A stretch of DNA of 64,000 nucleotides from a virus (lineage: Duplodnaviria > Caudoviricetes), in the IMG/VR virus record IMGVR_UViG_3300028805_000037, positions 96,001-160,000 of that record; one strand, given 5' to 3'. The notes under the pieces are model-generated. The model did not search any database, was not told where the DNA came from, and saw only the letters and a program-made list of their open reading frames with translations. This document shows, piece by piece, positions 1 to 64,000 of the stretch. The position numbers were made by a program, and so were the translations under genes. Position 1 is the stretch's first letter, and each line of letters begins with the position of its first letter.

Positions 1-3000
1 GGTAAAATATTTGTACTTGAATCTTCAATTAAAGAATACTTATCTGACAACTTATCATATTTTAATTTAATACTTGTATATTTTTGCAATATAGGATCAT
101 TAGATACAGTTTCACTTATAAAAGATTTTATATCAGGAATATCTTGCTTTAATTGTGCATCAGCAATATTATAGATCTTCTGTATACAAGTTTCTATATC
201 TGTAACTTGTGTTTTTAATTCAGAATCAATAGCTTTTAATTCATTAGCTAAATTTACATCTAAAGTTTTATCGCCTAATTTATCGTTTATACTCTTAGTA
301 ATATAATTATAAGCAGACTTAATCGATCCTTTTTGATATACAACACTACTAATTAATCTTGCGGCAGCAACTGCATTTTTTCTTAAAGAATATTTATTTA
401 AATCTTTTAATTTATTAAATATACTTCTAAAAATATTATCTGAAGTATTTAAATATCTATACTCTAAAGGTTTAACTATATTTGCTCTTACTTCAGTCAA
501 TAAATCAGAAGAATTTTGTGTATCAATAACATTACCTTTTACATCAAATAACACACAATTTGGTAATACATTACTAATTAATTTATCACTAAAATCCCAA
601 GCTTCACAATCATCTAACAATTGCTTTAGTATAGATGAGTTTTGTATTTGATTATATAAAGAAATATTTATATAATCTAAAACTTTATAATTTGCCATAG
701 CTTTAATTACATTATCTGGAACTGTACGATAAAGTCTTTGATTTTTTAACCTACTAAAAACTGTCTCAGCATTCATAAAATATTTTTGATCTATAGCATC
801 TAGCTGTAAAGACTTTAAAGTATTACTAAAAGAACCATTACTAAAATTATCTGCTACATCTAAAGCTAAATTAAATTTTTGATAATCTAAATACTCTATG
901 AAACTTGTCTTTGCTACGTCTTTATCTCCACCTAAAGATTGTCTGTACTTATAAAACAACTTATTAGCTACATACCCTACTATAGAATTTGCATTTAAAT
1001 CTAAATTGTTTTTAGTACCAGCTTCTATAATTGACTGTAATATATCCGAATTAAATACTTCTACTTTTAATTCTTGGAATATATTAAATAAACCTGGATT
1101 TTGTATATCCACCGGATCAATTTTTACTTTAAATAAATCTTTATTTTCTTCTAAAATATTTTTTAATATACTATTATAAGAATAACGCGTATCCTTTTCA
1201 GTTAATATATCTTCAATTATATTTACAATCTCATTAAAATTTAACTTTATAAAATCAATATCAATATCACTTGGATAAATATCTTTATATTTTTCTGCTT
1301 GTGCAATCAAATCTTGTACTGACTGTCTTATTTTTGCAATATCAGATAAATTTAATAAAGAAACTATACTACGTGCTGTAGTATATAATAAAGACATATC
1401 CTTATTTAATTCCTGAGCTAATGCATTTTTATTAGCTATCATTACATTATCTTTCTGTTGTAAATTTTTTAAAAAATCTTCTACATCATTAGCGTTAACT
1501 TCTTTTAAAGCATATCTTAATAATCCTACAAATTTATTATATGTACCTAACGACTGTAACATTGTATCTAATTCTTTCTGAGCTTCTTCAAGTTCAGTAT
1601 CTTCTTTAACTAATTTAGTTTTAGATTGCTTATCTCCTAAAACATTCATAACTGCACGCTCTATATAAGATACTAAATCACTTGCTTTATCCTTTGCTTC
1701 TTGAATAAACATTGGAGGTAATTGTTTAAGTGTTTTCTGATCTGTAATATTTTCTAAATTAATTTCATCAATATTATTAAATTTAGCTAATAATTGTGTT
1801 AATTTCTCGAAGTTATCAGTTAATTCGCCTTTCAATAAATTTACTAATCCAACATAATTAATAACAAATAAATTATTAATTTCAGGATTTGATTTCATTT
1901 CAGAAACTAAATCACTAAATGAAATATCTTCTAATTTATTATTTTTATAATCTTTAATATATGTTCCTAAAGAATCTAAACAAAATCTAATATTCTTTAA
2001 CATATCTCTAGAGTGTAATTCAGTAACACTAACATCTGAAACTTGCAATTGTTCATCAATAGGTCTATTTTGTTTTTGTGATACTACAGCATCAACTAAA
2101 GCCTGAGCACGCTGTACTATAGGTTTAGTTTCCTTAACTAAATCAGTTACTTTTTCTAATTCGTTATAAAGATTATCTTTATAATTTATTATATAGTCAT
2201 AATCTTTATCTTCTAATTTTACACCTTTCTCTTTTAGATAATCTTTCATATATGAAGACGTATAATATTTATTTAAAGCATCTATAACATATTCATTACG
2301 TAATGATTCAGCAACAGATGCTAACGTACCTTCGTCTAAAGCTTCTAGTCTTTGATCTACACGAGATCTATCAACTTCTGCTTCTGGAATAAGTAAATAT
2401 TTCCAAGCATCTGTATCTACAACATCTAAAGTTTTAGGTATTATTAATTTCTTATCTTCTATTAATTCATTATTACGTGTTCTATACATGTTTGGATTAA
2501 CTTTTAAATCTGCTCTAGAATCATATCCAGAAAACCCAAATTTATTTATTAAACTTTTTAACTTCTTTAAATTATTTAACTTTTCTTTTGAATTTGCAAA
2601 AACAACGTAACTAGATTTTAATGAACTCTCAATCTCTTCTGAATCTAATGATTCACGTTTTTGTTGTACATTAATATCTGTAGCTTCTTCCATCAAACGT
2701 TCTACTAAAAATATTAAAGAATCTGGATTATAATCTTTTATTATAACTTCTAAATCTTTTATTACATCATCACTTTCTGAAACTTCTTCTATATTTTTAA
2801 CAAGTAAATCATCATATAATGTTTTTAAACTTGTATAAAAATTCCAACAATTAATATCTTTTTGATTTAACTGTGACAACTTCACACCATAATTTTGTTT
2901 AATAAAATCATTATTATCTAATTTATTTAACAAACTATTTTTATTAATTAAATTAAACCAAGATGTGGTTAACTGACTCATAATTAATTGATTAAAAGGA

Positions 3001-3800
3001 ACTGTTGAACCTCTACCATTAGAAATACCAAAGGTATCACTTGCAAAATCATGATTAATAATATTTCTTAATACTATATCTTTCTTACTTGAATATAGAT
3101 ATTCTTGTGAACGTAACTTTTCTAAAATATCTTTAAGTGAATAACTATTATCTATTCCTTTAATATTTATATTAAAATCTGTATTTAAAAATTCACCTAA
3201 TAATTTATCATAACCTACTGTGCTATCTGATAGCTTACCACTTAATGATAAACTATTACATAAAACAACAGCAAAGTCACGTAAATCTTCTGTAGAAACT
3301 TCTTTATCTGTTATAACATTATCTTTTATAAAACCACGCTGAATTAACCAATCATTAATTTCTCTTTGACCTTGTCTATAACTAAAATTACTTTTATCAA
3401 TATAAGCTTTATAATTATCTAAAATAATAGGTAATAAAATTTCCATTGATGAAAATGTTACATTATTATCTTTAAATATATTTGCAGTTTTAGGAGAGTA
3501 ATTTTTTAAGAAATACCCAATAATATTCTTTTCTGTATCTTTATCTAACGTTTTTGTATCAGATACATCTTGAAGTTCTACTCTTTGTAGTCCTAAGTCA
3601 TCGTTAACTTTAAGCAATGAATTACCTAAAGATTTTACTCTATAATACTCTCCTGGATTAATTGAGCGTAACTCTATCCAATCATTATTTTCTAAAATAT
3701 ATAATTTTGAATCAGCAATATTAATAAATTGTGATCCTTCTTTAAAGTTTGTTACAGGTGGAAATTTATTTGCAATAGTATCAACTACTATATCTGCCAT
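1..3800 (-). CDS. Giant (>1266 aa) hypothetical protein, probably virion/internal; truncated by the window edge
   Basis: ATG at 3800 preceded by GAGGTG; reads MADIVVDTIANKFPPVTNF...; frame is still open at position 1 (...DSSTNIL). Absent from the ORF track, consistent with having no stop in the window; interior not translated codon by codon. Confidence 0.75.
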   Translation of the reverse strand, partial: MADIVVDTIANKFPPVTNFKEGSQFINIADSKLYILENNDWIELRSINPGEYYRVKSLGNSLLKVNDDLGLQRVELQDVSDTKTLDKDTEKNIIGYFLKNYSPKTANIFKDNNVTFSSMEILLPIILDNYKAYIDKSNFSYRQGQREINDWLIQRGFIKDNVITDKEVSTEDLRDFAVVLCNSLSLSGKLSDSTVGYDKLLGEFLNTDFNINIKGIDNSYSLKDILEKLRSQEYLYSSKKDIVLRNIINHDFASDTFGISNGRGSTVPFNQLIMSQLTTSWFNLINKNSLLNKLDNNDFIKQNYGVKLSQLNQKDINCWNFYTSLKTLYDDLLVKNIEEVSESDDVIKDLEVIIKDYNPDSLIFLVERLMEEATDINVQQKRESLDSEEIESSLKSSYVVFANSKEKLNNLKKLKSLINKFGFSGYDSRADLKVNPNMYRTRNNELIEDKKLIIPKTLDVVDTDAWKYLLIPEAEVDRSRVDQRLEALDEGTLASVAESLRNEYVIDALNKYYTSSYMKDYLKEKGVKLEDKDYDYIINYKDNLYNELEKVTDLVKETKPIVQRAQALVDAVVSQKQNRPIDEQLQVSDVSVTELHSRDMLKNIRFCLDSLGTYIKDYKNNKLEDISFSDLVSEMKSNPEINNLFVINYVGLVNLLKGELTDNFEKLTQLLAKFNNIDEINLENITDQKTLKQLPPMFIQEAKDKASDLVSYIERAVMNVLGDKQSKTKLVKEDTELEEAQKELDTMLQSLGTYNKFVGLLRYALKEVNANDVEDFLKNLQQKDNVMIANKNALAQELNKDMSLLYTTARSIVSLLNLSDIAKIRQSVQDLIAQAEKYKDIYPSDIDIDFIKLNFNEIVNIIEDILTEKDTRYSYNSILKNILEENKDLFKVKIDPVDIQNPGLFNIFQELKVEVFNSDILQSIIEAGTKNNLDLNANSIVGYVANKLFYKYRQSLGGDKDVAKTSFIEYLDYQKFNLALDVADNFSNGSFSNTLKSLQLDAIDQKYFMNAETVFSRLKNQRLYRTVPDNVIKAMANYKVLDYINISLYNQIQNSSILKQLLDDCEAWDFSDKLISNVLPNCVLFDVKGNVIDTQNSSDLLTEVRANIVKPLEYRYLNTSDNIFRSIFNKLKDLNKYSLRKNAVAAARLISSVVYQKGSIKSAYNYITKSINDKLGDKTLDVNLANELKAIDSELKTQVTDIETCIQKIYNIADAQLKQDIPDIKSFISETVSNDPILQKYTSIKLKYDKLSDKYSLIEDSSTNIL

Positions 3801-3801
3801 A

Positions 3802-4104
3802 TTACACCTCACCGTTTAAATTAATTATCGGATTTTTTACTTGATCATCTTTTATAGGATCTTCAACTTCATCAATTACTGGAATTGAGTTTATCATCTT
3901 AGTTTGTTTATCGTTTTCACCTGTCATAATAGTTACAGTTTTATCTGCATCAAGACTTGATGTATCTAATGCATTTATATTTTTTAAAAATGAACTATAT
4001 GCACTAACTTTAACATTTGATTCTTCCAAAAAATTATCAAAATCATTGTTTATAACGTTAAACTCAGTATTTAATTTACTTAACAATTCATCTATATTAT
4101 CCAT
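3802..4104 (-). CDS. Hypothetical protein
   Basis: 100-aa ORF with GAGGG RBS, tightly packed in the operon. Confidence 0.7.
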   Translation of the reverse strand: MDNIDELLSKLNTEFNVINNDFDNFLEESNVKVSAYSSFLKNINALDTSSLDADKTVTIMTGENDKQTKMINSIPVIDEVEDPIKDDQVKNPIINLNGEV

Positions 4105-4117
4105 TGAAACCCTCTTT

Positions 4118-5122
4118 TTATTTAAGAATTTCTTCTGCGTCTGCTTCTACTTCACTTTTAAAACTTTCTAAATCTTCTGATTCTGCGTTTCTATTAAATA
4201 CAGTTTGCATTACTTGATTATAAATTGAACTTTCTTTCTTAGCTACACCTGTTTCTTCAACAACTTGTTTTATTTTTGTAGGGTCCCCAGATTCTATTGC
4301 TTCACCAACTTCTTTCTTAACTTCTTCTGGTTTCGTTTGTAATACAGCAGTATCAATATCTACATCTTGACTTGCTTTCAAAACTACTTTATCACCTTTC
4401 GGAAATTTAATATTTTTTTCTGGAAATAATTTTTCAAACTCACCGTCATCTCTAATTATTTTAATTTTAACATTCTCAACAACTATATCTGGCTTAACTG
4501 TTTCTTCTTTTACTTTTACAATTGTACTTTTATCACCTGGAGTAATAACACCTTTTGTATTATCGCCTATATTTTGAATCTTATTATCAGATTTAATTGC
4601 AACTTCTTTATTAATTTCAAGAAGTTTTTCCTTTATACCTTCGGCTCTATATTTAGAACTTGCTGGATTTGTATCTGCAGCAGATCTTACAATAGATTCT
4701 TTATCAATGTTTGCTACTTTACCTAAATCTCCACCTAAATCTAAAGTATCATCCTTCTTAGGTTCCTCCTTAGACTCTTCTTTTTTAGGTTCTTCCTTCT
4801 TTTCTTCTTTTGGTTTAGGGACAGAAGTTTCATCATCTAAACTTTTTTGAACTTCTTTTGCTTTTTTTGTACTTACTGCATCAACAATTTTTACAATCAT
4901 CTTTAAAAACTCTTTTGAAATATTTCCATGATCAATACTAGATTTTGTATAATCGATCAAATCTTTAATATAGTTTTCCGGTAAAGCCTCCAATGCTTTT
5001 AAAGCTTCCTCTGCAGCCTTATTTATATCTGCAGCAGTAACTAACTTTTCCATTCCATTCTCCTGTGTAACTGTATAAGATTTTTTCTTAAAGAAATCAA
5101 ACATATATACACTCCTATTCAA
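4118..5122 (-). CDS. Charged low-complexity protein, putative head/core protein (true start probably MFDFFKKKS)
   Basis: K/E-rich; several [KR]xA motifs; GGAG lies before the second Met. Confidence 0.6.
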   Translation of the reverse strand: MNRSVYMFDFFKKKSYTVTQENGMEKLVTAADINKAAEEALKALEALPENYIKDLIDYTKSSIDHGNISKEFLKMIVKIVDAVSTKKAKEVQKSLDDETSVPKPKEEKKEEPKKEESKEEPKKDDTLDLGGDLGKVANIDKESIVRSAADTNPASSKYRAEGIKEKLLEINKEVAIKSDNKIQNIGDNTKGVITPGDKSTIVKVKEETVKPDIVVENVKIKIIRDDGEFEKLFPEKNIKFPKGDKVVLKASQDVDIDTAVLQTKPEEVKKEVGEAIESGDPTKIKQVVEETGVAKKESSIYNQVMQTVFNRNAESEDLESFKSEVEADAEEILK

Positions 5123-5621
5123 AAAGTTTATTTGGATCTTCTATAACTACTTTTATTGTTTTTTTATTTTGATTATTTGTTTCTTGTGTGTGTCTTTTTG
5201 CTTTATCTTCTACATCTGTATCAATACTCATATGTTCCGGTTCACCAAAACTTCCAGGAACATCTTTATTACTTGTAGGAAAATCTTCACCACAAGCCTC
5301 CCTATTCAACTGACCTAATCTTCTTGTCAATGGTTCAGGTAATTGAGGGATTGTCTTAACAACAATTGAACCTTTATCAACTGTACCATCTGGATTGGCT
5401 TTCTCAACTTCTCTGAGAAGTTTATAAAGCAAATAACGCGGTCCAAAACCTAATTCTACGTCTCCGATAGAAGTTACATACCAATCAATATGTCCTGGAT
5501 AGTATATAACGTAATCGCGATACATTTCATTGAATGATACTGTCAACGACTTTAATGAAAGCTCACCTTTAGGTAATTCTATCTTTTTTGATTGTATTTT
5601 GAATGTAGAAATACGCAACAT
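5115..5621 (-). CDS. Hypothetical late protein
   Basis: ORF with AGGAG RBS directly downstream of the repeated late-type motif. Confidence 0.65.
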   Translation of the reverse strand: MLRISTFKIQSKKIELPKGELSLKSLTVSFNEMYRDYVIYYPGHIDWYVTSIGDVELGFGPRYLLYKLLREVEKANPDGTVDKGSIVVKTIPQLPEPLTRRLGQLNREACGEDFPTSNKDVPGSFGEPEHMSIDTDVEDKAKRHTQETNNQNKKTIKVVIEDPNKLFE

Positions 5622-5649
5622 ATATAAAAACTCCTATTGTTTTACTCAT

Positions 5650-5670
5650 ATTATGATATAAATGTCAAGG
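5650..5670 (-). promoter_or_regulatory. Phage-specific motif copy 1 (CCTTGACA-TTTA-TATCATAAT)
   Basis: One of 7 intergenic copies, about 30 nt upstream of an ATG. Confidence 0.8.
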
Positions 5671-5672
5671 GT

Positions 5673-6677
5673 TTATTCAGTAATATATTTCCATTTATAA
5701 CCATAAGCAGATTTTCTTTTATTTTGACAACATAATGATATTTTACCACAACAATTTTTTGCGTTAATACCTAAAGCATTGCACGCTTCTTTTAAAGAAT
5801 TGTACTTAGCTTTAACTTCACCATCTATTGTATATTGTACCACTGCTTTTCTGTAAGGGGATTGCATCTTATTATTTATAAAATCTAAGCGTTCTTGAAT
5901 ACTATTTCCCTTATATAACCAAATATATTTATATGCAGATGATTGACTACCTTCGCAACTTGCACTTATGCAGCGCCTAACAGTCATTAAGTTCTTGTTT
6001 AATTTTGAGTTAAAAACTTTTGCAGCTTCTGTTATTGTAGAATATATCTTAACTAACTTACCGTCTAAAGTATACTGTGCTACTTCTCTTGTAATAGAAC
6101 TTAAATGTAAATCATGAACTTTATGTACTCGTTTAAGTCTATCTTCTATATTATTATCATACAACCAAATATAACCACCAGCTGTAGTGTATTCTCCGCG
6201 ACAACACAAGTCTATTGCTTTTACTCCAGTAGCTCTTCTGGCGTCAGACATACTATACCAAGTCTTTATAAAATTTCCTTGAAGATCATATTGAAATACT
6301 TTCTTTGCAACTGGACTTTTAAAACCTTTATTTACTCCAATATTAATATCACTTAATTTTTTACGTGTCTCATATGAAACTTCTCGGCTATTTGCAATTC
6401 CGCCATGATCTATATTATAACCAAACTCTCTTTGATCACTTTTATATAACTTTATTAACTCCTTTTCTTTCTGTGAAGCTTCATCATAAGATAAATTACT
6501 AAATAAAATTTCATGTTTTATGTTATTCCAACCATATTTATTAATCGCATATGTTAAATAAGAGTTAGTTTTATATGCACGCCCTTTACGCCAACGTCTT
6601 TCAACGTTTTGTCTTGTAACACCTATATAAATCTTATTTGATGGAGTTGTAAATTTATATACTTTATAATTATTCAT
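5673..6677 (-). CDS. GIY-YIG homing endonuclease with NUMOD1-like DNA-binding repeats
   Basis: N-terminal YKVY..KIYIGVT..RRW, ..GYNID; three repeats of VxQYxLxG..SxxEA..SAYGYxW. Confidence 0.9.
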   Translation of the reverse strand: MNNYKVYKFTTPSNKIYIGVTRQNVERRWRKGRAYKTNSYLTYAINKYGWNNIKHEILFSNLSYDEASQKEKELIKLYKSDQREFGYNIDHGGIANSREVSYETRKKLSDINIGVNKGFKSPVAKKVFQYDLQGNFIKTWYSMSDARRATGVKAIDLCCRGEYTTAGGYIWLYDNNIEDRLKRVHKVHDLHLSSITREVAQYTLDGKLVKIYSTITEAAKVFNSKLNKNLMTVRRCISASCEGSQSSAYKYIWLYKGNSIQERLDFINNKMQSPYRKAVVQYTIDGEVKAKYNSLKEACNALGINAKNCCGKISLCCQNKRKSAYGYKWKYITE

Positions 6678-6683
6678 TTTTAT

Positions 6684-6712
6684 ATTATATCAAATTTATA
6701 TTGAAAAGTCAA
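6684..6712 (-). promoter_or_regulatory. Sigma70-type promoter, leaderless, for GIY-YIG gene
   Basis: TTGACT-17-TATAAT, then 6 nt, then ATG; no Shine-Dalgarno. Confidence 0.75.
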
Positions 6713-6719
6713 CGAAATT

Positions 6720-7919
6720 TTAACGTCCAATGGCATTAAAAAGGTTACTGATAGCTCCTAATATATTTCCTGAAAGTCTTCCTGAAAGTGAAATATTTAA
6801 AGGTACTGAGCCTACAGCCGCGCCACTTTGTATATAATGTAGTTTCGCTACATCAATTAATTTATCATAGTAAGCAGTAGCTTTATCTATTGCATTCTGT
6901 ATCTTCGCACCTCTATCAATTGTAATAGATACACCAGAATCAGTGTAGCTAACATCTGTAAATGCAATACCTAAATAATGAACCATTAAAGTATATATAG
7001 CACTTCCTACCATAAGAACAGATTCTAATATTTCAGGTAATGTTTCTATTGTAAAATATGTAACCGGAGATTTTATATTTAAAGATTCCAATGCAAATTT
7101 AATACCCGCACGAATTTCATCATCAGTTGCACAATTTGTTATCCAATTTGATAACCATATCTTTAAATAATTTACAAGTCTTTGTTCTTTCGGAGTCAAT
7201 GACTTTCTAGGTAAAAAGAATCTAGACTCATATGTTTTATCTGCATTTACATATTTTATAATATAATAATAGGAATCTTTACATCTAATATCAATTGTCG
7301 GATCTGTCCATTTATTAACCCAATAACCATTAATCTGTGAATTAATTTCAGATATAACTTGGTTTTTAACATAAGGATTCTTAGAATCATAATTAACACT
7401 ATTGCTTATAACATCTGTAGAAAGCTCAGAACTTACATAAACAATAGGTAATTCAGTCATATTGAGAATTAAATCACCTACATTAAAATTCATTCTATGC
7501 CAACCTGGTTTTAATTGACCATACTGAACATTATTATAAATAACTTTATCATCTAAACAAAGTCTATAATTTCCGTTCTCATCTACAATTGAAAAAAGTT
7601 CTACCTTCTCTGGTTCTTGTGCTCCCAAAGTAAGTAAAACAGATTTACCACCTGTATATGTCAATCCTTGTAAGTATGCATCTATATCTGCATTCTTATT
7701 AAAACTTATATCCCTACATAACTCATCTTGTACAAAAGGAATCGGATGTAGATTTGTTGAAATCTCTACATCTGTTCTTACTAGATCATAACCAAAAGTC
7801 TCATGTCTAGATCTATATATTCTAACATAAGGATAAAGTATATTACCATTATCATCCAATGCAGATGTAATTGTATCGTCTGGACACCATGATATTTCAA
7901 CTGGTAACCTGAGTGTCAT
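6720..7919 (-). CDS. Putative head-tail connector/neck-like structural protein
   Basis: Lies downstream of the capsid genes; C-terminal helical domain ending SYTDSGVSITIDRG resembles neck proteins of large phages (recognition only). Confidence 0.45.
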   Translation of the reverse strand: MTLRLPVEISWCPDDTITSALDDNGNILYPYVRIYRSRHETFGYDLVRTDVEISTNLHPIPFVQDELCRDISFNKNADIDAYLQGLTYTGGKSVLLTLGAQEPEKVELFSIVDENGNYRLCLDDKVIYNNVQYGQLKPGWHRMNFNVGDLILNMTELPIVYVSSELSTDVISNSVNYDSKNPYVKNQVISEINSQINGYWVNKWTDPTIDIRCKDSYYYIIKYVNADKTYESRFFLPRKSLTPKEQRLVNYLKIWLSNWITNCATDDEIRAGIKFALESLNIKSPVTYFTIETLPEILESVLMVGSAIYTLMVHYLGIAFTDVSYTDSGVSITIDRGAKIQNAIDKATAYYDKLIDVAKLHYIQSGAAVGSVPLNISLSGRLSGNILGAISNLFNAIGR

Positions 7920-7928
7920 TAAAACCTC

Positions 7929-8402
7929 CTACTTATTAAGTGACTCTAAATAATAAAATATTTTTATAGATAAAGCTTCTACCAATGTATTAAATTCAGA
8001 AATATCATATAACTTTGTCTGACTAACAAAAGGACATATTAGATATCTTTTTTCTGTGTTTTCTTTTATACTATGATAATTATCTTTATCTACTTCACTA
8101 ATAGTTACATCATATACTTTATAGTTATTATCTGCATATATTTTTGCAAATTTTTTAAAAGCACCTTCTATCAAATCTGCTTTTATAACATCATAAAATC
8201 TATCAGAAACTTTATTATTTGATACGTCATTTAAACAGTCATATATTACTTTTTGTATATACTGTACATTCTTATCTTTTAGCTTCTGTAATTTATCTTT
8301 AAAACTAATCTCTCTAACTAAAGTAGGGTAATAAACATTTAGGTCTTCTGTACCTAAAGGTAAGTCTAATTGAGTTTCAGCTTTAATAAACCACCTAGTC
8401 AT
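7929..8402 (-). CDS. Hypothetical protein with MTRWFIKA leader
   Basis: ORF; shared N-terminal leader. Confidence 0.7.
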   Translation of the reverse strand: MTRWFIKAETQLDLPLGTEDLNVYYPTLVREISFKDKLQKLKDKNVQYIQKVIYDCLNDVSNNKVSDRFYDVIKADLIEGAFKKFAKIYADNNYKVYDVTISEVDKDNYHSIKENTEKRYLICPFVSQTKLYDISEFNTLVEALSIKIFYYLESLNK

Positions 8403-8420
8403 TTTTATTTTCCTATAAAT

Positions 8421-8615
8421 TTATTTTACTTCTTCAGCTATTATTGTATTTATATCTGTATTTGGAAATCTATAACAAAATATACTTTTAGCTTCTTGTT
8501 CATTATCTGCTTCAATAGGATGTATTTTAGGTCTAACATAATGACCATTAGCTAATTGAACTTTTATTATATACTTTTTTAAAGCAGACGCTTTTAACCA
8601 TCTAGTCATTATCAA
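8421..8615 (-). CDS. Small protein with MTRWLKAS leader (likely start at 8609)
   Basis: AGGAG RBS; shared leader. Confidence 0.7.
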   Translation of the reverse strand: MIMTRWLKASALKKYIIKVQLANGHYVRPKIHPIEADNEQEAKSIFCYRFPNTDINTIIAEEVK

Positions 8616-8618
8616 CTC

Positions 8619-9050
8619 CTATTTAACAGTTTTAACTGCCAATACATAATCTCCATTGGAATCTTTAACTGCTTTAAGTTTTACCCACCTTCTAGTATAC
8701 TCATCCCACCCGTAAATGTGCTGGTTCTTTCCGACAGAATCTTTCTCAAACAAAGGTAATACTTCTGAAGGATATACTTTTATATTTACATCAAACGTTT
8801 TAAAATCAAAAACAAATATATATGTTTTATTTGCATCTAGCTTATTTATCTGGTGATCAAGCACAACTTGAACTGTCTGCGTTACTTGATCTACTCCAAT
8901 TGTATAAACTAAAGGGTTTTTCTTTTCCTTATCTTCTAAATTATAAATCTTCAAATCTTCAAGTTTAATACCTGACACCGCATTATCATTAAATAAAAAT
9001 GAGATATTATTACTTGTCCTTCTAAAAATTCTTAAATTAATTCCTTTCAT
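8619..9050 (-). CDS. Hypothetical protein
   Basis: ORF with AAAGGAG RBS. Confidence 0.7.
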   Translation of the reverse strand: MKGINLRIFRRTSNNISFLFNDNAVSGIKLEDLKIYNLEDKEKKNPLVYTIGVDQVTQTVQVVLDHQINKLDANKTYIFVFDFKTFDVNIKVYPSEVLPLFEKDSVGKNQHIYGWDEYTRRWVKLKAVKDSNGDYVLAVKTVK

Positions 9051-9068
9051 TTTTCATTTTCTCCTTTA

Positions 9069-9785
9069 TTATTTCAACTCCTCTAATCTTTGATTAATTA
9101 TATTTAATATAGTTTTGACTTTTGTATACTTACTTATCTTAAGTAATAGTTCTTTATCTTCAAGTTTAGCTATAAATAACTTTCTATCATTAGCTTTCAT
9201 CTTTAATATCTTAGCAACGTCTTCTGGAACTTCCTCTATAACTTCTTCTTTCTTATTTAGTTCCTCTAAATCTTTTGCTTCATCTTTCAATACATCTGTA
9301 ATCTCATCTGTTTTTTCTTTTATAATCTCATTAACAGATTTTAATTGTCCTTCACCTGGTTTTTTACCTGGAAGAACTACAAACCCTGCTTCTATAGAAG
9401 CTTCATCTTTTATATTACCTTCTTTAACTACAACTTCAGATTGTTTTTCTGCTTCTATTTTTACAGATACGGGTTCTACATTACCTTCGTTTAATATATC
9501 TGCAGGAATTTCATCTTTAAATGTTCCACCTTTAGTAACTACAACTATATCTTCTTGAGTTTCTTTTTTAATTACTTGTGGTTGTTCAACCTTTGTAATT
9601 GAAGCTGGTTTGAAATAGTCATCCTGCTCAACTACCGTTATATTACCTTTTCTAATTTCTTCAACTACTGCCTTTACTTGTCTTAAGTCATTACACTTCA
9701 AAATATCAAATGTAACAATCATTCCTGGCTCAAATCTAATTCCTGCCAAACTCCAAACTCTGTTCATGTTTGATCTAATTTTCAT
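9069..9785 (-). CDS. Hypothetical protein
   Basis: ORF with AAAGGAG RBS. Confidence 0.7.
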   Translation of the reverse strand: MKIRSNMNRVWSLAGIRFEPGMIVTFDILKCNDLRQVKAVVEEIRKGNITVVEQDDYFKPASITKVEQPQVIKKETQEDIVVVTKGGTFKDEIPADILNEGNVEPVSVKIEAEKQSEVVVKEGNIKDEASIEAGFVVLPGKKPGEGQLKSVNEIIKEKTDEITDVLKDEAKDLEELNKKEEVIEEVPEDVAKILKMKANDRKLFIAKLEDKELLLKISKYTKVKTILNIINQRLEELK

Positions 9786-9807
9786 TTTTTCATTTTTCTC
9801 CTTTATT

Positions 9808-10275
9808 CTATTTTACTTCTGTATATTTTTTCCCATCTATTGTTGTTAAATTCTGCAAATACTTATCTTTAAGTTTAAATGGTATCTTGACCATCCCTAT
9901 ATGAATCCAGAACTTTCCAGATATTTTCTCCTTAATCAGCTGCCGATAACAAATATCAATCTTACCTTTTCTAATATCATCAAATACTTCATCAACTGTC
10001 TTACCTTTAACTATAAAGTCTACTGCTTCACCTAAACAATGTTGGCTGGTTTTATTTCCGCCAACTCTTTCATTTAATGCCTTTCCTCTAAATCCACTTG
10101 TAACTGTTATAGGTACTTTATAGTAATTACGAATTGGCTGAAGTATATAATTGGCAAGTATATATAAGTTATTCACATAAGGTTTCACTTCCTCATTTTG
10201 TTTGGGAAGTAAATCCTTATGTGAAGTTGTTAGTAGTTCATCGAGAGTGAAATTGGGTGAGAGTTGTGTTGTCAT
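9808..10275 (-). CDS. Peptidase M15A-family (Zn D-Ala-D-Ala type) endolysin-like protein
   Basis: LSPNFTLDEL, ITVTSGFR..LNERVGG..SQHCLGEAVD, WIHI motifs. Confidence 0.9.
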   Translation of the reverse strand: MTTQLSPNFTLDELLTTSHKDLLPKQNEEVKPYVNNLYILANYILQPIRNYYKVPITVTSGFRGKALNERVGGNKTSQHCLGEAVDFIVKGKTVDEVFDDIRKGKIDICYRQLIKEKISGKFWIHIGMVKIPFKLKDKYLQNLTTIDGKKYTEVK

Positions 10276-10283
10276 TTAATACT

Positions 10284-10646
10284 CTATATATTCTTAAGGA
10301 TGTACTTAACATCTCTATTTATCTCATCTAAAGCTGCTCTTGTTTCTTTTTGATTATCTGAAAGTTGTTGCTTTATTTCTTTTAATTCTGTTTGCATCAC
10401 GCTTAAGTCTTTATTTATAATAAGTTTTTCAGTTTCAAGATCAGCTACCCGATACTTTATTTCCTCTACATCTTTCTCCATTGCATATACTTTTGTTGGT
10501 ACTGTTTCTGAAACTTTAAGATATGTTCCATATATAAATATTAAAACAGTTCCACTTATTACGATTGCCCAAACAATTGTCTTAACATCTTTTAAAAATT
10601 TTACGGTTTTCTTAAGCATGATATACTCCAAAAAGTTAAAGTTCAA
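10284..10646 (-). CDS. Single-TM coiled-coil protein (holin-like/lysis-associated?)
   Basis: Hydrophobic IVWAIVISGTVLIFIYGTYL followed by heptad-like region; adjacent to the M15 peptidase. Confidence 0.45.
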   Translation of the reverse strand: MNFNFLEYIMLKKTVKFLKDVKTIVWAIVISGTVLIFIYGTYLKVSETVPTKVYAMEKDVEEIKYRVADLETEKLIINKDLSVMQTELKEIKQQLSDNQKETRAALDEINRDVKYILKNI

Positions 10647-11058
10647 GTTTCCCTAAATTCTCATTTAATTTATTTGCTCTTATATTGACCTCTTCTAATG
10701 TAGGTATTATATTTTCCTGATATAAATACTGTGCCAATGACTCTAATTGAAACATATTATCAAATGAGTCAACTAAATCTTCTATATATTTAAGCTTGTC
10801 ACCTTTCATTTGAGGTTCAAGATCTGCTTTTTTACAAGCTTTCTCTTCTTCTTCTACTGCTTTATATAGCTCTTTTAAAAATAAGTCTTTTAATTTAAGA
10901 AATGCTTCCTTTCTATATTCACCTGTTATTAAAGGAATTCTATTTTGTTGGTAATATTCAGACTGTGTTGTGTCTACAATTGCTTCATTAATTGCTTCTT
11001 GTGATACTGTTCCTGTGTCTTTAATATCTTTTTCATTATTCATATTTTCATTCTCCAT
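10636..11058 (-). CDS. Hypothetical protein
   Basis: ORF downstream of late-type motif copy 2. Confidence 0.65.
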   Translation of the reverse strand: MENENMNNEKDIKDTGTVSQEAINEAIVDTTQSEYYQQNRIPLITGEYRKEAFLKLKDLFLKELYKAVEEEEKACKKADLEPQMKGDKLKYIEDLVDSFDNMFQLESLAQYLYQENIIPTLEEVNIRANKLNENLGKLEL

Positions 11059-11092
11059 AATAAATTAAATCTTATATCTATAACCTAGATAT

Positions 11093-11113
11093 AATATGAT
11101 AAAAATGTCAAGG
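11093..11113 (-). promoter_or_regulatory. Phage-specific motif copy 2 (CCTTGACA-TTTT-TATCATATT)
   Basis: Matches the 7-copy consensus. Confidence 0.8.
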
Positions 11114-11146
11114 GAAATTATTAGTATATTATTGTGGAATGCTTAT

Positions 11147-12073
11147 TTATAATGAATACTCTTTATACCATTTTGTACCATTACCTTCTCTATGTACAAA
11201 TAGTCCTGAGTTCTTTGCACCGCTTTTATATTTACTTTTTTTCATATCTACTTTATCTGGACCAAGAAATATATAATTTGAAGCTTCAATGTATTCTTTA
11301 ATAAGTTTACACCATGTATGAAAATCTAAATAATTTGTTTTATATTTATCATGTCTTTTATCTGGAGTACCTTCCCACTGTTCAGTATATGCAAACGGTG
11401 GACAACAGATAACAATTTTATCTGTTTTAACCTTCTGCGCAAGAACATCTCTTTGTGTCCAACCATAATATTTACAGAAATTTGAATTTATATCATAAGC
11501 TTCAATCTTTGGTTCCAAGTTGTGTTTCTTAAACCAACGTTTAGCTGCCTCTACAATTCCACCAAAACCTGCCATTGGAACATAAACGCCACAGCTTAAA
11601 TCAATTCCGCTTTCTTTTATAACTTTCTCAACATGACTTGGTTGCATTGCTCCAACTTTCGGGGCAATTTTTGCAATTGTAAATCTCATTAATATTTCTT
11701 TTGCCAATGCAGAAGGATCTGGTTCTTCACCTTTAAGGTAATCTATATCGTATATCTTTCCAAATGCACTATATACTCTTGCTACAAAATCCTGCTCTTT
11801 ACCATTTGCTTCAAGTTTATGCATTATATAGTAAAGATTATCAATAGCTTTCATCATTGATTTCCAATCATACCATGCTTGCTTCGGAGAAAATTTACCT
11901 TCAGTATGGCAATCCCAGATTGGATGGTTGGGAGGATATTTTTTTGTTCCAGGGAATTCCATACCATTAAAATAAGTTTCATATAAATCAGTGCTGTTAA
12001 CTCCCCAAAGAAACTCTTCTGGATGTTCCTTCTCATACTCTTCTAACCATTTTCTATCTTCATATATTCCCAT
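11147..12073 (-). CDS. Divergent amino-(N6A/N4C) DNA methyltransferase-like protein
   Basis: Motif I-like VYVPMAGFGG, AYDIN, motif IV-like CCPPF..TEQW. Confidence 0.55.
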   Translation of the reverse strand: MGIYEDRKWLEEYEKEHPEEFLWGVNSTDLYETYFNGMEFPGTKKYPPNHPIWDCHTEGKFSPKQAWYDWKSMMKAIDNLYYIMHKLEANGKEQDFVARVYSAFGKIYDIDYLKGEEPDPSALAKEILMRFTIAKIAPKVGAMQPSHVEKVIKESGIDLSCGVYVPMAGFGGIVEAAKRWFKKHNLEPKIEAYDINSNFCKYYGWTQRDVLAQKVKTDKIVICCPPFAYTEQWEGTPDKRHDKYKTNYLDFHTWCKLIKEYIEASNYIFLGPDKVDMKKSKYKSGAKNSGLFVHREGNGTKWYKEYSL

Positions 12074-12121
12074 ACTACTTTCTCCTTCTCTTTATTCTAT
12101 TCCTATTATAGTAAATTAAAC

Positions 12122-13357
12122 TTAAGAAGTCAACCAATCTTTAAGTTCGTCTAGCGTATAAAATATCTTATAATTTAAATTATTTTTCTTAAAACATTCC
12201 AACTTTCTTACGTCTAAATCTGTCCAAGTGTAAATAAGTTGCTTGTATTTATTATTCCTTTTAAATTTATTAGCATGTAATTTAATATCTTCAAGTTCTT
12301 TTAAATGCTCAATATTATTTTTGTCAAAAGGCTTCCCATTATGAAAAAATCCAAAATGACATTCTATATAAAGATCTTTTTCGGGTATATAAAAGTCACA
12401 CTTAAATGGATACTTCTCAGATTTATACTGAAATATTACTTCTTTAAATTTTTGTTGTAACATTTTATATGCGTGCTTCTCAAGTTTAGAACTATTAAAT
12501 GTATGATTACGTTTTTGAGTTTGATAACGTTTTTCTTGTATCTCTGGTAATCTAGCTTTATACTCAGCACTTTCGCTATAACTCTCAACACCATATTTCT
12601 TTTTAAAAGTTTCTTTTCTTTTTGCTAAAATTTTATTAAATTTCTTTTTATAAACATCACTCTGTTCATAATATTCTGTACCATATTTCTCTAAACACGT
12701 CTGTTTATATTTATCTTTAAAATCTTTAAGTCTGTCTCTATAATCTTTACTTTTAGTATAATGATCTACTCCATACTTTTCTAAACAAGTCTGCTTCACT
12801 CTATTTTTATATTCATCTGTCTGTGTATAACTTTCCTTACCAAACTTCTTTATATTGGTTTGTTTAACTTTTTCTTTAAATTCTTTAGTTTTACTATAAT
12901 TATCAACCCTAAATTTCTTCAAGTACGCTTGTTTCTTTTTATCTTTCACAACACCGCTTTGATTTGGACTATCTGTATTATATTTCTGTTTCCAAGTTTC
13001 TAAAACTTTCTGATGTACGTTTTTATCCTGTAAAGTACAACTTACACCATAACGTTCTATATTCGTTGCTATTCTTTTCTTTATAGACTCACTTTGTGCA
13101 GAATGCTTTCCAGAACACTCACGACTACAGAAATCTTTATAATGATGTTTTCTATCAAAAACAATTTTTGTTCCACACTGTTTACAAAAAAACTGTTTAT
13201 CTAAGTCTATATTATTCTTTAAACGGAAGCATAACTCGTGAATTGTTAAATTATATTTAAATAATACTTCTTTAACATCACCTGTTAAGAAATTTTGTTC
13301 TATATACTTTAAATTATATTTTTTAGTTTGTTTTAAAAATTCAATCAATTTTTTCAT
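12122..13357 (-). CDS. Putative homing endonuclease: Zn-finger, KYG(V) repeats, C-terminal PD-(D/E)XK/Vsr-like nuclease
   Basis: CKQC..FCSREC, many KxTxxEKYGV repeats, YPFKCDFYIP..LYIECHFGFFH. Confidence 0.8.
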   Translation of the reverse strand: MKKLIEFLKQTKKYNLKYIEQNFLTGDVKEVLFKYNLTIHELCFRLKNNIDLDKQFFCKQCGTKIVFDRKHHYKDFCSRECSGKHSAQSESIKKRIATNIERYGVSCTLQDKNVHQKVLETWKQKYNTDSPNQSGVVKDKKKQAYLKKFRVDNYSKTKEFKEKVKQTNIKKFGKESYTQTDEYKNRVKQTCLEKYGVDHYTKSKDYRDRLKDFKDKYKQTCLEKYGTEYYEQSDVYKKKFNKILAKRKETFKKKYGVESYSESAEYKARLPEIQEKRYQTQKRNHTFNSSKLEKHAYKMLQQKFKEVIFQYKSEKYPFKCDFYIPEKDLYIECHFGFFHNGKPFDKNNIEHLKELEDIKLHANKFKRNNKYKQLIYTWTDLDVRKLECFKKNNLNYKIFYTLDELKDWLTS

Positions 13358-13363
13358 ATTTAA

Positions 13364-13392
13364 ATTTTAACACACTATAATTAATTTGTCAA
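13364..13392 (-). promoter_or_regulatory. Sigma70-type promoter, leaderless, for the endonuclease gene
   Basis: TTGACA-17-TAAAAT with extended TG, then 6 nt, then ATG; no Shine-Dalgarno. Confidence 0.7.
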
Positions 13393-13400
13393 TAGAAATA

Positions 13401-13437
13401 AAAAAAAAAGCTACCGAGGAATCCTCGGTAGCTTTTT
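13401..13437 (-). terminator. Rho-independent terminator after the major capsid gene
   Basis: AAAAAGCTACCGAGG-AAT-CCTCGGTAGCTTTTT hairpin with A/T tracts on both sides. Confidence 0.9.
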
Positions 13438-13450
13438 AATACTAAACTAA

Positions 13451-14428
13451 TTAAGCTAAGTTTCTTACTCTTCCAGATACACCAGCACAGTTATAAATTC
13501 CCATGCCGATTATTTCGTAAGGAATTATATCATACTGAAGTAAAGGAATGTTATCAAATATAGAAACTTCAACAGCTTTTCTTTCCGGCAATCTTCCGAG
13601 TTTATCTGGAGTTGTCAATGTAAATACTGGCTGTTGGTTTTTACCATTTGCATCATAACCATAGTTTTTATCAAGTCTTGTAGAAGCAATAGCTCTGACA
13701 CCAAATATAGAACCAAAGTTTCCTGTTTCCAATTGGATGTTCAAAGATACTGGATCCAAATCTTGAGAATCCCATTTCAATATATCTGCATATGTTTTTG
13801 CACCTAGCAAATACGTTTTAGCAATCAACTGTCTTTCAGTTATATCACCAAACATTTCTGCAAAATCTGCTTTTGCAATTGTAGTTGTAGTAGAACCATA
13901 TGTAGCCATTGCAGCTGGGTTAGGATTTTTAACTGCTGCTGATTTAACCAAATCAAATATCATGTCATCTTCAGCTATAGCCATAGATATTGCAGCTCTT
14001 TCTTTTGCTCTGTCGAATACAGGATATTTTCTTACAGCTAATTCTTGTTTCTTAATAACTTCATTTACTGTAACTTCAAACGTAGGAATACCAATTCTCT
14101 TGATGCCTTGTTCAAATACTGGAGCTTGTCCTCTAGCAGCCATTTTAACAGCACCAAATTCTGGCATATCCATATCGTATACAGGAATATCTCCAGTAGG
14201 TATTGTGTCAACCATCAAAAGTTTTCTACCAACACCAACATAATCCAATCTCGTTTTCAACGGACCAGACAAAGCGAAAGCTATTCTTTGATATCCGCCT
14301 GGTGCATTCCAGTACATGTTAAATTTTTGTTCTTTTGCTTCCATTGATACAGGAGCAGCTGCATTAACTGAAGCTTTTCTTGCTAATGCTGTATCGCCCC
14401 ATAATGATATATTATCTATTGTACCCAT
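13451..14428 (-). CDS. Major capsid protein (HK97 fold inferred)
   Basis: Last gene of the protease-scaffold-decoration run; strong RBS and terminator; LKTRLDYVGVGRKLLMVD..IPVYD and AIAEDD segments resemble large-phage MCPs. Confidence 0.8.
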   Translation of the reverse strand: MGTIDNISLWGDTALARKASVNAAAPVSMEAKEQKFNMYWNAPGGYQRIAFALSGPLKTRLDYVGVGRKLLMVDTIPTGDIPVYDMDMPEFGAVKMAARGQAPVFEQGIKRIGIPTFEVTVNEVIKKQELAVRKYPVFDRAKERAAISMAIAEDDMIFDLVKSAAVKNPNPAAMATYGSTTTTIAKADFAEMFGDITERQLIAKTYLLGAKTYADILKWDSQDLDPVSLNIQLETGNFGSIFGVRAIASTRLDKNYGYDANGKNQQPVFTLTTPDKLGRLPERKAVEVSIFDNIPLLQYDIIPYEIIGMGIYNCAGVSGRVRNLA

Positions 14429-14461
14429 GATTTATTATCTCCTTTTAAAATTTTTAAATTA

Positions 14462-14968
14462 TTACTTTATGAAAACTTGTATTTCTTTTCCGTCTGCAGA
14501 TACAGCAAGCAACGTACCGAATCCAGAACCTTCTCCTGCTACAGTTATGTTTCCACTTGCATCAGAAGCTAAAGCTACGCCTAATGTAGTATCTGGAGTT
14601 ATTGCACTTGTATCAATAGCTGTGAATGCAACAACGTCTCCATCACCTTTCGTATATTCAAAGTTTTTAACACTGTATACACCAAACATACAAGCTGTTA
14701 TTTTCTTTGAACCGAAAATACCCCATCCGTTATCAGAAACTTCATTTACATTTGCTTCAACATTTATAGATTCTTTTGCCAATCCATAAACTGTAGAAGA
14801 AGCATTTGCCAATACCAAACCTACTGAAGTATTTTCCAAGCATTGACCTGCGATTACTGCTGTTCCGTTGAAAACTTTAGTACCATCTTCTATCGTATTA
14901 GGAAATAAAGGTGATATACCAAAGTCGGTTGTTAAATTATCTTCTTGAACTGAATACATTATACCCAT
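14462..14968 (-). CDS. Putative capsid decoration/cement protein
   Basis: Small G/A/T/V-rich protein directly upstream of MCP with a near-identical translation initiation region. Confidence 0.6.
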   Translation of the reverse strand: MGIMYSVQEDNLTTDFGISPLFPNTIEDGTKVFNGTAVIAGQCLENTSVGLVLANASSTVYGLAKESINVEANVNEVSDNGWGIFGSKKITACMFGVYSVKNFEYTKGDGDVVAFTAIDTSAITPDTTLGVALASDASGNITVAGEGSGFGTLLAVSADGKEIQVFIK

Positions 14969-15001
14969 GATTTATTTTCTCCTTTTAAATTTTTAAATTG
15001 C

Positions 15002-16207
15002 TTATTCAAACAATTTATCTAAACCTGTATCTGTTCCACCACTATATTGGGAAAATATTTGTGGAATGTTTTGTCCAGGCATTCTTTTTGATGCTTTTAC
15101 TTCTGTGAAATCTACAACTTCTTCTTTTTTATTATCTTTCTTTGCTTCTCCACCGAAAAGACCTGCTACATCTTTATCAGCTTTTTCTCCATCAGAAAGT
15201 TTTACAATTTCTTTTACAACATCTAATACAACTTTCAAAGCTTTTTCATCTGCTTTTACAAGTTTATCTTTGAAAACATTTTCTTTTTGTACTTTAACTA
15301 CTTTCTTGATTTCAGAGATAATTGCATTGATGTCTTTATCTTTGTTACCATTTGAAATTTCTTCTTTCATGTTCTTATTTTCATCTTCAAGTTTCTTTAC
15401 TTCTTTATCAGCATTTTCTTTTTCTTTTTTCATTTCATCTAATTCAGCTGACAATTTAAGAAATTGTTCTTTCAATGAAGATTGTCTATTAATAGATTCT
15501 ACTGCGTCTCCACCACCATTTCCTGGCAATCTACCAAAATATGATTTAACTGGGGAAGAAACCGCACCAGCATCTTTAACACCTTTACCAGCATCTGCTT
15601 TAGCTTCTTTTTCATTTACTGAAACTATTGCACCTTCAGTTGCTTTTGCTGGTTTATTTTTACCATCTTCTTCTTTATTAAATGTAAATACCGTTTCATC
15701 TTCTTTTGCTGCTTCTTTCTTTATAGAAGCTTTTTTAACCATTTCTGCATGACTTGCAGAAGCTTCTTTACAGAATTGTTTAAAACCTTCAAAATCTTTA
15801 CATACAGAAGCAATCTGTTTTGCAATAACTTCTGGCGTAGGTACACCTGCTTTTTTATAAATTGCGTCTACGTCAACTTTTGCAAATTCAATTTTATCTT
15901 CTACTTTTTCTTCTACTTTTTCCATCTCTTCATGACCTTTAGCTTCTTGAATATCTTCTTTAACACTATCTAATTTAGCTTCTGCTTCATTTAAATTTTC
16001 AATAGCTTTATCTTCAGTTACTGGAGTACCTTCAACTTTATTTTCAGCTTCAACTTTATTTATTTCTTCCTCAGCTGCTTCAATTTTCTTTTGCATATCC
16101 AAAGGCAAAACTTCTGAAGCACTTATAACTTTAACATCTTTACCTTCTCTTCCAATAAAGAAAGAATCAGCAAATGACTTACCTGCTTTATAAAATAACT
16201 CAAACAT
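15002..16207 (-). CDS. Putative capsid scaffolding protein
   Basis: K/E-rich coiled coil between protease and capsid genes; multiple KKA/KAS motifs. Confidence 0.65.
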   Translation of the reverse strand: MFELFYKAGKSFADSFFIGREGKDVKVISASEVLPLDMQKKIEAAEEEINKVEAENKVEGTPVTEDKAIENLNEAEAKLDSVKEDIQEAKGHEEMEKVEEKVEDKIEFAKVDVDAIYKKAGVPTPEVIAKQIASVCKDFEGFKQFCKEASASHAEMVKKASIKKEAAKEDETVFTFNKEEDGKNKPAKATEGAIVSVNEKEAKADAGKGVKDAGAVSSPVKSYFGRLPGNGGGDAVESINRQSSLKEQFLKLSAELDEMKKEKENADKEVKKLEDENKNMKEEISNGNKDKDINAIISEIKKVVKVQKENVFKDKLVKADEKALKVVLDVVKEIVKLSDGEKADKDVAGLFGGEAKKDNKKEEVVDFTEVKASKRMPGQNIPQIFSQYSGGTDTGLDKLFE

Positions 16208-16324
16208 TATTATTCTCCTATTTTAATTAAATTTTAATATAATTTAGACCATATAAAATAATTTCTATTACCTTTCTACTATTCTCTGTTCTTTTTTCTT
16301 CTTTGTTCTAGATTTTCTATTATT

Positions 16325-17020
16325 TTATAATGATTCAAATGTATTTTGTAATTCTTCTATATATTCTTTTTTAGAATTTGTTTTTGGTAAATTAACAACA
16401 TAACTCATTTTTTGTAATGAACCATTGTCTTTCACAAATACTTCCCCAACGGTTTCATCTTCTTTAGAAGCCTTTACATAAATTCCTGGAAATACTTCTA
16501 CAGAAGCTTTCTTATCAACTATTTCTTCATCAACTTCATCTAATACGCCTTCTGTAAATGAAGTAGGAGCTTTATTACCTCCACCCTTACCTACATCTGG
16601 TGATACTGTTTTTAAACCTTCCAATACTTTAGGTGATATACTTTTTACCTTCTCTTGAATCTTAGTTGCCATTGATTTTTCAAATAAAGAAAAATCATTA
16701 CTAAATTCAGAACGAAGTTTATCATCTATTATTCTATCTAAAATTCTTTTTACTTTATTTTCAACTGCCTTTTCAATCATATCATCAACATCTGCAAACA
16801 TACCTACAAGGTTCAAACCTTTTTCTTTTGGTTTGCTCGCACCTTTATCTGCTACATTTGTTTCTTTATTTGGTGCATCACCTTCAGCAGCAGATATAAA
16901 AGACTTCTCAGCAGTCCTTTCTATTTGTTTTGTATCAAAATTTATATTAGGTGCTTTTTCACCTTTATCTTTCCAATAATTTGAATAATGTTGCGCTAAT
17001 CTATTAAATTGATCAGCCAT
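16325..17020 (-). CDS. Putative prohead core/scaffold-associated protein
   Basis: GGAGG RBS; follows motif copy 3; KKAS and VKAS motifs. Confidence 0.55.
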   Translation of the reverse strand: MADQFNRLAQHYSNYWKDKGEKAPNINFDTKQIERTAEKSFISAAEGDAPNKETNVADKGASKPKEKGLNLVGMFADVDDMIEKAVENKVKRILDRIIDDKLRSEFSNDFSLFEKSMATKIQEKVKSISPKVLEGLKTVSPDVGKGGGNKAPTSFTEGVLDEVDEEIVDKKASVEVFPGIYVKASKEDETVGEVFVKDNGSLQKMSYVVNLPKTNSKKEYIEELQNTFESL

Positions 17021-17056
17021 AGTTCCTCCAAAAAAGATACTTATATATAAGTACTC

Positions 17057-17077
17057 AATATGATATTTTTGTCAAGG
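17057..17077 (-). promoter_or_regulatory. Phage-specific motif copy 3 (CCTTGACA-AAAA-TATCATATT)
   Basis: Matches consensus; heads the scaffold/capsid genes. Confidence 0.8.
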
Positions 17078-17086
17078 GTACTTAAT

Positions 17087-17851
17087 TTATTTCATATTTT
17101 TTGCCATAACATTTAAAGCTTGAATTAATGTATTGATTACTTCTTTATCGTAATGTCCTTCTTTTATTTTATCTTTATTTTGTGCATAAACTTGGAATAT
17201 TCTAGCTGTATCATCGGCGGGAGTTTCTACTATACTATCTTCACAGAAACATAAACCATAATTAATCTCTGCACCATACTCATTAGTTGAAGCATTTATA
17301 AGTTTACCTTTACAGTAATGCATATCATTTGGATTCATATGTTCACATAACCCTTCAAGTGTAGTTGTATAATTACCACAAATACAACATTTAGCAGCTC
17401 CTGCAAATGTACCCATTGAAGTACCTGAAACCAAACCTGACTCTACTCTATGTAATAAACCAGGATACTTTTGTTCTGCTAACTGCCTATCTACTGCACA
17501 TAACAATTCAACATATGCGTGTTTTTGTGCAGGCTCAACAAAATTAGCATCTAAAATTATTCCCATAGAATTGTTTGGATCGTCTGAATTATGATTATAA
17601 AATACACCTTTACCAATAAATGAAGAATATGCTTTTTTAACTTCATCGTATGGAAATATATCACCATTAGCATTTCTTTCATCACACGTAATTGCTCTGT
17701 TGCGGTAGTACAAATAATTTTCAGGGTCAAATTCAAATGCTTTTATTACATTCTTTGATGCTTGTCTATTAAAACCATACCAACCTTCAAGCATATCGTT
17801 GGCTGATTTATAAACTTCAATCGGTTCCATCATACATAATCTTTTAAACAT
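17087..17851 (-). CDS. Prohead (capsid maturation) protease
   Basis: NANGDIFP..VFYNHN..GIILDA..SGTSMG..EDSIVETPAD: His and Ser motifs typical of prohead proteases; sits between portal and scaffold. Confidence 0.75.
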   Translation of the reverse strand: MFKRLCMMEPIEVYKSANDMLEGWYGFNRQASKNVIKAFEFDPENYLYYRNRAITCDERNANGDIFPYDEVKKAYSSFIGKGVFYNHNSDDPNNSMGIILDANFVEPAQKHAYVELLCAVDRQLAEQKYPGLLHRVESGLVSGTSMGTFAGAAKCCICGNYTTTLEGLCEHMNPNDMHYCKGKLINASTNEYGAEINYGLCFCEDSIVETPADDTARIFQVYAQNKDKIKEGHYDKEVINTLIQALNVMAKNMK

Positions 17852-18203
17852 TATCTTCTCCTATACTAAAATCTGGATATTTTTCATTAAACATATCTAT
17901 TAATTGTTTATCTTCTTTAGCTAACTGTTTTGCATTTTTAGGTAAAGTTAAATCTTCTTCCAAACAAACTTTTAAATATTCTTTTAACAATTCTTTATTC
18001 GTAATCTTATCTAACAATGCCTGATCTACATCAAGTCTATGTTTTATACACATACTTAAATAATCTTCAAGTAACTTCTGATCACTTACCTTTTCAATTA
18101 AATAATCAATTGAACTATAAAAAGGTTGATCTTCTTTTATACTATTATTTAACAATTGTTCTGCTTCATTATATTGATTAGATTTTATAAACCATCCAGA
18201 CAT
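17844..18203 (-). CDS. Hypothetical protein with MSGWFIKS leader
   Basis: ORF; shared leader. Confidence 0.7.
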   Translation of the reverse strand: MSGWFIKSNQYNEAEQLLNNSIKEDQPFYSSIDYLIEKVSDQKLLEDYLSMCIKHRLDVDQALLDKITNKELLKEYLKVCLEEDLTLPKNAKQLAKEDKQLIDMFNEKYPDFSIGEDNV

Positions 18204-18338
18204 TTATTTATCCTTACATTCTTTAGACTTTTTTTCTTCCTCTTCTTCTTTTTTAACTTTATCTATATCAACAACTGCTTTAACTTTTTTTAACACATTC
18301 ATTGGTGTTACTACACCAGATCTTTTAAACATATTCAT
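18204..18338 (-). CDS. 44-aa small protein missed by the ORF track (MNMFKRSGVVTPMNVLKKVKAVVDIDKVKKEEEEEKKSKECKDK)
   Basis: AAAGGAG RBS; stop abuts the next ATG. Confidence 0.6.
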   Translation of the reverse strand: MNMFKRSGVVTPMNVLKKVKAVVDIDKVKKEEEEEKKSKECKDK

Positions 18339-18350
18339 TTCTCCTTTATT

Positions 18351-18735
18351 TTATTGTCCAAGTCCACTAAGTGCATCTCCAATATCTACACCACCTTCTT
18401 CCATATAAGAATTAAGCCACTGTAAAAATTGTGTTTTTGTATAAAAAAACCTTATAATTTAAATTATTTTTCTTCGCAATTTCAAGCTTTAATGGATCTC
18501 TAACTGTCCAAATCTTAATCGCATCAATATACGATGACTTCTTCTCACCTTTAAAATTAATTTCTTCTGATTCTTTATCTAAAGATATATTGTGCTTTAA
18601 TCTATAACAAAGTTCTTCAAATGTAAATTTATATTTTCTTAAAATTTCTTGTATATCTTGTGATAAATACTTCGGTAGCATAGCAGATATTCTTAGTGAT
18701 TTATGTGATTTTATATATTGTAATAATTTCTGCAT
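18351..18735 (-). pseudogene. Internally deleted, frameshifted remnant of the KYG-repeat endonuclease family
   Basis: N-terminus (..ELCYRLKHNISLDK) joined directly to C-terminus (WTVRDPLKLE..KNNLNYKVF); removing one T from the T7 run at 18443-18449 restores KVFYTKTQFLQWLNS, matching KIFYTLDELKDWLTS of 12122-13357. Confidence 0.75.
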
Positions 18736-20465
18736 TATACTTCACCTACTAATTCTTCTAAACCCTCTGGTACACTTGGTTTTAAATCCTCACCACCTTC
18801 TGAAAATTTAGATCTAGGACTTAAATCACCTTCACCGTTAGGTAATATTGCTGGCTCTTCAGTCTTTAATTCATCTTCTGGTAAAGGTGGTCTTCCGCCA
18901 CCATTGGTTGCTCCACCCATTTCTCTTCCTGCTTTACCTTGCGGATTTTCTTTTGTTTTATTTAAATCTTTATAATTATTATTTTTAAATTCACCATTTA
19001 AAATTCTATTTCTCAACGCTTTTTCTTTTGCCAAATCATCTTTTGCGGCTTTATAAATTGGATCAAATACTGTATCTGCTTCTCTATTAAATTTCTCTTG
19101 TAACTGATCCATATCCCAACCAAACATATCTGCAACAAGCTCAAATGGAATTTCTTTTTTATCTCTAAGTCTAAGTAACATCTCTTGTTCTGATTGTGAA
19201 CTTAAAAGATTTACTCTTTCTTTATAGAAAAATTTTGGTAGTATATAATTATTATATGAAGAACTTAATCTTAATTTATGTTGTACTTCTGCTTGAGTTC
19301 TCTTTATTAAGCCATGCTCTCTTGCAATTGGTAAAAATACTTTCTCTCTAATAAGTCTTTCAAGTAAATTTCTATTCATTAAGTATCTATGCATAACAAC
19401 TTTCATATTAATCATATCTTTTGCATAGGGTCCAGCTTCGCCACCAAGCATTGCATCATTACAGAATAATCCAATCATAACTCTTTTTTGTGCAAAATCA
19501 AATTCCGTTTTTAAATCCTGCCAATTTCCATGTTGATCTTTTATTTCGAGATTAACAAACGGATGTGTTATTAAATTATAATCTGGATCATTTATTCCAG
19601 CCATAATCAATGCTTTTGTTTCATTAAAATGTTTCTTATCTGGGAACCAGCCCTTTGTTTCGGAACCAACTTTCCAATGTTTAATCGGATACATTGCTCT
19701 ATCTGCGAAAGTAAACTGCAATAACCTTAATTTATCTTCATACATTAAATCTTTTAAACATGATTTTAGTATAGATTCACCTTGCAAAGAATATTGAGCA
19801 GGTCTATTTGCAAAGTGAATCACTCTTTCATTCGCCAATTGATAAGGTGTACCTGTTAATATAGCATTTCTAAATTCTGTAGGAATTGTAGAAGCTACTG
19901 CCTGATCAGCAGCACTGCTAGACTGTAAAACTTTCTTTGTTGATTCATCCGGTTTAAGAAAATATACTGCATTTCCACCAGCATAAGATCTATGTATCTC
20001 AATATTTTCTGGAGGGAATTGATTAAATCTTACCCACTCGGCATTTGTTTCATCCCAATCACCATACATATAAGCATTGCCTAATAACCAAAAATCTCTA
20101 TTAAGATTAATCATCATAGTTAAAATATCTAATCTATCTTTTATATCATTATAATATTGTTCAATTTCTCTATCATCACATCTTAATTCAAAATCACTTA
20201 AAGCATAAGAGGAATGTAAATCGATTACAGAATGTACTAAAGGATTATATGTATAATAATGTCTTAACCTTGCATTTAGCTGTGTGTCATTTTCACGAGG
20301 AAACATCATTAATACTGGATCCATTAAAGGATCTACATACATCATAGGAACACGGTTGATGGAACTATTTGGGTTACCCATCATTCCCATTCCACCATCC
20401 ATCATAATAGTATTGGCACGCCTATTAAAACCCTTACTGCTTTTTATCTCTTTTATATTTGGCAT
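18735..20465 (-). CDS. Portal protein
   Basis: YNPLVHSVID, DFWLLGNAY, PPENIEI, VIHFA..GESIL, RVMIGL features; lies between terminase and protease. Confidence 0.85.
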   Translation of the reverse strand: MPNIKEIKSSKGFNRRANTIMMDGGMGMMGNPNSSINRVPMMYVDPLMDPVLMMFPRENDTQLNARLRHYYTYNPLVHSVIDLHSSYALSDFELRCDDREIEQYYNDIKDRLDILTMMINLNRDFWLLGNAYMYGDWDETNAEWVRFNQFPPENIEIHRSYAGGNAVYFLKPDESTKKVLQSSSAADQAVASTIPTEFRNAILTGTPYQLANERVIHFANRPAQYSLQGESILKSCLKDLMYEDKLRLLQFTFADRAMYPIKHWKVGSETKGWFPDKKHFNETKALIMAGINDPDYNLITHPFVNLEIKDQHGNWQDLKTEFDFAQKRVMIGLFCNDAMLGGEAGPYAKDMINMKVVMHRYLMNRNLLERLIREKVFLPIAREHGLIKRTQAEVQHKLRLSSSYNNYILPKFFYKERVNLLSSQSEQEMLLRLRDKKEIPFELVADMFGWDMDQLQEKFNREADTVFDPIYKAAKDDLAKEKALRNRILNGEFKNNNYKDLNKTKENPQGKAGREMGGATNGGGRPPLPEDELKTEEPAILPNGEGDLSPRSKFSEGGEDLKPSVPEGLEELVGEV

Positions 20466-20482
20466 TTTAAATCTTCCTTAAT

Positions 20483-20674
20483 TTAATTTTCATTTTCTAA
20501 TTTTTTCATTTTTTCAATATATTCATTTACCTTAGGTTTTATACCGTTTAATAAAGCATATTGTATATTACTTATATCTATATTTGCATCGATATTATTT
20601 TTATTTAATTCCTGAGATAAGTAGTATACACGCTTTTCAATATCATCTATTATATATAGTAAATCATTTTGCAT
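20483..20674 (-). CDS. Small hypothetical protein (start moved to MQNDLL at 20674)
   Basis: The longer track call overlaps the upstream gene by 65 nt; the internal ATG has a purine-rich AGGA upstream. Confidence 0.5.
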   Translation of the reverse strand: MQNDLLYIIDDIEKRVYYLSQELNKNNIDANIDISNIQYALLNGIKPKVNEYIEKMKKLENEN

Positions 20675-20846
20675 TATTCTTTTCCTGTTCTTCTTTCCAA
20701 AGATTCTCATTACCTTCAAATGTACCATTTCCTAATTCACCTGTTGGTAATACTTCCATTACTTGATTATCTTCTAAACTTTTGTTAGAACTATTATCTA
20801 TCTCATTTGATTTATTAACTTCTGAAAAAATCAACCATCTAGACAT
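20664..20846 (-). CDS. Small protein with MSRWLIFS leader
   Basis: Shared leader; LGNGTFEG resembles LNHQGFEG of 24187-24438. Confidence 0.65.
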   Translation of the reverse strand: MSRWLIFSEVNKSNEIDNSSNKSLEDNQVMEVLPTGELGNGTFEGNENLWKEEQEKNNAK

Positions 20847-22150
20847 TATTCTTCTTCCTTTACTTCATCTTTAACACTTCCTGATTTATCTAACTCTTCA
20901 AGTTTTGAAAAATAATTCTCAAGACCAGATGCATTTAAAGGGTAAATTTCTTCATCAACACCTTTAAAGTTACCATCTGTTTCAACATTACCTTTATCAT
21001 CTATAGCAAACATTGCTAAAACATATTGTTGCCCCAAGTTAGCTTTTTCATTTAAAGTAATACCTAAAACTACAGAAAGTTTTGCAGCTTTATTAAAATA
21101 TTGAATTGGGTTTTGTCCTGGAACTTCTGGAGTTTTTTCAATTGAATTATCTGAATTCTTATTAACATATTTTACTTCCTTAACTTCAATCAATGCCTTC
21201 GTTAATAATTCAGATAAATTATCTTCAAAATATTTGTTTATTTCTTTTATATAAAAAGAAATTTTATCTAAATTAAATCCAATTTTATTGTCATTAACTA
21301 CTTCTTTCTGTAAATCTTTATCTGTTTGATTTATTTTAATTTCTTCTTTCTCAAGTTCTTTCGTTATATCAGAAGATTCATCTTCTTCTGCATATCTCTT
21401 AATATAATAATTATATAAGTCTTTGTGCTCTTGAGCAGTAATTTCACCATTATCATAAGACATTCTTAACATTCCTCTAATTTCATGAGGTTGCATATTT
21501 CCAGAGTCGATGCTCTTTGCAAGAGAAGCTGTTCTACCTTTAAACATAACCTTTTGTGTTATAGGTGCATCTGTACAAAGGTAAGGAACTTCTAAACCTT
21601 TATTAATATCTTTCTCGGGAACAGATATAATAGATTTACAAGTTTTTATATCTTTTGCATTTTTATTTAAAACATTCAATGCTTCCTCAAGGTCTAATGT
21701 ATACTGTATAAGCTCTCTAGCTAAATCATCAATCTGACCAAACACACCAAACCCAAGTTTATAACTTATAATAAATACATATTTATATTTACTACCTTTG
21801 CCTTCACCCCAACCATAATTAAAACCGGGAATACATCCAGGCATGTTCAATAAATAGTCTGTAGAATTAACTCTCTCTGGATCTAATCCTGTAAGATGCT
21901 TATAAATTTCTTTTATCATTGGAACTTGATAGCCCCAACCAATAAAATAATTTTCAATATCAGAGTAAGAATATTGATGCTGACTTAACATCTGTATCAT
22001 ATTATTCTGTAACTCTGTAAACTCTTCCTTTGAATTTGTTCCTGCAAAATTAACATTAAATAGCATCTGTGTAATTTCTTGTATACCTGCTTCTTTTTTA
22101 TTTAAATCTGACATATTCTCACTCCTATTAAAATAAATTTTCATCAACAT
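20846..22150 (-). CDS. Hypothetical virion/head-associated protein, paralog of 61337-62890
   Basis: Alignable N- and C-terminal blocks with 61337-62890; likely start MSDLNKKEA after AGGAG. Confidence 0.7.
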   Translation of the reverse strand: MLMKIYFNRSENMSDLNKKEAGIQEITQMLFNVNFAGTNSKEEFTELQNNMIQMLSQHQYSYSDIENYFIGWGYQVPMIKEIYKHLTGLDPERVNSTDYLLNMPGCIPGFNYGWGEGKGSKYKYVFIISYKLGFGVFGQIDDLARELIQYTLDLEEALNVLNKNAKDIKTCKSIISVPEKDINKGLEVPYLCTDAPITQKVMFKGRTASLAKSIDSGNMQPHEIRGMLRMSYDNGEITAQEHKDLYNYYIKRYAEEDESSDITKELEKEEIKINQTDKDLQKEVVNDNKIGFNLDKISFYIKEINKYFEDNLSELLTKALIEVKEVKYVNKNSDNSIEKTPEVPGQNPIQYFNKAAKLSVVLGITLNEKANLGQQYVLAMFAIDDKGNVETDGNFKGVDEEIYPLNASGLENYFSKLEELDKSGSVKDEVKEEE

Positions 22151-22472
22151 CTATGATATCTGCTTCATCAATTTCATGTATCATAGAACTACCTTGACAA
22201 ACAACACCATATTTTAAATTTGCCCTTCTTTCCATAATTGTTGCTTGGTGAAGCATTGTATCACCTGTATCTATATAAACATTGTCACCTTCTTTATATG
22301 CCCAAGCTCCTCCAGCTTCTAATGCATCTCTTACGGATACTTCTCTAGCAGAAGCAACTCTACCTAAAACTTTATTACCGTTCTCATCTTCTACAACTTC
22401 CCAAGTATTATCTCCTGCTTCATCAAATTCTGCAAATAAATTAAATCTCGCTTCCTTTTTTATATCTTCCAT
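22128..22472 (-). CDS. Hypothetical protein
   Basis: GAGG RBS; KKEA and RVAS motifs. Confidence 0.7.
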   Translation of the reverse strand: MEDIKKEARFNLFAEFDEAGDNTWEVVEDENGNKVLGRVASAREVSVRDALEAGGAWAYKEGDNVYIDTGDTMLHQATIMERRANLKYGVVCQGSSMIHEIDEADIIDVDENLF

Positions 22473-22482
22473 AATTCCTCTC

Positions 22483-24129
22483 CTATAAATTTCCTATATA
22501 TTTATTATACTCATCAAACGTATTTTTAAAACCATTATAAAAGTTTTTATAATACCATTCATATAACTTTATAATAGTTGTCTTTACATCTATTATTTCT
22601 GAATCTTCTAAAATACTTTCTTCTTTAGAAACATCTGGTATTTCATTTAATACATTTATTTGCTGAATAACTTCAGTATTAACTTTATTTAAAAACGATA
22701 ATGCTTCTTCTGTATTAAAAACAAAATCAATTGAACCATTATTTGTTAAATCTATTTCTTTATTAGGTATAGTCTTTAATTCAGAATCGCATATTATTGC
22801 TGGACTAATTAACTTAATTATACCACTATATAAACTTGTTAAAGGCTTTTGAACTTTATCTCTAATATCTGCTTTTGTTGCTGAATTTTTTGTATAATAA
22901 TCTAATGCTTGTAATAAATCAAATACTTCTTTTGAATTAATAAATCTATCTGTACCTGACAAAGCAATAGATAAAATACCAAAATTGATAATATCTTTAA
23001 CCTTGCTTTCATAATTTTCAGGTAGCTCACTTCTAAGCTTAAATTGTGATAAATAATTACTTAAATTTTTTAAAATATTATTAATATTTTTATCACAATA
23101 CTTTGACATGTTTCCTAATCCAAAATTATTATAAATAGTTTCTAATAAAAATTGCCTTGCAGACTGATTATCCCCTGACATATCTTCAGTCATTTTATAT
23201 TTCTTAAAAAATTCTTTACTGGCTATAGTATCTAAAAGATCCTTATAAAACTCTTTTGTTATTTCTGTATCATCACTAATATCTTCTTTACTAGTGGATT
23301 TAAATAAATTTAAAATTGTATTTTTTAATTCAAATAATAATGTATATAAACTAATTAATACATCAAAATTTACTTGAAATTTATCCTCATCATCCCTTAC
23401 AGATTTAAATATATTTCCTAAATAACTACTTAAATCCTGATTACTTCTAAAACTTTCTTCATAATCTTGAAAACTTTTTTGATCATTTAACTTACTAATT
23501 ATTTGTGTATTAATAATATTCATATAGTTAGTTAAGTTATCTGAAAGTTTCTCATCAATTAAAGATTCTTTTTTAAATGTATTTTCTATAATATTTCTAA
23601 TTGATCTTATAAAATCACTATATAAAATATTAAAATCTTTAATTAAATTAATATCTTCATTACTACTTAATGCAGAATTTTGTAAGTACTCGTACATTGA
23701 AAAATACTTATAAAGTACATCACTAGCTTTTAATTTATCTAATAAGTAATTAACGTTATCTACTGATTTAACTTGTGACGACTCTTTAAGTTTAATTAAC
23801 CCTTCTATCAATTTATTCAAAATCTCATCAGATTTATCACTATCTTTACTTACATCCTTTAATTTTTTATCTATAGATGTTAACAAGCTATTAACTGTTT
23901 CACAATCATTTTCTAAATCACGTAATGTATTAGATTTTTTAATATACTCTAATAATCTAAAGCATGCATCTATATCTTTTAAAATATCTTTTCTTATAGC
24001 TTTATTACGTTTTTCAGTAAACTCTTTAATAGATTCTTGTTCCTTTTCTCTTTCTTCACGTTCTTCTTCAGACTCATTTAAAATATCTGCTATTATAAAC
24101 TTATTTAAAAAATTATTAAATAAACCCAT
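22483..24129 (-). CDS. Large helical hypothetical protein (possible internal head protein)
   Basis: 548-aa ORF after motif copy 4; N-terminus MGLFNNFLNKFIIAD. Confidence 0.65.
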   Translation of the reverse strand: MGLFNNFLNKFIIADILNESEEEREEREKEQESIKEFTEKRNKAIRKDILKDIDACFRLLEYIKKSNTLRDLENDCETVNSLLTSIDKKLKDVSKDSDKSDEILNKLIEGLIKLKESSQVKSVDNVNYLLDKLKASDVLYKYFSMYEYLQNSALSSNEDINLIKDFNILYSDFIRSIRNIIENTFKKESLIDEKLSDNLTNYMNIINTQIISKLNDQKSFQDYEESFRSNQDLSSYLGNIFKSVRDDEDKFQVNFDVLISLYTLLFELKNTILNLFKSTSKEDISDDTEITKEFYKDLLDTIASKEFFKKYKMTEDMSGDNQSARQFLLETIYNNFGLGNMSKYCDKNINNILKNLSNYLSQFKLRSELPENYESKVKDIINFGILSIALSGTDRFINSKEVFDLLQALDYYTKNSATKADIRDKVQKPLTSLYSGIIKLISPAIICDSELKTIPNKEIDLTNNGSIDFVFNTEEALSFLNKVNTEVIQQINVLNEIPDVSKEESILEDSEIIDVKTTIIKLYEWYYKNFYNGFKNTFDEYNKYIGNL

Positions 24130-24165
24130 ATAAAAAACTCCTAATAAATATTTAAAAATCTAGAT

Positions 24166-24186
24166 ATTATGATAAAAATGTCAAGG
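24166..24186 (-). promoter_or_regulatory. Phage-specific motif copy 4 (CCTTGACA-TTTT-TATCATAAT)
   Basis: Matches consensus. Confidence 0.8.
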
Positions 24187-24438
24187 CTATACAATTGCGT
24201 TTTTAGTATGTCCTTGTCCGTTTTCTAAAGGCTTAAAGTTAGTTTTATCACTAACTTCACTTACAGGATTTTTACCATCACCTTCAAAACCTTGGTGATT
24301 TAATTGAACACCTTTTCCTTCAGTAGGATGTTCTGATGTACTATTCTGCTTTTGCTCAACAATCTTTACTTCATTTTGAAATGTATTTGGATCTTGATCT
24401 ACACCTTTCATATCATTTGCAATTAACCATCTAGACAT
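24187..24438 (-). CDS. Small protein with MSRWLIAN leader
   Basis: ORF; shared leader. Confidence 0.7.
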   Translation of the reverse strand: MSRWLIANDMKGVDQDPNTFQNEVKIVEQKQNSTSEHPTEGKGVQLNHQGFEGDGKNPVSEVSDKTNFKPLENGQGHTKNAIV

Positions 24439-24441
24439 TTT

Positions 24442-27400
24442 CTACCCCTGTTGACCTATTATTGTTCCACCTATAGAACTTAGATTATCTTGTATATAAA
24501 TTCCACCTTCCATATTAATATTATTATTCAACGCTTTCTTTGTAAGTAAAATCTTTATCGCACCTACTACTGTATCAGCTAAATCTTTTGAATTATGTAC
24601 AAATACTCCCGAAGCTAAAGCAAAATTATTAAATCCAGGAACTGTTATATCGTATACTGGTGTATCTGAAACCTGAATTAATTCTACACTTATAACTTTA
24701 TGATTGTAATCTTTCATATTTTTATGTAATAAATAATCTAAATTATATTTATGTATATAATATTTGAGCGTCTGAACTGGACATTTAAATAACTTAGATA
24801 TATCGCTTATATTTAACCCTTCTTTAAAACTTTCCACTAAATTCTGTTTAAAATTTATATCTACATATCTTTCAGAAAGAGCATGCACAACCCTATTATT
24901 ATTACCTTTTGGCTTAATCCCTAATTGCTGTGCTAAATTTTTATAAGAAACACAGTGTTTAAAATCTAAATTTTTATCTTTTAATAGTGTGTTTAAGTCA
25001 TTATGTCTTAATTGTTTAGCCTGTTCATAATATATTTTACTTGCATCACGTAGCTGTGTTTTTGATAATTCAAGTCTTCTTGTTTTACCTTCTTTTGATT
25101 TCCAATATATATCATTTGTGGAAATTTTTTTATGTAAACCTAACTCTTTATTCTTTCTAAATGTTTCTTTCCCTTTGTCTATAATTTGTTGTTTCTCTTC
25201 AACTGTACGCGCGTTCCAAATTGCTTTACGCTTTTCTACTCCAATAAAAGCATTTAATTTACCTTCTTCTGAATTTCTTTTTATCATAGATTTCTGTACA
25301 GCTAATTTACGAGAATTTTTACCTTCTTCTGTTTGGTAAAAAACTTTTAATGCTTCAGCTCTTTTCTGTATACGTTCTGGATTTAAGTTATCACGTTTCA
25401 ATCTAGTTAATGTACGCTGTTTAACTTTCTGCAAACTTAATTTGCATAACTGTTTGTGTCGCTCTGCATGCTCACTTCTAGTTAATAATTCTAAATTTTC
25501 AGGTGTATTGTTTCTTGGATTTAAATCATAGTGATGTATAACTTCATTAGTAATATCATAATCACCATTAAAATATTTATAAACCATTTTATGTGTTGCC
25601 TGTGATTTATTTGTTTTATTATCTTTTAAAATCTCATAGTTTCCCCAATAACTACATCTTAACGGCATTATTGAATCATCTTTCTTTAAATCTTTAGCTT
25701 GTATATATGTACCATTACGTAACATAATTAGATGATTTGGTGTACATGTAAAACTTTTATTATTATCTAAAATTACTTTACATAATGTATTAACTTTTTT
25801 AGTTTCATGTGCATTATATGCTTTAGCTGGCACTATTGTGCCATCAGACTTGCATGCGTATACCCAAAATTCTTTATCTGAACCTGCATCTGCAAGTTCT
25901 TTCATAGTTTTACATGTACCATTTAATAGTTTAATTTGAGTATCACCTGTAAAACAACCGTCACTTGGATGATCTACACGTTTTGCTCTTGTTAATATTA
26001 ATCTTCTAAACTCTTCCTGAAGTCTTTCACTAGGTTGTAAAGAAACTCTACCTTCATACATCATTTCTTTTGCATGTTTATAATCTGCAAAATTAAGTCT
26101 ATATTCTTCAGAAGGTATATGTAATTCATTTAACTGTTCAATAAGTAATGCACTATTCCATTGGTCAAAATAAACTCTATTTATATGTATATGCTTACTT
26201 ATATCAACTAAAAACTGTTTCACATTGTGCATTGAAACTTCTAATTTCTTTTCTGGATTTGGTACCCAAGATAACATTAAATCTTGTATTGCTTTCAATC
26301 CTGTAGTTGTAGACTCTGTATGGAATATAGATAAAGCTGCAGAGTCACTTCTTAATCCTAAATCGATTGTTATTGTATAATCTATATCTGTTCTACTTAT
26401 ATTATAATTAGTAATTAATTTTTTTACATAACCATCTTCTTCATAATCTTGTGTGTCTACTAATGGTAGTCTGTTTGGATCTATACAAGCCCTAATCTTT
26501 TCAGGTTTCTCAATAAAGATACTTGATATAGATGACGGCATACACATATACTTCGTCTTAGCATTTTCTGGATCTGCTTTAAACTCAGACTGGTATTCCA
26601 GCGGAATCTTATGTCCTTGAAACTCAAAATACTTTTGAGGGTAATCTTTAAAACAATGTGCTGGTTTTACTTCCCAAGTACATGCTTTATCACAAAACCA
26701 ATGTAACTCTGACTGTCCTTGCTCATAAAGCTTAAGTATTGCATCACCTTCATAACGTGTGAAACTTAATGCTACTCCTTTATGTCTATTTCCAAAACGA
26801 GAAATTGCAGAAGATTTCATCATATTAAATATTGTTATACCTTTATTTGTAGCAGGGGTTTCATCAAAACCTGCAATTTCATCACAAACAAAAAACAATA
26901 TATTCTTACCTTCCTGTGAGTTAGCCCCTGAATGTCCTGAAATAGCTCTTATATTATTTGGAAATATCGCTGCATTCTGTGTTATTGTAACTGTATTTAA
27001 TATATCATCTATTCTTGCCTGTCCAAGAAATGACCCAGAAAACTTTACAGGATATTTATCTCGCAACCATTGCCAACGTATTAATCTTTGTTTAAACTTC
27101 TCAAAGAAAACACCTGAAGCCTGTTGAGCATTAACTGCTACATTAAGTAAGTCTATAGCTTCACCTTCAGGTAAATTAAGAAACTTCTGCGGTGACCTTA
27201 AACAAAGTAATACATATACTGCATAACACATTAATAATGATGTTATTGTATCTTTACCTGCACCTTTTCCATATGCTAAAATCGCTGTTGTATTCCCATT
27301 ATCAAATATCTTTTTTGGGTCATTACCAAATAAAAAATCAGATGGAGCATATTGACGCTCGCTAAGAGGAACAAAATTCATGTGATTTTTTGAAATTACA

Positions 27401-27525
27401 AAGTCTCTAAAAGAAATTGGATCTTCGTTCCAAACTTTATTATCTGTTTTAAAAATTTTATCTATATCACCGAGTGCAGAATTACATAACTGCTGCCTAA
27501 TCGATGCAGAACTTCTATTTGTCAT
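24442..27525 (-). CDS. terL: Terminase large subunit, interrupted by an intein
   Basis: Walker A GKGAGKD, Walker B FVCDE, nuclease IDLG..D, FDQWNS, VDHP..|SKDLADTV. Confidence 0.9.
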   Translation of the reverse strand: MTNRSSASIRQQLCNSALGDIDKIFKTDNKVWNEDPISFRDFVISKNHMNFVPLSERQYAPSDFLFGNDPKKIFDNGNTTAILAYGKGAGKDTITSLLMCYAVYVLLCLRSPQKFLNLPEGEAIDLLNVAVNAQQASGVFFEKFKQRLIRWQWLRDKYPVKFSGSFLGQARIDDILNTVTITQNAAIFPNNIRAISGHSGANSQEGKNILFFVCDEIAGFDETPATNKGITIFNMMKSSAISRFGNRHKGVALSFTRYEGDAILKLYEQGQSELHWFCDKACTWEVKPAHCFKDYPQKYFEFQGHKIPLEYQSEFKADPENAKTKYMCMPSSISSIFIEKPEKIRACIDPNRLPLVDTQDYEEDGYVKKLITNYNISRTDIDYTITIDLGLRSDSAALSIFHTESTTTGLKAIQDLMLSWVPNPEKKLEVSMHNVKQFLVDISKHIHINRVYFDQWNSALLIEQLNELHIPSEEYRLNFADYKHAKEMMYEGRVSLQPSERLQEEFRRLILTRAKRVDHPSDGCFTGDTQIKLLNGTCKTMKELADAGSDKEFWVYACKSDGTIVPAKAYNAHETKKVNTLCKVILDNNKSFTCTPNHLIMLRNGTYIQAKDLKKDDSIMPLRCSYWGNYEILKDNKTNKSQATHKMVYKYFNGDYDITNEVIHHYDLNPRNNTPENLELLTRSEHAERHKQLCKLSLQKVKQRTLTRLKRDNLNPERIQKRAEALKVFYQTEEGKNSRKLAVQKSMIKRNSEEGKLNAFIGVEKRKAIWNARTVEEKQQIIDKGKETFRKNKELGLHKKISTNDIYWKSKEGKTRRLELSKTQLRDASKIYYEQAKQLRHNDLNTLLKDKNLDFKHCVSYKNLAQQLGIKPKGNNNRVVHALSERYVDINFKQNLVESFKEGLNISDISKLFKCPVQTLKYYIHKYNLDYLLHKNMKDYNHKVISVELIQVSDTPVYDITVPGFNNFALASGVFVHNSKDLADTVVGAIKILLTKKALNNNINMEGGIYIQDNLSSIGGTIIGQQG
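24592..25956 (-). mobile_element. 455-aa intein with an HNH endonuclease domain
   Basis: Starts CFTGDTQI, block B CTPNH, ends VYDITV..NFAL..GVFVHN before Ser+1; internal VIHHYDLNPRNNTPENLELL..EH..RH. Confidence 0.9.
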
Positions 27526-28214
27526 TATTCGTTTTCCTTTATTATTTTTTCATCATTCATTGACTCTTCTTGTGCTACTTCCATATTTAAACTACTTGAT
27601 TCATTCATTAAAGCTTGTTTAAATAGTCTACTAAATTGTTCATACCTATCTGGACAAATTTGTAAAACAATATTAGAAACGGTTTGTAACAGAAACTTTG
27701 TTTCTTTTTTTACAAGCTCATCAAGTTTAGCTTGCTGTGAAGCTAAATCTGCTGTAAGCTGTACAATTGTCTTAACATAATTTCTCGCTTCAGATATATA
27801 AGCAAGTATTTGTTTTTCAACCATCATATCAGGAACTCTATTACTTGCTTGCTGATGTTCTAATGCAGATTCTCTTAATAAACACTTACCCATTAAACCT
27901 TGTAATACTTTTACATTACTATAATTAAGCTCTTGTCTACCTTTAATTTGTGTAAGTAATCTATCAAGCTCTGTCAATCCTTCATTAAACTCTCTGCTAA
28001 TTTCTGTTTTATTTGTCTGTAAAGTAATTGCAGTATTTTTTGATTGATACTGTTTTCTATATAAAGATATTGCGTCTAACGATGGTACTGTTACCACGTT
28101 ACTGTAATTATCTTTTATAAATTGTTGTATAACACGTACAGATGCTCCACTATCAATCTTTTGATTAAGTGCTTCTAAAACATCTGCAGGGTATTGAAAT
28201 ATATGTGAAGCCAT
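27525..28214 (-). CDS. Putative terminase small subunit
   Basis: Overlaps the TerL start; N-terminal HTH-like region followed by helical oligomerisation-like region. Confidence 0.5.
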   Translation of the reverse strand: MASHIFQYPADVLEALNQKIDSGASVRVIQQFIKDNYSNVVTVPSLDAISLYRKQYQSKNTAITLQTNKTEISREFNEGLTELDRLLTQIKGRQELNYSNVKVLQGLMGKCLLRESALEHQQASNRVPDMMVEKQILAYISEARNYVKTIVQLTADLASQQAKLDELVKKETKFLLQTVSNIVLQICPDRYEQFSRLFKQALMNESSSLNMEVAQEESMNDEKIIKENE

Positions 28215-28217
28215 AAA

Positions 28218-29009
28218 TTAAAAATTTCCTCCAATAATTCCTGGATGTCCTTTTCCTCTTGTTTTAAATTGTTGTTTAGCGTCTTTAACACAATAGTTTA
28301 AACGTTGTAAGAAATCATTATCACTATACTTTTTTAAAAACAAATTAATTTTATCAACAAATTCAGATTTTTTTTCATCAGTAATGTCTGAATATGGAGT
28401 ACTTAAAAAATAATTATATAGTTTTCTTATATCAAAAGCATCGTTTAAAAATTCGTTAGGATCAACTAAAAGTTCTTCAATAAATGCAATCATAGCAGTT
28501 GGACTTTGTCTATAAATTTGTATAAAATTTGTTAAAAAAGTTGAAAACGTATATAAGTCATTTAAATCAGGATTGATTGAATCTATAAAACTATTAATAT
28601 TCCCTGAATTTCTAATCATTTGTACAAGAGCTGTAGCTATTTCAGATTTTAATAAACTTAAATTGTTATATTCATCAAGCGCACCTTGTGGAATTTTTTC
28701 AATAATCGTATCTGTAACTATATTAATTGCATTTAATAAGTCCTGTGTATCGATAGGATTCTTATAAATTTCTATTAAATCTTCAATAGAATCTTTCACT
28801 TCAGTATCTTTAGTTAATAACTCTTTATAAAAATCAACCCACTTAAATCTAGATTGAAATTCTTTTTGTTCCTTTTCTTCTAATTCTTTTTCAATATTTG
28901 TTTCATCTTTAGCCTGTTCTTCTGAAATCTCTGTTAATGATTTTGTCTCACCAAAAGAATCATCACTTCCTGAGCTAAAAATTTTTTTGAATTTATCAAA
29001 TATAGACAT
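28218..29009 (-). CDS. Hypothetical protein, first gene after motif copy 5
   Basis: AAGGAG RBS; N-terminus MSIFDKFKKIFS. Confidence 0.65.
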   Translation of the reverse strand: MSIFDKFKKIFSSGSDDSFGETKSLTEISEEQAKDETNIEKELEEKEQKEFQSRFKWVDFYKELLTKDTEVKDSIEDLIEIYKNPIDTQDLLNAINIVTDTIIEKIPQGALDEYNNLSLLKSEIATALVQMIRNSGNINSFIDSINPDLNDLYTFSTFLTNFIQIYRQSPTAMIAFIEELLVDPNEFLNDAFDIRKLYNYFLSTPYSDITDEKKSEFVDKINLFLKKYSDNDFLQRLNYCVKDAKQQFKTRGKGHPGIIGGNF

Positions 29010-29050
29010 AAAATACTCTCCTTATATTAAAAACTATCTTAAAAACTGTA

Positions 29051-29071
29051 ATTATGATAGTTTTGTCAAGG
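29051..29071 (-). promoter_or_regulatory. Phage-specific motif copy 5 (CCTTGACA-AAAC-TATCATAAT), head of the packaging genes
   Basis: Matches consensus. Confidence 0.8.
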
Positions 29072-29076
29072 GGAAA

Positions 29077-29568
29077 TTATATTTCAATGCCTAATAACTT
29101 TTTATATTGATTTTTGAATAAAATTGATTCTTGGTCAGTTTGCTTTGATATTTTATGATAAAAACTAGACACACAACAATGGACTGCCTGTCTACTTACA
29201 CCTAATAACTTTGCAATTTGACTATATGATTTCCTTTGAATTATATATGATAACACTAACTTTTGATGTTCATTAGTATATTTATCTATATAATTTAAAA
29301 TATTTATTAGTAAATATCTATTTCTATCTAGATCTGTCATATATTTTTTTATTTTCATTTGTACTTTCTGAAGCTCTCTACATATAAAACTTTGCTCCAT
29401 ATCATATAATATACCTAATTGTGTTTGATTTTTTTGAGAAGTTCTGTTATCTATTAAATGTTTATACCATGTAAATGTTTTTTTATCAAAGTAAAATAAA
29501 AACATTACTTCAAGTATATCAGAACTATTAGAAATATTCTCAACAGCTTGTTTGAACTCAGAAAACAT
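29077..29568 (-). CDS. Sigma-70 region-4-like HTH transcription regulator (possibly two HTHs)
   Basis: HQKLVLSYIIQRKSYSQIAKLLGVSRQAV; a second weaker QTQLGILYDMEQSFICR. Confidence 0.6.
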   Translation of the reverse strand: MFSEFKQAVENISNSSDILEVMFLFYFDKKTFTWYKHLIDNRTSQKNQTQLGILYDMEQSFICRELQKVQMKIKKYMTDLDRNRYLLINILNYIDKYTNEHQKLVLSYIIQRKSYSQIAKLLGVSRQAVHCCVSSFYHKISKQTDQESILFKNQYKKLLGIEI

Positions 29569-29577
29569 AAGCTCTCC

Positions 29578-30138
29578 TTACTCATCAATGTTTTGAATAT
29601 CTAATATACTTGTTTTAATTTGGATTGTGTTTTGCCCCATATCAACTTCTAATGATACACGAGTACCGCTGACATCTACTACTTTAGCATTTAACCCATA
29701 GAAAGCACCAGAATTTATACGGACAGTTGCTCCTTGTTGAAATACTACTTCTTTCTTTTTAGCATTATACTTATAAGCAACTTCTAAAGCTTGCTTAACT
29801 TCATGCTCAAAAACCATACCTTTTAAAATTTGAGCACCATAAATATAATTAATTCTACTTTCTATTTCTTTTATATTTGTACTTTGTGGTCTAATTGCTA
29901 TAAAGCCATATGTAAAATAGTTTGGTTTATCAATTGTTATTATTTGATTACTTCTTTCTTGCAAACGCTTCTTCTCTAAATGTGTTGGAAGCCACAAAAA
30001 ATTATCATTATCATATGCCTTCAATAAAGTGTTTATTTGACTTAACTTAACAAACGAATAAAAGTTTATAATATACCAACGATAATCTGAAACAGTTACT
30101 TGAGGGATTCTTTTAAATACTTCTGCGATAGTCCACAT
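29578..30138 (-). CDS. nusG: NusG-family transcription elongation/antitermination factor (NGN plus KOW)
   Basis: WYII..LWLPT..KPNYFTYGFI (NGN-like); FQQGATVRINSGAFYGLNAKVVDV..VSLEVDM (KOW). Confidence 0.8.
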   Translation of the reverse strand: MWTIAEVFKRIPQVTVSDYRWYIINFYSFVKLSQINTLLKAYDNDNFLWLPTHLEKKRLQERSNQIITIDKPNYFTYGFIAIRPQSTNIKEIESRINYIYGAQILKGMVFEHEVKQALEVAYKYNAKKKEVVFQQGATVRINSGAFYGLNAKVVDVSGTRVSLEVDMGQNTIQIKTSILDIQNIDE

Positions 30139-30784
30139 TTTTGTACAAACTCCTCTTTATTATTTTTTGCTAAAAATTCATCAATATCGACATTTGATTG
30201 TAACTGTAAAATTTCTGTATTACCACCAAAACTATTTATAGTTTTAGCAACTCTTTCACTACCTTCCATTCCAGCTTTATCTGGATCTAAAAGTATTTTA
30301 AAATTCTTTGTAAATCTCATTAGATAAGATACTTGTATATCTTTAATTGAACACCCACATAATGCAACAACATTTTTTATACCTACTTTATTTAAAGCAA
30401 TTACTTCCCAATAACCTTCAACAAGAATAACCTCATCCATTTCAATTATTGAGCTATAAGCTAAATTTAAACCAAATAATAATAAAGACTTTTTAAATCC
30501 TTTAACACCAATAAATTTTTGTTTTGCGTTTGGAGATAAATGTCTTGCTGCAAACGAAACAATATTATTATATAAATCAAAAATAGGTATAAGTATACAG
30601 TTATCATATATACTTATATCTATTTTTTCTTCAAATAATTTATGCATAAACTGACAAAGCTTTTCAAATGTAGGTGAATTATTTACACCATATAATTGAT
30701 TATTATAAAAATAACCTAAACCAAATAAGGCTATTTGTGTATCATCTATATTTCTTTGGTGTAAATAATTCATCCCATAAGTCA

Positions 30785-30785
<1 letters not shown>
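30096..30785 (-). CDS. dnaG: DNA primase catalytic core (TOPRIM), lacking the Zn finger
   Basis: YLHQRNI..FGLGY, ILIPIFD..IVSFAAR, LFGLN, VILVEGYWEV, VVALCG, LLDPDKAG, DIDEFL. Confidence 0.85.
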
Positions 30786-32715
<1,930 letters not shown>

Positions 32716-32741
32716 ATAAGTGCCTCCTGGTATATTAATAA

Positions 32742-32770
32742 ATTATATATAATTTAAAAAAATTTGTCAA
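32742..32770 (-). promoter_or_regulatory. Sigma70-type promoter for groES-groEL
   Basis: Perfect TTGACA-17-TATAAT. Confidence 0.8.
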
Positions 32771-35229
32771 GCATTTTCTTGTTCAAATTCTGCAAAAATA
32801 TCTTCATTTAAAATCTTATCCGCATCTTCATCAAACTCTACTTTATCTAAATGTCCCCAAGCTTCACCAATTTCAATATCACATCTAATAATTCCATGAT
32901 AATTTGGAACAGGTTGTGTTACAATTTTCATCATTTCTTCTGATACTTGTTTTGCAATTGCTTTATCACATTGAACTATTATTGAATCATGGACAGTTAA
33001 TATTATTTGTGCTCCTACTGAATCTAAATATGGTTTTAAATTAATCATATTTCTTGCTGTGATATCTGCTACAGTAGATTGCATAGGAAAATTAGAAGAA
33101 ACTCTATTTGCATAGTTTCTTATACTTTGTAAAGGATGATTAAATAAATGAGTTAATCTTCTCTTTCTCCCAAATACAGTTTGTAAATAACCATTCGCTC
33201 TTGCTACTACAGGAATATTTTTTAACCAAGCAGCAGCTTTTGGATACATTCCAAAAAATGTAGTCTGAATTCTTTGTGCTTCTGTTTCTGAACATCCTAC
33301 CAATTTAGCTGCACCTTCTATAGATATACCATACATTAATCCAAACACAACTCTTTTTGCAAATGTACGAAGTTCTTTTGTTACATCTTCCGGTTTCATA
33401 TTCCACACTTTAGACGCAACTGTTCTATGTATATCTAATCCATTCTTAATATCATTTAACATCTTTGCATCTTGTGCATAAGAAGCCCACGCATTAAACT
33501 CTCCTTGAGATAAGTCACATTGTATCATAACTTTCCCAGGCTCTGGTATATAAAGATTTTTAATATTTTTTTCTCTAGGGATATTTTGAAGGTTAGGATT
33601 TGTTGATGACAATCTTCCAGAGTCTGTACCATGCAAAAGATAATTTGTATGAACTTTATTGTTATCATCTAATAATGCTTTCATACCTGTTATAAAAGTT
33701 GATGTTTCTGTTCTTATTTTTTTATAATCCAATATATCTTGTAATACAGAATGTTTTTTTGCATACTTAGATATAGTAGCTTTATCTGTAGCAGGGTTTC
33801 CAGATTCTGTTATTCTTAACACCTTACATCCTAATTTTGTAAACATTAAATCTGCTAACTGTTGTGTAGAATTTACATTAAATTCTAAATCACCTACTTT
33901 ACCTCTTATAACAGCTAACTTATCTTCTAATGCTTTTTTATTATTTCTTTCTATTTCTGCTAAATGATTTATATCAACTTGCACACCATCATATTCAACA
34001 TCTATTAATACTTTCTGTAATGGCATTGTTAATTTATTAAATACATCTAACAAGCCTTCTCTTTCAAGTTGAATATCAAACTTACTGTATAGTCTATATG
34101 TTGCTAATGTATCTAAGCAACAATATGTGCCAAGAACTTCTATCGGAGCTTTATACATATCATCTTTAGTTATTTTATTTTCTCTTAACCAATTATATAA
34201 TACAGACTCATAACCACCCATATCTGTAAATAAAACTGATAAAAGTTTTAATGTTCGCATACCATTTAAATTCTCATTAAGTAAATGAGAAGCTAACATA
34301 ACATCAAAACTTGCATTATTTATACGTCTAACATTTAAATAATGTCTTATAAATTTAAAATCAAATTGACCATTATATGCAATTTTAAGTGTCTCATTTG
34401 AGACAAACTTTTTTAAATCTTCCTTAATTAAATTTTCAGTTTGCTCATCCCAAAAAGAAACTATTTTATTATCTTCATATTTATGAATTGGAATATAATA
34501 AGAGTTCTCTTTATCAAGAGCAAAACCTATACCTATAATCTTATCTTTTAAAAAGTTTAACCCACTTGTTTCAATATCTATAACTGTTTTAGCTGATACT
34601 AAAAGCTTTGATAAAGCTTCAGTCAATAAACGCTTATCAGTAACAATAGTACAATTTGTTTGTTGCATTGGTGGTTTTATACCATCAATAAAATTTTTAA
34701 TAAACTCAAATGATTTATCTCCATAGCAACGGTATTGTGTTTTCAAATATAATTTATATATATCTAACATACAAAACGTGTCAATATTATATAAAGGACT
34801 CTTTATAATAGCTCCATATACATCAAATAACTTTGCTTTAATATCTCCAAGAAAATATTTTGTAGGTCTATCACCTACACAAACAACCAACTTTGGCTTA
34901 ACTTCTTCTAAAACTTTATTTAGATGATGTCTACAATTTTCATAATATTTCTTCTTTACAGGATTGTTTGTCAATTTAAAAGCTTGATCTTTTTTTGGCG
35001 TACCAGAAAAACAATGTGTCATATATGTTATAGCAATATCATCAAAAGATATTTTATACTTATTTAAATATTGTTTAAATAACTCCATTACAGGTCCAGC
35101 TGTAATACGATTCTCTAAGTCAGCTTGGTAGGTAGGAGTTTCAAATAAAAATAATACTTTAGCATTACTTCCGATATAGCTACCTACATTATTTTTACAA
35201 TCAAAATTACAAATGTTACATTGTTTCAT
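32767..35229 (-). CDS. polA: Family A DNA polymerase with 3'-5' exonuclease and N-terminal UDG family-4-like domain
   Basis: DIETSG (Exo I), GRLSSTNPNLQNIP, DLSQGE, KRVVFGLMYG, TVHDS; N-terminal CxxC..AKVLFLFETP..KPKLVVCVG. Confidence 0.92.
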   Translation of the reverse strand: MKQCNICNFDCKNNVGSYIGSNAKVLFLFETPTYQADLENRITAGPVMELFKQYLNKYKISFDDIAITYMTHCFSGTPKKDQAFKLTNNPVKKKYYENCRHHLNKVLEEVKPKLVVCVGDRPTKYFLGDIKAKLFDVYGAIIKSPLYNIDTFCMLDIYKLYLKTQYRCYGDKSFEFIKNFIDGIKPPMQQTNCTIVTDKRLLTEALSKLLVSAKTVIDIETSGLNFLKDKIIGIGFALDKENSYYIPIHKYEDNKIVSFWDEQTENLIKEDLKKFVSNETLKIAYNGQFDFKFIRHYLNVRRINNASFDVMLASHLLNENLNGMRTLKLLSVLFTDMGGYESVLYNWLRENKITKDDMYKAPIEVLGTYCCLDTLATYRLYSKFDIQLEREGLLDVFNKLTMPLQKVLIDVEYDGVQVDINHLAEIERNNKKALEDKLAVIRGKVGDLEFNVNSTQQLADLMFTKLGCKVLRITESGNPATDKATISKYAKKHSVLQDILDYKKIRTETSTFITGMKALLDDNNKVHTNYLLHGTDSGRLSSTNPNLQNIPREKNIKNLYIPEPGKVMIQCDLSQGEFNAWASYAQDAKMLNDIKNGLDIHRTVASKVWNMKPEDVTKELRTFAKRVVFGLMYGISIEGAAKLVGCSETEAQRIQTTFFGMYPKAAAWLKNIPVVARANGYLQTVFGRKRRLTHLFNHPLQSIRNYANRVSSNFPMQSTVADITARNMINLKPYLDSVGAQIILTVHDSIIVQCDKAIAKQVSEEMMKIVTQPVPNYHGIIRCDIEIGEAWGHLDKVEFDEDADKILNEDIFAEFEQENA

Positions 35230-35603
35230 TATTTCTTATTTCTCCTTTTCTTTGTTACTTTAAATGCTTCTTTTATTACTTTAGGTTGTCTTTTTCTATG
35301 TTCTTTACTTATTCCTCTATTTAAAAACGACTCTGATGGTACATCTGTAAATACATCTGTCTTCACTACTTTCTTTTCTTGCGCTACACCTAAAATCTTC
35401 TTACGTAAATATGTTTGAATTTTGGAGCAAGCTTCTTTTTTAACAAAGGTGAAATAATACTCCTTTCCTAATAGTTTACGATTTTTGTAATAAGTTGTCA
35501 ACTCCTGAAAACGCTTATCTTCGTCTAAGGTTTTCATATCATAATCTTCATTTACATAAACTACATAACCACGATTTAATTTCCTTACATCAATAATACG
35601 CAT
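35229..35603 (-). CDS. Basic hypothetical protein
   Basis: ORF with overlapping stop/start junctions on both sides. Confidence 0.65.
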   Translation of the reverse strand: MRIIDVRKLNRGYVVYVNEDYDMKTLDEDKRFQELTTYYKNRKLLGKEYYFTFVKKEACSKIQTYLRKKILGVAQEKKVVKTDVFTDVPSESFLNRGISKEHRKRQPKVIKEAFKVTKKRRNKK

Positions 35604-36349
35604 TATATACCTCCAACTTTAGATTCATTACCTTGTTTATAAATTGTTATTAAATTTGGCGCTTTCTCTTTTATACTATTATTATGTGTAATTAATATTA
35701 TTTGTCTATTATTCTTTTCACTAAATTGTCTTAAAAACTCACCAAACGCACTTTGATACTCTGCAGATATATTTGCTCCAACCTCATCTAATATAACTGG
35801 TCCTTGTATCTTTGGCTTACAAAACTCTAAAAATATTAAACGTAAACAAACAGATAAAACGTTTTTAACTCCACCAGCTTCAGATTGTAATATATCAGAC
35901 TCACCAGCATCTGATACTGTATAAAAATATGTATCTACACCCTTCTTTGTTTCTTCCATATGAATCTTAAACTTTATATTTGTATCTTGTAATATATCTT
36001 GCAAAGCAACTGTACACAAATTTTCTATTTTAGATAGCTGTGTTTGTGATATTTTAGATAAAGCTTTTATCAAAATTTTTTCATTATCTAAATCATATTT
36101 AACAGATACTAACTCTTTCTGTTTTGCTTCTAGTTCTTGCAATTGTGTATTATATATATTAAACTCTCCTTCACGTTTAGCTATATCTAAAAGAATATCT
36201 TCTATATATTTTTTTAATTTATAAACTTTATCTAAAACCTTTTTATCTACACAAAAAGGTTCTTTAGGTGTTACATAAGGTTGCTTAACTTCAAAATATT
36301 CTTCAAGAGCCTTTTTTGTTCTAGGCATTTTTGGCACTTTATTTGGCAC
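35603..36349 (-). CDS. sbcC: SbcC/Rad50 C-terminal half (signature, Walker B, H-loop)
   Basis: SEAGGVK, PVILDEVGANIS, QIILITHN. Confidence 0.8.
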   Translation of the reverse strand: MPNKVPKMPRTKKALEEYFEVKQPYVTPKEPFCVDKKVLDKVYKLKKYIEDILLDIAKREGEFNIYNTQLQELEAKQKELVSVKYDLDNEKILIKALSKISQTQLSKIENLCTVALQDILQDTNIKFKIHMEETKKGVDTYFYTVSDAGESDILQSEAGGVKNVLSVCLRLIFLEFCKPKIQGPVILDEVGANISAEYQSAFGEFLRQFSEKNNRQIILITHNNSIKEKAPNLITIYKQGNESKVGGI

Positions 36350-36392
36350 TTTACACCTCTACATAATATATAAAATATACTATTTTAAATAA

Positions 36393-36421
36393 ATTATATA
36401 TAAATAATCTCATTTTGTCAA
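36393..36421 (-). promoter_or_regulatory. Sigma70-type promoter driving the sbcC C-half and polA
   Basis: Perfect TTGACA-17-TATAAT, back-to-back with motif copy 6. Confidence 0.8.
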
Positions 36422-36427
36422 TAATAA

Positions 36428-36448
36428 CCTTGACAAAAGTATCATAAT
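36428..36448 (+). promoter_or_regulatory. Phage-specific motif copy 6 (CCTTGACA-AAAG-TATCATAAT) upstream of tnpB
   Basis: Matches consensus. Confidence 0.75.
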
Positions 36449-36500
36449 TCACATTACAATGTAATAGAATTTTATGCTAAATTTTTAATTTGTATAAAAA

Positions 36501-37658
36501 ATGATACAACATTATACTTATAATTATCGTTTATATCCAACTAAAAAACAAAGTATTTTATTAGATAAACACTTTGGATGCACTCGCTTTATCTTTAACT
36601 ATTATTTAAATAAAGAACAAAATTATTATTTAAATAATAAAGAAAATATTGAAGCTAAAAGGGTTAAAGGATTTCTTAATTATTACGATAATGCTAAAGA
36701 TTTAACTAACCTTAAACAAACAACACTTTGGTTAAAAGAAGTTAATTCTCAAACTTTACAATCCACTTTAAAGAACTTAGAAAGTGCATATAGAGGTTTC
36801 TTCCAGAAACGTTCTAAGTTTCCAAGATTTAAGTCTAAAAAGTCTAGACAATCCTTTTGTGTACCACAGCACTTATCTATCAAAAATAATAGATTGTATA
36901 TTCCAAAGTTTAAAGAAGGTATAAAGATAAACCTTCACAGAGACTTAGTTGGAGATTTTGTAACAGCTTCAATAGTTAAAACAAAAACCAATAAATACTT
37001 TGTTAATATAACTGTTGAACTTGATATTAAAGAACTTCCTAAATTAAATACTGATTTAGGTATTGATTTAGGTATTAAAAATTTTGTTATAACTTCAAAT
37101 GGCGAGGTATTTGATAACAAACATTTCTTAAAGAAAGTGGAATCTAAATTAAAATTCTTACAAAGACAAGCTAGTAAGAAAGTTAAAGGTTCTAATAACA
37201 GAAAGAAAGTCAACTTAAAAGTAGCAGAGTTATTTGAATATATAATAAATTGTAAGAAAGACTATCTTCATAAAGTAAGCACTCAATTAATTCGTGAAAA
37301 CCAAACGATTTATATTGAAGACTTAAATATAAAAGGTATGCTTTCTAATCATCATTTAGCTAAAAGTATTCAAGAATTATCTTGGTACGAGTTTATAAGA
37401 ATGCTTGAATATAAAGCTAAATGGTATGGTCGATCTATAATTAAGATTGATCGATTCTATCCATCTTCAAAGACCTGTAATAACTGTGGCTACATTAAAC
37501 AAGATTTAACATTGAAAGATCGAAATTGGATATGTCCTAAATGTCACACAGAAGTTGATCGAGATTATAATGCAGCACTTAATATTCTTAAACAAGGCAG
37601 GAACTGTCTTGTAAAGCCTATGGAGCTGTCTAGTAATAACATAGAAGCTGTGAAATAG
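36501..37658 (+). CDS. tnpB: IS200/IS605-family TnpB RNA-guided nuclease (no tnpA in window)
   Basis: YRLYPT..FGCTRFIFN, RuvC GIDLG / IEDL / DRDYNAALNI, Zn ribbon CNNC..CPKC. Confidence 0.95.
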   Translation: MIQHYTYNYRLYPTKKQSILLDKHFGCTRFIFNYYLNKEQNYYLNNKENIEAKRVKGFLNYYDNAKDLTNLKQTTLWLKEVNSQTLQSTLKNLESAYRGFFQKRSKFPRFKSKKSRQSFCVPQHLSIKNNRLYIPKFKEGIKINLHRDLVGDFVTASIVKTKTNKYFVNITVELDIKELPKLNTDLGIDLGIKNFVITSNGEVFDNKHFLKKVESKLKFLQRQASKKVKGSNNRKKVNLKVAELFEYIINCKKDYLHKVSTQLIRENQTIYIEDLNIKGMLSNHHLAKSIQELSWYEFIRMLEYKAKWYGRSIIKIDRFYPSSKTCNNCGYIKQDLTLKDRNWICPKCHTEVDRDYNAALNILKQGRNCLVKPMELSSNNIEAVK

Positions 37659-37700
37659 GAAACTCTTTTAGAGTAATTCATTTTGCATTTGTTTGTGCCT
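37590..37700 (+). ncRNA. Putative TnpB omega-RNA 3' scaffold plus guide (guide approx. TTTTGCATTTGTTTGTGCCT from 37681)
   Basis: Overlaps the tnpB 3' end; AAGGCAG-GAA-CTGTCTT hairpin; right-end-like GAAACTC-TTTA-GAGTAATTCA. Boundaries inferred from family biology. Confidence 0.55.
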
Positions 37701-38106
37701 CGTTTATAATATCTTCTAACCATTTACGTCTAGCATCGTCATGCATATCTTTTGTTTCTTCTAATAACATTTCCTCAAACCTTGCTAAATTAGATAAAGC
37801 TGTTCGCATTGCAGTATCTAAACGTTTTTTATATTCAACTATATTTTCTGGTGTAGCTTCTATATTTAAAGTCTTTTCACACTCATGTATTTCAGATTCA
37901 AGTTGCTGTAATTGAGCTTTCGTTGCATAACTTTCAGAAGTTAACTTAGTTATACGCTCAACAATTTGTTCATGTGTCATATTCTTTATTTCATCTAATC
38001 TGGCATCAACTTGTTTATCTATTTGTAATTGTTTCTGTTTTTCTTCAAACTTATCTACAGTTGCTCCAAATTCACGACCTTCTCTAGTAGATGCACTATG
38101 TGCCAT
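37678..38106 (-). CDS. Coiled-coil protein (possible SbcC arm segment or accessory)
   Basis: Heptad-rich; lies between sbcD and the sbcC C-half. Confidence 0.55.
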   Translation of the reverse strand: MAHSASTREGREFGATVDKFEEKQKQLQIDKQVDARLDEIKNMTHEQIVERITKLTSESYATKAQLQQLESEIHECEKTLNIEATPENIVEYKKRLDTAMRTALSNLARFEEMLLEETKDMHDDARRKWLEDIINEAQTNAK

Positions 38107-38119
38107 AACTTATCTCCCT

Positions 38120-39040
38120 CTATTTAGTTAATTTCTTTGTTACATTCTCTAAACGTAATTTAACCATTTCAGCATACTTTGGGTCTACATTTAATTGTTT
38201 TATTATATGATCTAATATTCCATATATATCATTAAAAACTAAATCTGTATCTTTTAAAACGTCATTAAACGAAATATTTAATTCTTTAGTTTCTGCAACA
38301 GTATTTTTATTAATAAATATATTTTCTAATATAGGAATAAAAATATCTCTATAATCTAATTTTGTTCCGACTTTATTAAATACAGCTACATGTGGTTTAA
38401 TATCTTTTTCTACAATAGATGTTCTTATTAAAGGTCCTGTATTTACAAATAAATTATTATTTTCCATAATATAAAACGGTTTATGTATATGTCCACACAA
38501 AAATATTTTACCATTAAATAATTGCGCTAAATCTTTTATGAGTATATGTTCATAAGGTAAACTTATATCTGAAACTGAATTATGAGTTACTATTATATCG
38601 CAATCTTTAAATATTAAATAATCATCTACTTTATTAGATAACTGACAAGGCATAACTCCTATAAGTAAATCTGAAGGAAATTTATAAATTGCTTTATCAT
38701 ATAAAACATTTATACAACCAGAAGCTTCTAACGTTCCAATAAATGATTGTTTATAAGAATCTAAATTATATCCATAAATATCATGTGAACCCGGAACATA
38801 AAAGAAAGGTGATTTTAGTTTCTTTAGTATAGATATTACACTATTAAGTATTGATGGATCTGATGACCTCGGTGAATCAAATAAATCTCCACCCATAATT
38901 ATAAAGTCAGGTAACTCTTGATTACATATATCAACTAAAGAACTCAACTTGTTCAGTTGAGTTTTTATAATATCATCAACTCTACAACTAGGTTGATGAA
39001 AACATATATGCCAATCCGTTGTAAATATAAATTTACTCAT
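38120..39040 (-). CDS. sbcD: SbcD/Mre11-like nuclease
   Basis: TDWH, GGDLFD, PGSHD, THN, GHIH, NTG metallophosphoesterase motifs; adjacent to SbcC. Confidence 0.88.
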   Translation of the reverse strand: MSKFIFTTDWHICFHQPSCRVDDIIKTQLNKLSSLVDICNQELPDFIIMGGDLFDSPRSSDPSILNSVISILKKLKSPFFYVPGSHDIYGYNLDSYKQSFIGTLEASGCINVLYDKAIYKFPSDLLIGVMPCQLSNKVDDYLIFKDCDIIVTHNSVSDISLPYEHILIKDLAQLFNGKIFLCGHIHKPFYIMENNNLFVNTGPLIRTSIVEKDIKPHVAVFNKVGTKLDYRDIFIPILENIFINKNTVAETKELNISFNDVLKDTDLVFNDIYGILDHIIKQLNVDPKYAEMVKLRLENVTKKLTK

Positions 39041-40100
39041 TCTTACTCCATAAAGGTCGTTTACATGTTGGACATACTTTAGTTACTTGTTTGCCTAACT
39101 CAATAAAATCTTCTTGTTCTTTAAGTTCGAATTCTTTATTTTTAAAATCTTGTTTCAAAATTTCTAATCTATTTATTATATCATAATTTTCATAACATTT
39201 CAATAAAATATTATATGTATTTAATACATTATCTTGACAACTAATTAATCTTTTTAAATGTTCTCGTTTTGCATATAATAATAAAATATTATTTATACGA
39301 TTATAGTCTACAACTATCCCTTTTAAAGCAATTGTTTTTTTAATTAGTTTCTCACGCTTTTCATAAAATAATTTTAATTTTAAATATGAAGCCATCTTAG
39401 TAGCTAAATTAAATAAGTTCACATATTTAAGATTTATTGTTTCAAGAACTTTTAATAAATCATTTAAGTTATTTTGCAATTGTAATATAAAATTTTTATG
39501 TGATTCTAAATTATCATATTTCTTTAAAACTTCTTTTAATTCTACAATTGATTTTTCTATATTATCTAATGACTGTTTATTATCTTGAATTTCTTTTGTT
39601 AATTCACGGTTTACTGCATCTACTATATGTAATTGTGTTAACCTATTTATAAATTTTGTTTTCATCGGAGCAGACTTAGTTAATAAAAAATGTGGATCAT
39701 CTTGCATATGTATATTTATATTTTCTGAATAATCAGAGTCTATTACTAAAGGGAATACTCCTAATATTTGTTTGACCTCTACAGGAGCCTGAATACCAAA
39801 ATTATTGAATTCTTTGGATGTTCCATCAGGTTTTATAATAGTTATTTTATTTAATCCATTTCCTTTTTCTCTTATAACTTTAATTCCATTATCTAAAGTT
39901 ATTGATACTTTAACAGACTTTTCACCAGTTCTAATAAATGAATCTGACCATACATCATTAAACATAAAATTTAATGCACGTAAAACAGAACTTTTACCAG
40001 ATCTTGTTCTACCTGCAATACATACAAATCCACCATCTAAATTTATGATGGTGGATTTATGTGATTGAAAATTCTCTAATTCTATCTTAGTTAGATACAT
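39033..40100 (-). CDS. sbcC: SbcC/Rad50 N-terminal half (Walker A, coiled coil, C-terminal CPTC Zn hook)
   Basis: IELENFQSH, GRTRSGKSS, ends VCPTCKRP. Confidence 0.85.
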   Translation of the reverse strand: MYLTKIELENFQSHKSTIINLDGGFVCIAGRTRSGKSSVLRALNFMFNDVWSDSFIRTGEKSVKVSITLDNGIKVIREKGNGLNKITIIKPDGTSKEFNNFGIQAPVEVKQILGVFPLVIDSDYSENINIHMQDDPHFLLTKSAPMKTKFINRLTQLHIVDAVNRELTKEIQDNKQSLDNIEKSIVELKEVLKKYDNLESHKNFILQLQNNLNDLLKVLETINLKYVNLFNLATKMASYLKLKLFYEKREKLIKKTIALKGIVVDYNRINNILLLYAKREHLKRLISCQDNVLNTYNILLKCYENYDIINRLEILKQDFKNKEFELKEQEDFIELGKQVTKVCPTCKRPLWSKNE

Positions 40101-41121
40101 TTAAAGCACCTAACAATTCTTTTTGTAAATTTTCATCTTCTTTAATTGCTTTGGTAATCTCTAATTTACCTTTATACTTTTGCCCATTATACTCATAAAT
40201 AACATTATTTGGATGTTGTATAATATTTGCTTTAAGACATTCAGTTAAAAGTTCACTAGCAGTATCTACACCAACAGATAAATTTTCTGGACCTATATCA
40301 AAATAAACATCAAACTCACATGACATTTTAGGTCTATACAACTTATTCTTTTCTGTAGTAACTTTAACTCTTTGTCCTGCTAAACCTTCATCTTTATTTT
40401 TTGGATCTTTATAATAAGTAAATTCTGCACCTGTACGTTTATAAACATAAACTTTTATTGCATCATAAAATGTTAATGCTTTACCACCAGTAGACTGATT
40501 TGGGTTACCAAACATAACACCTGGATTAGACCTTACTTGATTAATCCATATTAATGCTGTTTTATTTTTAGCTCCTAAAGCTGCATTTACTTTTCTTAAA
40601 CCTAAAGAAAGCATCCTTGCTTGCTCAGCAATTGCACTACCTTCTTCAAGTCCTTTATCTATCTGAGATTGTGGTGTTAATGCAGATATAGAATCTACTA
40701 CAACTAAGTCTACTTCTGCTTCTATAAACTTAATCACATCTTCTAAGAAAGACTCTCCAGATCTTGGAGAACCATCGACAGTTCCACTTACTAAAAGTTG
40801 ATTTGGATCAATTCCTAAATTTAAAGCCCAATCCCTTGTAAATGAATTCTCTGCGTCTATTAAAGCTGCTACACCACCATTCTTCTGAACTTCTTTAATT
40901 GCAAGATAAGCCATTAAAGATTTTCCAGAAGATGGATCTCCATATAGTTCTGTCATTCTTCCCATAGGATAACCACCACCAAGTATACGGTCAAGACCAA
41001 TTGACCCAGAAGGTAACCTAGGAACTTCTGGTTGATTATCTCCAACAATTAGTGTATTCATACCTTGCTTTTTTAAACTATCTAAAATACTTTTCAAGTC
41101 TTTAGCCATTTTTAACCTCAT
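40087..41121 (-). CDS. recA: RecA/UvsX recombinase
   Basis: SGSIGLDRILGGGYPMGR, GDPSSGKS, VVVDSISAL, INQVR, GGKALTFY. Confidence 0.95.
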   Translation of the reverse strand: MRLKMAKDLKSILDSLKKQGMNTLIVGDNQPEVPRLPSGSIGLDRILGGGYPMGRMTELYGDPSSGKSLMAYLAIKEVQKNGGVAALIDAENSFTRDWALNLGIDPNQLLVSGTVDGSPRSGESFLEDVIKFIEAEVDLVVVDSISALTPQSQIDKGLEEGSAIAEQARMLSLGLRKVNAALGAKNKTALIWINQVRSNPGVMFGNPNQSTGGKALTFYDAIKVYVYKRTGAEFTYYKDPKNKDEGLAGQRVKVTTEKNKLYRPKMSCEFDVYFDIGPENLSVGVDTASELLTECLKANIIQHPNNVIYEYNGQKYKGKLEITKAIKEDENLQKELLGALNVSN

Positions 41122-41125
41122 AAAA

Positions 41126-41154
41126 TTCCCTTACCATATAATATAGTAAGGGAA
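41126..41154 (-). terminator. Intra-operon hairpin/terminator between the SSB-like gene and recA
   Basis: TTCCCTTAC..GTAAGGGAA stem followed by TTTT on the minus strand. Confidence 0.55.
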
Positions 41155-41169
41155 GTATTTACTTTATAA

Positions 41170-41862
41170 TTATAGCTTACTACCAAAATCTACTTTTTTA
41201 ACCGGAGGCATAGTTCCAAAATTTTGATTTGTTGGATTAGTTACTCTCTGTCCCATATTAGGAGCAGGATTTATACTAGGTCCAGCATATGGTTGTTGTT
41301 GGAACTGTTGATACATACCATTTGGTTGATTATTAATTGGTTTAATTGATTGATAATTAACTTTCAATGGTGGTTGCTGTTGCTGAAACTGTTGCGATTG
41401 CTGTTGAGGTTCTGGCATAATCATATGTTCTTGTGGAAACATTAACGGTTCTGCACCTCGTGCATTAGGTGAATAAGGTAAATATTTATCAACCTTCAAA
41501 TATATATTACCTTTCTGACTTCTTTTTTTAGAAACCATCAAAAGAATTTTTGTTCCACCTTTTATCATATCAGTATTAAATGTTGCTAAATCAAAATTAT
41601 TTGTAGTATCAATACCTAACGATACAAGTAAACCATCTAATTTATTACCAGGTGCCCATGATGTAGAAGTAAATAAACTTACAAAAATCTTAATTTTATT
41701 TACTTCATCTAATGTGAACAACCATTTAATCTGTGGTCCATACTGTCCTTGTTCTTCACTACATTTTACAAATGATGCAGGATAAATTCCATCCTCTACA
41801 TAATTTAAATCTGGTCTTGGTTCGTTACTGTAATCTTTTGCTTCTTGCCTTGTTAAAATCAT
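41170..41862 (-). CDS. Putative single-stranded DNA-binding protein with Q/P/N-rich tail
   Basis: OB-like N-terminal domain (DGIYPA..GQYGP..W.F), disordered tail, next to recA. Confidence 0.5.
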   Translation of the reverse strand: MILTRQEAKDYSNEPRPDLNYVEDGIYPASFVKCSEEQGQYGPQIKWLFTLDEVNKIKIFVSLFTSTSWAPGNKLDGLLVSLGIDTTNNFDLATFNTDMIKGGTKILLMVSKKRSQKGNIYLKVDKYLPYSPNARGAEPLMFPQEHMIMPEPQQQSQQFQQQQPPLKVNYQSIKPINNQPNGMYQQFQQQPYAGPSINPAPNMGQRVTNPTNQNFGTMPPVKKVDFGSKL

Positions 41863-41896
41863 TTTTTACTCTCCTATGTTCAATTTATTATATATT

Positions 41897-41922
41897 ATCT
41901 GTGAGGTCCTCACAGATTTTTT
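41897..41922. terminator. Intergenic hairpin
   Basis: ATCTGTGAG-GTC-CTCACAGAT; the T-run is on the plus strand. Confidence 0.5.
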
Positions 41923-42450
41923 CTAATTTATAGTCATGCGTTCACGCACATCTGGATGTACTACCATAGACATCTTTATTAAATCAATCTGCTTTTCAAG
42001 TAAATCTTGTTTATTTTCTAAATCTTTTGCAATAGTAGAAATAACTTGATTAAAAACATTTGCTTGAGATAAGTTATCTTCTGCTTTTTGTAAATCTGCA
42101 TATTGATTTTGCAACTTAACAGCAGCAGCTGCTTCCCTTTTTTCTTTAGATGTTTGTGCTAAAACATCTGGATCAGAACTCATTGCAATCGCAAACTCTG
42201 TTCCATAACTAGATTTAGCATTATTTGCTAATCTTTGTGCATTAGATTTATTTTTTAATGCATGCAATAGTATATCTGTCATCCTTTCTTTAGCAGCTTG
42301 TATTTTAGATAACTGTTTATTTATTCCAGGAAATCCTAACTCTGCTATAGGATCTTCTACTAACTGAACTGTATCACGTAAACTCTTTGCTTCATTAATA
42401 TAATTTTCACAATCTTGATATGATAATAATTCTATATTTTCTAATTGCAT
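41923..42450 (-). CDS. Helical protein (UvsY-like recombination mediator?)
   Basis: All-helical composition; located in the recombination cluster. Confidence 0.35.
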   Translation of the reverse strand: MQLENIELLSYQDCENYINEAKSLRDTVQLVEDPIAELGFPGINKQLSKIQAAKERMTDILLHALKNKSNAQRLANNAKSSYGTEFAIAMSSDPDVLAQTSKEKREAAAAVKLQNQYADLQKAEDNLSQANVFNQVISTIAKDLENKQDLLEKQIDLIKMSMVVHPDVRERMTIN

Positions 42451-42650
42451 TATCTTTTACCTCCGAATATATTAGCTATATCAGTATTTACCATACTTAC
42501 ACACTTCTGAAATAACTCTGCTGATTTCTGATTTAATTCTTCATCATTTGCAACTTCAAACGTTTCTGTAAGTGAAACAGAAAACTTATAAGAATTATAA
42601 TCTTGTGAGATTGTTTGGGAATAACCTTTTGTTACTGTTACTTGTTTCAT
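42450..42650 (-). CDS. Small hypothetical protein
   Basis: AGGAG RBS; follows a sigma70 promoter. Confidence 0.7.
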   Translation of the reverse strand: MKQVTVTKGYSQTISQDYNSYKFSVSLTETFEVANDEELNQKSAELFQKCVSMVNTDIANIFGGKR

Positions 42651-42666
42651 TTGTTTCTCCTGTTAC

Positions 42667-43182
42667 TTATTTAATATTCTCATTATATAATATCTTTTTT
42701 AAATTGTCAAGTATTTGATTATATTTATCAAAATTAATTTCTACTTTATTTATAATAATATCTTCTAAATATAAATCAAACAATTGCATACAATACATAC
42801 AGGAGTTCATTTTACTTGGATAAGCTTTAATATAATTATAAAACAATTCTGAACTATCTTTTAATAAACTTTGAAAAAAATCAATAGGTTTTTTATATTG
42901 TGTAGTTAATTTATATTTTAAAAATGTAGTTCCTAATTCTTGTTTTATTTCATAAATAGGCTTCTTTTCCATAAACGAAATTAATGTTAAAGCATCTCCA
43001 GACTTTTTACAAGTAAAACAATAAAATGAATTTGTCTTAGGATATATTGTAAGATTAGGTGTATTTTTATCATTGTGAAATGGACATAAACAAACATATC
43101 TATCACCAGACTCTTTTAAATCAAAGTTATAGTGTTTAAAAATTGAAACTATATCTAATTGTGGTAAACTAGAAAGTTGCAC
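42667..43182 (-). CDS. Stand-alone primase CHC2 zinc-finger protein
   Basis: CPFHNDKNTPNL..FYCFTC..GDALTLI. Confidence 0.85.
   Translation of the reverse strand: MQLSSLPQLDIVSIFKHYNFDLKESGDRYVCLCPFHNDKNTPNLTIYPKTNSFYCFTCKKSGDALTLISFMEKKPIYEIKQELGTTFLKYKLTTQYKKPIDFFQSLLKDSSELFYNYIKAYPSKMNSCMYCMQLFDLYLEDIIINKVEINFDKYNQILDNLKKILYNENIK
42682..42710 (-). promoter_or_regulatory. Sigma70-type promoter embedded in the 3' end of the Zn-finger gene
   Basis: Perfect TTGACA-17-TATAAT. Confidence 0.75.
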
Positions 43183-44494
43183 TTACTGGCTCCTCCATCC
43201 GCATGTTTGAAAACATCGCAGTTATATCAAATTGACATTTCTGTCCATCTCTAACTTTTGGTGTACTTGCAGTCATCTCTACAATAGAAAGTCCTTGCAT
43301 AGCTGAAACCGGGTCTTTAAGTTTTAAAGCAAGAACTGTATCTGCATGATGAATAACCATAAATGAATTTGCTATATCTGTCATATTATAAACTGGGTTT
43401 TTAGAATTCTTTACTGCTTCAGATTTAACCTGCATAGCTGTAAGTACTGGGATTTTAAATGTTCTTGCTAAATGTCTAACATCTAAAGCTATGTTACCGA
43501 GCTCTTCCCATTTCTGTCCTGTAGATTTTTTAGGACGCATAATACCTAAGTAATCTATAATAATTAAATCTATCTTATGCTTTACTGAAATTTCTTCATA
43601 CTTAGCTGCAATTGAGTCTGCATTACATGTTGGATTATCTACAATATAAAATATATTTTCTTTCTGTTTAAAAGCCTGCATTGTATCTAAAAATCTTGTA
43701 TTCTCTTCTGCAGTTAATATACCATCTCTGAATCTATCAATATTTATATTTGCAGCAAGAGATATAAATCTACGAATGATTTGATCTTTAGGTAACTCTA
43801 TTGAAAAATATAAAATATTTTTTCCTTGTGCATATAAATGTCTAGCTACATTAATTAAAAAAACTGACTTACCTTCATTAGAACCTGCAATAACAATATC
43901 TAACTCTCCAGCTTTTAATCCGCCAGTTGCTTTATCAAATGTAGGAAAACCTGTTTGTAATCCTACAGACATTTCACCTTGTTGTACCTTTTTATATTTA
44001 TCGTAAAACTCATCTAAACTTAAAGCTAAATCACCTTCCACAACTTCTGAAGTTTCTAATGAACTAACTTTATTTAAACCTTTTTGTATTTTTAATATTG
44101 TATTATCTAAATCTGAAGAATCTAAAGAACTTGTAACATCAAGTAAAGAATTTCTTATAATAAATAAACTGTATTCTTTTCTTATAGTATCTAATAGGAA
44201 AGTAAAATTCGTTGTTAATACATAATCATTAGCTTGTTTTAAATATTGAAGTATAGGAATAGCCTGTTCTGGTTTAGAACAAATACTTGTTATAAATGTT
44301 TCTGCTTGTGCTAAAGTTAATAACTCATTATATGTTCTATAAAAACTTATAATACAATAACAAGCTGACCTTGATGCAGAAAATCCAGAAACAGAAAAAT
44401 CTATACAATTAAAATCAAATGGTTTACTTAATATATATAAAAGGTCTTCTTTATTTTTTAATATATGACTTGTAAATTCTAAATTTAAATCCAT
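43169..44494 (-). CDS. dnaB: DnaB-like replicative helicase
   Basis: TGFPTFD..GG, AGSNEGKS, FSIEL, IIIDYL, PVLTAMQ. Confidence 0.9.
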   Translation of the reverse strand: MDLNLEFTSHILKNKEDLLYILSKPFDFNCIDFSVSGFSASRSACYCIISFYRTYNELLTLAQAETFITSICSKPEQAIPILQYLKQANDYVLTTNFTFLLDTIRKEYSLFIIRNSLLDVTSSLDSSDLDNTILKIQKGLNKVSSLETSEVVEGDLALSLDEFYDKYKKVQQGEMSVGLQTGFPTFDKATGGLKAGELDIVIAGSNEGKSVFLINVARHLYAQGKNILYFSIELPKDQIIRRFISLAANINIDRFRDGILTAEENTRFLDTMQAFKQKENIFYIVDNPTCNADSIAAKYEEISVKHKIDLIIIDYLGIMRPKKSTGQKWEELGNIALDVRHLARTFKIPVLTAMQVKSEAVKNSKNPVYNMTDIANSFMVIHHADTVLALKLKDPVSAMQGLSIVEMTASTPKVRDGQKCQFDITAMFSNMRMEEPVSATF

Positions 44495-44495
44495 A

Positions 44496-44792
44496 TTACA
44501 AAATTACTCCTTCATCTAAATTCGTAAATTCATACATATGCCCTACTTGTATTTTATACTTTCTTTTAATATATGCTTTATCATCATTTAATTGTGGCGA
44601 CTCAGTAACATATATTGGATACTTTAAACTAATTGCAATTGCTAAATGTAATAATGTAACTGGTGATACATCTTTATATCTATCAACCAATGCTTTTTTT
44701 ATTTTAAGTGTTTTATTTGTTAAATCATCAACATCCTTTTTATATAAAGGTTTTTTTGTTTTCGGATGTTTACCTAATATTTTTTTGGGCAT
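44496..44792 (-). CDS. Hypothetical protein
   Basis: AGGAGGAG RBS. Confidence 0.65.
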   Translation of the reverse strand: MPKKILGKHPKTKKPLYKKDVDDLTNKTLKIKKALVDRYKDVSPVTLLHLAIAISLKYPIYVTESPQLNDDKAYIKRKYKIQVGHMYEFTNLDEGVIL

Positions 44793-45459
44793 TGACTCCT
44801 CCTAATGATTTACGGTAGTCTACACATTCGAAAGGTAACTTAATATATGCATCATATAAAATTGATTTTATACGTAAGTTTTCAATATCTCTAGCTAATA
44901 TATTACTTGTTATAATTGTAGGTTTATTTCTATCATATCTATAACGAAGCATTTCATCTACTTGAGAATCTATAAATCCTTTTGTATCTGAAAACTCGCG
45001 ACCATAATCATCTATCAATGTAAAGTCAGACTCATTTACATTATAAATATAATCATTATCTTTATCGAATAATGCTCTCTTATATTGTTCTACTGTACAG
45101 AAAAAAGTAGAGTAACCTTTAAGAATAGCTTGTTCTAAAACATAACAAGCAACATAACTTTTACCTGTTCCTGTTGTACCATAAAGATATAAACCTGTAC
45201 CTGCTTTTCTGTGGTCGTTTAACAATTTTATATATGTTGTAATTTTATCTAAACTCGTTTTTAATTCTGGAACTTGAACTTCATTTATATCTGCATATCT
45301 ATACTTTGCTGGAATTGCAGACATAATCATGTTATGTAAAAATTTATATTTCTTAACGCACTCGCAATTATAATCAGAACCTCCGCACTTAGGACAATTT
45401 GTAACTCCATCTTGTAATACTTTTAATTCTTGTATATCTGCAGGAGTATATATTTCCAT
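44770..45459 (-). CDS. DnaC/IstB-like AAA+ helicase loader
   Basis: CPKC..CEC, GLYLYGTTGTGKS, LIDDYGRE, PTIITSN, DYR. Confidence 0.85.
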   Translation of the reverse strand: MEIYTPADIQELKVLQDGVTNCPKCGGSDYNCECVKKYKFLHNMIMSAIPAKYRYADINEVQVPELKTSLDKITTYIKLLNDHRKAGTGLYLYGTTGTGKSYVACYVLEQAILKGYSTFFCTVEQYKRALFDKDNDYIYNVNESDFTLIDDYGREFSDTKGFIDSQVDEMLRYRYDRNKPTIITSNILARDIENLRIKSILYDAYIKLPFECVDYRKSLGGVNAQKNIR

Positions 45460-45468
45460 TTATTTACC

Positions 45469-45813
45469 TCACTTATTTAGCTTATCTAGAAAGCATGCTT
45501 TTAATAATATAAGATAATTAATACTGTCACCAATCTTCTCATTTAACAAATCTTTAGTAGGTAATTGTCCAGTCTTTTCAAAACGTTTAACAATATCATA
45601 AACACTTACAATATGTTTATTCATCATACCAGCTAAAGCATATACATTAGTACAATCTAGTAGCTTAGCTGCTTCATTAAAATTATGTAGTTTATCTACA
45701 TCAGTTGAGTATTCTTTTGATTTACTCATTAAAATTGTATTTATACTATTTATACAATCTTCTACAACTTTATTAAAATCATGTGCATTCATTTTTAAAT
45801 CTCCTTTAACCAA
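45469..45813 (-). CDS. Nucleotide-modification-associated/dNTP pyrophosphohydrolase-like small protein
   Basis: KSKEY..DKLHNF..KH..EKIGDSINYLILL pattern. Confidence 0.5.
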   Translation of the reverse strand: MVKGDLKMNAHDFNKVVEDCINSINTILMSKSKEYSTDVDKLHNFNEAAKLLDCTNVYALAGMMNKHIVSVYDIVKRFEKTGQLPTKDLLNEKIGDSINYLILLKACFLDKLNK

Positions 45814-47024
45814 TCTTCTGCGTCTTCAACTGTCCAAAATATCTTATAATTAAGTTTATTCTTCTTAAAACATTCAAGCTTTCTCACATCTAAATCTGTC
45901 CATACATATATTGCATTTTTATAAAACTTTGTATTTTTACTTTCATATAAATTTAATATTTTCTTATGCTCTATACTATCTTTATTAAAACTTCCTAAAC
46001 ATCTGTCATGATACCAGCCATGAGTCCAATGTCCATTGTATTCTATATACAGGTCTAAGCTCTTAATGTAAAAGTCACAAGCAAAAGGATATAAATCACT
46101 TTTATATTGTCTAATAATATCACTTTTGTTAAACTTTGTCAAGAGTAGACTGTATATTTTCTCTTCAGATTTAGATTTATTATATGAATTATTTTTACGC
46201 AATGTTGCATTACGTTTAGATACAATATTAAATTTATTTAATTGATATTGTTTTTTCCACACATCTGTTTTTGCATAATTATCGACACCATATTTTTTAA
46301 TACAAGTATCTTTTAATTTAACAACACAAGCTTTTAATTTCATAGGATTATCAACATTAAATCTTTCAATATTAGTACGTTTTACCTTATCTTTGCACTC
46401 TTTAGTTTTACTATAATTATCAACACCATATTTTTGTTTATATGTATTTTTACTATGTTCTAAAATAATAGGTTTTTTTAATTTATAATCTTCAGATTGT
46501 GAATAATATTCAACACCATATTTTTGTTTACAAGCTTTCTTCATCTTATCTTGTATAATATTTATTTTTTGTTTATAGTCATTTGACTTACTATAATTAT
46601 CTACACCATATTTTTTCAGTAATGTAGCCTTTACTTTTAATCTAATATCTTTCTGTTTATCTTGTATAGTCTTTTTGTATATATCAGTTTTACTAAAAGT
46701 AGCAACACCATATTTCTTTAAGCAAGTTTGTTTACACCTTTCTTTTGTTGTAGGTAAACTTTGGTTATATATACCTGCACACTTTAAACTACAAAAAGTA
46801 CTATAGTAATTCTTTTTATAGTTATAATTAATCACTTTTTTACAATTTTTACAAATGAAAATTTTATCTAGTGCTATATTATTATTTAAACGATAGCATA
46901 ATTCTACAAAACTTAAATTATATTTATGTAAAACATCTTTAATTTCTTGATTTAAAAATTTAGATTCTAATAATTTATATCTACAATTTTTATGAGATTT
47001 AATATATTCTAATAAATGTTGCAT
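45795..47024 (-). CDS. Putative homing endonuclease, paralog of 12122-13357
   Basis: Same architecture: ELCYRL, CxxC..FCSxxC, KKYGVDNY repeats, YPFACDFYI..LYIEYNGHWTH, WTDLDVRKLECFKKN. Confidence 0.8.
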   Translation of the reverse strand: MQHLLEYIKSHKNCRYKLLESKFLNQEIKDVLHKYNLSFVELCYRLNNNIALDKIFICKNCKKVINYNYKKNYYSTFCSLKCAGIYNQSLPTTKERCKQTCLKKYGVATFSKTDIYKKTIQDKQKDIRLKVKATLLKKYGVDNYSKSNDYKQKINIIQDKMKKACKQKYGVEYYSQSEDYKLKKPIILEHSKNTYKQKYGVDNYSKTKECKDKVKRTNIERFNVDNPMKLKACVVKLKDTCIKKYGVDNYAKTDVWKKQYQLNKFNIVSKRNATLRKNNSYNKSKSEEKIYSLLLTKFNKSDIIRQYKSDLYPFACDFYIKSLDLYIEYNGHWTHGWYHDRCLGSFNKDSIEHKKILNLYESKNTKFYKNAIYVWTDLDVRKLECFKKNKLNYKIFWTVEDAEDWLKEI

Positions 47025-47031
47025 TAATAAC

Positions 47032-47289
47032 CTATTTCTTTTTAAATTTTATACTTCTACCTTCAAATAATTTTGATAAAGTTTTTAAATCAAAAACATC
47101 TAAAGTGCTTAGTATTTTATAATATTTATTATTTAAAATCAAGTCATAATCTTTTTTATCTACCGGAGTAATAATATTTACTTCCAATGTTCTTAAATTT
47201 AAAACAATATTATCTGTATATTTTGTTATTGCAAAATCTTGATCTGTCGCTGTACATTTAACTGACCAAATACTTTTTGTTTTTCTCAT
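47032..47289 (-). CDS. Hypothetical protein
   Basis: ORF in operon. Confidence 0.6.
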   Translation of the reverse strand: MRKTKSIWSVKCTATDQDFAITKYTDNIVLNLRTLEVNIITPVDKKDYDLILNNKYYKILSTLDVFDLKTLSKLFEGRSIKFKKK

Positions 47290-47910
47290 TTACTTATCCT
47301 TATTTTCTAATTGTATTCTTCTATAATACTCTGCTATACAAACACTATCACCATCTCCAGACTCTTTAAGTATAACTGATGGATATAATTCTTTTGCTAA
47401 TTTATCTGCTGCTTTTTTAAGAAGTTTATTTCTTTCACCTTTCTCTAAACTCTTTACATATTCTTTATTATTTTTTCCAGTTGCTTCTGGTATCATTGCA
47501 TTTTGCCATTGCTTAGAATCAATCATTACATATTTAATACCTAAAGAATTTAATACGTACAAAACAGATAACCAGGCTCCAAATGCAGAAAGTGAACTTT
47601 GCATTGCCCAGCCTGCATGATAATTAACTGCAGGACGTTCTAAATAGCAAATTGTATCACTTACATTTGGTATTAAATTTTTAAGAATTTTTTTAAGTTC
47701 ATCAATATTTATAAATGTAAACTGTGCTTGATATGGTTTTGTTACATAACCATTTTTTGTTTTATATTTTCTTTTTGTTGGTTTACTCCAGCTTACTTGT
47801 TGATATGTAGGTACATTTTCAAATGCAAGTAATTTACCATTAACGTCAACAAGTGTAAAATGTGCAGTAGTTCCATTATCAAAACCAAGAATATATTTAT
47901 AACTCATCAA
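47290..47910 (-). CDS. ruvC: RuvC-like Holliday junction resolvase
   Basis: ILGFDNG, CYLERP, SKQWQ, DGDSVCIAEY. Confidence 0.7.
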   Translation of the reverse strand: MMSYKYILGFDNGTTAHFTLVDVNGKLLAFENVPTYQQVSWSKPTKRKYKTKNGYVTKPYQAQFTFINIDELKKILKNLIPNVSDTICYLERPAVNYHAGWAMQSSLSAFGAWLSVLYVLNSLGIKYVMIDSKQWQNAMIPEATGKNNKEYVKSLEKGERNKLLKKAADKLAKELYPSVILKESGDGDSVCIAEYYRRIQLENKDK

Positions 47911-48190
47911 ATTCCTCCTCTAGATAATAATCTCTATAAAAATTATTAAGATACTCATTAAGTAATTTAAACACATCTATAATATCTAACGTATATGCCA
48001 TATAATCACAAGTATTATTTTCAATCACTGTGACAATAACTTCGTAGAAACCTTTTTTACCTTTAATTTTCATTGGACGAATATTTATAAGTTCATTACA
48101 AAGTGTATAAATCTGTATACTGTATTCATCTACAGAATAAGAAAGAACCATGTGTAAATTATTCTCAACAAACTTAACTATCTCATCCAT
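47897..48190 (-). CDS. Hypothetical protein
   Basis: ORF in operon. Confidence 0.6.
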   Translation of the reverse strand: MDEIVKFVENNLHMVLSYSVDEYSIQIYTLCNELINIRPMKIKGKKGFYEVIVTVIENNTCDYMAYTLDIIDVFKLLNEYLNNFYRDYYLEEEFDEL

Positions 48191-48200
48191 AATAAAGTAA

Positions 48201-48980
48201 TCAAACCTCTATAATTAAATTTGGATTAAAATTCAAATTACATTCTCCATAAACAGAACTTCTGTATCCATAAGGATTACATACAACTCTTGTATTACCA
48301 ATCATAAAATCACTACTTGCATGTGTATGACCTGATATAACTAATGATAAATTCTTTTTCTTTTCAATAAACTTTGTTAAATCTGATGTAAAAGAAGCAT
48401 TTAAACTATTTGTAAAATACTTCGGATCAATTTGTAAAGGACTTACACAATGGTGTGTAATCAACACACACTTTTTATTTTTAAATTTTCTAAGTGTTTG
48501 TTTAATAAAGCTATATGACTCTTTAAACATATTTAAATAATGGTGTGGTTTAAGGCTTACAATTTTATCGCCTTCAAGTATCTTACCCCATCTAAAATCA
48601 TTTAAACCTTTTTCTGCAATTCGCATATTACTATTAACTGTACCATTATATTTATAGTCTGTATATAGACAACAGCCTATAAATACAATATCATTTATAA
48701 TTTTATATTGATTATTTAAGTATGAAATATCTGACTCTAAAGGAAAAGCATTACTATATATTTGTTGCAACTGTTGAATTGGTAAACCTAAATGATTATA
48801 AACTAAATGATTGCCGTGAACAAACAAACCATACTTAATATTATTCTTAATCCATTGAACTCCATTAACAGGGTCGCCACTAATATCCCCAGCTATTATT
48901 GTAAACGTATCATCATTATAATTCAAAGGATATCTATCATTTATATCTTCATGAATATCTGATATCACACGTATTTTCAC
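48201..48980 (-). CDS. Calcineurin-like metallophosphoesterase
   Basis: SDIH, AGDI, GNH, THH, SGHTH, CNPYGY. Confidence 0.9.
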   Translation of the reverse strand: MKIRVISDIHEDINDRYPLNYNDDTFTIIAGDISGDPVNGVQWIKNNIKYGLFVHGNHLVYNHLGLPIQQLQQIYSNAFPLESDISYLNNQYKIINDIVFIGCCLYTDYKYNGTVNSNMRIAEKGLNDFRWGKILEGDKIVSLKPHHYLNMFKESYSFIKQTLRKFKNKKCVLITHHCVSPLQIDPKYFTNSLNASFTSDLTKFIEKKKNLSLVISGHTHASSDFMIGNTRVVCNPYGYRSSVYGECNLNFNPNLIIEV

Positions 48981-48997
48981 AGAGTTCTCCTAACAGA

Positions 48998-49031
48998 TAA
49001 GGCTATAGATTTAATTTATTCTATAGCCTTA
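48998..49031. terminator. 12-bp intergenic hairpin
   Basis: TAAGGCTATAGA..TCTATAGCCTTA; no clear U-tract on the minus strand. Confidence 0.5.
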
Positions 49032-49050
49032 AATTTATTGAATTTTCAAG

Positions 49051-49353
49051 TTATTTTTTAGATTTCTTTTTAGAAGACTTTTTAGATTTCTTAACGTTTT
49101 CTAATTTAATACATGCATCTAATTTACATTGCAAATCATTTTTTATTCCAGTTAATTTATAAATTTCTTCTTTTAAGTTTTCATTTTCATTTTTTAATTT
49201 TTCATTATCTTCTATAATAAGTTCGTTAAGACAAGTCAATGTTTTAGAGATTTTTTCTAAAGCAATATTACTTTGAATTGTGTTGTTAAGGATAGTTTCT
49301 AATGCTCTAATTTTCTTTTTACCAAATAAATCCATTTCAATTCTCCTTTCCAT
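49051..49353 (-). CDS. Coiled-coil protein, first gene of the leftward early arm (likely start MDLFG at 49335)
   Basis: AAGGAG before the second Met; promoter upstream. Confidence 0.65.
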   Translation of the reverse strand: MERRIEMDLFGKKKIRALETILNNTIQSNIALEKISKTLTCLNELIIEDNEKLKNENENLKEEIYKLTGIKNDLQCKLDACIKLENVKKSKKSSKKKSKK

Positions 49354-49367
49354 ATAAATTTCTTAAG

Positions 49368-49396
49368 ATTATACTAAATTTTATTTTAAATGTCAA
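49368..49396 (-). promoter_or_regulatory. Sigma70-type promoter
   Basis: Perfect TTGACA-17-TATAAT. Confidence 0.8.
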
Positions 49397-49491
49397 GACT
49401 TTAAGATAGGACTTAAATTTGTTAATTTGGGATTTTTTAAATAAACTTAATTTCAAATATTTTTTATTTCCCACAGCTTTCTTTTTTCTTG

Positions 49492-49777
49492 AAAAAGAAA
49501 AAAGAAATTAAAGTGAAGTTATACTTAAACTTTAATTTACTAATGTCCTAAGTTAACGTGGTTAGCTTCTTCTGTTTCTAGGTATATTAAGCTAATGAAT
49601 AACCATCAGTATTAGGGCTTCCCTCAATTATACAAAGGAAGTTGCATACTATATACTTACTAGTATATACATTTGTACGTTGTATACTTCCTATTTCCCA
49701 ACGCTGTAGTAGTGAGCAGGAGCTTTATCATTCCTGATATTATAGTCGTAGACACTACTAGCAGATTTATCCTACGG
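49492..49777 (-). ncRNA. Candidate structured non-coding RNA (about 285 nt)
   Basis: No called ORF; higher GC than flanks; own promoter; several nested stems; terminator-like hairpin plus U-tract. Confidence 0.6.
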
Positions 49778-49782
49778 TACGT

Positions 49783-49811
49783 ATTATAATATAAAAGTAA
49801 ATAAATGTCAA
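49783..49811 (-). promoter_or_regulatory. Sigma70-type promoter for the candidate ncRNA
   Basis: Perfect TTGACA-17-TATAAT. Confidence 0.8.
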
Positions 49812-49835
49812 GTAGTTTTTTATAAATTTATTTAC

Positions 49836-49856
49836 CCTTGACATTTATATCATAAT
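49836..49856 (+). promoter_or_regulatory. Phage-specific motif copy 7 (CCTTGACA-TTTA-TATCATAAT), head of the tail-fibre/lysis arm
   Basis: Identical to copy 1. Confidence 0.8.
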
Positions 49857-49894
49857 CCTTTTATTTTTAATAGTATTTATATTATTTAAAAGAG

Positions 49895-50206
49895 GTGTTT
49901 TTTATGGCAAATATTGCATATGTACCAGTAACAAAAGACTGGACACTAGTAACAGACTTAATAGGCAATGGGTTTTCTTTTGATTCAAGTACTTTATACG
50001 TTATTGAGGCAAGAGGTTTAGGTGATGTATTACTTTTAGATTCAGATACAGAACCTGCCACAGATAGTTACAGTGGCATAAAGTTAGATGGTGCTGGTTA
50101 TAAAATTGCAAAATATACTCCGACAGATAGCACAAATTTATATATTAGATTGAACCGTAATTCATTAGAATCAGGAATTAATATTAGTACAGAAGAAGGA
50201 GAATAA
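49895..50206 (+). CDS. Small beta-rich structural protein (likely start MANIA at 49904)
   Basis: GAGGTG RBS. Confidence 0.6.
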   Translation: MFFMANIAYVPVTKDWTLVTDLIGNGFSFDSSTLYVIEARGLGDVLLLDSDTEPATDSYSGIKLDGAGYKIAKYTPTDSTNLYIRLNRNSLESGINISTEEGE

Positions 50207-50207
50207 T

Positions 50208-52544
50208 ATGAGTATAAAAATAGTATCACCTAATATAGTTTATTTGGGTTCTGCAAAAGCTCCTAGTGGTTCTGGTGGTAGTGGTAAAGTAGAAACATTA
50301 AACTATTTTCAAGAAACAGAACCTACAAACCCACAAGATGGGCAAACATGGTTTAATACAGCAGATAGTAAAATATACACTTATAAAGATGGACAATGGG
50401 ATGAAGGTAAAACACCTACCATTGGAACATTTTATTTATATGATAATAAATATTATACTTATAATGGAACGACACTTGTAGAAAGTGATTTAAACATATA
50501 CCAATTAAAAAGTAATATAAGCCAAGATTATACTGAAACAAGCCAAGAAAAATATCCATCAAGTAAAGCATTAAGTGATGCACAAAAAACCAATGTAAAA
50601 TCCGTTAATTTTAAAACACCTGTCAATGATGGTAATGTATTAATAACGCAAGTAGCTACGGCAGAAAATTTAGTTTCACCGGACAATATTAATGATACTG
50701 CATATATATTATTTAGAACAGCAGGTGGAACAAAAAGTATAAGTGATGGACCTGCAACATTAATGAAGATAGCAGGTAATGTAATAAACCCAAGAAGAAG
50801 TTTAAATAACATAGATACTACACATAACGAAACTACAAGAATAAATGCAAGTATAGATGCAACAATATTTGGTACAGCAGTAAATAATGTAAGTGGTGAT
50901 TATACATTTACATTTGATGGAACAGATTGGAGTTATGATAGTAATGTAGTTAATTTAGAAGATTATGGTATTACATTAAGTGCTACTGCATTAAATGGAG
51001 ATAGTTTTGTAGTAAGTTACACTTATGATAATACAGGCGAAGAAGTTTCAGAATCTGCAACAGCCACATACAATGCAGTAGATAGATTAACAATAGCAGT
51101 AAATGAAACAATATTTGCACAAAAAGTAAATAATGAAATAGGTACATATTCATTTTTATATCAAGGTGCTGTATGGATGAATAATGAAGCTATAGTAAAT
51201 ATAAGTGAATATGGTATAACTATTACAGGAACACCACAAACAGGTGATACAATTACAATAACATATAATGGTGATATGCAAGTTGCAACACCTACAAGTT
51301 TTCAAGCAAGTGGCTTTAACCAATTTAATCCTGCCAATGTATTAAGTGGATATACAATAAATGAAAATGGTGAAATTGTAGCAAGTGCAGGTAGTTATGT
51401 TGCATATATACATGCAGTTGGTGGACTTGAAAACAATTACGGTAACAGGCATGGTGATTATACAATATACGATAACAACACAACAGGAACATTGGTAAGG
51501 GTTGGGTATAGTGCAACAATACCTACAACATCAAGCACTATTACATTAAGTGGCAATGATGGAATAGAAGTAGTAAATGATACATCAATATTACCTGCTA
51601 ATAAATTGCAATGGATAACATTCCCAAAAGATGGATATATATGTGTAGCATTAACAGACATAACAAAGTTATGTGTACATCCTACTTGGAGTAATTATAA
51701 AGACCAAGATTATACAGAATATGTTGCACCAAGTGTAATCAATATACCTACAACAGGTTATGATATTTCAGATCCAACACAAACACAAGTATCATTAAAT
51801 TGTGCAAACTATTTTGGTAAAGTAGGTAATGTATTTGATGAAATATTCTTAGAAGATAATAGATATGTAAACAGAATAGGAAGATATGCATATAGTCAAG
51901 CGAACTTAGATACAGTTATAGAATTAGGTGTAGATTATATTTATGATAGTAATTACATTTATTATGTATTACCTACACCGATAACTTATGTTGTAGATAT
52001 ACCAAACAATGGAAAATATACAGTAAACGATTTCGGCACAGAAGAGTTTGTAGGTACAACAGTGGCAGTACTTGCAAATACATTGTATGGTAATAACTTA
52101 GTAGATAAATTAAGAACAGACGTATTAACAAAATCTGCACAAAGTTTAAGCCAAGAACAGAAAGAGCAAGTATGGCAAAATTTAGGTTTACAACCGATAT
52201 ACAACCATGTAAATACATTAGAAGCAAATGGTACAGTAACGATAAATTTAGTTCCTACAAAACAAGTATACGAACTTACACCAACATCAAATACTACATT
52301 AGTATTTAATACAGACAATTTAGTTGAGTTTAATGCACAAGACAGTGATGTAGAAATAGAATTTACATTATATATAAAAATGGTAGATGCACAACAAGCA
52401 TGGGAAATAACATTTCCTGACACTGTAGTATGGGGTAACACTTCACCAACAATGACAGCAATGGCAAATTATAAATTTAGTTTCTGTAAACCTAAAGGTA
52501 GTAATGTATGGATAGGTAATCAAATGTACAGTTGGGTTGAATAA
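50208..52544 (+). CDS. Tail fibre/structural protein with internal tandem repeat
   Basis: T/N/G-rich; two repeats (IF..VNN..G.Y.F...G..W....VN..EYGIT.....GD....Y); C-terminal ITFPDTVVW..SPT domain. Confidence 0.7.
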   Translation: MSIKIVSPNIVYLGSAKAPSGSGGSGKVETLNYFQETEPTNPQDGQTWFNTADSKIYTYKDGQWDEGKTPTIGTFYLYDNKYYTYNGTTLVESDLNIYQLKSNISQDYTETSQEKYPSSKALSDAQKTNVKSVNFKTPVNDGNVLITQVATAENLVSPDNINDTAYILFRTAGGTKSISDGPATLMKIAGNVINPRRSLNNIDTTHNETTRINASIDATIFGTAVNNVSGDYTFTFDGTDWSYDSNVVNLEDYGITLSATALNGDSFVVSYTYDNTGEEVSESATATYNAVDRLTIAVNETIFAQKVNNEIGTYSFLYQGAVWMNNEAIVNISEYGITITGTPQTGDTITITYNGDMQVATPTSFQASGFNQFNPANVLSGYTINENGEIVASAGSYVAYIHAVGGLENNYGNRHGDYTIYDNNTTGTLVRVGYSATIPTTSSTITLSGNDGIEVVNDTSILPANKLQWITFPKDGYICVALTDITKLCVHPTWSNYKDQDYTEYVAPSVINIPTTGYDISDPTQTQVSLNCANYFGKVGNVFDEIFLEDNRYVNRIGRYAYSQANLDTVIELGVDYIYDSNYIYYVLPTPITYVVDIPNNGKYTVNDFGTEEFVGTTVAVLANTLYGNNLVDKLRTDVLTKSAQSLSQEQKEQVWQNLGLQPIYNHVNTLEANGTVTINLVPTKQVYELTPTSNTTLVFNTDNLVEFNAQDSDVEIEFTLYIKMVDAQQAWEITFPDTVVWGNTSPTMTAMANYKFSFCKPKGSNVWIGNQMYSWVE

Positions 52545-52564
52545 TTGATAGGAGTTTATATAAA

Positions 52565-55500
52565 ATGCTTACAGAACAAAATGGCATACAAGTAGATAAA
52601 TTTTATCCGCCTACGGATTGGCAATATAGTTTTCCTGAAGGGTATACAAGGTTGGAGTACTTGGAAGGTACTGGGACACAATGGCTTAACACAGGAATAA
52701 CAGCAAGTCAAGATTTACGAGTAAGAACAAAGATTTATAGTAAATCTAAAAATAATCAATCTGTTTTTTGTACAAGAAGTTCACAAGGAAGTAATAATTT
52801 TGCATTGTTATTAGTTAATGGCTATTTTAGACCTTGTTATAATACTACTTATTCTAATAGTGATCTGAAATATAATATTAATACTTTATATGATGTAGAT
52901 TTTAATAAAAATAATTTTTATGTTGACGGTGAATTAGTTAAAACTTTTACTTATAATACTTTTTCAAATGATGTTTCTATGAGAATTGCTAATAGTATTA
53001 ATGCTGGTGAAATTTATTATATTGGTAGAATATATCCATATTTGATATATAATAATGATGTGTTAGTTGCTAATTTAATTCCTGTTAAAAGAAATTCAGA
53101 TGGTGAACTAGGAATGTTAGATTTAATACAAGATGTATTTAGAACAAATCGCGGAACAGGAACATTTATAGCAGGACCTGAGCTTTACTTAAATAATTCA
53201 CAAATAGACATAAGGCAAAAGAATAACATAAACTTTGTAGAAAAATATAAGTTCAATGAAAACAATGAATTGATATGGGCTAATCCACAATTAAATTTAA
53301 GTGGACCTGTAAATTATAGTGTGGTAGGCAGTCCTACGATAACGGATAATGTAGTTAGTGAATTTAGCGACAGTAATTATATAGAATTACAACAACCATT
53401 TATTTTAAATGTCAATACTATTTCAGAAATTATAATAAAAATTAATTTTGATAATGAAAGTTCAGGCCAAGTTTTTTTAGGACATCCTAACACTTATGGA
53501 ATACAAATGATTAGAAGTTCCGGTGATAGTAAAATTCATTTATATTTAGGAAATAATAATAGTTGGAGTTTAATAAATAATGCAGTAGGAACAACGGTTT
53601 TATCTTCTTTAACAAACTATTATATTAAAGTAGTTTTTAACAAAGGTAATGTGCAAGTTTTATTGTCAACAGATAAAATAAATTGGACAACTGAAATTAA
53701 CAGAAATATAACTTTGACACAAGAATATAGTTATATTATAGATTTTGGTAAAGGTAGAGCAAGTAACCAATATCTTAAAGGTTCAATAGACCTCAAAGAA
53801 ATCTACATCAAAGTCAACGATGAAATGTGGTTTTACGGTAAAAACTACACAAGTGAAAACTATGCACCAGTACCTGCAGGGTTGAATTGTAAAATAAAAG
53901 GACCAGTAAATTATACAGAAGTTGGAACATTGACAAATAATGATGGAATATATAGTGGATTTAGTGCAAACGATTATTTAACAGCAACCGCATTAGATTG
54001 TAATAAAAATTTTGAACTTAATACAGTATTTACAACTGCTTCTAATTGGACATCAAGTGGAACAATTATAACAAATAATCTTGCTTATAGAGGTGGAGTT
54101 GTTATTGATAGTAAATCAATTAGATTTCAATGTAGGACAACAGTTCCAGAACAATATGCTTTAGCTTTTGACACACAAGCAGTAGCAAGTACAAAATATA
54201 CTGTTAATTGCAAACGAGAAGGAAATACATTAACAATAAGATTATATGTAAATGATGTATTAACTGAAACAAAAACTGATAATTTAACAGGTATTACTTT
54301 TAGTGTTGGTAATAATTTAATGATTGGTTATGGGAATAATGGCCAATTTAATGGTTCCATAGACCTCAACAATACATACATCAAAATAAATAACCAATTA
54401 TTGTTTGGAACAGAATATACAACACCAAGTATAGGCTATGTAAATACACAAACACAAGAATTTATACCTGCACCAACTGATGGAATAAAATATTCACAAA
54501 CTCGTGACCTTAAAGTAATACCACCTGAAGATAATACTATTACTTTGTTGTATGGTGTTGCAAGTGATTTTAGTAAATATTCTTTGTTTGGTTTGTTAGC
54601 AAGTGTATCAAGTGGAAATTACGATGTTTATATTGACGATGTATTATATGCCACAACAACCAAGAATACACAAACAGACATTGATTTTAGTACATTATGT
54701 AGTGAATATGTACCAATAGGAACTTGTACTACACCTGAAGAGTTAGTATTACATAAAATTGTGGTTAAACCTAATACAAATGGAAGCACAATTACACAAT
54801 TTAGATGTGCAAGAACTACTGGTGTTTCTACCAATCAACAACAGGGTGTATTGTGGGGACATTTTGAATTAGATAATAGTATAGCCTTAAATGCAGCATT
54901 TAGTGCAGGTTCTAATCAATATATTCCTATTGTTTTACAAGCAGTTACAGCTAAAAATGATAGTTTAAATGTTGATGTTATAAGTACAAGTTTTCGTGCA
55001 AGTTCATTATACTATTTACCTAAAATTACTAATGCAACTAATTTTAATTCTGCATTTAGAGGAAGTAAATTAAAACACATTAGAATTAGAAATTATAATG
55101 GATTTGGAACTTATACTTATGATAATTGTACATTATTAGAAAAGATAAGTATTAATGAAGTAACAAAAAAGGACATTCGTGAATTTGTTTTTAATAACAA
55201 TTATAATTTAAAATTATTACCATTTTTAAGTTCAACAAGAGATAATTTAATACAAGCTATTACATGTGCTCAAAAACTATATCCTACAAAAATAGACATA
55301 ACAGATAATACCACAACAAAATTAGGAATGTATGGCACTTCCACCTACCCAATGCGAGGTCTTCGTGGTTTGAAAGTAAGTAACGAAGCACCATTTACAG
55401 AAACAAGTCCACAAATTAATGTAAGTTACACAGGACTTGACAGAGATGCATTGGTAGAGTTGTTTAACAGTATGCCTTACAATGTTGGGTATACAGTTCA

Positions 55501-56662
55501 AGGAACATTAACTGAAAGTCCAAGTGGAGTGTTTAGTGGATTTAGTGAAAATGATTATTTAGAAATAACTAATAATTTAAATTTTAATTCTGAAAATCTC
55601 GAAATTGTAATTAAAATTCATACACCACCAACATTAGATGCTAATAGAGCAATATTTGGTATACCAGACCCATCATATTGGTATGCAATTGTTTTACAAG
55701 AAAATTATAGACCTACAACAGTGTTAAGAGATAGTAATAATAATATCTTTTATGTTGGAACAGGAGTAGCATTACCTACAGATACTGATTGTTTAATTAA
55801 GTTTACTAAAAATGGTAATAATTTACGATTAAGTCAATCGACGAATAATGGTGATAGCTGGACTAATGGTAGTATTATACAAAAGGAATTAAAAACAATA
55901 AATAATAAAGTATATATTGGAAGAGGTGGATATTATGCGAATCCTTTTACAGGCTCCATCGACCTGAATAACACCTACATCAAAATCAAAGAGAACAACG
56001 AATGGATACCATGGTTTACAGGCAAGGCAGCAACAACCAAAGCAATAAACATAACAGCAGCAACTGGGAATAACTTAACCAATGTTGGAACACCAAAGAT
56101 TGATGAAAATGGTGTTGCGAGTGGGTTTTCAAGTAGTGATTATGTGAAAATAAATAGTTTTACACCAAGTTTAAATACTAATACTAGATTTAAAGTTTAT
56201 ACTAAATTTAGTATTACAAATACTATTTCTAGTACTTGTAATATTTGTGGAATTAGTTCTTGGTATACTTTTGGTATTATAATAGGTGATAATAAAAAAA
56301 TTCGTGGAGTAAGTAATATTAATAATCAATATTATTATTGCAATTCAGATATTATAGTACAACTAAATGCCACATATTATTGTATTTTTGAAATAGATGT
56401 TACTAAGGGAATACAAATATTAGGTGTATCTACAGATAATATTAATTTTTCATATTTTGATACAGAAATAACTAAACAAAATTATATTAGCAATGTTCTT
56501 ATTAATTATCAATTTGGTTATGGAAGTTATGGTGTATTTAATGGCACAATCGATCTTGAAAACACATATATCAAAGTAGGTCAAAACTACTTGATGAAGG
56601 GCTATCTTACCGATAACGACAAGGCGATATTAACTAAGAAGAATTGGACAATTATAGAGTAA
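52565..56662 (+). CDS. Receptor-binding/tail-fibre protein with four LamG-like cassettes and an LRR-like region
   Basis: YLEGTGTQWLNTG N-terminal domain; 4x (VG....SGFS..DY ... GSIDL.NTYIK); C-terminal LTDNDKAILTKKNWT. Confidence 0.7.
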   Translation: MLTEQNGIQVDKFYPPTDWQYSFPEGYTRLEYLEGTGTQWLNTGITASQDLRVRTKIYSKSKNNQSVFCTRSSQGSNNFALLLVNGYFRPCYNTTYSNSDLKYNINTLYDVDFNKNNFYVDGELVKTFTYNTFSNDVSMRIANSINAGEIYYIGRIYPYLIYNNDVLVANLIPVKRNSDGELGMLDLIQDVFRTNRGTGTFIAGPELYLNNSQIDIRQKNNINFVEKYKFNENNELIWANPQLNLSGPVNYSVVGSPTITDNVVSEFSDSNYIELQQPFILNVNTISEIIIKINFDNESSGQVFLGHPNTYGIQMIRSSGDSKIHLYLGNNNSWSLINNAVGTTVLSSLTNYYIKVVFNKGNVQVLLSTDKINWTTEINRNITLTQEYSYIIDFGKGRASNQYLKGSIDLKEIYIKVNDEMWFYGKNYTSENYAPVPAGLNCKIKGPVNYTEVGTLTNNDGIYSGFSANDYLTATALDCNKNFELNTVFTTASNWTSSGTIITNNLAYRGGVVIDSKSIRFQCRTTVPEQYALAFDTQAVASTKYTVNCKREGNTLTIRLYVNDVLTETKTDNLTGITFSVGNNLMIGYGNNGQFNGSIDLNNTYIKINNQLLFGTEYTTPSIGYVNTQTQEFIPAPTDGIKYSQTRDLKVIPPEDNTITLLYGVASDFSKYSLFGLLASVSSGNYDVYIDDVLYATTTKNTQTDIDFSTLCSEYVPIGTCTTPEELVLHKIVVKPNTNGSTITQFRCARTTGVSTNQQQGVLWGHFELDNSIALNAAFSAGSNQYIPIVLQAVTAKNDSLNVDVISTSFRASSLYYLPKITNATNFNSAFRGSKLKHIRIRNYNGFGTYTYDNCTLLEKISINEVTKKDIREFVFNNNYNLKLLPFLSSTRDNLIQAITCAQKLYPTKIDITDNTTTKLGMYGTSTYPMRGLRGLKVSNEAPFTETSPQINVSYTGLDRDALVELFNSMPYNVGYTVQGTLTESPSGVFSGFSENDYLEITNNLNFNSENLEIVIKIHTPPTLDANRAIFGIPDPSYWYAIVLQENYRPTTVLRDSNNNIFYVGTGVALPTDTDCLIKFTKNGNNLRLSQSTNNGDSWTNGSIIQKELKTINNKVYIGRGGYYANPFTGSIDLNNTYIKIKENNEWIPWFTGKAATTKAINITAATGNNLTNVGTPKIDENGVASGFSSSDYVKINSFTPSLNTNTRFKVYTKFSITNTISSTCNICGISSWYTFGIIIGDNKKIRGVSNINNQYYYCNSDIIVQLNATYYCIFEIDVTKGIQILGVSTDNINFSYFDTEITKQNYISNVLINYQFGYGSYGVFNGTIDLENTYIKVGQNYLMKGYLTDNDKAILTKKNWTIIE

Positions 56663-56675
56663 AAGGAGATAAAAA

Positions 56676-56885
56676 ATGAAACAAACATTAGGGATGTGGT
56701 TATTTAAAGCATTAGAAATAGTTTTTGTAGCACTTTTAGGATATGTAATATATTTACTTATTACAACAATATTTGCACATTTCTGGACTATTTGTGGACT
56801 TTCAGTGATATTCTATTTCTTTAGTCCAATAATAAAACCTTATATTGATGAATTACGTGATTGGGTATTTGAGAAGATAGCATAG
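56676..56885 (+). CDS. Small two-TM membrane protein
   Basis: AAGGAG RBS; two hydrophobic segments. Confidence 0.6.
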   Translation: MKQTLGMWLFKALEIVFVALLGYVIYLLITTIFAHFWTICGLSVIFYFFSPIIKPYIDELRDWVFEKIA

Positions 56886-56945
56886 AATATGAGTGCAATA
56901 GTAATTTTATACTTATTTTATTTGTTATTAATTTTATTTACAATA

Positions 56946-57016
56946 AGCGGGATAGTGTAAAGGTAACATTTTGGGTTCATATCCCAAAGCTGAGAGTTCA
57001 ATTCTCTCTCCCGCAA
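56946..57016 (+). tRNA. tRNA-Met(CAT), initiator-like
   Basis: Full cloverleaf AGCGGGA/TCCCGCA; anticodon stem TTGGG-TTCATAT-CCCAA with three G:C pairs; 1:72 mismatch; T-arm GAGAG-TTCAATT-CTCTC; no encoded CCA. Confidence 0.9.
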
Positions 57017-57027
57017 ATTAAAAAATT

Positions 57028-57339
57028 ATGAAAAAGATAATTAATTATATTAAACACATGTTACAAGATAGAGGTGGAACACCAAATACAAAGCTCCACT
57101 TTGGTAGTTTATTTGCAATTACAATGATAGTTGGTTTATTTGTAAATGTAGATGCTGCTTTATATCAAACATTTGCATTTACAACATTAGCATTATTTGG
57201 TATTTCAGCTGTAGATAATATTAGTGCACCTAAAATAGAAATAACTAAAACGGAAAATATAAATAAGAATACTGAAACCACTACAACAACTGATGTAACA
57301 AATATTGTAAATAATATAGTAGACAAGGTAAAGAAATGA
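57028..57339 (+). CDS. Putative holin
   Basis: Two TM segments, upstream of the endolysin. Confidence 0.55.
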   Translation: MKKIINYIKHMLQDRGGTPNTKLHFGSLFAITMIVGLFVNVDAALYQTFAFTTLALFGISAVDNISAPKIEITKTENINKNTETTTTTDVTNIVNNIVDKVKK

Positions 57340-57539
57340 TAGAATATATTTGGCAAGTTATAATTAACAATGAAATTAAATATTATTTTACAAGTGAAAT
57401 TAAAGCACTAAATAGAATAAATAAATTAGGTAAAATTTTAAAACATCATATAAGTAAAGATAAACATAAAATAATTGTTCAAGATGATTTAGGCTTTAAA
57501 ATAAATATAATTGTAAATAAATTAGAAGTTGATTTGTAA
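57336..57539 (+). CDS. Hypothetical protein
   Basis: ATGA overlap with the upstream gene. Confidence 0.5.
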   Translation: MIEYIWQVIINNEIKYYFTSEIKALNRINKLGKILKHHISKDKHKIIVQDDLGFKINIIVNKLEVDL

Positions 57540-57551
57540 AGGAAAATAAAA

Positions 57552-57971
57552 ATGTATAAATGTAAATATTTTACAATTAAAGAATTAGTACATCCTAATA
57601 ATCTTAAAATAAATGAAGATATATTATGGTTATTACTTGATGATAGAATATTAAGATATGCTGATAAAATAAGAGAAAAATATGGTCCTTGTTACATTAA
57701 TACATCACAATTAAAAGATTGTGGATTAAGAGATATTAATTCAACAACAGGTGCAAAGTATAGTCAACACAAATTTGGTCGTGCTTTAGATTTACATATA
57801 ATGGCAATAGAAAAACAGAAATTAACACATGAACAAAAAACAAAAGAATATAATAGAATAAGGCAAGATTTAATGAAAAATAAAGAGTTTGATTGTTTGA
57901 ATTTTGAAAATAATATATATTGGTTACACATTGATGTAGGTAATCGTAAAAATAGGTTATTTAATCCATAA
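57552..57971 (+). CDS. Peptidase M15-family endolysin
   Basis: KYFTIKELV, CGLR, YSQHKFGRALD, WLHIDV. Confidence 0.85.
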   Translation: MYKCKYFTIKELVHPNNLKINEDILWLLLDDRILRYADKIREKYGPCYINTSQLKDCGLRDINSTTGAKYSQHKFGRALDLHIMAIEKQKLTHEQKTKEYNRIRQDLMKNKEFDCLNFENNIYWLHIDVGNRKNRLFNP

Positions 57972-57985
57972 ATTGAGGTAAAGTA

Positions 57986-58204
57986 ATGGTAAATATAATT
58001 TTATACATTTTATTAGTAACAGTATTAGTGGTATTCATAGTAATTATTATTGATACTTTTTCTTATTTGTATAATGAAATTCAATATGCAAATGATGTAA
58101 TTACATTTAATGAATACATAGAAAATTGGATGTATTGGGAAAAACATACATTTTTAGGTAAACTTACAGAATTGATAAATGATATATATTTTTATTTTAA
58201 ATAA
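57986..58204 (+). CDS. Small single-TM protein
   Basis: GAGG RBS; N-terminal hydrophobic segment. Confidence 0.55.
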   Translation: MVNIILYILLVTVLVVFIVIIIDTFSYLYNEIQYANDVITFNEYIENWMYWEKHTFLGKLTELINDIYFYFK

Positions 58205-58214
58205 GGAGTAAAAT

Positions 58215-58511
58215 GTGAATGAAATATTTAAAAGTTTTGTTATTACAATTATTGTTATTGTTTGTTGGAGTTTGCTTTGTTTCGGCGGAGGTTACGTATT
58301 TTGTGACAGAAACGCAACTAAACAAATTGACAGAGCAAATCAACAACTTGAACAGCAACAACAACGAATTGATGAGCTTATTAGAACTTCAGATCAACGA
58401 ATACGAAACATTAAAGAAGAATTACGAGCAAAAGTTCAAGATAATGGAACAACAGTCAATGAATTATCAAAACTTGTTGAGCAGATCCGAAAACAAAAGC
58501 TCACTATATAA
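58215..58511 (+). CDS. Spanin-like protein A (N-terminal TM plus coiled coil, i-spanin-like)
   Basis: GTG start after AAGGAG; hydrophobic N-terminus then heptads; follows the endolysin. Confidence 0.55.
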   Translation: MNEIFKSFVITIIVIVCWSLLCFGGGYVFCDRNATKQIDRANQQLEQQQQRIDELIRTSDQRIRNIKEELRAKVQDNGTTVNELSKLVEQIRKQKLTI

Positions 58512-58572
58512 GTATGGTATAGGTTTAGCATTTGCCGTAGGGTTAGTGTTAGGTGTAATATTAGTTAAATAG
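58219..58572 (+). CDS. Spanin-like protein B (signal peptide, coiled coil, C-terminal TM), overlapping A in the +1 frame
   Basis: MKYLKVLLLQLLLLFVGVC signal; C-terminal YGIGLAFAVGLVLGVILVK. Confidence 0.6.
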   Translation: MKYLKVLLLQLLLLFVGVCFVSAEVTYFVTETQLNKLTEQINNLNSNNNELMSLLELQINEYETLKKNYEQKFKIMEQQSMNYQNLLSRSENKSSLYKYGIGLAFAVGLVLGVILVK

Positions 58573-58606
58573 AAATTTAAATTTAAAAATAAAAAGGTGT
58601 ATAATT

Positions 58607-59347
58607 ATGCCAACACAAATAACAAATAAACAAGTAAAAATAATAAATACAGTAAATTTTAATAATCAAGCTATAGAAAATGCATTAATTAATGCCACAG
58701 ATAATACAATTACAGGTTTGGTTACATATCAAGCATTTCCAAATTCTTGGCCAACAAATACAACATTTACTGCATTAATTGAAGCAATAAAAAATGATAC
58801 AACAGCAGTAAAAGGCATGGCATATTCAGGTGAACTTACTTGTTCTGGTTTACCAACAGGTTTGATAAATGTAGAAGCAGTTATAGAAATAATGAATGGA
58901 ACTACTGCACAAAATAAAGTAATACATACAATACTTACAAGTAGTAATTTGGAACCGTATAAGTGGGAATACACTTATTGGAGTGGTAATCAACAAGTAG
59001 ATTGGATAGGATTTGATTATAATAGAGAAATTAAAACTTTAAATACAACAACACCTACTACGAATATTTATTTAGATGCGAATAATACATATACATTGAA
59101 TTGTAGTGAATTAGTAGCAGGTTTAAATATATCATTATTGGAACCAAATAATGAAAATATAAATAATTCAATTTTATTACATAGTTATATTGGAACAACA
59201 AATATACAAATTTCATGGGGAACAGATAAGTTTTTTAATAATGAAACACCTACAATAGATAGTATAGGATATTATGACATTATTTACGTATGGAATAATT
59301 TATTAAATAAATATGTATGTAATGTAACATTCATAAGTGTAAATTAA
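58607..59347 (+). CDS. Tail-fibre-associated structural protein
   Basis: T/N-rich; C-terminal ISW..ETPT..YYDI domain resembles the end of 50208-52544. Confidence 0.55.
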   Translation: MPTQITNKQVKIINTVNFNNQAIENALINATDNTITGLVTYQAFPNSWPTNTTFTALIEAIKNDTTAVKGMAYSGELTCSGLPTGLINVEAVIEIMNGTTAQNKVIHTILTSSNLEPYKWEYTYWSGNQQVDWIGFDYNREIKTLNTTTPTTNIYLDANNTYTLNCSELVAGLNISLLEPNNENINNSILLHSYIGTTNIQISWGTDKFFNNETPTIDSIGYYDIIYVWNNLLNKYVCNVTFISVN

Positions 59348-59349
59348 TA

Positions 59350-60219
59350 ATGAATATATTTAATTTATATAAAAATTATATAATACAAAATAAACAAATT
59401 ACGCCTCCAGAACCTACAGAATGGAAAGGTTTATGTTTTACAGCATTAGATAACCCTGTTAATATATCATATACTGTGACTGGTACTATAAGTGATATAG
59501 TCATATCGTATTCTTATGATGCAGAAACTTGGAGTACTTTAGCACCAAATACTGAAATAACTTTAAACACAAATGCAAAAGTTTATATTAAAGGATATAA
59601 TAGCATTCACGCTTATCGTGATAATAGCAATTATATGAGATTTAATTTTACAACTGATGAAAATAACAAAGGTTATGTAAAAGCCAGTGGAAATATTAAT
59701 TCTTTATATGATAATAATGACGGTTCAGGAATAACATCAATACCTACTCAATATGCCTATTATACATTATTTCAATCATGTTCATTATTAGTTGATGCTT
59801 CAGAATTATTATTACCATCAACTTCATTATCAAATTATTGCTATTCTTCAATGTTCTCATATGATACTAACTTAAGAGCAGCTCCATCAGTTCTACCAGC
59901 GACTAGTAGTACACTATGCTGCTATCAGAATATGTTCTCTTATTGCTCTAATTTAGAACAGTCACCTGAAATAATGTTGACAAATATTAGTTCTACTAAT
60001 CAATGTTGTATAAATATGTTTAGCAGTTGTCGTAAATTGAATAGTATTAAAATACATTATACTGGAATATTCCAACCTGAAGATTCTTTACCGTATTTGC
60101 CACCATTTAATTATTGGGTAAATCATGTAGCAAGTTCAGGAACATTCTATTATAATGGAAATGATACTACGAGAGGCATAAGTGCAATACCTAGTGGATG
60201 GACCGTTAATAATTTTTAA
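59350..60219 (+). CDS. BspA/LRR-like repeat protein (putative receptor binding)
   Basis: Repeats LP.T.L..YCY..MF..C..L..AP; ends GISAIPSGWTV. Confidence 0.65.
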   Translation: MNIFNLYKNYIIQNKQITPPEPTEWKGLCFTALDNPVNISYTVTGTISDIVISYSYDAETWSTLAPNTEITLNTNAKVYIKGYNSIHAYRDNSNYMRFNFTTDENNKGYVKASGNINSLYDNNDGSGITSIPTQYAYYTLFQSCSLLVDASELLLPSTSLSNYCYSSMFSYDTNLRAAPSVLPATSSTLCCYQNMFSYCSNLEQSPEIMLTNISSTNQCCINMFSSCRKLNSIKIHYTGIFQPEDSLPYLPPFNYWVNHVASSGTFYYNGNDTTRGISAIPSGWTVNNF

Positions 60220-60258
60220 AATACTTTTTATCTTTTTATCATGTAAAATTTAGAAAGT

Positions 60259-60298
60259 TTTAAAAATAGAGAATAGATATCTATTCTCTATTTTTAAA
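60259..60298. terminator. 40-bp perfect palindrome between convergent genes (bidirectional terminator)
   Basis: TTTAAAAATAGAGAATAGAT|ATCTATTCTCTATTTTTAAA. Confidence 0.7.
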
Positions 60299-60538
60299 TG
60301 TATATATAATTTGTTTAAGATAAATTTTACCAGATTTTGTTATATTCCAAAATTTATAACGAGTTATTGAATCTAAAAGTTGTCCGAATACATAACCTTT
60401 ATTCTGTAATCTTCTTAAAACTCTGTCTGGATTTCCAACATACCAATTTATTCCTCTACGAATAACTTCATAGGTTGGTAAATCTTTAGAATTTGCTACA
60501 ATTTGTAAAATTTTTACTTCTTGATTTAATTTCTTCAT
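60281..60538 (-). CDS. Small winged-helix-like protein
   Basis: ILQIV..LRRLQNKGYV..WNITKSGK pattern. Confidence 0.55.
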   Translation of the reverse strand: MKKLNQEVKILQIVANSKDLPTYEVIRRGINWYVGNPDRVLRRLQNKGYVFGQLLDSITRYKFWNITKSGKIYLKQIIYTFKNRE

Positions 60539-60564
60539 TTCTTCTTCTCCTTTATTTATAGTTT
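60531..60564. repeat. Direct repeat copy A (stop-RBS-start junction)
   Basis: TTCTTCATTTCTTCTTCTCCTTTATTTATAGTTT; second copy at 61018-61050. Confidence 0.8.
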
Positions 60565-61025
60565 TGTTTATTAATTAAATATTGTTGTGCCAAACTTCTT
60601 ATAACATCAGGATCTATTTCATTTTTTGATAATTTTCTAGCCATTTCATTACAAAATTGACGATAATTATAATATGTTATATTGTCATTTATAGTATTTC
60701 TAATTTCTCCATAATTAAACATTTTTGCGTATCTATTTAATTTATTTATAAATTGACTTTCTAATTCTAAACCAGCAAAATAATATTGTAAAATTAAATT
60801 TTCAGGAATAAGAGTAGTATTTTTATTTATTTTCATAGGAATATCTTGGATCCATTCACAAAAACTAAACATTTCATCAGTCCAATGTTTAAAACGTTGT
60901 TTTCCTTTTGTTAATATAATTTTAATTGCATGATCCATAAATCTTTGTGAACGATTATCTGAAAGTTCTCTAATTACATCTTTTCTACTAAAAGCAAAAG
61001 CTTTTATTTTAAACCATTTCTTCAT
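60552..61025 (-). CDS. Hypothetical protein with MKKWFKIKA leader (weak DUF29-like)
   Basis: Leader; FMDHAIKI..HWTDEM. Confidence 0.65.
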   Translation of the reverse strand: MKKWFKIKAFAFSRKDVIRELSDNRSQRFMDHAIKIILTKGKQRFKHWTDEMFSFCEWIQDIPMKINKNTTLIPENLILQYYFAGLELESQFINKLNRYAKMFNYGEIRNTINDNITYYNYRQFCNEMARKLSKNEIDPDVIRSLAQQYLINKQNYK

Positions 61026-61050
61026 TTCTTCTTCTCCTTATTTATAGTTT
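61018..61050. repeat. Direct repeat copy B
   Basis: TTCTTCATTTCTTCTTCTCCTTATTTATAGTTT (one T fewer than copy A). Confidence 0.8.
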
Positions 61051-61208
61051 GTAGTAAAATTATTTTCTTGTAAATATCTAAATTTCGTACATTTACCATT
61101 TAACCAATCAACATTTTTAAATTTCTGTTTTGAACAAGTATATTCAATTCCAGATTTCTTTTCATAAAATACACCATATTTACAATCTTGACATTTTCTT
61201 AAAAACAT
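61038..61208 (-). CDS. 56-aa Cys-rich protein missed by the ORF track (MFLRKCQDCKYG...TTNYK)
   Basis: AAGGA RBS; four Cys; sigma70 promoter upstream. Confidence 0.6.
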   Translation of the reverse strand: MFLRKCQDCKYGVFYEKKSGIEYTCSKQKFKNVDWLNGKCTKFRYLQENNFTTNYK

Positions 61209-61238
61209 TTTACTTTTCCTTTTATTTTTGTTATAATA

Positions 61239-61267
61239 ATTATATAAAATTTTTTAGTGAATGTAAA
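61239..61267 (-). promoter_or_regulatory. Sigma70-type promoter
   Basis: TTTACA-17-TATAAT. Confidence 0.65.
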
Positions 61268-61336
61268 TACCTTTTAAAAATTTAAATATTCATTACAAAA
61301 TTTAAATTTAAAATATGAGTTTTAAGGAGTGTAAAT

Positions 61337-62890
61337 ATGGATCCTATATTGCAAGATAAATTATTAGGTATTGGTACTCCTCAATCAGGTACCAATATGG
61401 AAAGAAATGAATTAATTGGCTTAATTCGTAGAATGATAAAAGAAAATAAATATACTGTTGATTATATTTTATCATATTGTGAAAGTTTATGTTATTCTTA
61501 CCGAATGGCATCAGATATATTTGAAGAACTTACTGGAATGAATCCTAAGATACTTGTTAATAATAATGAATATTATCAAAATCCAGTATTTGTTCCTTCT
61601 ATGACATTAGCCTGGGGTTATAAAAAAGCAACAAAGAATGAAGCATATTATATTGTACCTTTTGAATATGGTTATGGTGTAATGTATAAAAATGAAAAAG
61701 ATAACCCTGAAATGAAATTTGAATATGTATCTATTGATGAGGCTGTAAATAAATTAAAAACTTTAGTAACAAAAGTATTTACAATAAATAAAATTATCAC
61801 TGATAATTGTTTAGAAAATAATGATATACAATTAAATTCAAATACAGTTCATAATGTAAATAATCCATATTATAGTACGCCTTTACAAGAATTAAAACAA
61901 TCATATATAAATAAAGTAATTGATCAAAGCCAGTTTGAGAAAAAAGCATTCAGATTAGTAGCTGAAGAAAAAATTACAACAAGTGAAGCTGAAGATGCAA
62001 TGAAATGGTTAGATGAATTACAAAAAGAAAGAGATATTGAAGAATTTGAAGATGTAGAATTTGGTAATCTTAAAAATGATGATAAAATGAAAATTCAAGA
62101 AGAGAATAAACAGCTTGAAGGTTCATTAGAATTTGAAGATATTGTTGATGAAATATATACAACAATTGGTGACGAATATGCTGATAAAAATAAATTAGGA
62201 AAAATATATAATCAAAATAAATCATTTTTTAAAGGTTTAGATAAAGAACAAGCTGCACAAAGATTATATGAATTATATTTAGGCTTTAGTAAAGATGAAA
62301 TCAAAAACAAAGAAAAATATGTAAAAAAAGATATTAATGCTTCTCTTAAAAAGAAAGCTGCAGATGAAGATATAGAACTTGAAGATATTGAAGATAAAGA
62401 TATAATAAAAGACACTATTGATGAAATAAATGATACTGATTTTAATAATCTTGTTAATGATATTACTCCAGAGCAATATCTTGAAGAAGAAAGTAAAAAT
62501 GATCAAGTAATAAAAATAAATGAAAAAGTAAATAAAATTATAGATGAATTTACATCAAAATTTGAAGAATTTACAAAATATAAATTACAATTAAATACAT
62601 ATAAATTACAAATATTAAATCAAGGTAATACAGATACAAAATTAAAATCTATTGAAGATGATGAATTAAATGCACAAGCTATTGTACAAATTATTATAAC
62701 TATTGCTCCAGTTGAAAATCTTAATAATACTAAAAAAGGATTAGCAATATTTAGTATAAATAAAGATAAAGTAAATTTCAACGGAGTGATTAGGATGCAA
62801 GATGGATTCGTGGCGTTCAGTGAAGATGGTTTTGATGCAGCATTTGAAGATGATAAACAAGCAAAAGATGAAATTGAAAATTTAATATAG
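61337..62890 (+). CDS. Hypothetical protein, paralog of 20846-22150
   Basis: AAGGAG RBS; shared LTG.NP..P..P....WG..YG.GV block and C-terminal LA.F.I block. Confidence 0.75.
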   Translation: MDPILQDKLLGIGTPQSGTNMERNELIGLIRRMIKENKYTVDYILSYCESLCYSYRMASDIFEELTGMNPKILVNNNEYYQNPVFVPSMTLAWGYKKATKNEAYYIVPFEYGYGVMYKNEKDNPEMKFEYVSIDEAVNKLKTLVTKVFTINKIITDNCLENNDIQLNSNTVHNVNNPYYSTPLQELKQSYINKVIDQSQFEKKAFRLVAEEKITTSEAEDAMKWLDELQKERDIEEFEDVEFGNLKNDDKMKIQEENKQLEGSLEFEDIVDEIYTTIGDEYADKNKLGKIYNQNKSFFKGLDKEQAAQRLYELYLGFSKDEIKNKEKYVKKDINASLKKKAADEDIELEDIEDKDIIKDTIDEINDTDFNNLVNDITPEQYLEEESKNDQVIKINEKVNKIIDEFTSKFEEFTKYKLQLNTYKLQILNQGNTDTKLKSIEDDELNAQAIVQIIITIAPVENLNNTKKGLAIFSINKDKVNFNGVIRMQDGFVAFSEDGFDAAFEDDKQAKDEIENLI

Positions 62891-62893
62891 GTA

Positions 62894-62922
62894 TTTACAA
62901 ATTATTAAAAATTTATTATAAT
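62894..62922 (+). promoter_or_regulatory. Sigma70-type promoter for the small-gene cluster
   Basis: TTTACA-17-TATAAT. Confidence 0.7.
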
Positions 62923-62955
62923 ATTTATATAAATTAAATAAGAGAGGTAATATAA

Positions 62956-63201
62956 ATGTCTTGGACAAAAGTATTAAAAGCAAGTATAAAATTTAAAGAT
63001 AGTGATTATGTTGATTATATGGATCAAATTGAATTTCAAGATTATTTTTGTAAACAAAATAATCTTGAAGAAGGTACAATTTATTTTGATGGAGAAGAAT
63101 GTGTAGATGCAGAAACTGGAAAAACTATTCCAGGAGCTGATTTAGGACAAACATATAAAAAGATGTCTGATGCAATTAAAAAATATTTTAAAATTAAATA
63201 A
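62956..63201 (+). CDS. Small protein with MSWTKVLKAS leader
   Basis: GAGG RBS; leader. Confidence 0.7.
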   Translation: MSWTKVLKASIKFKDSDYVDYMDQIEFQDYFCKQNNLEEGTIYFDGEECVDAETGKTIPGADLGQTYKKMSDAIKKYFKIK

Positions 63202-63202
63202 A

Positions 63203-63412
63203 ATGAATTATTGGACTAAAATACTTGCAAGCAAATATAAAATAGTTAAAACACCAGTTTATGAAACTGAAGATTATGTTACTAAAAAATCTGATAAATA
63301 TACATATAGAATACTTAAAGATGGCGATTATGTTAAAGATAAAGAATCAGGTTTAAGATTAGAATTTAGTTCAAAAGAAGAAGCACAAAAATATATTAAA
63401 ATGGAGAAATAA
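63203..63412 (+). CDS. Small protein with MNYWTKILAS leader (start moved from 63170)
   Basis: ATG 1 nt after the upstream stop; leader matches its neighbour. Confidence 0.7.
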   Translation: MNYWTKILASKYKIVKTPVYETEDYVTKKSDKYTYRILKDGDYVKDKESGLRLEFSSKEEAQKYIKMEK

Positions 63413-63414
63413 AA

Positions 63415-63735
63415 ATGGTAAAGTATTTTAAAAGAAGTATAGCAAAAGAAGAATTTAAACCTTTTTATGTAATTAGTAAACCAAATTATGAATGGTTAAT
63501 TAGTAAAGATGGTGATTATAGTGGTTATAGTGCTGATAGTGAAGATTATAAATTTTATAATAAGTTAGATGCTGAAAAAGTATTAAATTCAGTAATACCA
63601 GATTTAATAGAAGAATCTAATTTTGATGATGATAATGAAGTTACTGAACAAGATATAAGAAATGAATATACAATACAATATATAGATAACGAACAAAAAG
63701 CACAAGAATTTGAAGATTCATTTAATAATATATAG
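63415..63735 (+). CDS. Small acidic protein with MVKYFKRSIA leader
   Basis: GGAG RBS; leader. Confidence 0.7.
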   Translation: MVKYFKRSIAKEEFKPFYVISKPNYEWLISKDGDYSGYSADSEDYKFYNKLDAEKVLNSVIPDLIEESNFDDDNEVTEQDIRNEYTIQYIDNEQKAQEFEDSFNNI

Positions 63736-63745
63736 GAGAATATAA

Positions 63746-63949
63746 ATGAGTAAATTTTTTAAAGTTAAGAAAGCAGAAAATATAATTGTAGATAAATATA
63801 GAACAATTCTTATAAATGCTATAGATGAAGATTTAGTTGATCCAAAGCAAATAGCAAAAGATTTAGCACGGTATATATCAGAAGAAATGTGTAAAGATTT
63901 TTGCAGAATTTATGAAATAAAAGATATCAGTGAATTAAATAATGAATAA
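63746..63949 (+). CDS. Small protein with MSKFFKVKKA leader
   Basis: AGGAG RBS; leader. Confidence 0.7.
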   Translation: MSKFFKVKKAENIIVDKYRTILINAIDEDLVDPKQIAKDLARYISEEMCKDFCRIYEIKDISELNNE

Positions 63950-64000
63950 TTAATTTTCAGTACAAAACTCTTTCATATTACAATATTTACATTGACTACT

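Follow-up and report, generated by a model that had tools for sequence, protein, structure and literature searches.

A short Trp/Lys N-terminal tag, in two genome-matched versions, on about twenty small unrelated phage proteins: a candidate capsid-targeting propeptide

Why should small phage proteins that have nothing else in common begin with nearly the same few residues? The question is raised by a 64,000-nucleotide stretch of DNA (the window), positions 96,001-160,000 of the 300-kb record IMGVR_UViG_3300028805_000037; coordinates given below are those of the window, and "genome" coordinates are those of the whole record. An earlier note had listed ten such N-termini here as a single leader shared by about ten proteins. 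All ten were found at gene starts, with ATG start codons and mostly AGGAG-like ribosome sites, and 63203 is the right start for the second gene of the tag array. The tag, a short Trp/Lys N-terminus ending in Ala or Ser, is carried by about twenty small unrelated phage proteins, and within one phage it is common to otherwise unrelated proteins. The recurring element at its end is an Ala or Ser preceded by Lys; several tags have no clear K-A-S ending (e.g., IFS, IKS, and ILS).

The record itself appears, from its gene content and repeats, to be a composite of two related phages, A (~162 kb) and B (~139 kb), probably two co-assembled or cointegrated genomes. Its core genes occur in two sets that are 23-34% identical to each other, and a 334-bp repeat inside a tail-fibre gene (53451..53784, plus strand), identical to genome 288227-288560, likely marks the A/B junction. 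The tail-fibre segments of A and B are 88-92% identical at the nucleotide level, 334 bases of which are identical; thus, the two phages probably have the same host. Logan contigs obtained by exact look-ups were all short and broke off at a perfect palindrome of 40 nt (genome 156259-156298) rather than at the junction. A related-locus search with a 517-aa protein near the junction returned no relative, and megablast of 24 kb against phages gave no match. The lineage is phage G-like, with a portal protein 29% identical to that of phage G, and differs from that of T4. The supposed "300-kb jumbo phage" probably consists of two phages, which bears on every other reading of this record.

We then asked if the motif could be a by-product of AT-rich start contexts or an RNA-level signal, i.e., a translation-initiation or operator element lying across the start codon. 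Of the 8 matches to [ST][RG]W[LF] among 94,676 predicted residues, six are at residue 2, and when all six frames of the 300-kb record were translated, every one of the six matches to M[ST][RG]W[LF] lay at a gene start. Likewise, Trp occupies residue 4 in 14 of 421 proteins (~4 expected), WT[KIR][IKV] is N-terminal in 9 of its 12 matches (counted with the corrected 63203 start), and of the 30 matches to [KFY]F[FK][KR], 7 are N-terminal (0.7 expected). The motif is strongly enriched at gene starts and is not a product of chance. The looser versions of the leader are kept in relatives but are statistically inseparable from K/F-rich N-termini. An RNA-level signal would fit two features of phage B, in which four of the six genes directly after one promoter type start with a W tag and TGGAC(A/T)A is fairly constant among the tags. 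Set against this, 22 distinct instances from four related genomes draw on mixed synonymous codon families (TCN/AGY for Ser; AGA/AGG/CGT for Arg; TTA/TTG/CTA/CTC for Leu), which indicates selection on the peptide; the Trp codon TGG is not AT-rich; and the motif recurs inside proteins, with tag-like motifs also in relatives of ~50% GC (L006 and L004). We consequently consider an RNA-level or compositional origin extremely improbable. In a scan of IMG/VR for the MSRWLI coding pattern, multi-copy use was confined to A-clade contigs, and the other matches look like chance.

The list of ten did not represent a single leader: it mixes two motif families from the two genome parts. The 6 MSRWL-type tags are all in part A and the 16 KWT/KFFK-type tags all in part B; the tag comes in two versions because two related phages appear to have been joined in this record. 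In either dialect the tag ends in Lys-x-Ala/Ser. A homologous cargo (57% identity) starts with MSRWL in an A-clade phage and with MNNWT in B. The tag recurs across the lineage, and the cultivated phage G bears an equivalent, R-L-x-K-K-A/S, on 8 or more proteins encoded around its head genes.

This pairing of dialect with genome bears on whether host machinery reads the tag, as an N-terminal degron (ClpXP-type), a Prp/L27-like processing site, or an export signal. Short basic and hydrophobic N-termini do resemble ClpX N-motifs, the hosts are presumably AT-rich Firmicutes-like bacteria, and Prp-cut phage proteins are known in such bacteria, the family being defined by an N-terminal N-L-Q-F/H-F-A↓S of the ribosomal protein L27 type (LQFFA↓S; arrows here and below mark the known or candidate cut). 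Phage G, moreover, encodes ClpXP (PMC12484599). Yet A and B, probably sharing a host, differ in dialect, and the dialect changes on homologous cargo; the tags have neither a hydrophobic core for Sec export nor an LQFFA-type motif, and ClpP was not found in the record. A host reader is therefore very unlikely. As to the individual classes, a Sec, Tat or lipoprotein signal peptide calls for a hydrophobic core of at least about 10 residues, and the sequences here are charged or polar from residue 7-12 onward; the Prp motif is on none of the listed N-termini.

In phage A, the tags adjoin the terminase, portal and protease genes, on late transcripts. All of the A genes given in this paragraph lie on the minus strand. 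Directly after the large terminase gene (24442..27525, with an HNH-type insert) is an 83-aa hydrophilic protein starting MSRWLIA↓N (24187..24438); residues 1-6 of its orthologues are identical, whereas residues 7-30 match at only 6/33 to 9/24. A 60-aa hydrophilic, acidic protein, MSRWLIFS↓E (20664..20846), is encoded two genes upstream of the portal gene (18735..20465), and a 119-aa protein, MSGWFIKS↓N (17844..18203), overlaps the start of the protease gene and has an orthologue in L001 starting MSRWFRKS. Further on are a 62-aa protein, MTRWLKA↓S (8421..8609), whose G001 orthologue starts MSRWLQA↓S on a diverged body, and a 157-aa protein, MTRWFIKA↓E (7929..8402), whose tag is retained in the L001 and G001 orthologues.

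In phage B, tags come after the protease and portal genes. A 157-aa protein, MKKWFKIKA↓F (60552..61025, minus strand), has a paralogue outside the window (genome 231507) that starts MKWIKIIA↓M; the tagged bodies, noted earlier as dissimilar, are otherwise unrelated by BLAST. A four-gene tag array follows on the plus strand, encoding proteins of 81 aa (MSWTKVLKA↓S, 62956..63201), 69 aa (MNYWTKILA↓S, 63203..63412), 106 aa (MVKYFKRSIA↓K, 63415..63735), and 67 aa (MSKFFKVKKA↓E, 63746..63949). The "early-type promoter" previously proposed for this array reduces to a match to the sigma-70-like consensus, TTTACA-N17-TATAAT (62894..62922, plus strand); such promoters precede some tagged genes, and most tagged genes lie within structural gene blocks, with two B tags (genome 230882 and 231507) outside them.

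PHROGs and Pfam gave nothing above cut-off for any tagged protein, including any known virion domain and any recognisable anti-defence or takeover domain, so the idea that the cargo comprises anti-defence or takeover proteins gained no support from domain content. The ESM Atlas returned no usable match for the 157-aa cargo. Gene neighbourhood would permit a different partner: the tag could be an interchangeable docking plug for some other phage-encoded protein of the tail, baseplate or neck, or for a chaperone such as the phage GroEL/ES. Several tagged genes are indeed beside tail, fibre or lysis genes (7929-8609 and 60552-63949; genome 161540, 170377, and 270814-271563), phage A encodes GroEL/GroES (30785-32715), and a dialect that follows the phage is compatible with any phage-encoded reader. 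We nevertheless think such a plug unlikely, because the second half of the tag matches a motif whose enrichment is specific to the capsid, scaffold and protease proteins, because whole tags occur as linkers within a head-protease polyprotein, and because many cargos are tiny, hydrophilic and disordered-looking.

Phage A encodes in its head module a predicted head-maturation protease of the gp21/assemblin fold (17087..17851, minus strand), assigned by PHROG and fold match. Its AlphaFold model (pLDDT 86) best matches 5jbl (T4 gp21), then herpesvirus assemblins, with probability 0.97-1.0, and His87 and Ser145 are invariant among 100 homologues; the module thus contains a prohead protease whose modelled assemblin fold carries the catalytic Ser and His. 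A disordered linker (residues 24-37) of this protein contains a tag-like W...RQA↓S. On the same strand, the neighbouring 231-aa head-module protein (16325..17020) contains DKKA↓S, YVKA↓S, and DKGA↓S; a 401-aa scaffold-like protein (15002..16207) contains VKKA↓S and EVKA↓S, both partly conserved in relatives, the latter 31 residues from the C-terminus and M-site-like; and the major capsid protein (13451..14428) has W...ARKA↓S in its N-terminal arm (residues 10-20), kept in relatives. At the N-termini of the capsid protein and the protease, however, the W...K-x-A/S segment might have a structural role and not be a cutting site.

Counted over the head proteins, K-x?-A-S occurs 9 times in A versus 1.65 in composition-matched shuffles, and 16 times in B versus 2.35, with 0 of 5000 shuffles reaching the observed number in either case. 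This amounts to a 5-7 fold enrichment of K-x-A-S in the capsid, scaffold and protease proteins of each phage; as the motif is short and scaffolds are K/A/E-rich, the shuffling controls for composition and not for other biases. The 739-aa protease of phage B has DIKA↓S near residue 226, at the end of its protease domain, and a C-extension with whole tag copies (FFKIKKA↓S and WFKIA↓S) as linkers. This extension also holds a DUF5661 module; in L004 the module stands as a separate protein with the N-terminus MRWLSAA. The similarity of a 53-aa cargo to a protease-2 module was suggestive at most (E 0.096). Protease-scaffold fusions are common in the family (400-2462 aa), with candidate Ala↓Ser sites at boundaries; in the 900-aa fusion of L005, KEA↓S is immediately followed by MFEL, the conserved beginning of the scaffold part. 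Among 150 protease-scaffold homologues, no family-wide repeated motif or Trp motif was found, and the site motifs appear, on these comparisons, to be lineage-specific.

Since the same motif is internal to capsid, scaffold and protease proteins, the tag might be a cutting site alone, with no address function, the proteins entering the prohead by other means. The cargo bodies, however, are unrelated, small and fast-evolving, which leaves the tag as the only common element able to bring them in; in addition, the aromatic first half is conserved beyond the needs of a P4-P1 site and switches with the genome on homologous cargo. A cutting site without address function is, on this evidence, quite unlikely.

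We favor, at about even odds, the reading in which the tag is a capsid-targeting propeptide, a variant of the T4 capsid-targeting sequence (CTS) with its own chemistry, read by the phage's own head-assembly machinery. It would be a short N-terminal propeptide of 7-11 residues. Its first half (Met, one or two residues, usually Arg/Lys, then Trp/Phe and a hydrophobic residue or Thr) may direct the protein to the core of scaffold and protease in the assembling prohead. The second half, Lys- or Ile-rich with Ala or Ser at its end, would be where the gp21/assemblin-fold head protease cuts, and the tag would thus be removed after loading, as in the T4 CTS. Each of the two phages has its own dialect alongside its own set of protease, scaffold, portal and capsid.

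The T4 CTS is found on the internal proteins IPI, IPII, and IPIII (also on Alt and gp24) and is removed by the prohead protease gp21. It is a two-part sequence of 10-19 residues, in which residues 4 and 7 act in targeting and residues 8 and 10 in processing (PMC9026906). The proposed layout here is likewise targeting then processing, in a putative N-terminal propeptide on unrelated, fast-evolving small proteins, with a protease of predicted gp21 fold and small core proteins encoded between the portal and protease genes. Unlike the T4 sequence, the tag is basic and anchored on Trp or Phe-Phe, there are more tags per genome (6 in A, 16 in B), and the predicted cut is after Ala/Ser (K-x-A↓S) rather than after Glu; the gp21 rule, L/I-x-E with cutting after Glu, is not obeyed, and a Glu follows the Ala in only some tags. 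Such a cut is closer to that of herpesvirus assemblins, which cleave Ala↓Ser or Ala↓Thr (the PrV sites being YLQA-T and VQA-S; PMC4498786). As well as the fold match, the protease is N-terminal and fused to the scaffold in many relatives, the candidate sites are placed like the herpesvirus R and M sites (at the protease-domain end and 30-40 residues from the scaffold C-terminus), and Ala precedes Ser after an aromatic-aliphatic-Lys run (YVKA↓S in the 231-aa protein). On the other hand, no herpesvirus is known to employ such a site at the N-terminus of unrelated cargo as an address, and compared with assemblin only His and Ser were found invariant here, with a four-Cys insert present. In phiKZ and SPN3US, also large phages, head and ejection proteins have N-terminal propeptides, and head proteins are trimmed at a short motif by a gp21-family protease (gp175/gp245; PMC5694885). 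Those propeptides, however, mostly exceed 100 residues and are cut after Glu, and a short leader common to the proteins has not been described.

If the tag is such a propeptide, T4-style capsid targeting would be in general use among large phages rather than a T4 oddity, with a different chemistry here, namely a Trp anchor and an assemblin-like cut after Ala. A set of orphan genes would be labelled as probable injected proteins, and metagenomes could be searched for such cargo with a simple sequence rule. With its switch of dialect, the homologous cargo is a natural experiment in address/reader co-evolution, and the cultivable phage G is a testable handle on the tag. Far more tentatively, and with the odds well against it, the tags may form a phage-specific address code: two related phages of one host would keep orthogonal dialects matched to their own protease and scaffold core, each loading only its own variable small proteins, which would be injected along with the DNA and act as first-minute anti-defence or takeover effectors, and cargo genes that pass from one phage to another would be re-tagged. 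Such a code would extend through the phage G-like clade, and what a cultivable megaphage loads into its head could then be programmed.

Gene calling on the whole 300,445-bp record, in which the window spans bases 96001-160000, returned 421 genes, among which we found all ten of the tagged N-termini described in the earlier note at the starts reported for them, confirming that observation. In a six-frame translation of the whole record, M[ST][RG]W[LF] matched six times, always at a gene start (window 8402, 8609, 18203, 20846, and 24438; genome 296210, in whole-record coordinates); N-terminal matches across the record likewise accounted for 9 of 12 to WT[KIR][IKV] and 7 of 30 to [KFY]F[FK][KR] (0.7 expected). 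Once the first 14 residues were removed, the bodies of 22 tagged proteins displayed a single clear paralogue pair and otherwise no similarity. Searches of PHROGs and Pfam with all tagged proteins, together with an ESM Atlas look-up of the 157-aa cargo, revealed no known domain in the cargo proteins.

Selection on the tag acts at the level of the peptide. We compared codons in 22 distinct tag instances from the record and three close relatives (L001 to L003), in which Ser2 is encoded by TCT/TCA as well as AGT/AGC, Arg3 by AGA/AGG/CGT, and Leu5 by TTA/TTG/CTA/CTC. Related tags (e.g., MRWLSAA, MWTKTA, MWVRTA, and MQWTKNA) are present in relatives at 48 to 50% GC, and in fast-evolving orthologues residues 1 to 6 were identical at 40 of 48 positions versus 120 of 202 for residues 7 to 30. 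As a separate observation, a 477-aa protein of the related locus L006 (20043-21476) starts with the W-tag MQWTKNAD and carries two internal tag repeats (AWMKKAE and AWLKNPV) before repeated modules; it looks like a cargo polyprotein.

The record contains a second portal, protease, capsid protein, terminase, sheath, SbcCD, and helicase, with 23 to 34% identity to the first set, so that two complete but divergent sets of core genes are present. Its tail-fibre genes share a 334-bp exact repeat (genome 149451-149784, i.e., window 53451-53784, and genome 288227-288560). The two ends of the contig share a 145-bp overlap. In the related 73-kb contig G001 (portal 95% identical), counterparts of 295-300 kb plus 1-2 kb run straight into those of the region from 146 kb down, so 150-288 kb is absent from it; since CheckV completeness was 45% for G001 and 38% for a second related contig (G002), genomes of ~162 kb are indicated. 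Relatives of the second portal were located on contigs of 131 to 144 kb. Thus, the duplicate core sets, the repeat, the G001 layout, the CheckV values, and these contigs point to two phages, and the record is most simply read as phage A (~162 kb; genome 288.6-300.4 kb plus 1-149.4 kb; window 1-53.4 kb) and phage B (~139 kb; genome 149.5-288.2 kb; window 53.8-64 kb) joined at the tail-fibre repeat. Our guess is that the join is an assembly chimera, the alternative being a real cointegrate. Elsewhere, a perfect 40-nt palindrome lies between convergent genes (window 60259-60298; genome 156259-156298), and independent Logan contigs end exactly there.

The tags separated accordingly, with MSRWL-type tags in phage A (6/6) and KWT/KFFK-type tags in phage B (16/16), so that the single leader originally proposed for ten proteins becomes two dialects in two phages. 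Phage B tags lie downstream of its protease (genome 250969 and 252889) and its portal (genome 265681 and 266291), or occupy arrays that adjoin tail genes. The B dialect is kept in L023, a B relative (portal 74% identical), and homologous 51/53-aa cargo proteins (57% identical) start with MSRWL in the A-clade relative L003 versus MNNWT in phage B. Because fibre segments are common to A and B, both probably infect one host, and a tag reader encoded by the host is therefore unlikely. We detected no W tags among the 24 genes of L022 (portal 58% identical to that of phage B). This locus carries a ClpP-family protease adjoining the terminase and a bS21 gene, and is a possible natural control for a tag-protease link.

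In the phage A head module (window 13.4-27.5 kb, minus strand), the large terminase is followed by an 83-aa tagged gene, three further genes, and a 60-aa tagged gene; a single gene then precedes the portal, after which come two genes, a 119-aa tagged gene, and the protease (17087-17851). Next are scaffold-like proteins of 231 aa and 401 aa, then a 168-aa protein, and last the major capsid protein. The genes of this module sit behind a phage-specific promoter, CTTGACA-N5-ATCAT, all 11 copies of which fall within genome 14-146 kb. Among cultured phages, Bacillus phage G is the nearest relative, with a portal that is 29% identical.

Several other features of the record were noted. The large terminase (window 24442-27525; 1027 aa) has an HNH endonuclease-like insert at residues ~630 to 890, probably an intein or homing element; intein domains also occur in portal and terminase homologues of relatives. 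A ~410-aa protein family with MxxLLxYIK starts (32 to 45% identical) is present in multiple copies in both genome parts (window 12122-13357, 18412-18735, and 45795-47024; genome 80656, 82648, 262584, and 296979), one of them a 107-aa fragment that follows the portal, and probably consists of homing or mobile nucleases. The phage encodes its own GroEL (533 aa) and GroES (109 aa), identified by N-terminal sequence only, at window 30785-32715 behind a sigma-70-like promoter. The protease and a small gene immediately upstream of it (18204-18332) have an M-F-x-[RK] start in common, a second conserved N-terminal motif beside the tag that recurs in every relative examined (L003 to L006). Larger late proteins (window 22483-24129, 28218-29009, and 4118-5104) possess F-x-x-F-x-K-type amphipathic N-termini (MGLFNNFLNKF, MSIFDKFKKIF, and MFDFFKKKS), conserved in L003, which could represent another class of tag or else membrane-type helices.

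The phage A protease belongs to a family of 1927 homologues, mainly long fusions; His87 and Ser145 are invariant in 100 homologues. Its model (pLDDT 86) matched T4 gp21 best and herpesvirus assemblins next; the disordered linker (residues 24 to 37) contains a W...RQA↓S segment (arrow, cut, predicted in the phage proteins). An insert in the protease domain, with C155, C158, C169, and H171 nearly invariant across the family, is probably a zinc ribbon. [quoted passage not shown] In either dialect the last residue of the tag is Ala or Ser, with Lys or Ile ahead of it, and K-x?-A-S occurred 9 times in A head proteins (1.65 in composition-matched shuffles) and 16 times in B head proteins (2.35), counts reached by 0 of 5000 shuffles in either case. 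Candidate sites are located in the capsid N-arms (ARKA↓S in A, IKKTA↓S in B), at the B portal N-terminus (IKKTA↓S), at the close of the B protease domain (DIKA↓S), and 30 to 40 residues before scaffold C-termini. In the related locus L005, protease and scaffold are fused (900 aa), with KEA↓S immediately ahead of MFEL, the conserved sequence that opens the scaffold part. The B protease (739 aa) contains entire tags as internal linkers (FFKIKKA↓S and WFKIA↓S) and a DUF5661 module (E 4e-11), which in relative L004 is a stand-alone protein starting with MRWLSAA.

In the T4 capsid targeting sequence (CTS), residues 4 and 7 serve targeting and residues 8 and 10 processing (PMC9026906); the tags described here parallel this layout, being aromatic in their first half and ending in a small residue. 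In phage G, at least eight proteins encoded around the head genes carry R-L-x-K-K-A/S tags (R[LI]x0-2KK matched 9 times in 45 kb, with 8 of the matches N-terminal), and the protease contains EKVA↓S and LKIA↓S. The CTS-like interpretation is supported in part, with two dialects in place of one leader, and the tags would represent a new CTS variant; we infer that tagged cargo would be loaded into the head, cut, and injected.

What the first reader, a model, noticed from the sequence alone, without database searches (positions are those of the whole stretch)
49492..49811. Stand-alone structured ncRNA between the divergent genome arms
Seen on the minus strand: a perfect sigma70 promoter (49811-49783), then about 285 nt without a called ORF. 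Stems are CTG-C-TAGTAGTG/CACTACTACAG enclosing CAGGA/TCCTG; TTGGG/CCTAA enclosing AGGAAGT/ACTTCCT, TATATACT/AGTATATA and ACGT/ATGT; and TTAGCTT/AAGCTAA. It ends in AAATTAAAGT..ACTTTAATTT plus a U-rich tract. Several pairs work only as G-U on the minus strand. TTCCTT can pair with either upstream AGGAA or downstream GAGGGAA, a possible switch. The downstream gene has its own promoter, so this is not simply its 5' UTR. I do not recognise it as tRNA, tmRNA, RNase P or SRP. Inference: an undescribed phage RNA (antitermination element for the NusG paralog, protein decoy, or replication-origin RNA).
Basis: partly seen in the sequence, partly recalled or inferred. Interest (0 to 1): 0.75.

Follow-up and report, generated by a model that had tools for sequence, protein, structure and literature searches.

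The report
Conserved structured RNA of rumen jumbo phages
A 300-kb gut phage and its relatives carry a strongly conserved, promoter-driven, non-coding stretch of about 320 bases that folds into a multi-helix RNA matching no described family; it probably acts on early transcription, but its function is untested.

Summary
The element is real and larger than reported. A perfect TTGACA-17-TATAAT promoter (49811-49783, minus strand) is followed by a non-coding block, 49777-49456.

- **Relatives:** I found it in 15 distinct metagenomic phage loci: 13 close ("type A", 92-99% identical) and 2 divergent ("type B", about 420 nt).
- **Conservation:** The block is better conserved than the flanking genes (92-95% against 72-89% nucleotide identity).
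- **Structure:** Compensatory changes support nine helices, including a 5' pseudoknot. 98.8% of cells pair, and 30 of 70 pairs show double changes, against 0 of 500 shuffles.
- **Strand:** G-U pairs place the fold on the promoter strand.
Three fail (TTGGG/CCTAA, AGGAAGT/ACTTCCT, ACGT/ATGT). The proposed TTCCTT switch is not supported; TTCCTT pairs downstream.
- **Known families:** Rfam gives no match. No copy was found in Bacillus phage G, elsewhere in IMG/VR, or in GTDB genomes.
- **3' end:** The terminator-like hairpin is weak, and the U tract is itself one arm of a covarying helix. The 3' end is therefore undefined and read-through is likely.

Best guess (about 0.4): a cis-acting leader RNA at the head of the roughly 50-kb replication arm, working like the RNA antiterminators conAn2, put or EAR. 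Rivals are a stand-alone RNA, an origin RNA and a riboswitch. The scan noted this same stretch once before (e1-5525360), but not on other DNA.

The parts
49783..49811 (-). Consensus host-type (sigma70/sigmaA) promoter of the RNA, TTGACA-17-TATAAT
   Evidence: scores it 12/12. It is conserved in all 13 type-A loci. Type B has TTGACA-17-TATACT at the same distance from the RNA start. It is one of 14 perfect copies in the 300-kb genome.
49456..49777 (-). Conserved non-coding RNA block, about 322 nt; predicted 5' end near 49776-49775
   Evidence: Conservation starts 6-7 nt after the -10 box and ends near 49456. Identity to relatives is 92-99%, against 72-89% for neighbouring genes. The covariance model scores 365-413 bits on type A and 92-96 bits on type B.
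49747..49776 (-). P0: CGUAGG (49776-49771) pairs with UCUACG (49752-49747), forming a pseudoknot with P1
   Evidence: all 15 copies pair, with one compensatory change (G-C to A-U) and one G-U to G-C change in type B. This helix was not part of the model that made the alignment.
49704..49764 (-). P1 (49764-49753 with 49714-49704) enclosing P1a (CAGGA 49736-49732 with UCCUG 49721-49717) and the conserved loop CUAYGAC..AAUAU
   Evidence: P1 has 5 pairs with double changes and P1a has 2. These include U-A to C-G in L006/L009 and C-G to A-U in L019.
49678..49703 (-). P2 hairpin CGUUG/CAACG presenting the loop GGAAAUAGGAAGUAUA (first GGAAAUA..GUAU module)
Evidence: In type B it reads CAUAC[GGAAAUAAAGC]GUAUG, so 3 of 5 pairs are changed on both sides and all copies pair.
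49650..49669 (-). P3 hairpin UAUAUAC/GUAUAUA
   Evidence: Invariant in type A. In type B it is extended and changed, with 3 double changes and a 42-nt insertion in the loop.
49618..49641 (-).
   Evidence: The U-A/C-G covariation splits type A 5 to 7. In type B the helix is UCCAGG/CCUGGA, so 6 of 9 pairs show double changes and all copies pair.
49596..49617 (-). Most conserved unpaired core, CCCUAAUACUGAUGGUUAUUCA
   Evidence: The window and both type-B copies are identical here. Only 2 positions vary within type A.
49562..49595 (-). P5: UUAGCUU/AAGCUAA with a 20-nt loop AAUAUACCUAGAAACAGAAG
   Evidence: The stem is invariant in all 15 copies, so there is no covariation to judge it by. The first half of the loop is conserved in type B.
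49505..49538 (-).
   Evidence: Inverted repeat I17. A-U to G-U changes work only on this strand. Its energy is -2.4 to -6.2 kcal/mol. It is not called as a terminator, and its alignment in type B is uncertain.
49478..49507 (-). P7: 13-bp pyrimidine/purine helix UUUCUUUUUUCUU/AAGAAAAAAGAAA
   Evidence: Inverted repeat I6, 100% complementary. Energy is about -10 kcal/mol. Two compensatory pairs occur in L006/L009.
49457..49478 (-). Second GGGAAAUA module, part of a 22-nt imperfect direct repeat with 49684-49705
   Evidence: Direct repeat D1. Both copies change GGAAAU to GGUAAU in L006/L009 and both read CGGAAAUAAAG..GUAU in type B.
49368..49396 (-). Second perfect promoter, serving the first gene of the arm
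   Evidence: scores it 12/12. It is conserved in all relatives, while the 60-110-nt spacer before it is not.
49051..49353 (-). First gene of the arm: a coiled-coil protein with a Lys-rich tail (likely start ATG 49335, MDLF..)
   Evidence: The type-B orthologues are 257-277 aa and end in RGRP AT-hook repeats. The gene is always adjacent to the RNA.
49835..49856 (+). Divergent phage-specific promoter motif CCCTTGACA-N5-TATCATAAT, facing the tail-fibre arm
   Evidence: The genome has 9 CCCTTGACA sites; 8 show this compressed motif just upstream of genes, and the ninth (genome 13109, -) is a standard TTGACA-17-TATAAT promoter. This copy is conserved in all relatives, including type B.

Best explanation
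This is a previously undescribed family of structured phage RNA. It is about 322 nt in this phage and about 420 nt in divergent relatives.

**How it is made.** Host RNA polymerase would transcribe it from a consensus early promoter. That promoter sits at the very head of the leftward arm of roughly 50 kb, which holds replication genes followed by packaging genes.

**Fold.** The RNA starts with a 5' pseudoknot (P0/P1). Hairpins P2, P3 and P4 follow, then an invariant 22-nt single-stranded core, helix P5, and a weak hairpin plus a U/A helix at the 3' side. It also carries two copies of a GGAAAUA..GUAU module.

**Proposed mechanism.** No efficient terminator follows the RNA, so it is most likely the 5' portion of an early transcript. 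I propose that it acts in cis on the polymerase that makes it, as an RNA-based processive antiterminator or read-through element. In this it would work like conAn2 of Gram-positive conjugative plasmids, put of phage HK022, or EAR of Bacillus, possibly with a protein cofactor.

**Shown:** the promoter, the conservation, the fold, the strand, the position, and the lack of a strong terminator.

**Inferred:** that it is transcribed, that it acts in cis, and that it acts on polymerase.

I put the probability that this is a real functional structured RNA at about 0.85-0.9, and the cis-antitermination mechanism at about 0.4.
For: - **Promoter and RNA start:** the promoter is perfect and conserved, and conservation begins at the predicted transcript start.
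- **Conservation:** 15 distinct copies sit in the same gene order, and the block is more conserved than the flanking genes.
- **Covariation:** 30 of 70 pairs show double changes and 98.8% of cells pair. No shuffle of 500 reached this, and slid controls gave at most 4. Within type A alone there are 5 compensatory pairs and one disruptive change.
- **Strand:** the fold is 6 points better on the promoter strand.
- **No strong terminator:** the P6 hairpin is weak. The U tract is one arm of the covarying helix P7, so transcripts must extend past it. Type B has no canonical terminator before the second promoter.
- **Terminators to bypass:** canonical terminators do exist further down the same arm and strand, for example at 41154-41126. 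The scan found 12 against 3.6 expected.
- **Precedent (PMC8191782):** conAn2 elements are 260-600-bp RNA regions at the start of long operons of Gram-positive mobile elements. They act only in cis. In pLS20 the element is likewise followed by a promoter (P29) just before the next gene.
- **Possible cofactor:** a KOW protein matching a phage "transcription antiterminator" family lies on the same arm.
Against:
- A conserved perfect promoter lies between the RNA and the first gene, so the arm does not depend on this RNA's promoter. Further perfect promoters restart transcription along the arm at 42710, 36421 and 32770.
- The RNA is single-copy, and the other 13 perfect promoters have no such element.
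- The ConAn1 marker protein (PF17362) is absent from the genome, and the NGN domain of NusG is not detected.
- Single-sequence folding energy is not better than shuffles.
- Nearly all covariation comes from two lineage splits (type A against type B, and L006/L009 against the rest). The 15-sequence alignment was also fitted to the model's structure.
Confidence: 0.4

Rival explanations
1. It is a stand-alone, trans-acting early RNA, either terminated inefficiently or cut out of the transcript. It would work as a protein-binding scaffold or decoy. The two GGAAAUA..GUAU modules would bind two copies of one partner, for example the adjacent dimeric coiled-coil protein with a basic tail, or a host factor.
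For: - It has its own consensus promoter, and the next gene has a separate one.
- It is single-copy.
- Unpaired nucleotides are very strongly conserved, including a 22-nt core identical between type A and type B.
- The two modules evolve in concert.
- The basic coiled-coil gene is always adjacent.
Against: - No efficient terminator exists in either type.
- Adjacency is uninformative, because the whole neighbourhood keeps its gene order in all loci.
- No partner has been identified; Pfam and the protein atlas give nothing for the protein.
- No antisense target above chance was found in the phage genome.
Confidence: 0.27
2. It is an origin-associated RNA. Transcription from the promoter would activate or prime replication, by analogy with ColE1 RNA II or the promoter-dependent T4 origins. 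The purine tract at the 3' side would form a persistent RNA-DNA hybrid.
For: - It lies at the strand switch, where cumulative GC skew has its genome-wide minimum.
- It sits directly upstream of the replication module: an IstB/DnaC-like protein, DnaB, primase and DNA polymerase.
- The 3' side has a 13-bp polypyrimidine/polypurine helix and A-rich DNA.
- The next gene encodes an AT-hook or Lys-rich protein.
Against: - GC skew here simply follows gene orientation, and there are three other skew switches.
- No iterons or repeated boxes were found beyond the two modules.
- The strong constraint on the whole 5' fold, with strand-specific G-U pairs, is more than a primer would need.
- The 3' region differs greatly between type A and type B.
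Confidence: 0.15
3. It is a ligand-sensing leader (riboswitch-like). A conserved aptamer in the 5' 230 nt would control a variable expression platform (P6/P7), and so control read-through into the nucleotide and replication genes.
For: The 5' two-thirds are conserved while the 3' third varies between types. A hairpin plus U tract follows the conserved part. Downstream genes include a metallophosphoesterase and a dGTP-diphosphohydrolase-like protein.
Against: No known riboswitch class matches. A constitutive consensus promoter sits between the element and the genes. The hairpin is too weak to work as a switchable terminator.
Confidence: 0.07
4. It is a DNA-level element only, such as protein-binding sites or palindromes in a regulatory region, or it is conserved by chance with no RNA function.
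For: The compensatory changes that turn one Watson-Crick pair into another would also preserve DNA palindromes. Two promoters and a divergent phage-type promoter crowd the region.
Against: 6.5% of paired cells are G-U and work on one strand only. They include 5 G-U pairs that are invariant across type A, plus several A-U to G-U changes. Conservation starts exactly at the predicted transcript start. The nested and pseudoknotted long-range helices are not what DNA-binding sites look like.
Confidence: 0.06

Closest known systems
conAn2 RNA of the bipartite conAn antitermination system (pLS20 and other Gram-positive conjugative plasmids; PMC8191782)
   Same: It is a large (260-600 bp) non-coding region at the start of a very long co-directional operon of a mobile element in low-GC Gram-positive-type hosts. 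It contains several stem-loops and is followed by a promoter just before the next gene. It acts as RNA in cis, and a small protein gene lies adjacent.
   Different: The ConAn1 marker PF17362 is absent here. The order is RNA then protein, not protein then RNA. The RNA has its own promoter at its 5' end. There is no 16-bp GC-rich box or 20-bp terminal inverted repeat like those of pLS20. No functional test has been done here.
[quoted passage not shown]
   Same: They are structured RNAs just downstream of an early or operon promoter in a phage or Gram-positive operon, and act on the polymerase that transcribes them. From general knowledge, EAR contains a pseudoknot.
   Different: By my recollection put is about 70 nt with two stem-loops and EAR about 120 nt; PMC8191782 says only that both are much smaller than conAn2. 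This RNA is 320-420 nt with nine helices. No Rfam family, EAR included if it is in the library, matched. From general knowledge HK022 carries a put site for each of its two early operons, whereas this phage has a single copy.
Leader elements that recruit NusG paralogues (RfaH ops, LoaP leader hairpin; PMC7819879, PMC12691694 found, titles and abstracts only)
   Same: They sit in the 5' leader of long operons. A KOW-containing, antiterminator-like protein is encoded on the same arm.
   Different: From general knowledge, those recruitment sites are short (a 12-nt DNA element or one small hairpin). The NGN domain is not detectable in the phage protein. That protein sits at the early/late boundary, next to a sigma-like factor. 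Nothing ties it to this RNA.
ColE1 RNA II (replication primer RNA; general knowledge)
   Same: It is a promoter-driven, several-hundred-nt structured RNA upstream of the site where replication starts, and it has no ORF.
   Different: No conserved antisense RNA I-type promoter is seen; only a weak 9/12 match lies on the plus strand at 49629-49657. No origin has been mapped here. The 3' part is the least conserved.
phi29 pRNA and the T4 stable RNAs C and D (stand-alone phage RNAs; general knowledge)
   Same: They are phage-encoded, non-coding, promoter-driven stable RNAs from large or Gram-positive phages.
   Different: There is no Rfam match, and the size, fold and genome position differ. pRNA has a defined terminator and forms rings through loop-loop pairs, which are not evident here.

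Membership tests
Any Rfam 15 family (4227 models, including RNase P, tmRNA, SRP, 6S, riboswitches, ROOL, GOLLD) | Covariance-model score at or above the family's gathering threshold | tested here: not met
   The whole window gave only the tRNA at 56946. In 49300-49950 at E up to 10 there were only chance hits of 13-17 bits against thresholds of 62-97. The type-B loci gave none.
tRNA / tmRNA | Cloverleaf or tRNA-like domain detected by ARAGORN | tested here: not met
   the only tRNA is tRNA-Met at 56946-57016.
Independent sRNA gene | Own promoter at the 5' end | tested here: met
   conservation begins 6-7 nt after the -10 box.
Independent sRNA gene | Efficient intrinsic terminator at the 3' end | tested here: not met
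   No terminator is called in 48900-50400. P6 has an energy of -2.4 to -6.2 kcal/mol and a 12-14-nt loop. The U tract pairs in helix P7.
conAn bipartite antitermination system | ConAn1 processivity protein (Pfam pXO2-34, PF17362) encoded next to the RNA | tested here: not met
   Six-frame search of the 300-kb genome found no match at E up to 1. The adjacent protein has no Pfam family.
conAn bipartite antitermination system | Large non-coding RNA region at the start of a long operon that contains internal terminators | tested here: met
   The position is at the head of the minus-strand arm. Terminator-like sites lie on the same strand, for example at 41154.
conAn bipartite antitermination system | Read-through of terminators when the RNA is placed in cis | not testable with these tools
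   This needs a reporter assay.
NusG-paralogue-dependent leader (RfaH/LoaP type) | Cognate NGN+KOW paralogue in the same genome | tested here: inconclusive
   The protein at 29578-30138 has a KOW motif (E 1e-4) and matches phrog_6386 "transcription antiterminator" (E 7e-7). The NGN family PF02357 is not detected.
Riboswitch | Aptamer directly controlling the downstream ORF through an expression platform, with no intervening promoter | tested here: not met
   A perfect, conserved promoter lies between the element and the gene, and no riboswitch class matches.
6S-type polymerase-binding RNA | Long rod with a central open-promoter-like bubble | tested here: not met
   The covariation-supported fold is multi-branched with a pseudoknot, and there is no Rfam 6S match.
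ColE1-type primer RNA | Antisense regulator promoter on the opposite strand, and a mapped origin downstream | tested here: inconclusive
   Only a weak 9/12 plus-strand promoter-like site lies at 49629-49657. The cumulative GC-skew minimum falls at the locus but is confounded by gene orientation.

The most novel reading that the evidence does not exclude
The RNA is a new class of large, pseudoknotted, RNA-only device. Made first on infection, it would directly reprogram the host transcription complex, or prime replication at the origin, for a 300-kb phage. Its invariant 22-nt core and the paired GGAAAUA..GUAU modules would be the contact surfaces. On this reading it is mechanistically distinct from put, EAR and conAn2.
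Probability: 0.2. Interest if true: 0.8.

Novelty: new variant of a known kind. Interest (0 to 1): 0.6.

Why it matters
Jumbo phages of anaerobic gut bacteria are uncultured, and their early gene-expression programmes are unknown. This RNA is better conserved than the neighbouring proteins, carries its own consensus promoter, and sits at the pivot between the two genome arms. That makes it a concrete, testable handle on how such a phage starts its programme.

If it is a cis-acting antiterminator, it would extend the very short list of RNA-based processive antiterminators (put, EAR, conAn2) to jumbo phages. If it stands alone, it would be a new phage ribonucleoprotein RNA.

It also shows that comparative data can rescue an AU-rich RNA that a folding-energy test would dismiss.

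Tried and rejected
- **Folding energy against shuffles:** not significant on either strand or in the divergent copies. I treat this as a low-power test for AU-rich RNA, not as a refutation.
- **RNAalifold on type A alone:** it proposed a different 5' domain and a long-range 70-76/306-312 helix. Both are contradicted by the L019 and L006/L009 substitutions, so I rejected them.
- **Reader-like closing helix TTGGG/CCTAA and ACGT/ATGT (model R1):** mismatched in type B and 12 bits worse than model R2.
- **DNA similarity to GenBank phages:** no match.
- **IMG/VR, JGI-metagenome and GTDB pattern scans:** only close relatives or chance hits.
- **Covariance-model search** of the phage's own genome, Bacillus phage G, a 485-kb uncultured phage and a related IMG/VR fragment: no further copy.
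- **Relatives search:** not available for virus records.
- **More distant metallophosphoesterase neighbourhoods (43-45% identity):** different gene order and no RNA.
- **Antisense targets in the phage genome:** only low-complexity, chance-level matches.
- **Hammerhead and RNase P resemblances** (CUGAUGG, ACAGAA): the motifs are not conserved among copies and there are no Rfam hits.
- **Small-ORF reading:** rejected because of frame-breaking indels and unconserved open frames.
- **ConAn1 and the NGN domain:** absent.
- **Protein atlas on the neighbouring protein:** no usable hit.
- **Catalogue of 10,006 candidate viral structured RNAs (PMC10690425):** its supplementary files are not held, so I could not check whether this motif is listed there.

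Full report
**Setting.** Its portal protein is only 29% identical to that of Bacillus phage G, the nearest cultured phage. Minus-strand genes run leftward from 49353. They include a metallophosphoesterase, a resolvase-like protein, an IstB/DnaC-like protein, DnaB, primase, DNA polymerase, GroEL, terminase and portal. Plus-strand genes run rightward from 49895 and include a 1365-aa fibre-like protein. The finding lies in the gap between the two arms.

**The observation.**
- The minus strand carries TTGACA-17-TATAAT at 49811-49783. A second perfect promoter sits at 49396-49368, just before the first gene. Only 14 perfect copies exist in the genome, and most lie 20-60 nt from a ribosome-binding site. 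This one is 447 nt away.
- The quoted complementary segments are present in the sequence.
- Rfam gives nothing at the gathering thresholds, and nothing at E up to 10 beyond 13-17-bit noise. ARAGORN finds nothing here.
- The minimum free energy is not better than dinucleotide shuffles on either strand (z = -1.2 and -1.4).

**Relatives.**
- One IMG/VR contig carried the region.
- Homologues of the 100-aa downstream protein, followed by contig look-ups, gave 13 distinct "type A" copies in ENA, JGI, NCBI and Logan assemblies. One further copy came from a metagenome pattern scan.
- In all of them the divergent upstream gene and the 60-110-nt spacer downstream cannot be aligned, or vary. The block from 6-7 nt after the -10 box to about 49456 is 92-99% identical.
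- Against the window, the RNA block is 92-95% identical in loci whose four neighbouring genes are 72-89% identical at the nucleotide level.
- One-base indels and unconserved open frames exclude a peptide.
- Homologues of the metallophosphoesterase at 53-60% identity led to two loci, L039 and L040, with the same gene order and a 660-690-nt gap. The covariance model finds the RNA there at E of about 1e-20.
- These "type B" copies are about 420 nt. They have the same TTGACA-17 promoter at the same distance, the same divergent promoter motif and the same second promoter.
- No copy was found elsewhere in the phage's own genome, in phage G, in a 485-kb uncultured phage, in other IMG/VR contigs or in GTDB genomes.

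**Structure.**
- The compensatory changes are: U-A to C-G in P1 (L006/L009), C-G to A-U in CAGGA/UCCUG (L019), U-A/C-G in CUUCC/GGAAG, and two pairs in the U/A helix (L006/L009).
TTCCTT therefore pairs downstream, and no switch is supported.
- Type B breaks TTGGG/CCTAA and ACGT/ATGT. It reveals instead a local hairpin: CGUUG[GGAAAUA...]CAACG in type A and CAUAC[GGAAAUAAAGC]GUAUG in type B.
- On the 15-sequence alignment, 98.8% of cells pair and 30 of 70 pairs show changes on both sides. No shuffle of 500 matches this, and the slid controls give at most 4.
- A 5' helix, CGUAGG with UCUACG, was not in the model. It pairs in all 15 copies and has one compensatory change. It crosses P1, so it forms a pseudoknot.
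- G-U pairs make up 6.5% of paired cells. The same helices on the plus strand pair at only 92.8%, so the fold belongs to the promoter strand.
- Caveats: most covariation comes from two lineage splits, the alignment was fitted to the model, and P6 and P7 are poorly aligned in type B.

**Notable features.**
- The 22-nt segment CCCUAAUACUGAUGGUUAUUCA and the stem of P5 are identical between the window and type B; the P5 loop is conserved only in its first half.
- A 22-nt module containing GGGAAAUA occurs twice, at 49705-49684 and 49478-49457. Both copies change GGAAAU to GGUAAU in L006/L009, and both read CGGAAAUAAAG..GUAU in type B. This concerted change suggests a shared partner.

**The 3' end.**
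- The AAATTAAAGT hairpin has an energy of only -2.4 to -6.2 kcal/mol and a 12-14-nt loop. The scan that finds 12 canonical terminators elsewhere in the arm does not call it.
- The following U/C tract is the 5' arm of a 13-bp helix (about -10 kcal/mol) with two compensatory pairs. Transcripts must therefore often continue past it.
- Type B has no canonical terminator before the second promoter.
- The RNA is thus probably the 5' part of a longer early transcript, or it is released by processing.

**Function.** Nothing here is shown directly. I weighed four readings.
1. **Cis-acting leader that modifies the transcribing polymerase (about 0.4).**
   - It fits the position at the head of a long co-directional arm with internal terminators, and the lack of a terminator after the RNA.
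   - It also fits the precedent of conAn2. Those are 260-600-bp RNA regions at the start of long operons of Gram-positive conjugative plasmids. They work only in cis, and in pLS20 the element is also followed by a promoter before the next gene (PMC8191782).
   - Against it: the ConAn1 marker is absent, the RNA is single-copy, and restart promoters occur along the arm.
2. **Stand-alone scaffold or decoy RNA (about 0.27).** It fits the separate promoters and the paired modules, but not the missing terminator.
3. **Origin RNA (about 0.15).** It fits the strand switch, the cumulative GC-skew minimum and the adjacent replication genes. However, the skew follows gene orientation, and the 3' part is the least conserved.
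4. **Riboswitch (about 0.07).** It is disfavoured by the intervening promoter and the weak hairpin.

The protein at 29578-30138 has a KOW motif and matches a phage "transcription antiterminator" family, but no NGN domain is detected and no link to this RNA is seen.

**Novelty.** No described RNA family matches. The nearest analogues are functional, not homologous. I could not check the catalogue of 10,006 candidate viral structured RNAs (PMC10690425), because its supplementary files are not held. I rate this as a new family within the known kind of promoter-proximal structured RNAs of mobile elements. The scan noted this same stretch once before (e1-5525360), and no look-alike was noted in other genomes.

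Noticed in passing
window 49835-49856 (+); also 29072, 17078, 11114, 5671 (-) and three more copies outside the window: There is a phage-specific compressed promoter-like motif, CCCTTGACA-N4-5-TATCATA(A/T)T. Of 9 CCCTTGACA sites in the genome, 8 show it, each just upstream of a gene and mostly in the structural/late arm; the ninth (genome 13109, -) is a standard TTGACA-17-TATAAT promoter. The -35-like and -10-like boxes are only about 5-7 nt apart, so this is not a standard sigma70 promoter. The copy facing away from the RNA promoter is conserved in all 15 related loci.
   Followed up: partly
window 49051-49353 (-); L039:2645-3418; L040:2604-3437: The first gene after the RNA encodes a coiled-coil protein with a Lys-rich C-terminal tail; its likely true start is ATG 49335. 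In the divergent phages it is 257-277 aa and ends in RGRP AT-hook repeats. It has no Pfam or PHROG family.
   Followed up: partly
window 29077-30138 (-): A 186-aa protein has a KOW motif and matches phrog_6386 "transcription antiterminator". Next to it is a 163-aa protein with weak sigma70 region-4 HTH matches. The NGN domain is not detectable.
   Followed up: partly
genome positions 8142 (+) and 197934 (+), outside this window: Two other perfect TTGACA-17-TATAAT promoters are followed by more than 1 kb without an ORF led by a ribosome-binding site. These may be further non-coding transcripts.
   Followed up: no
window 45795-47024 (-) compared with L004, L010, L011, L017: A 409-aa homing-endonuclease-like gene (DUF7487) is present in this phage, in L005 and in L039. 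It is absent at the same place in several close relatives, which is a presence/absence pattern typical of homing.
   Followed up: no
window 41126-41154 (-): A canonical intergenic intrinsic terminator (13-bp stem followed by TTTT) lies inside the co-directional leftward arm, about 1.5 kb downstream of the perfect promoter at 42710 and upstream of the next one at 36421. The arm is therefore built of several transcription units.
   Followed up: no
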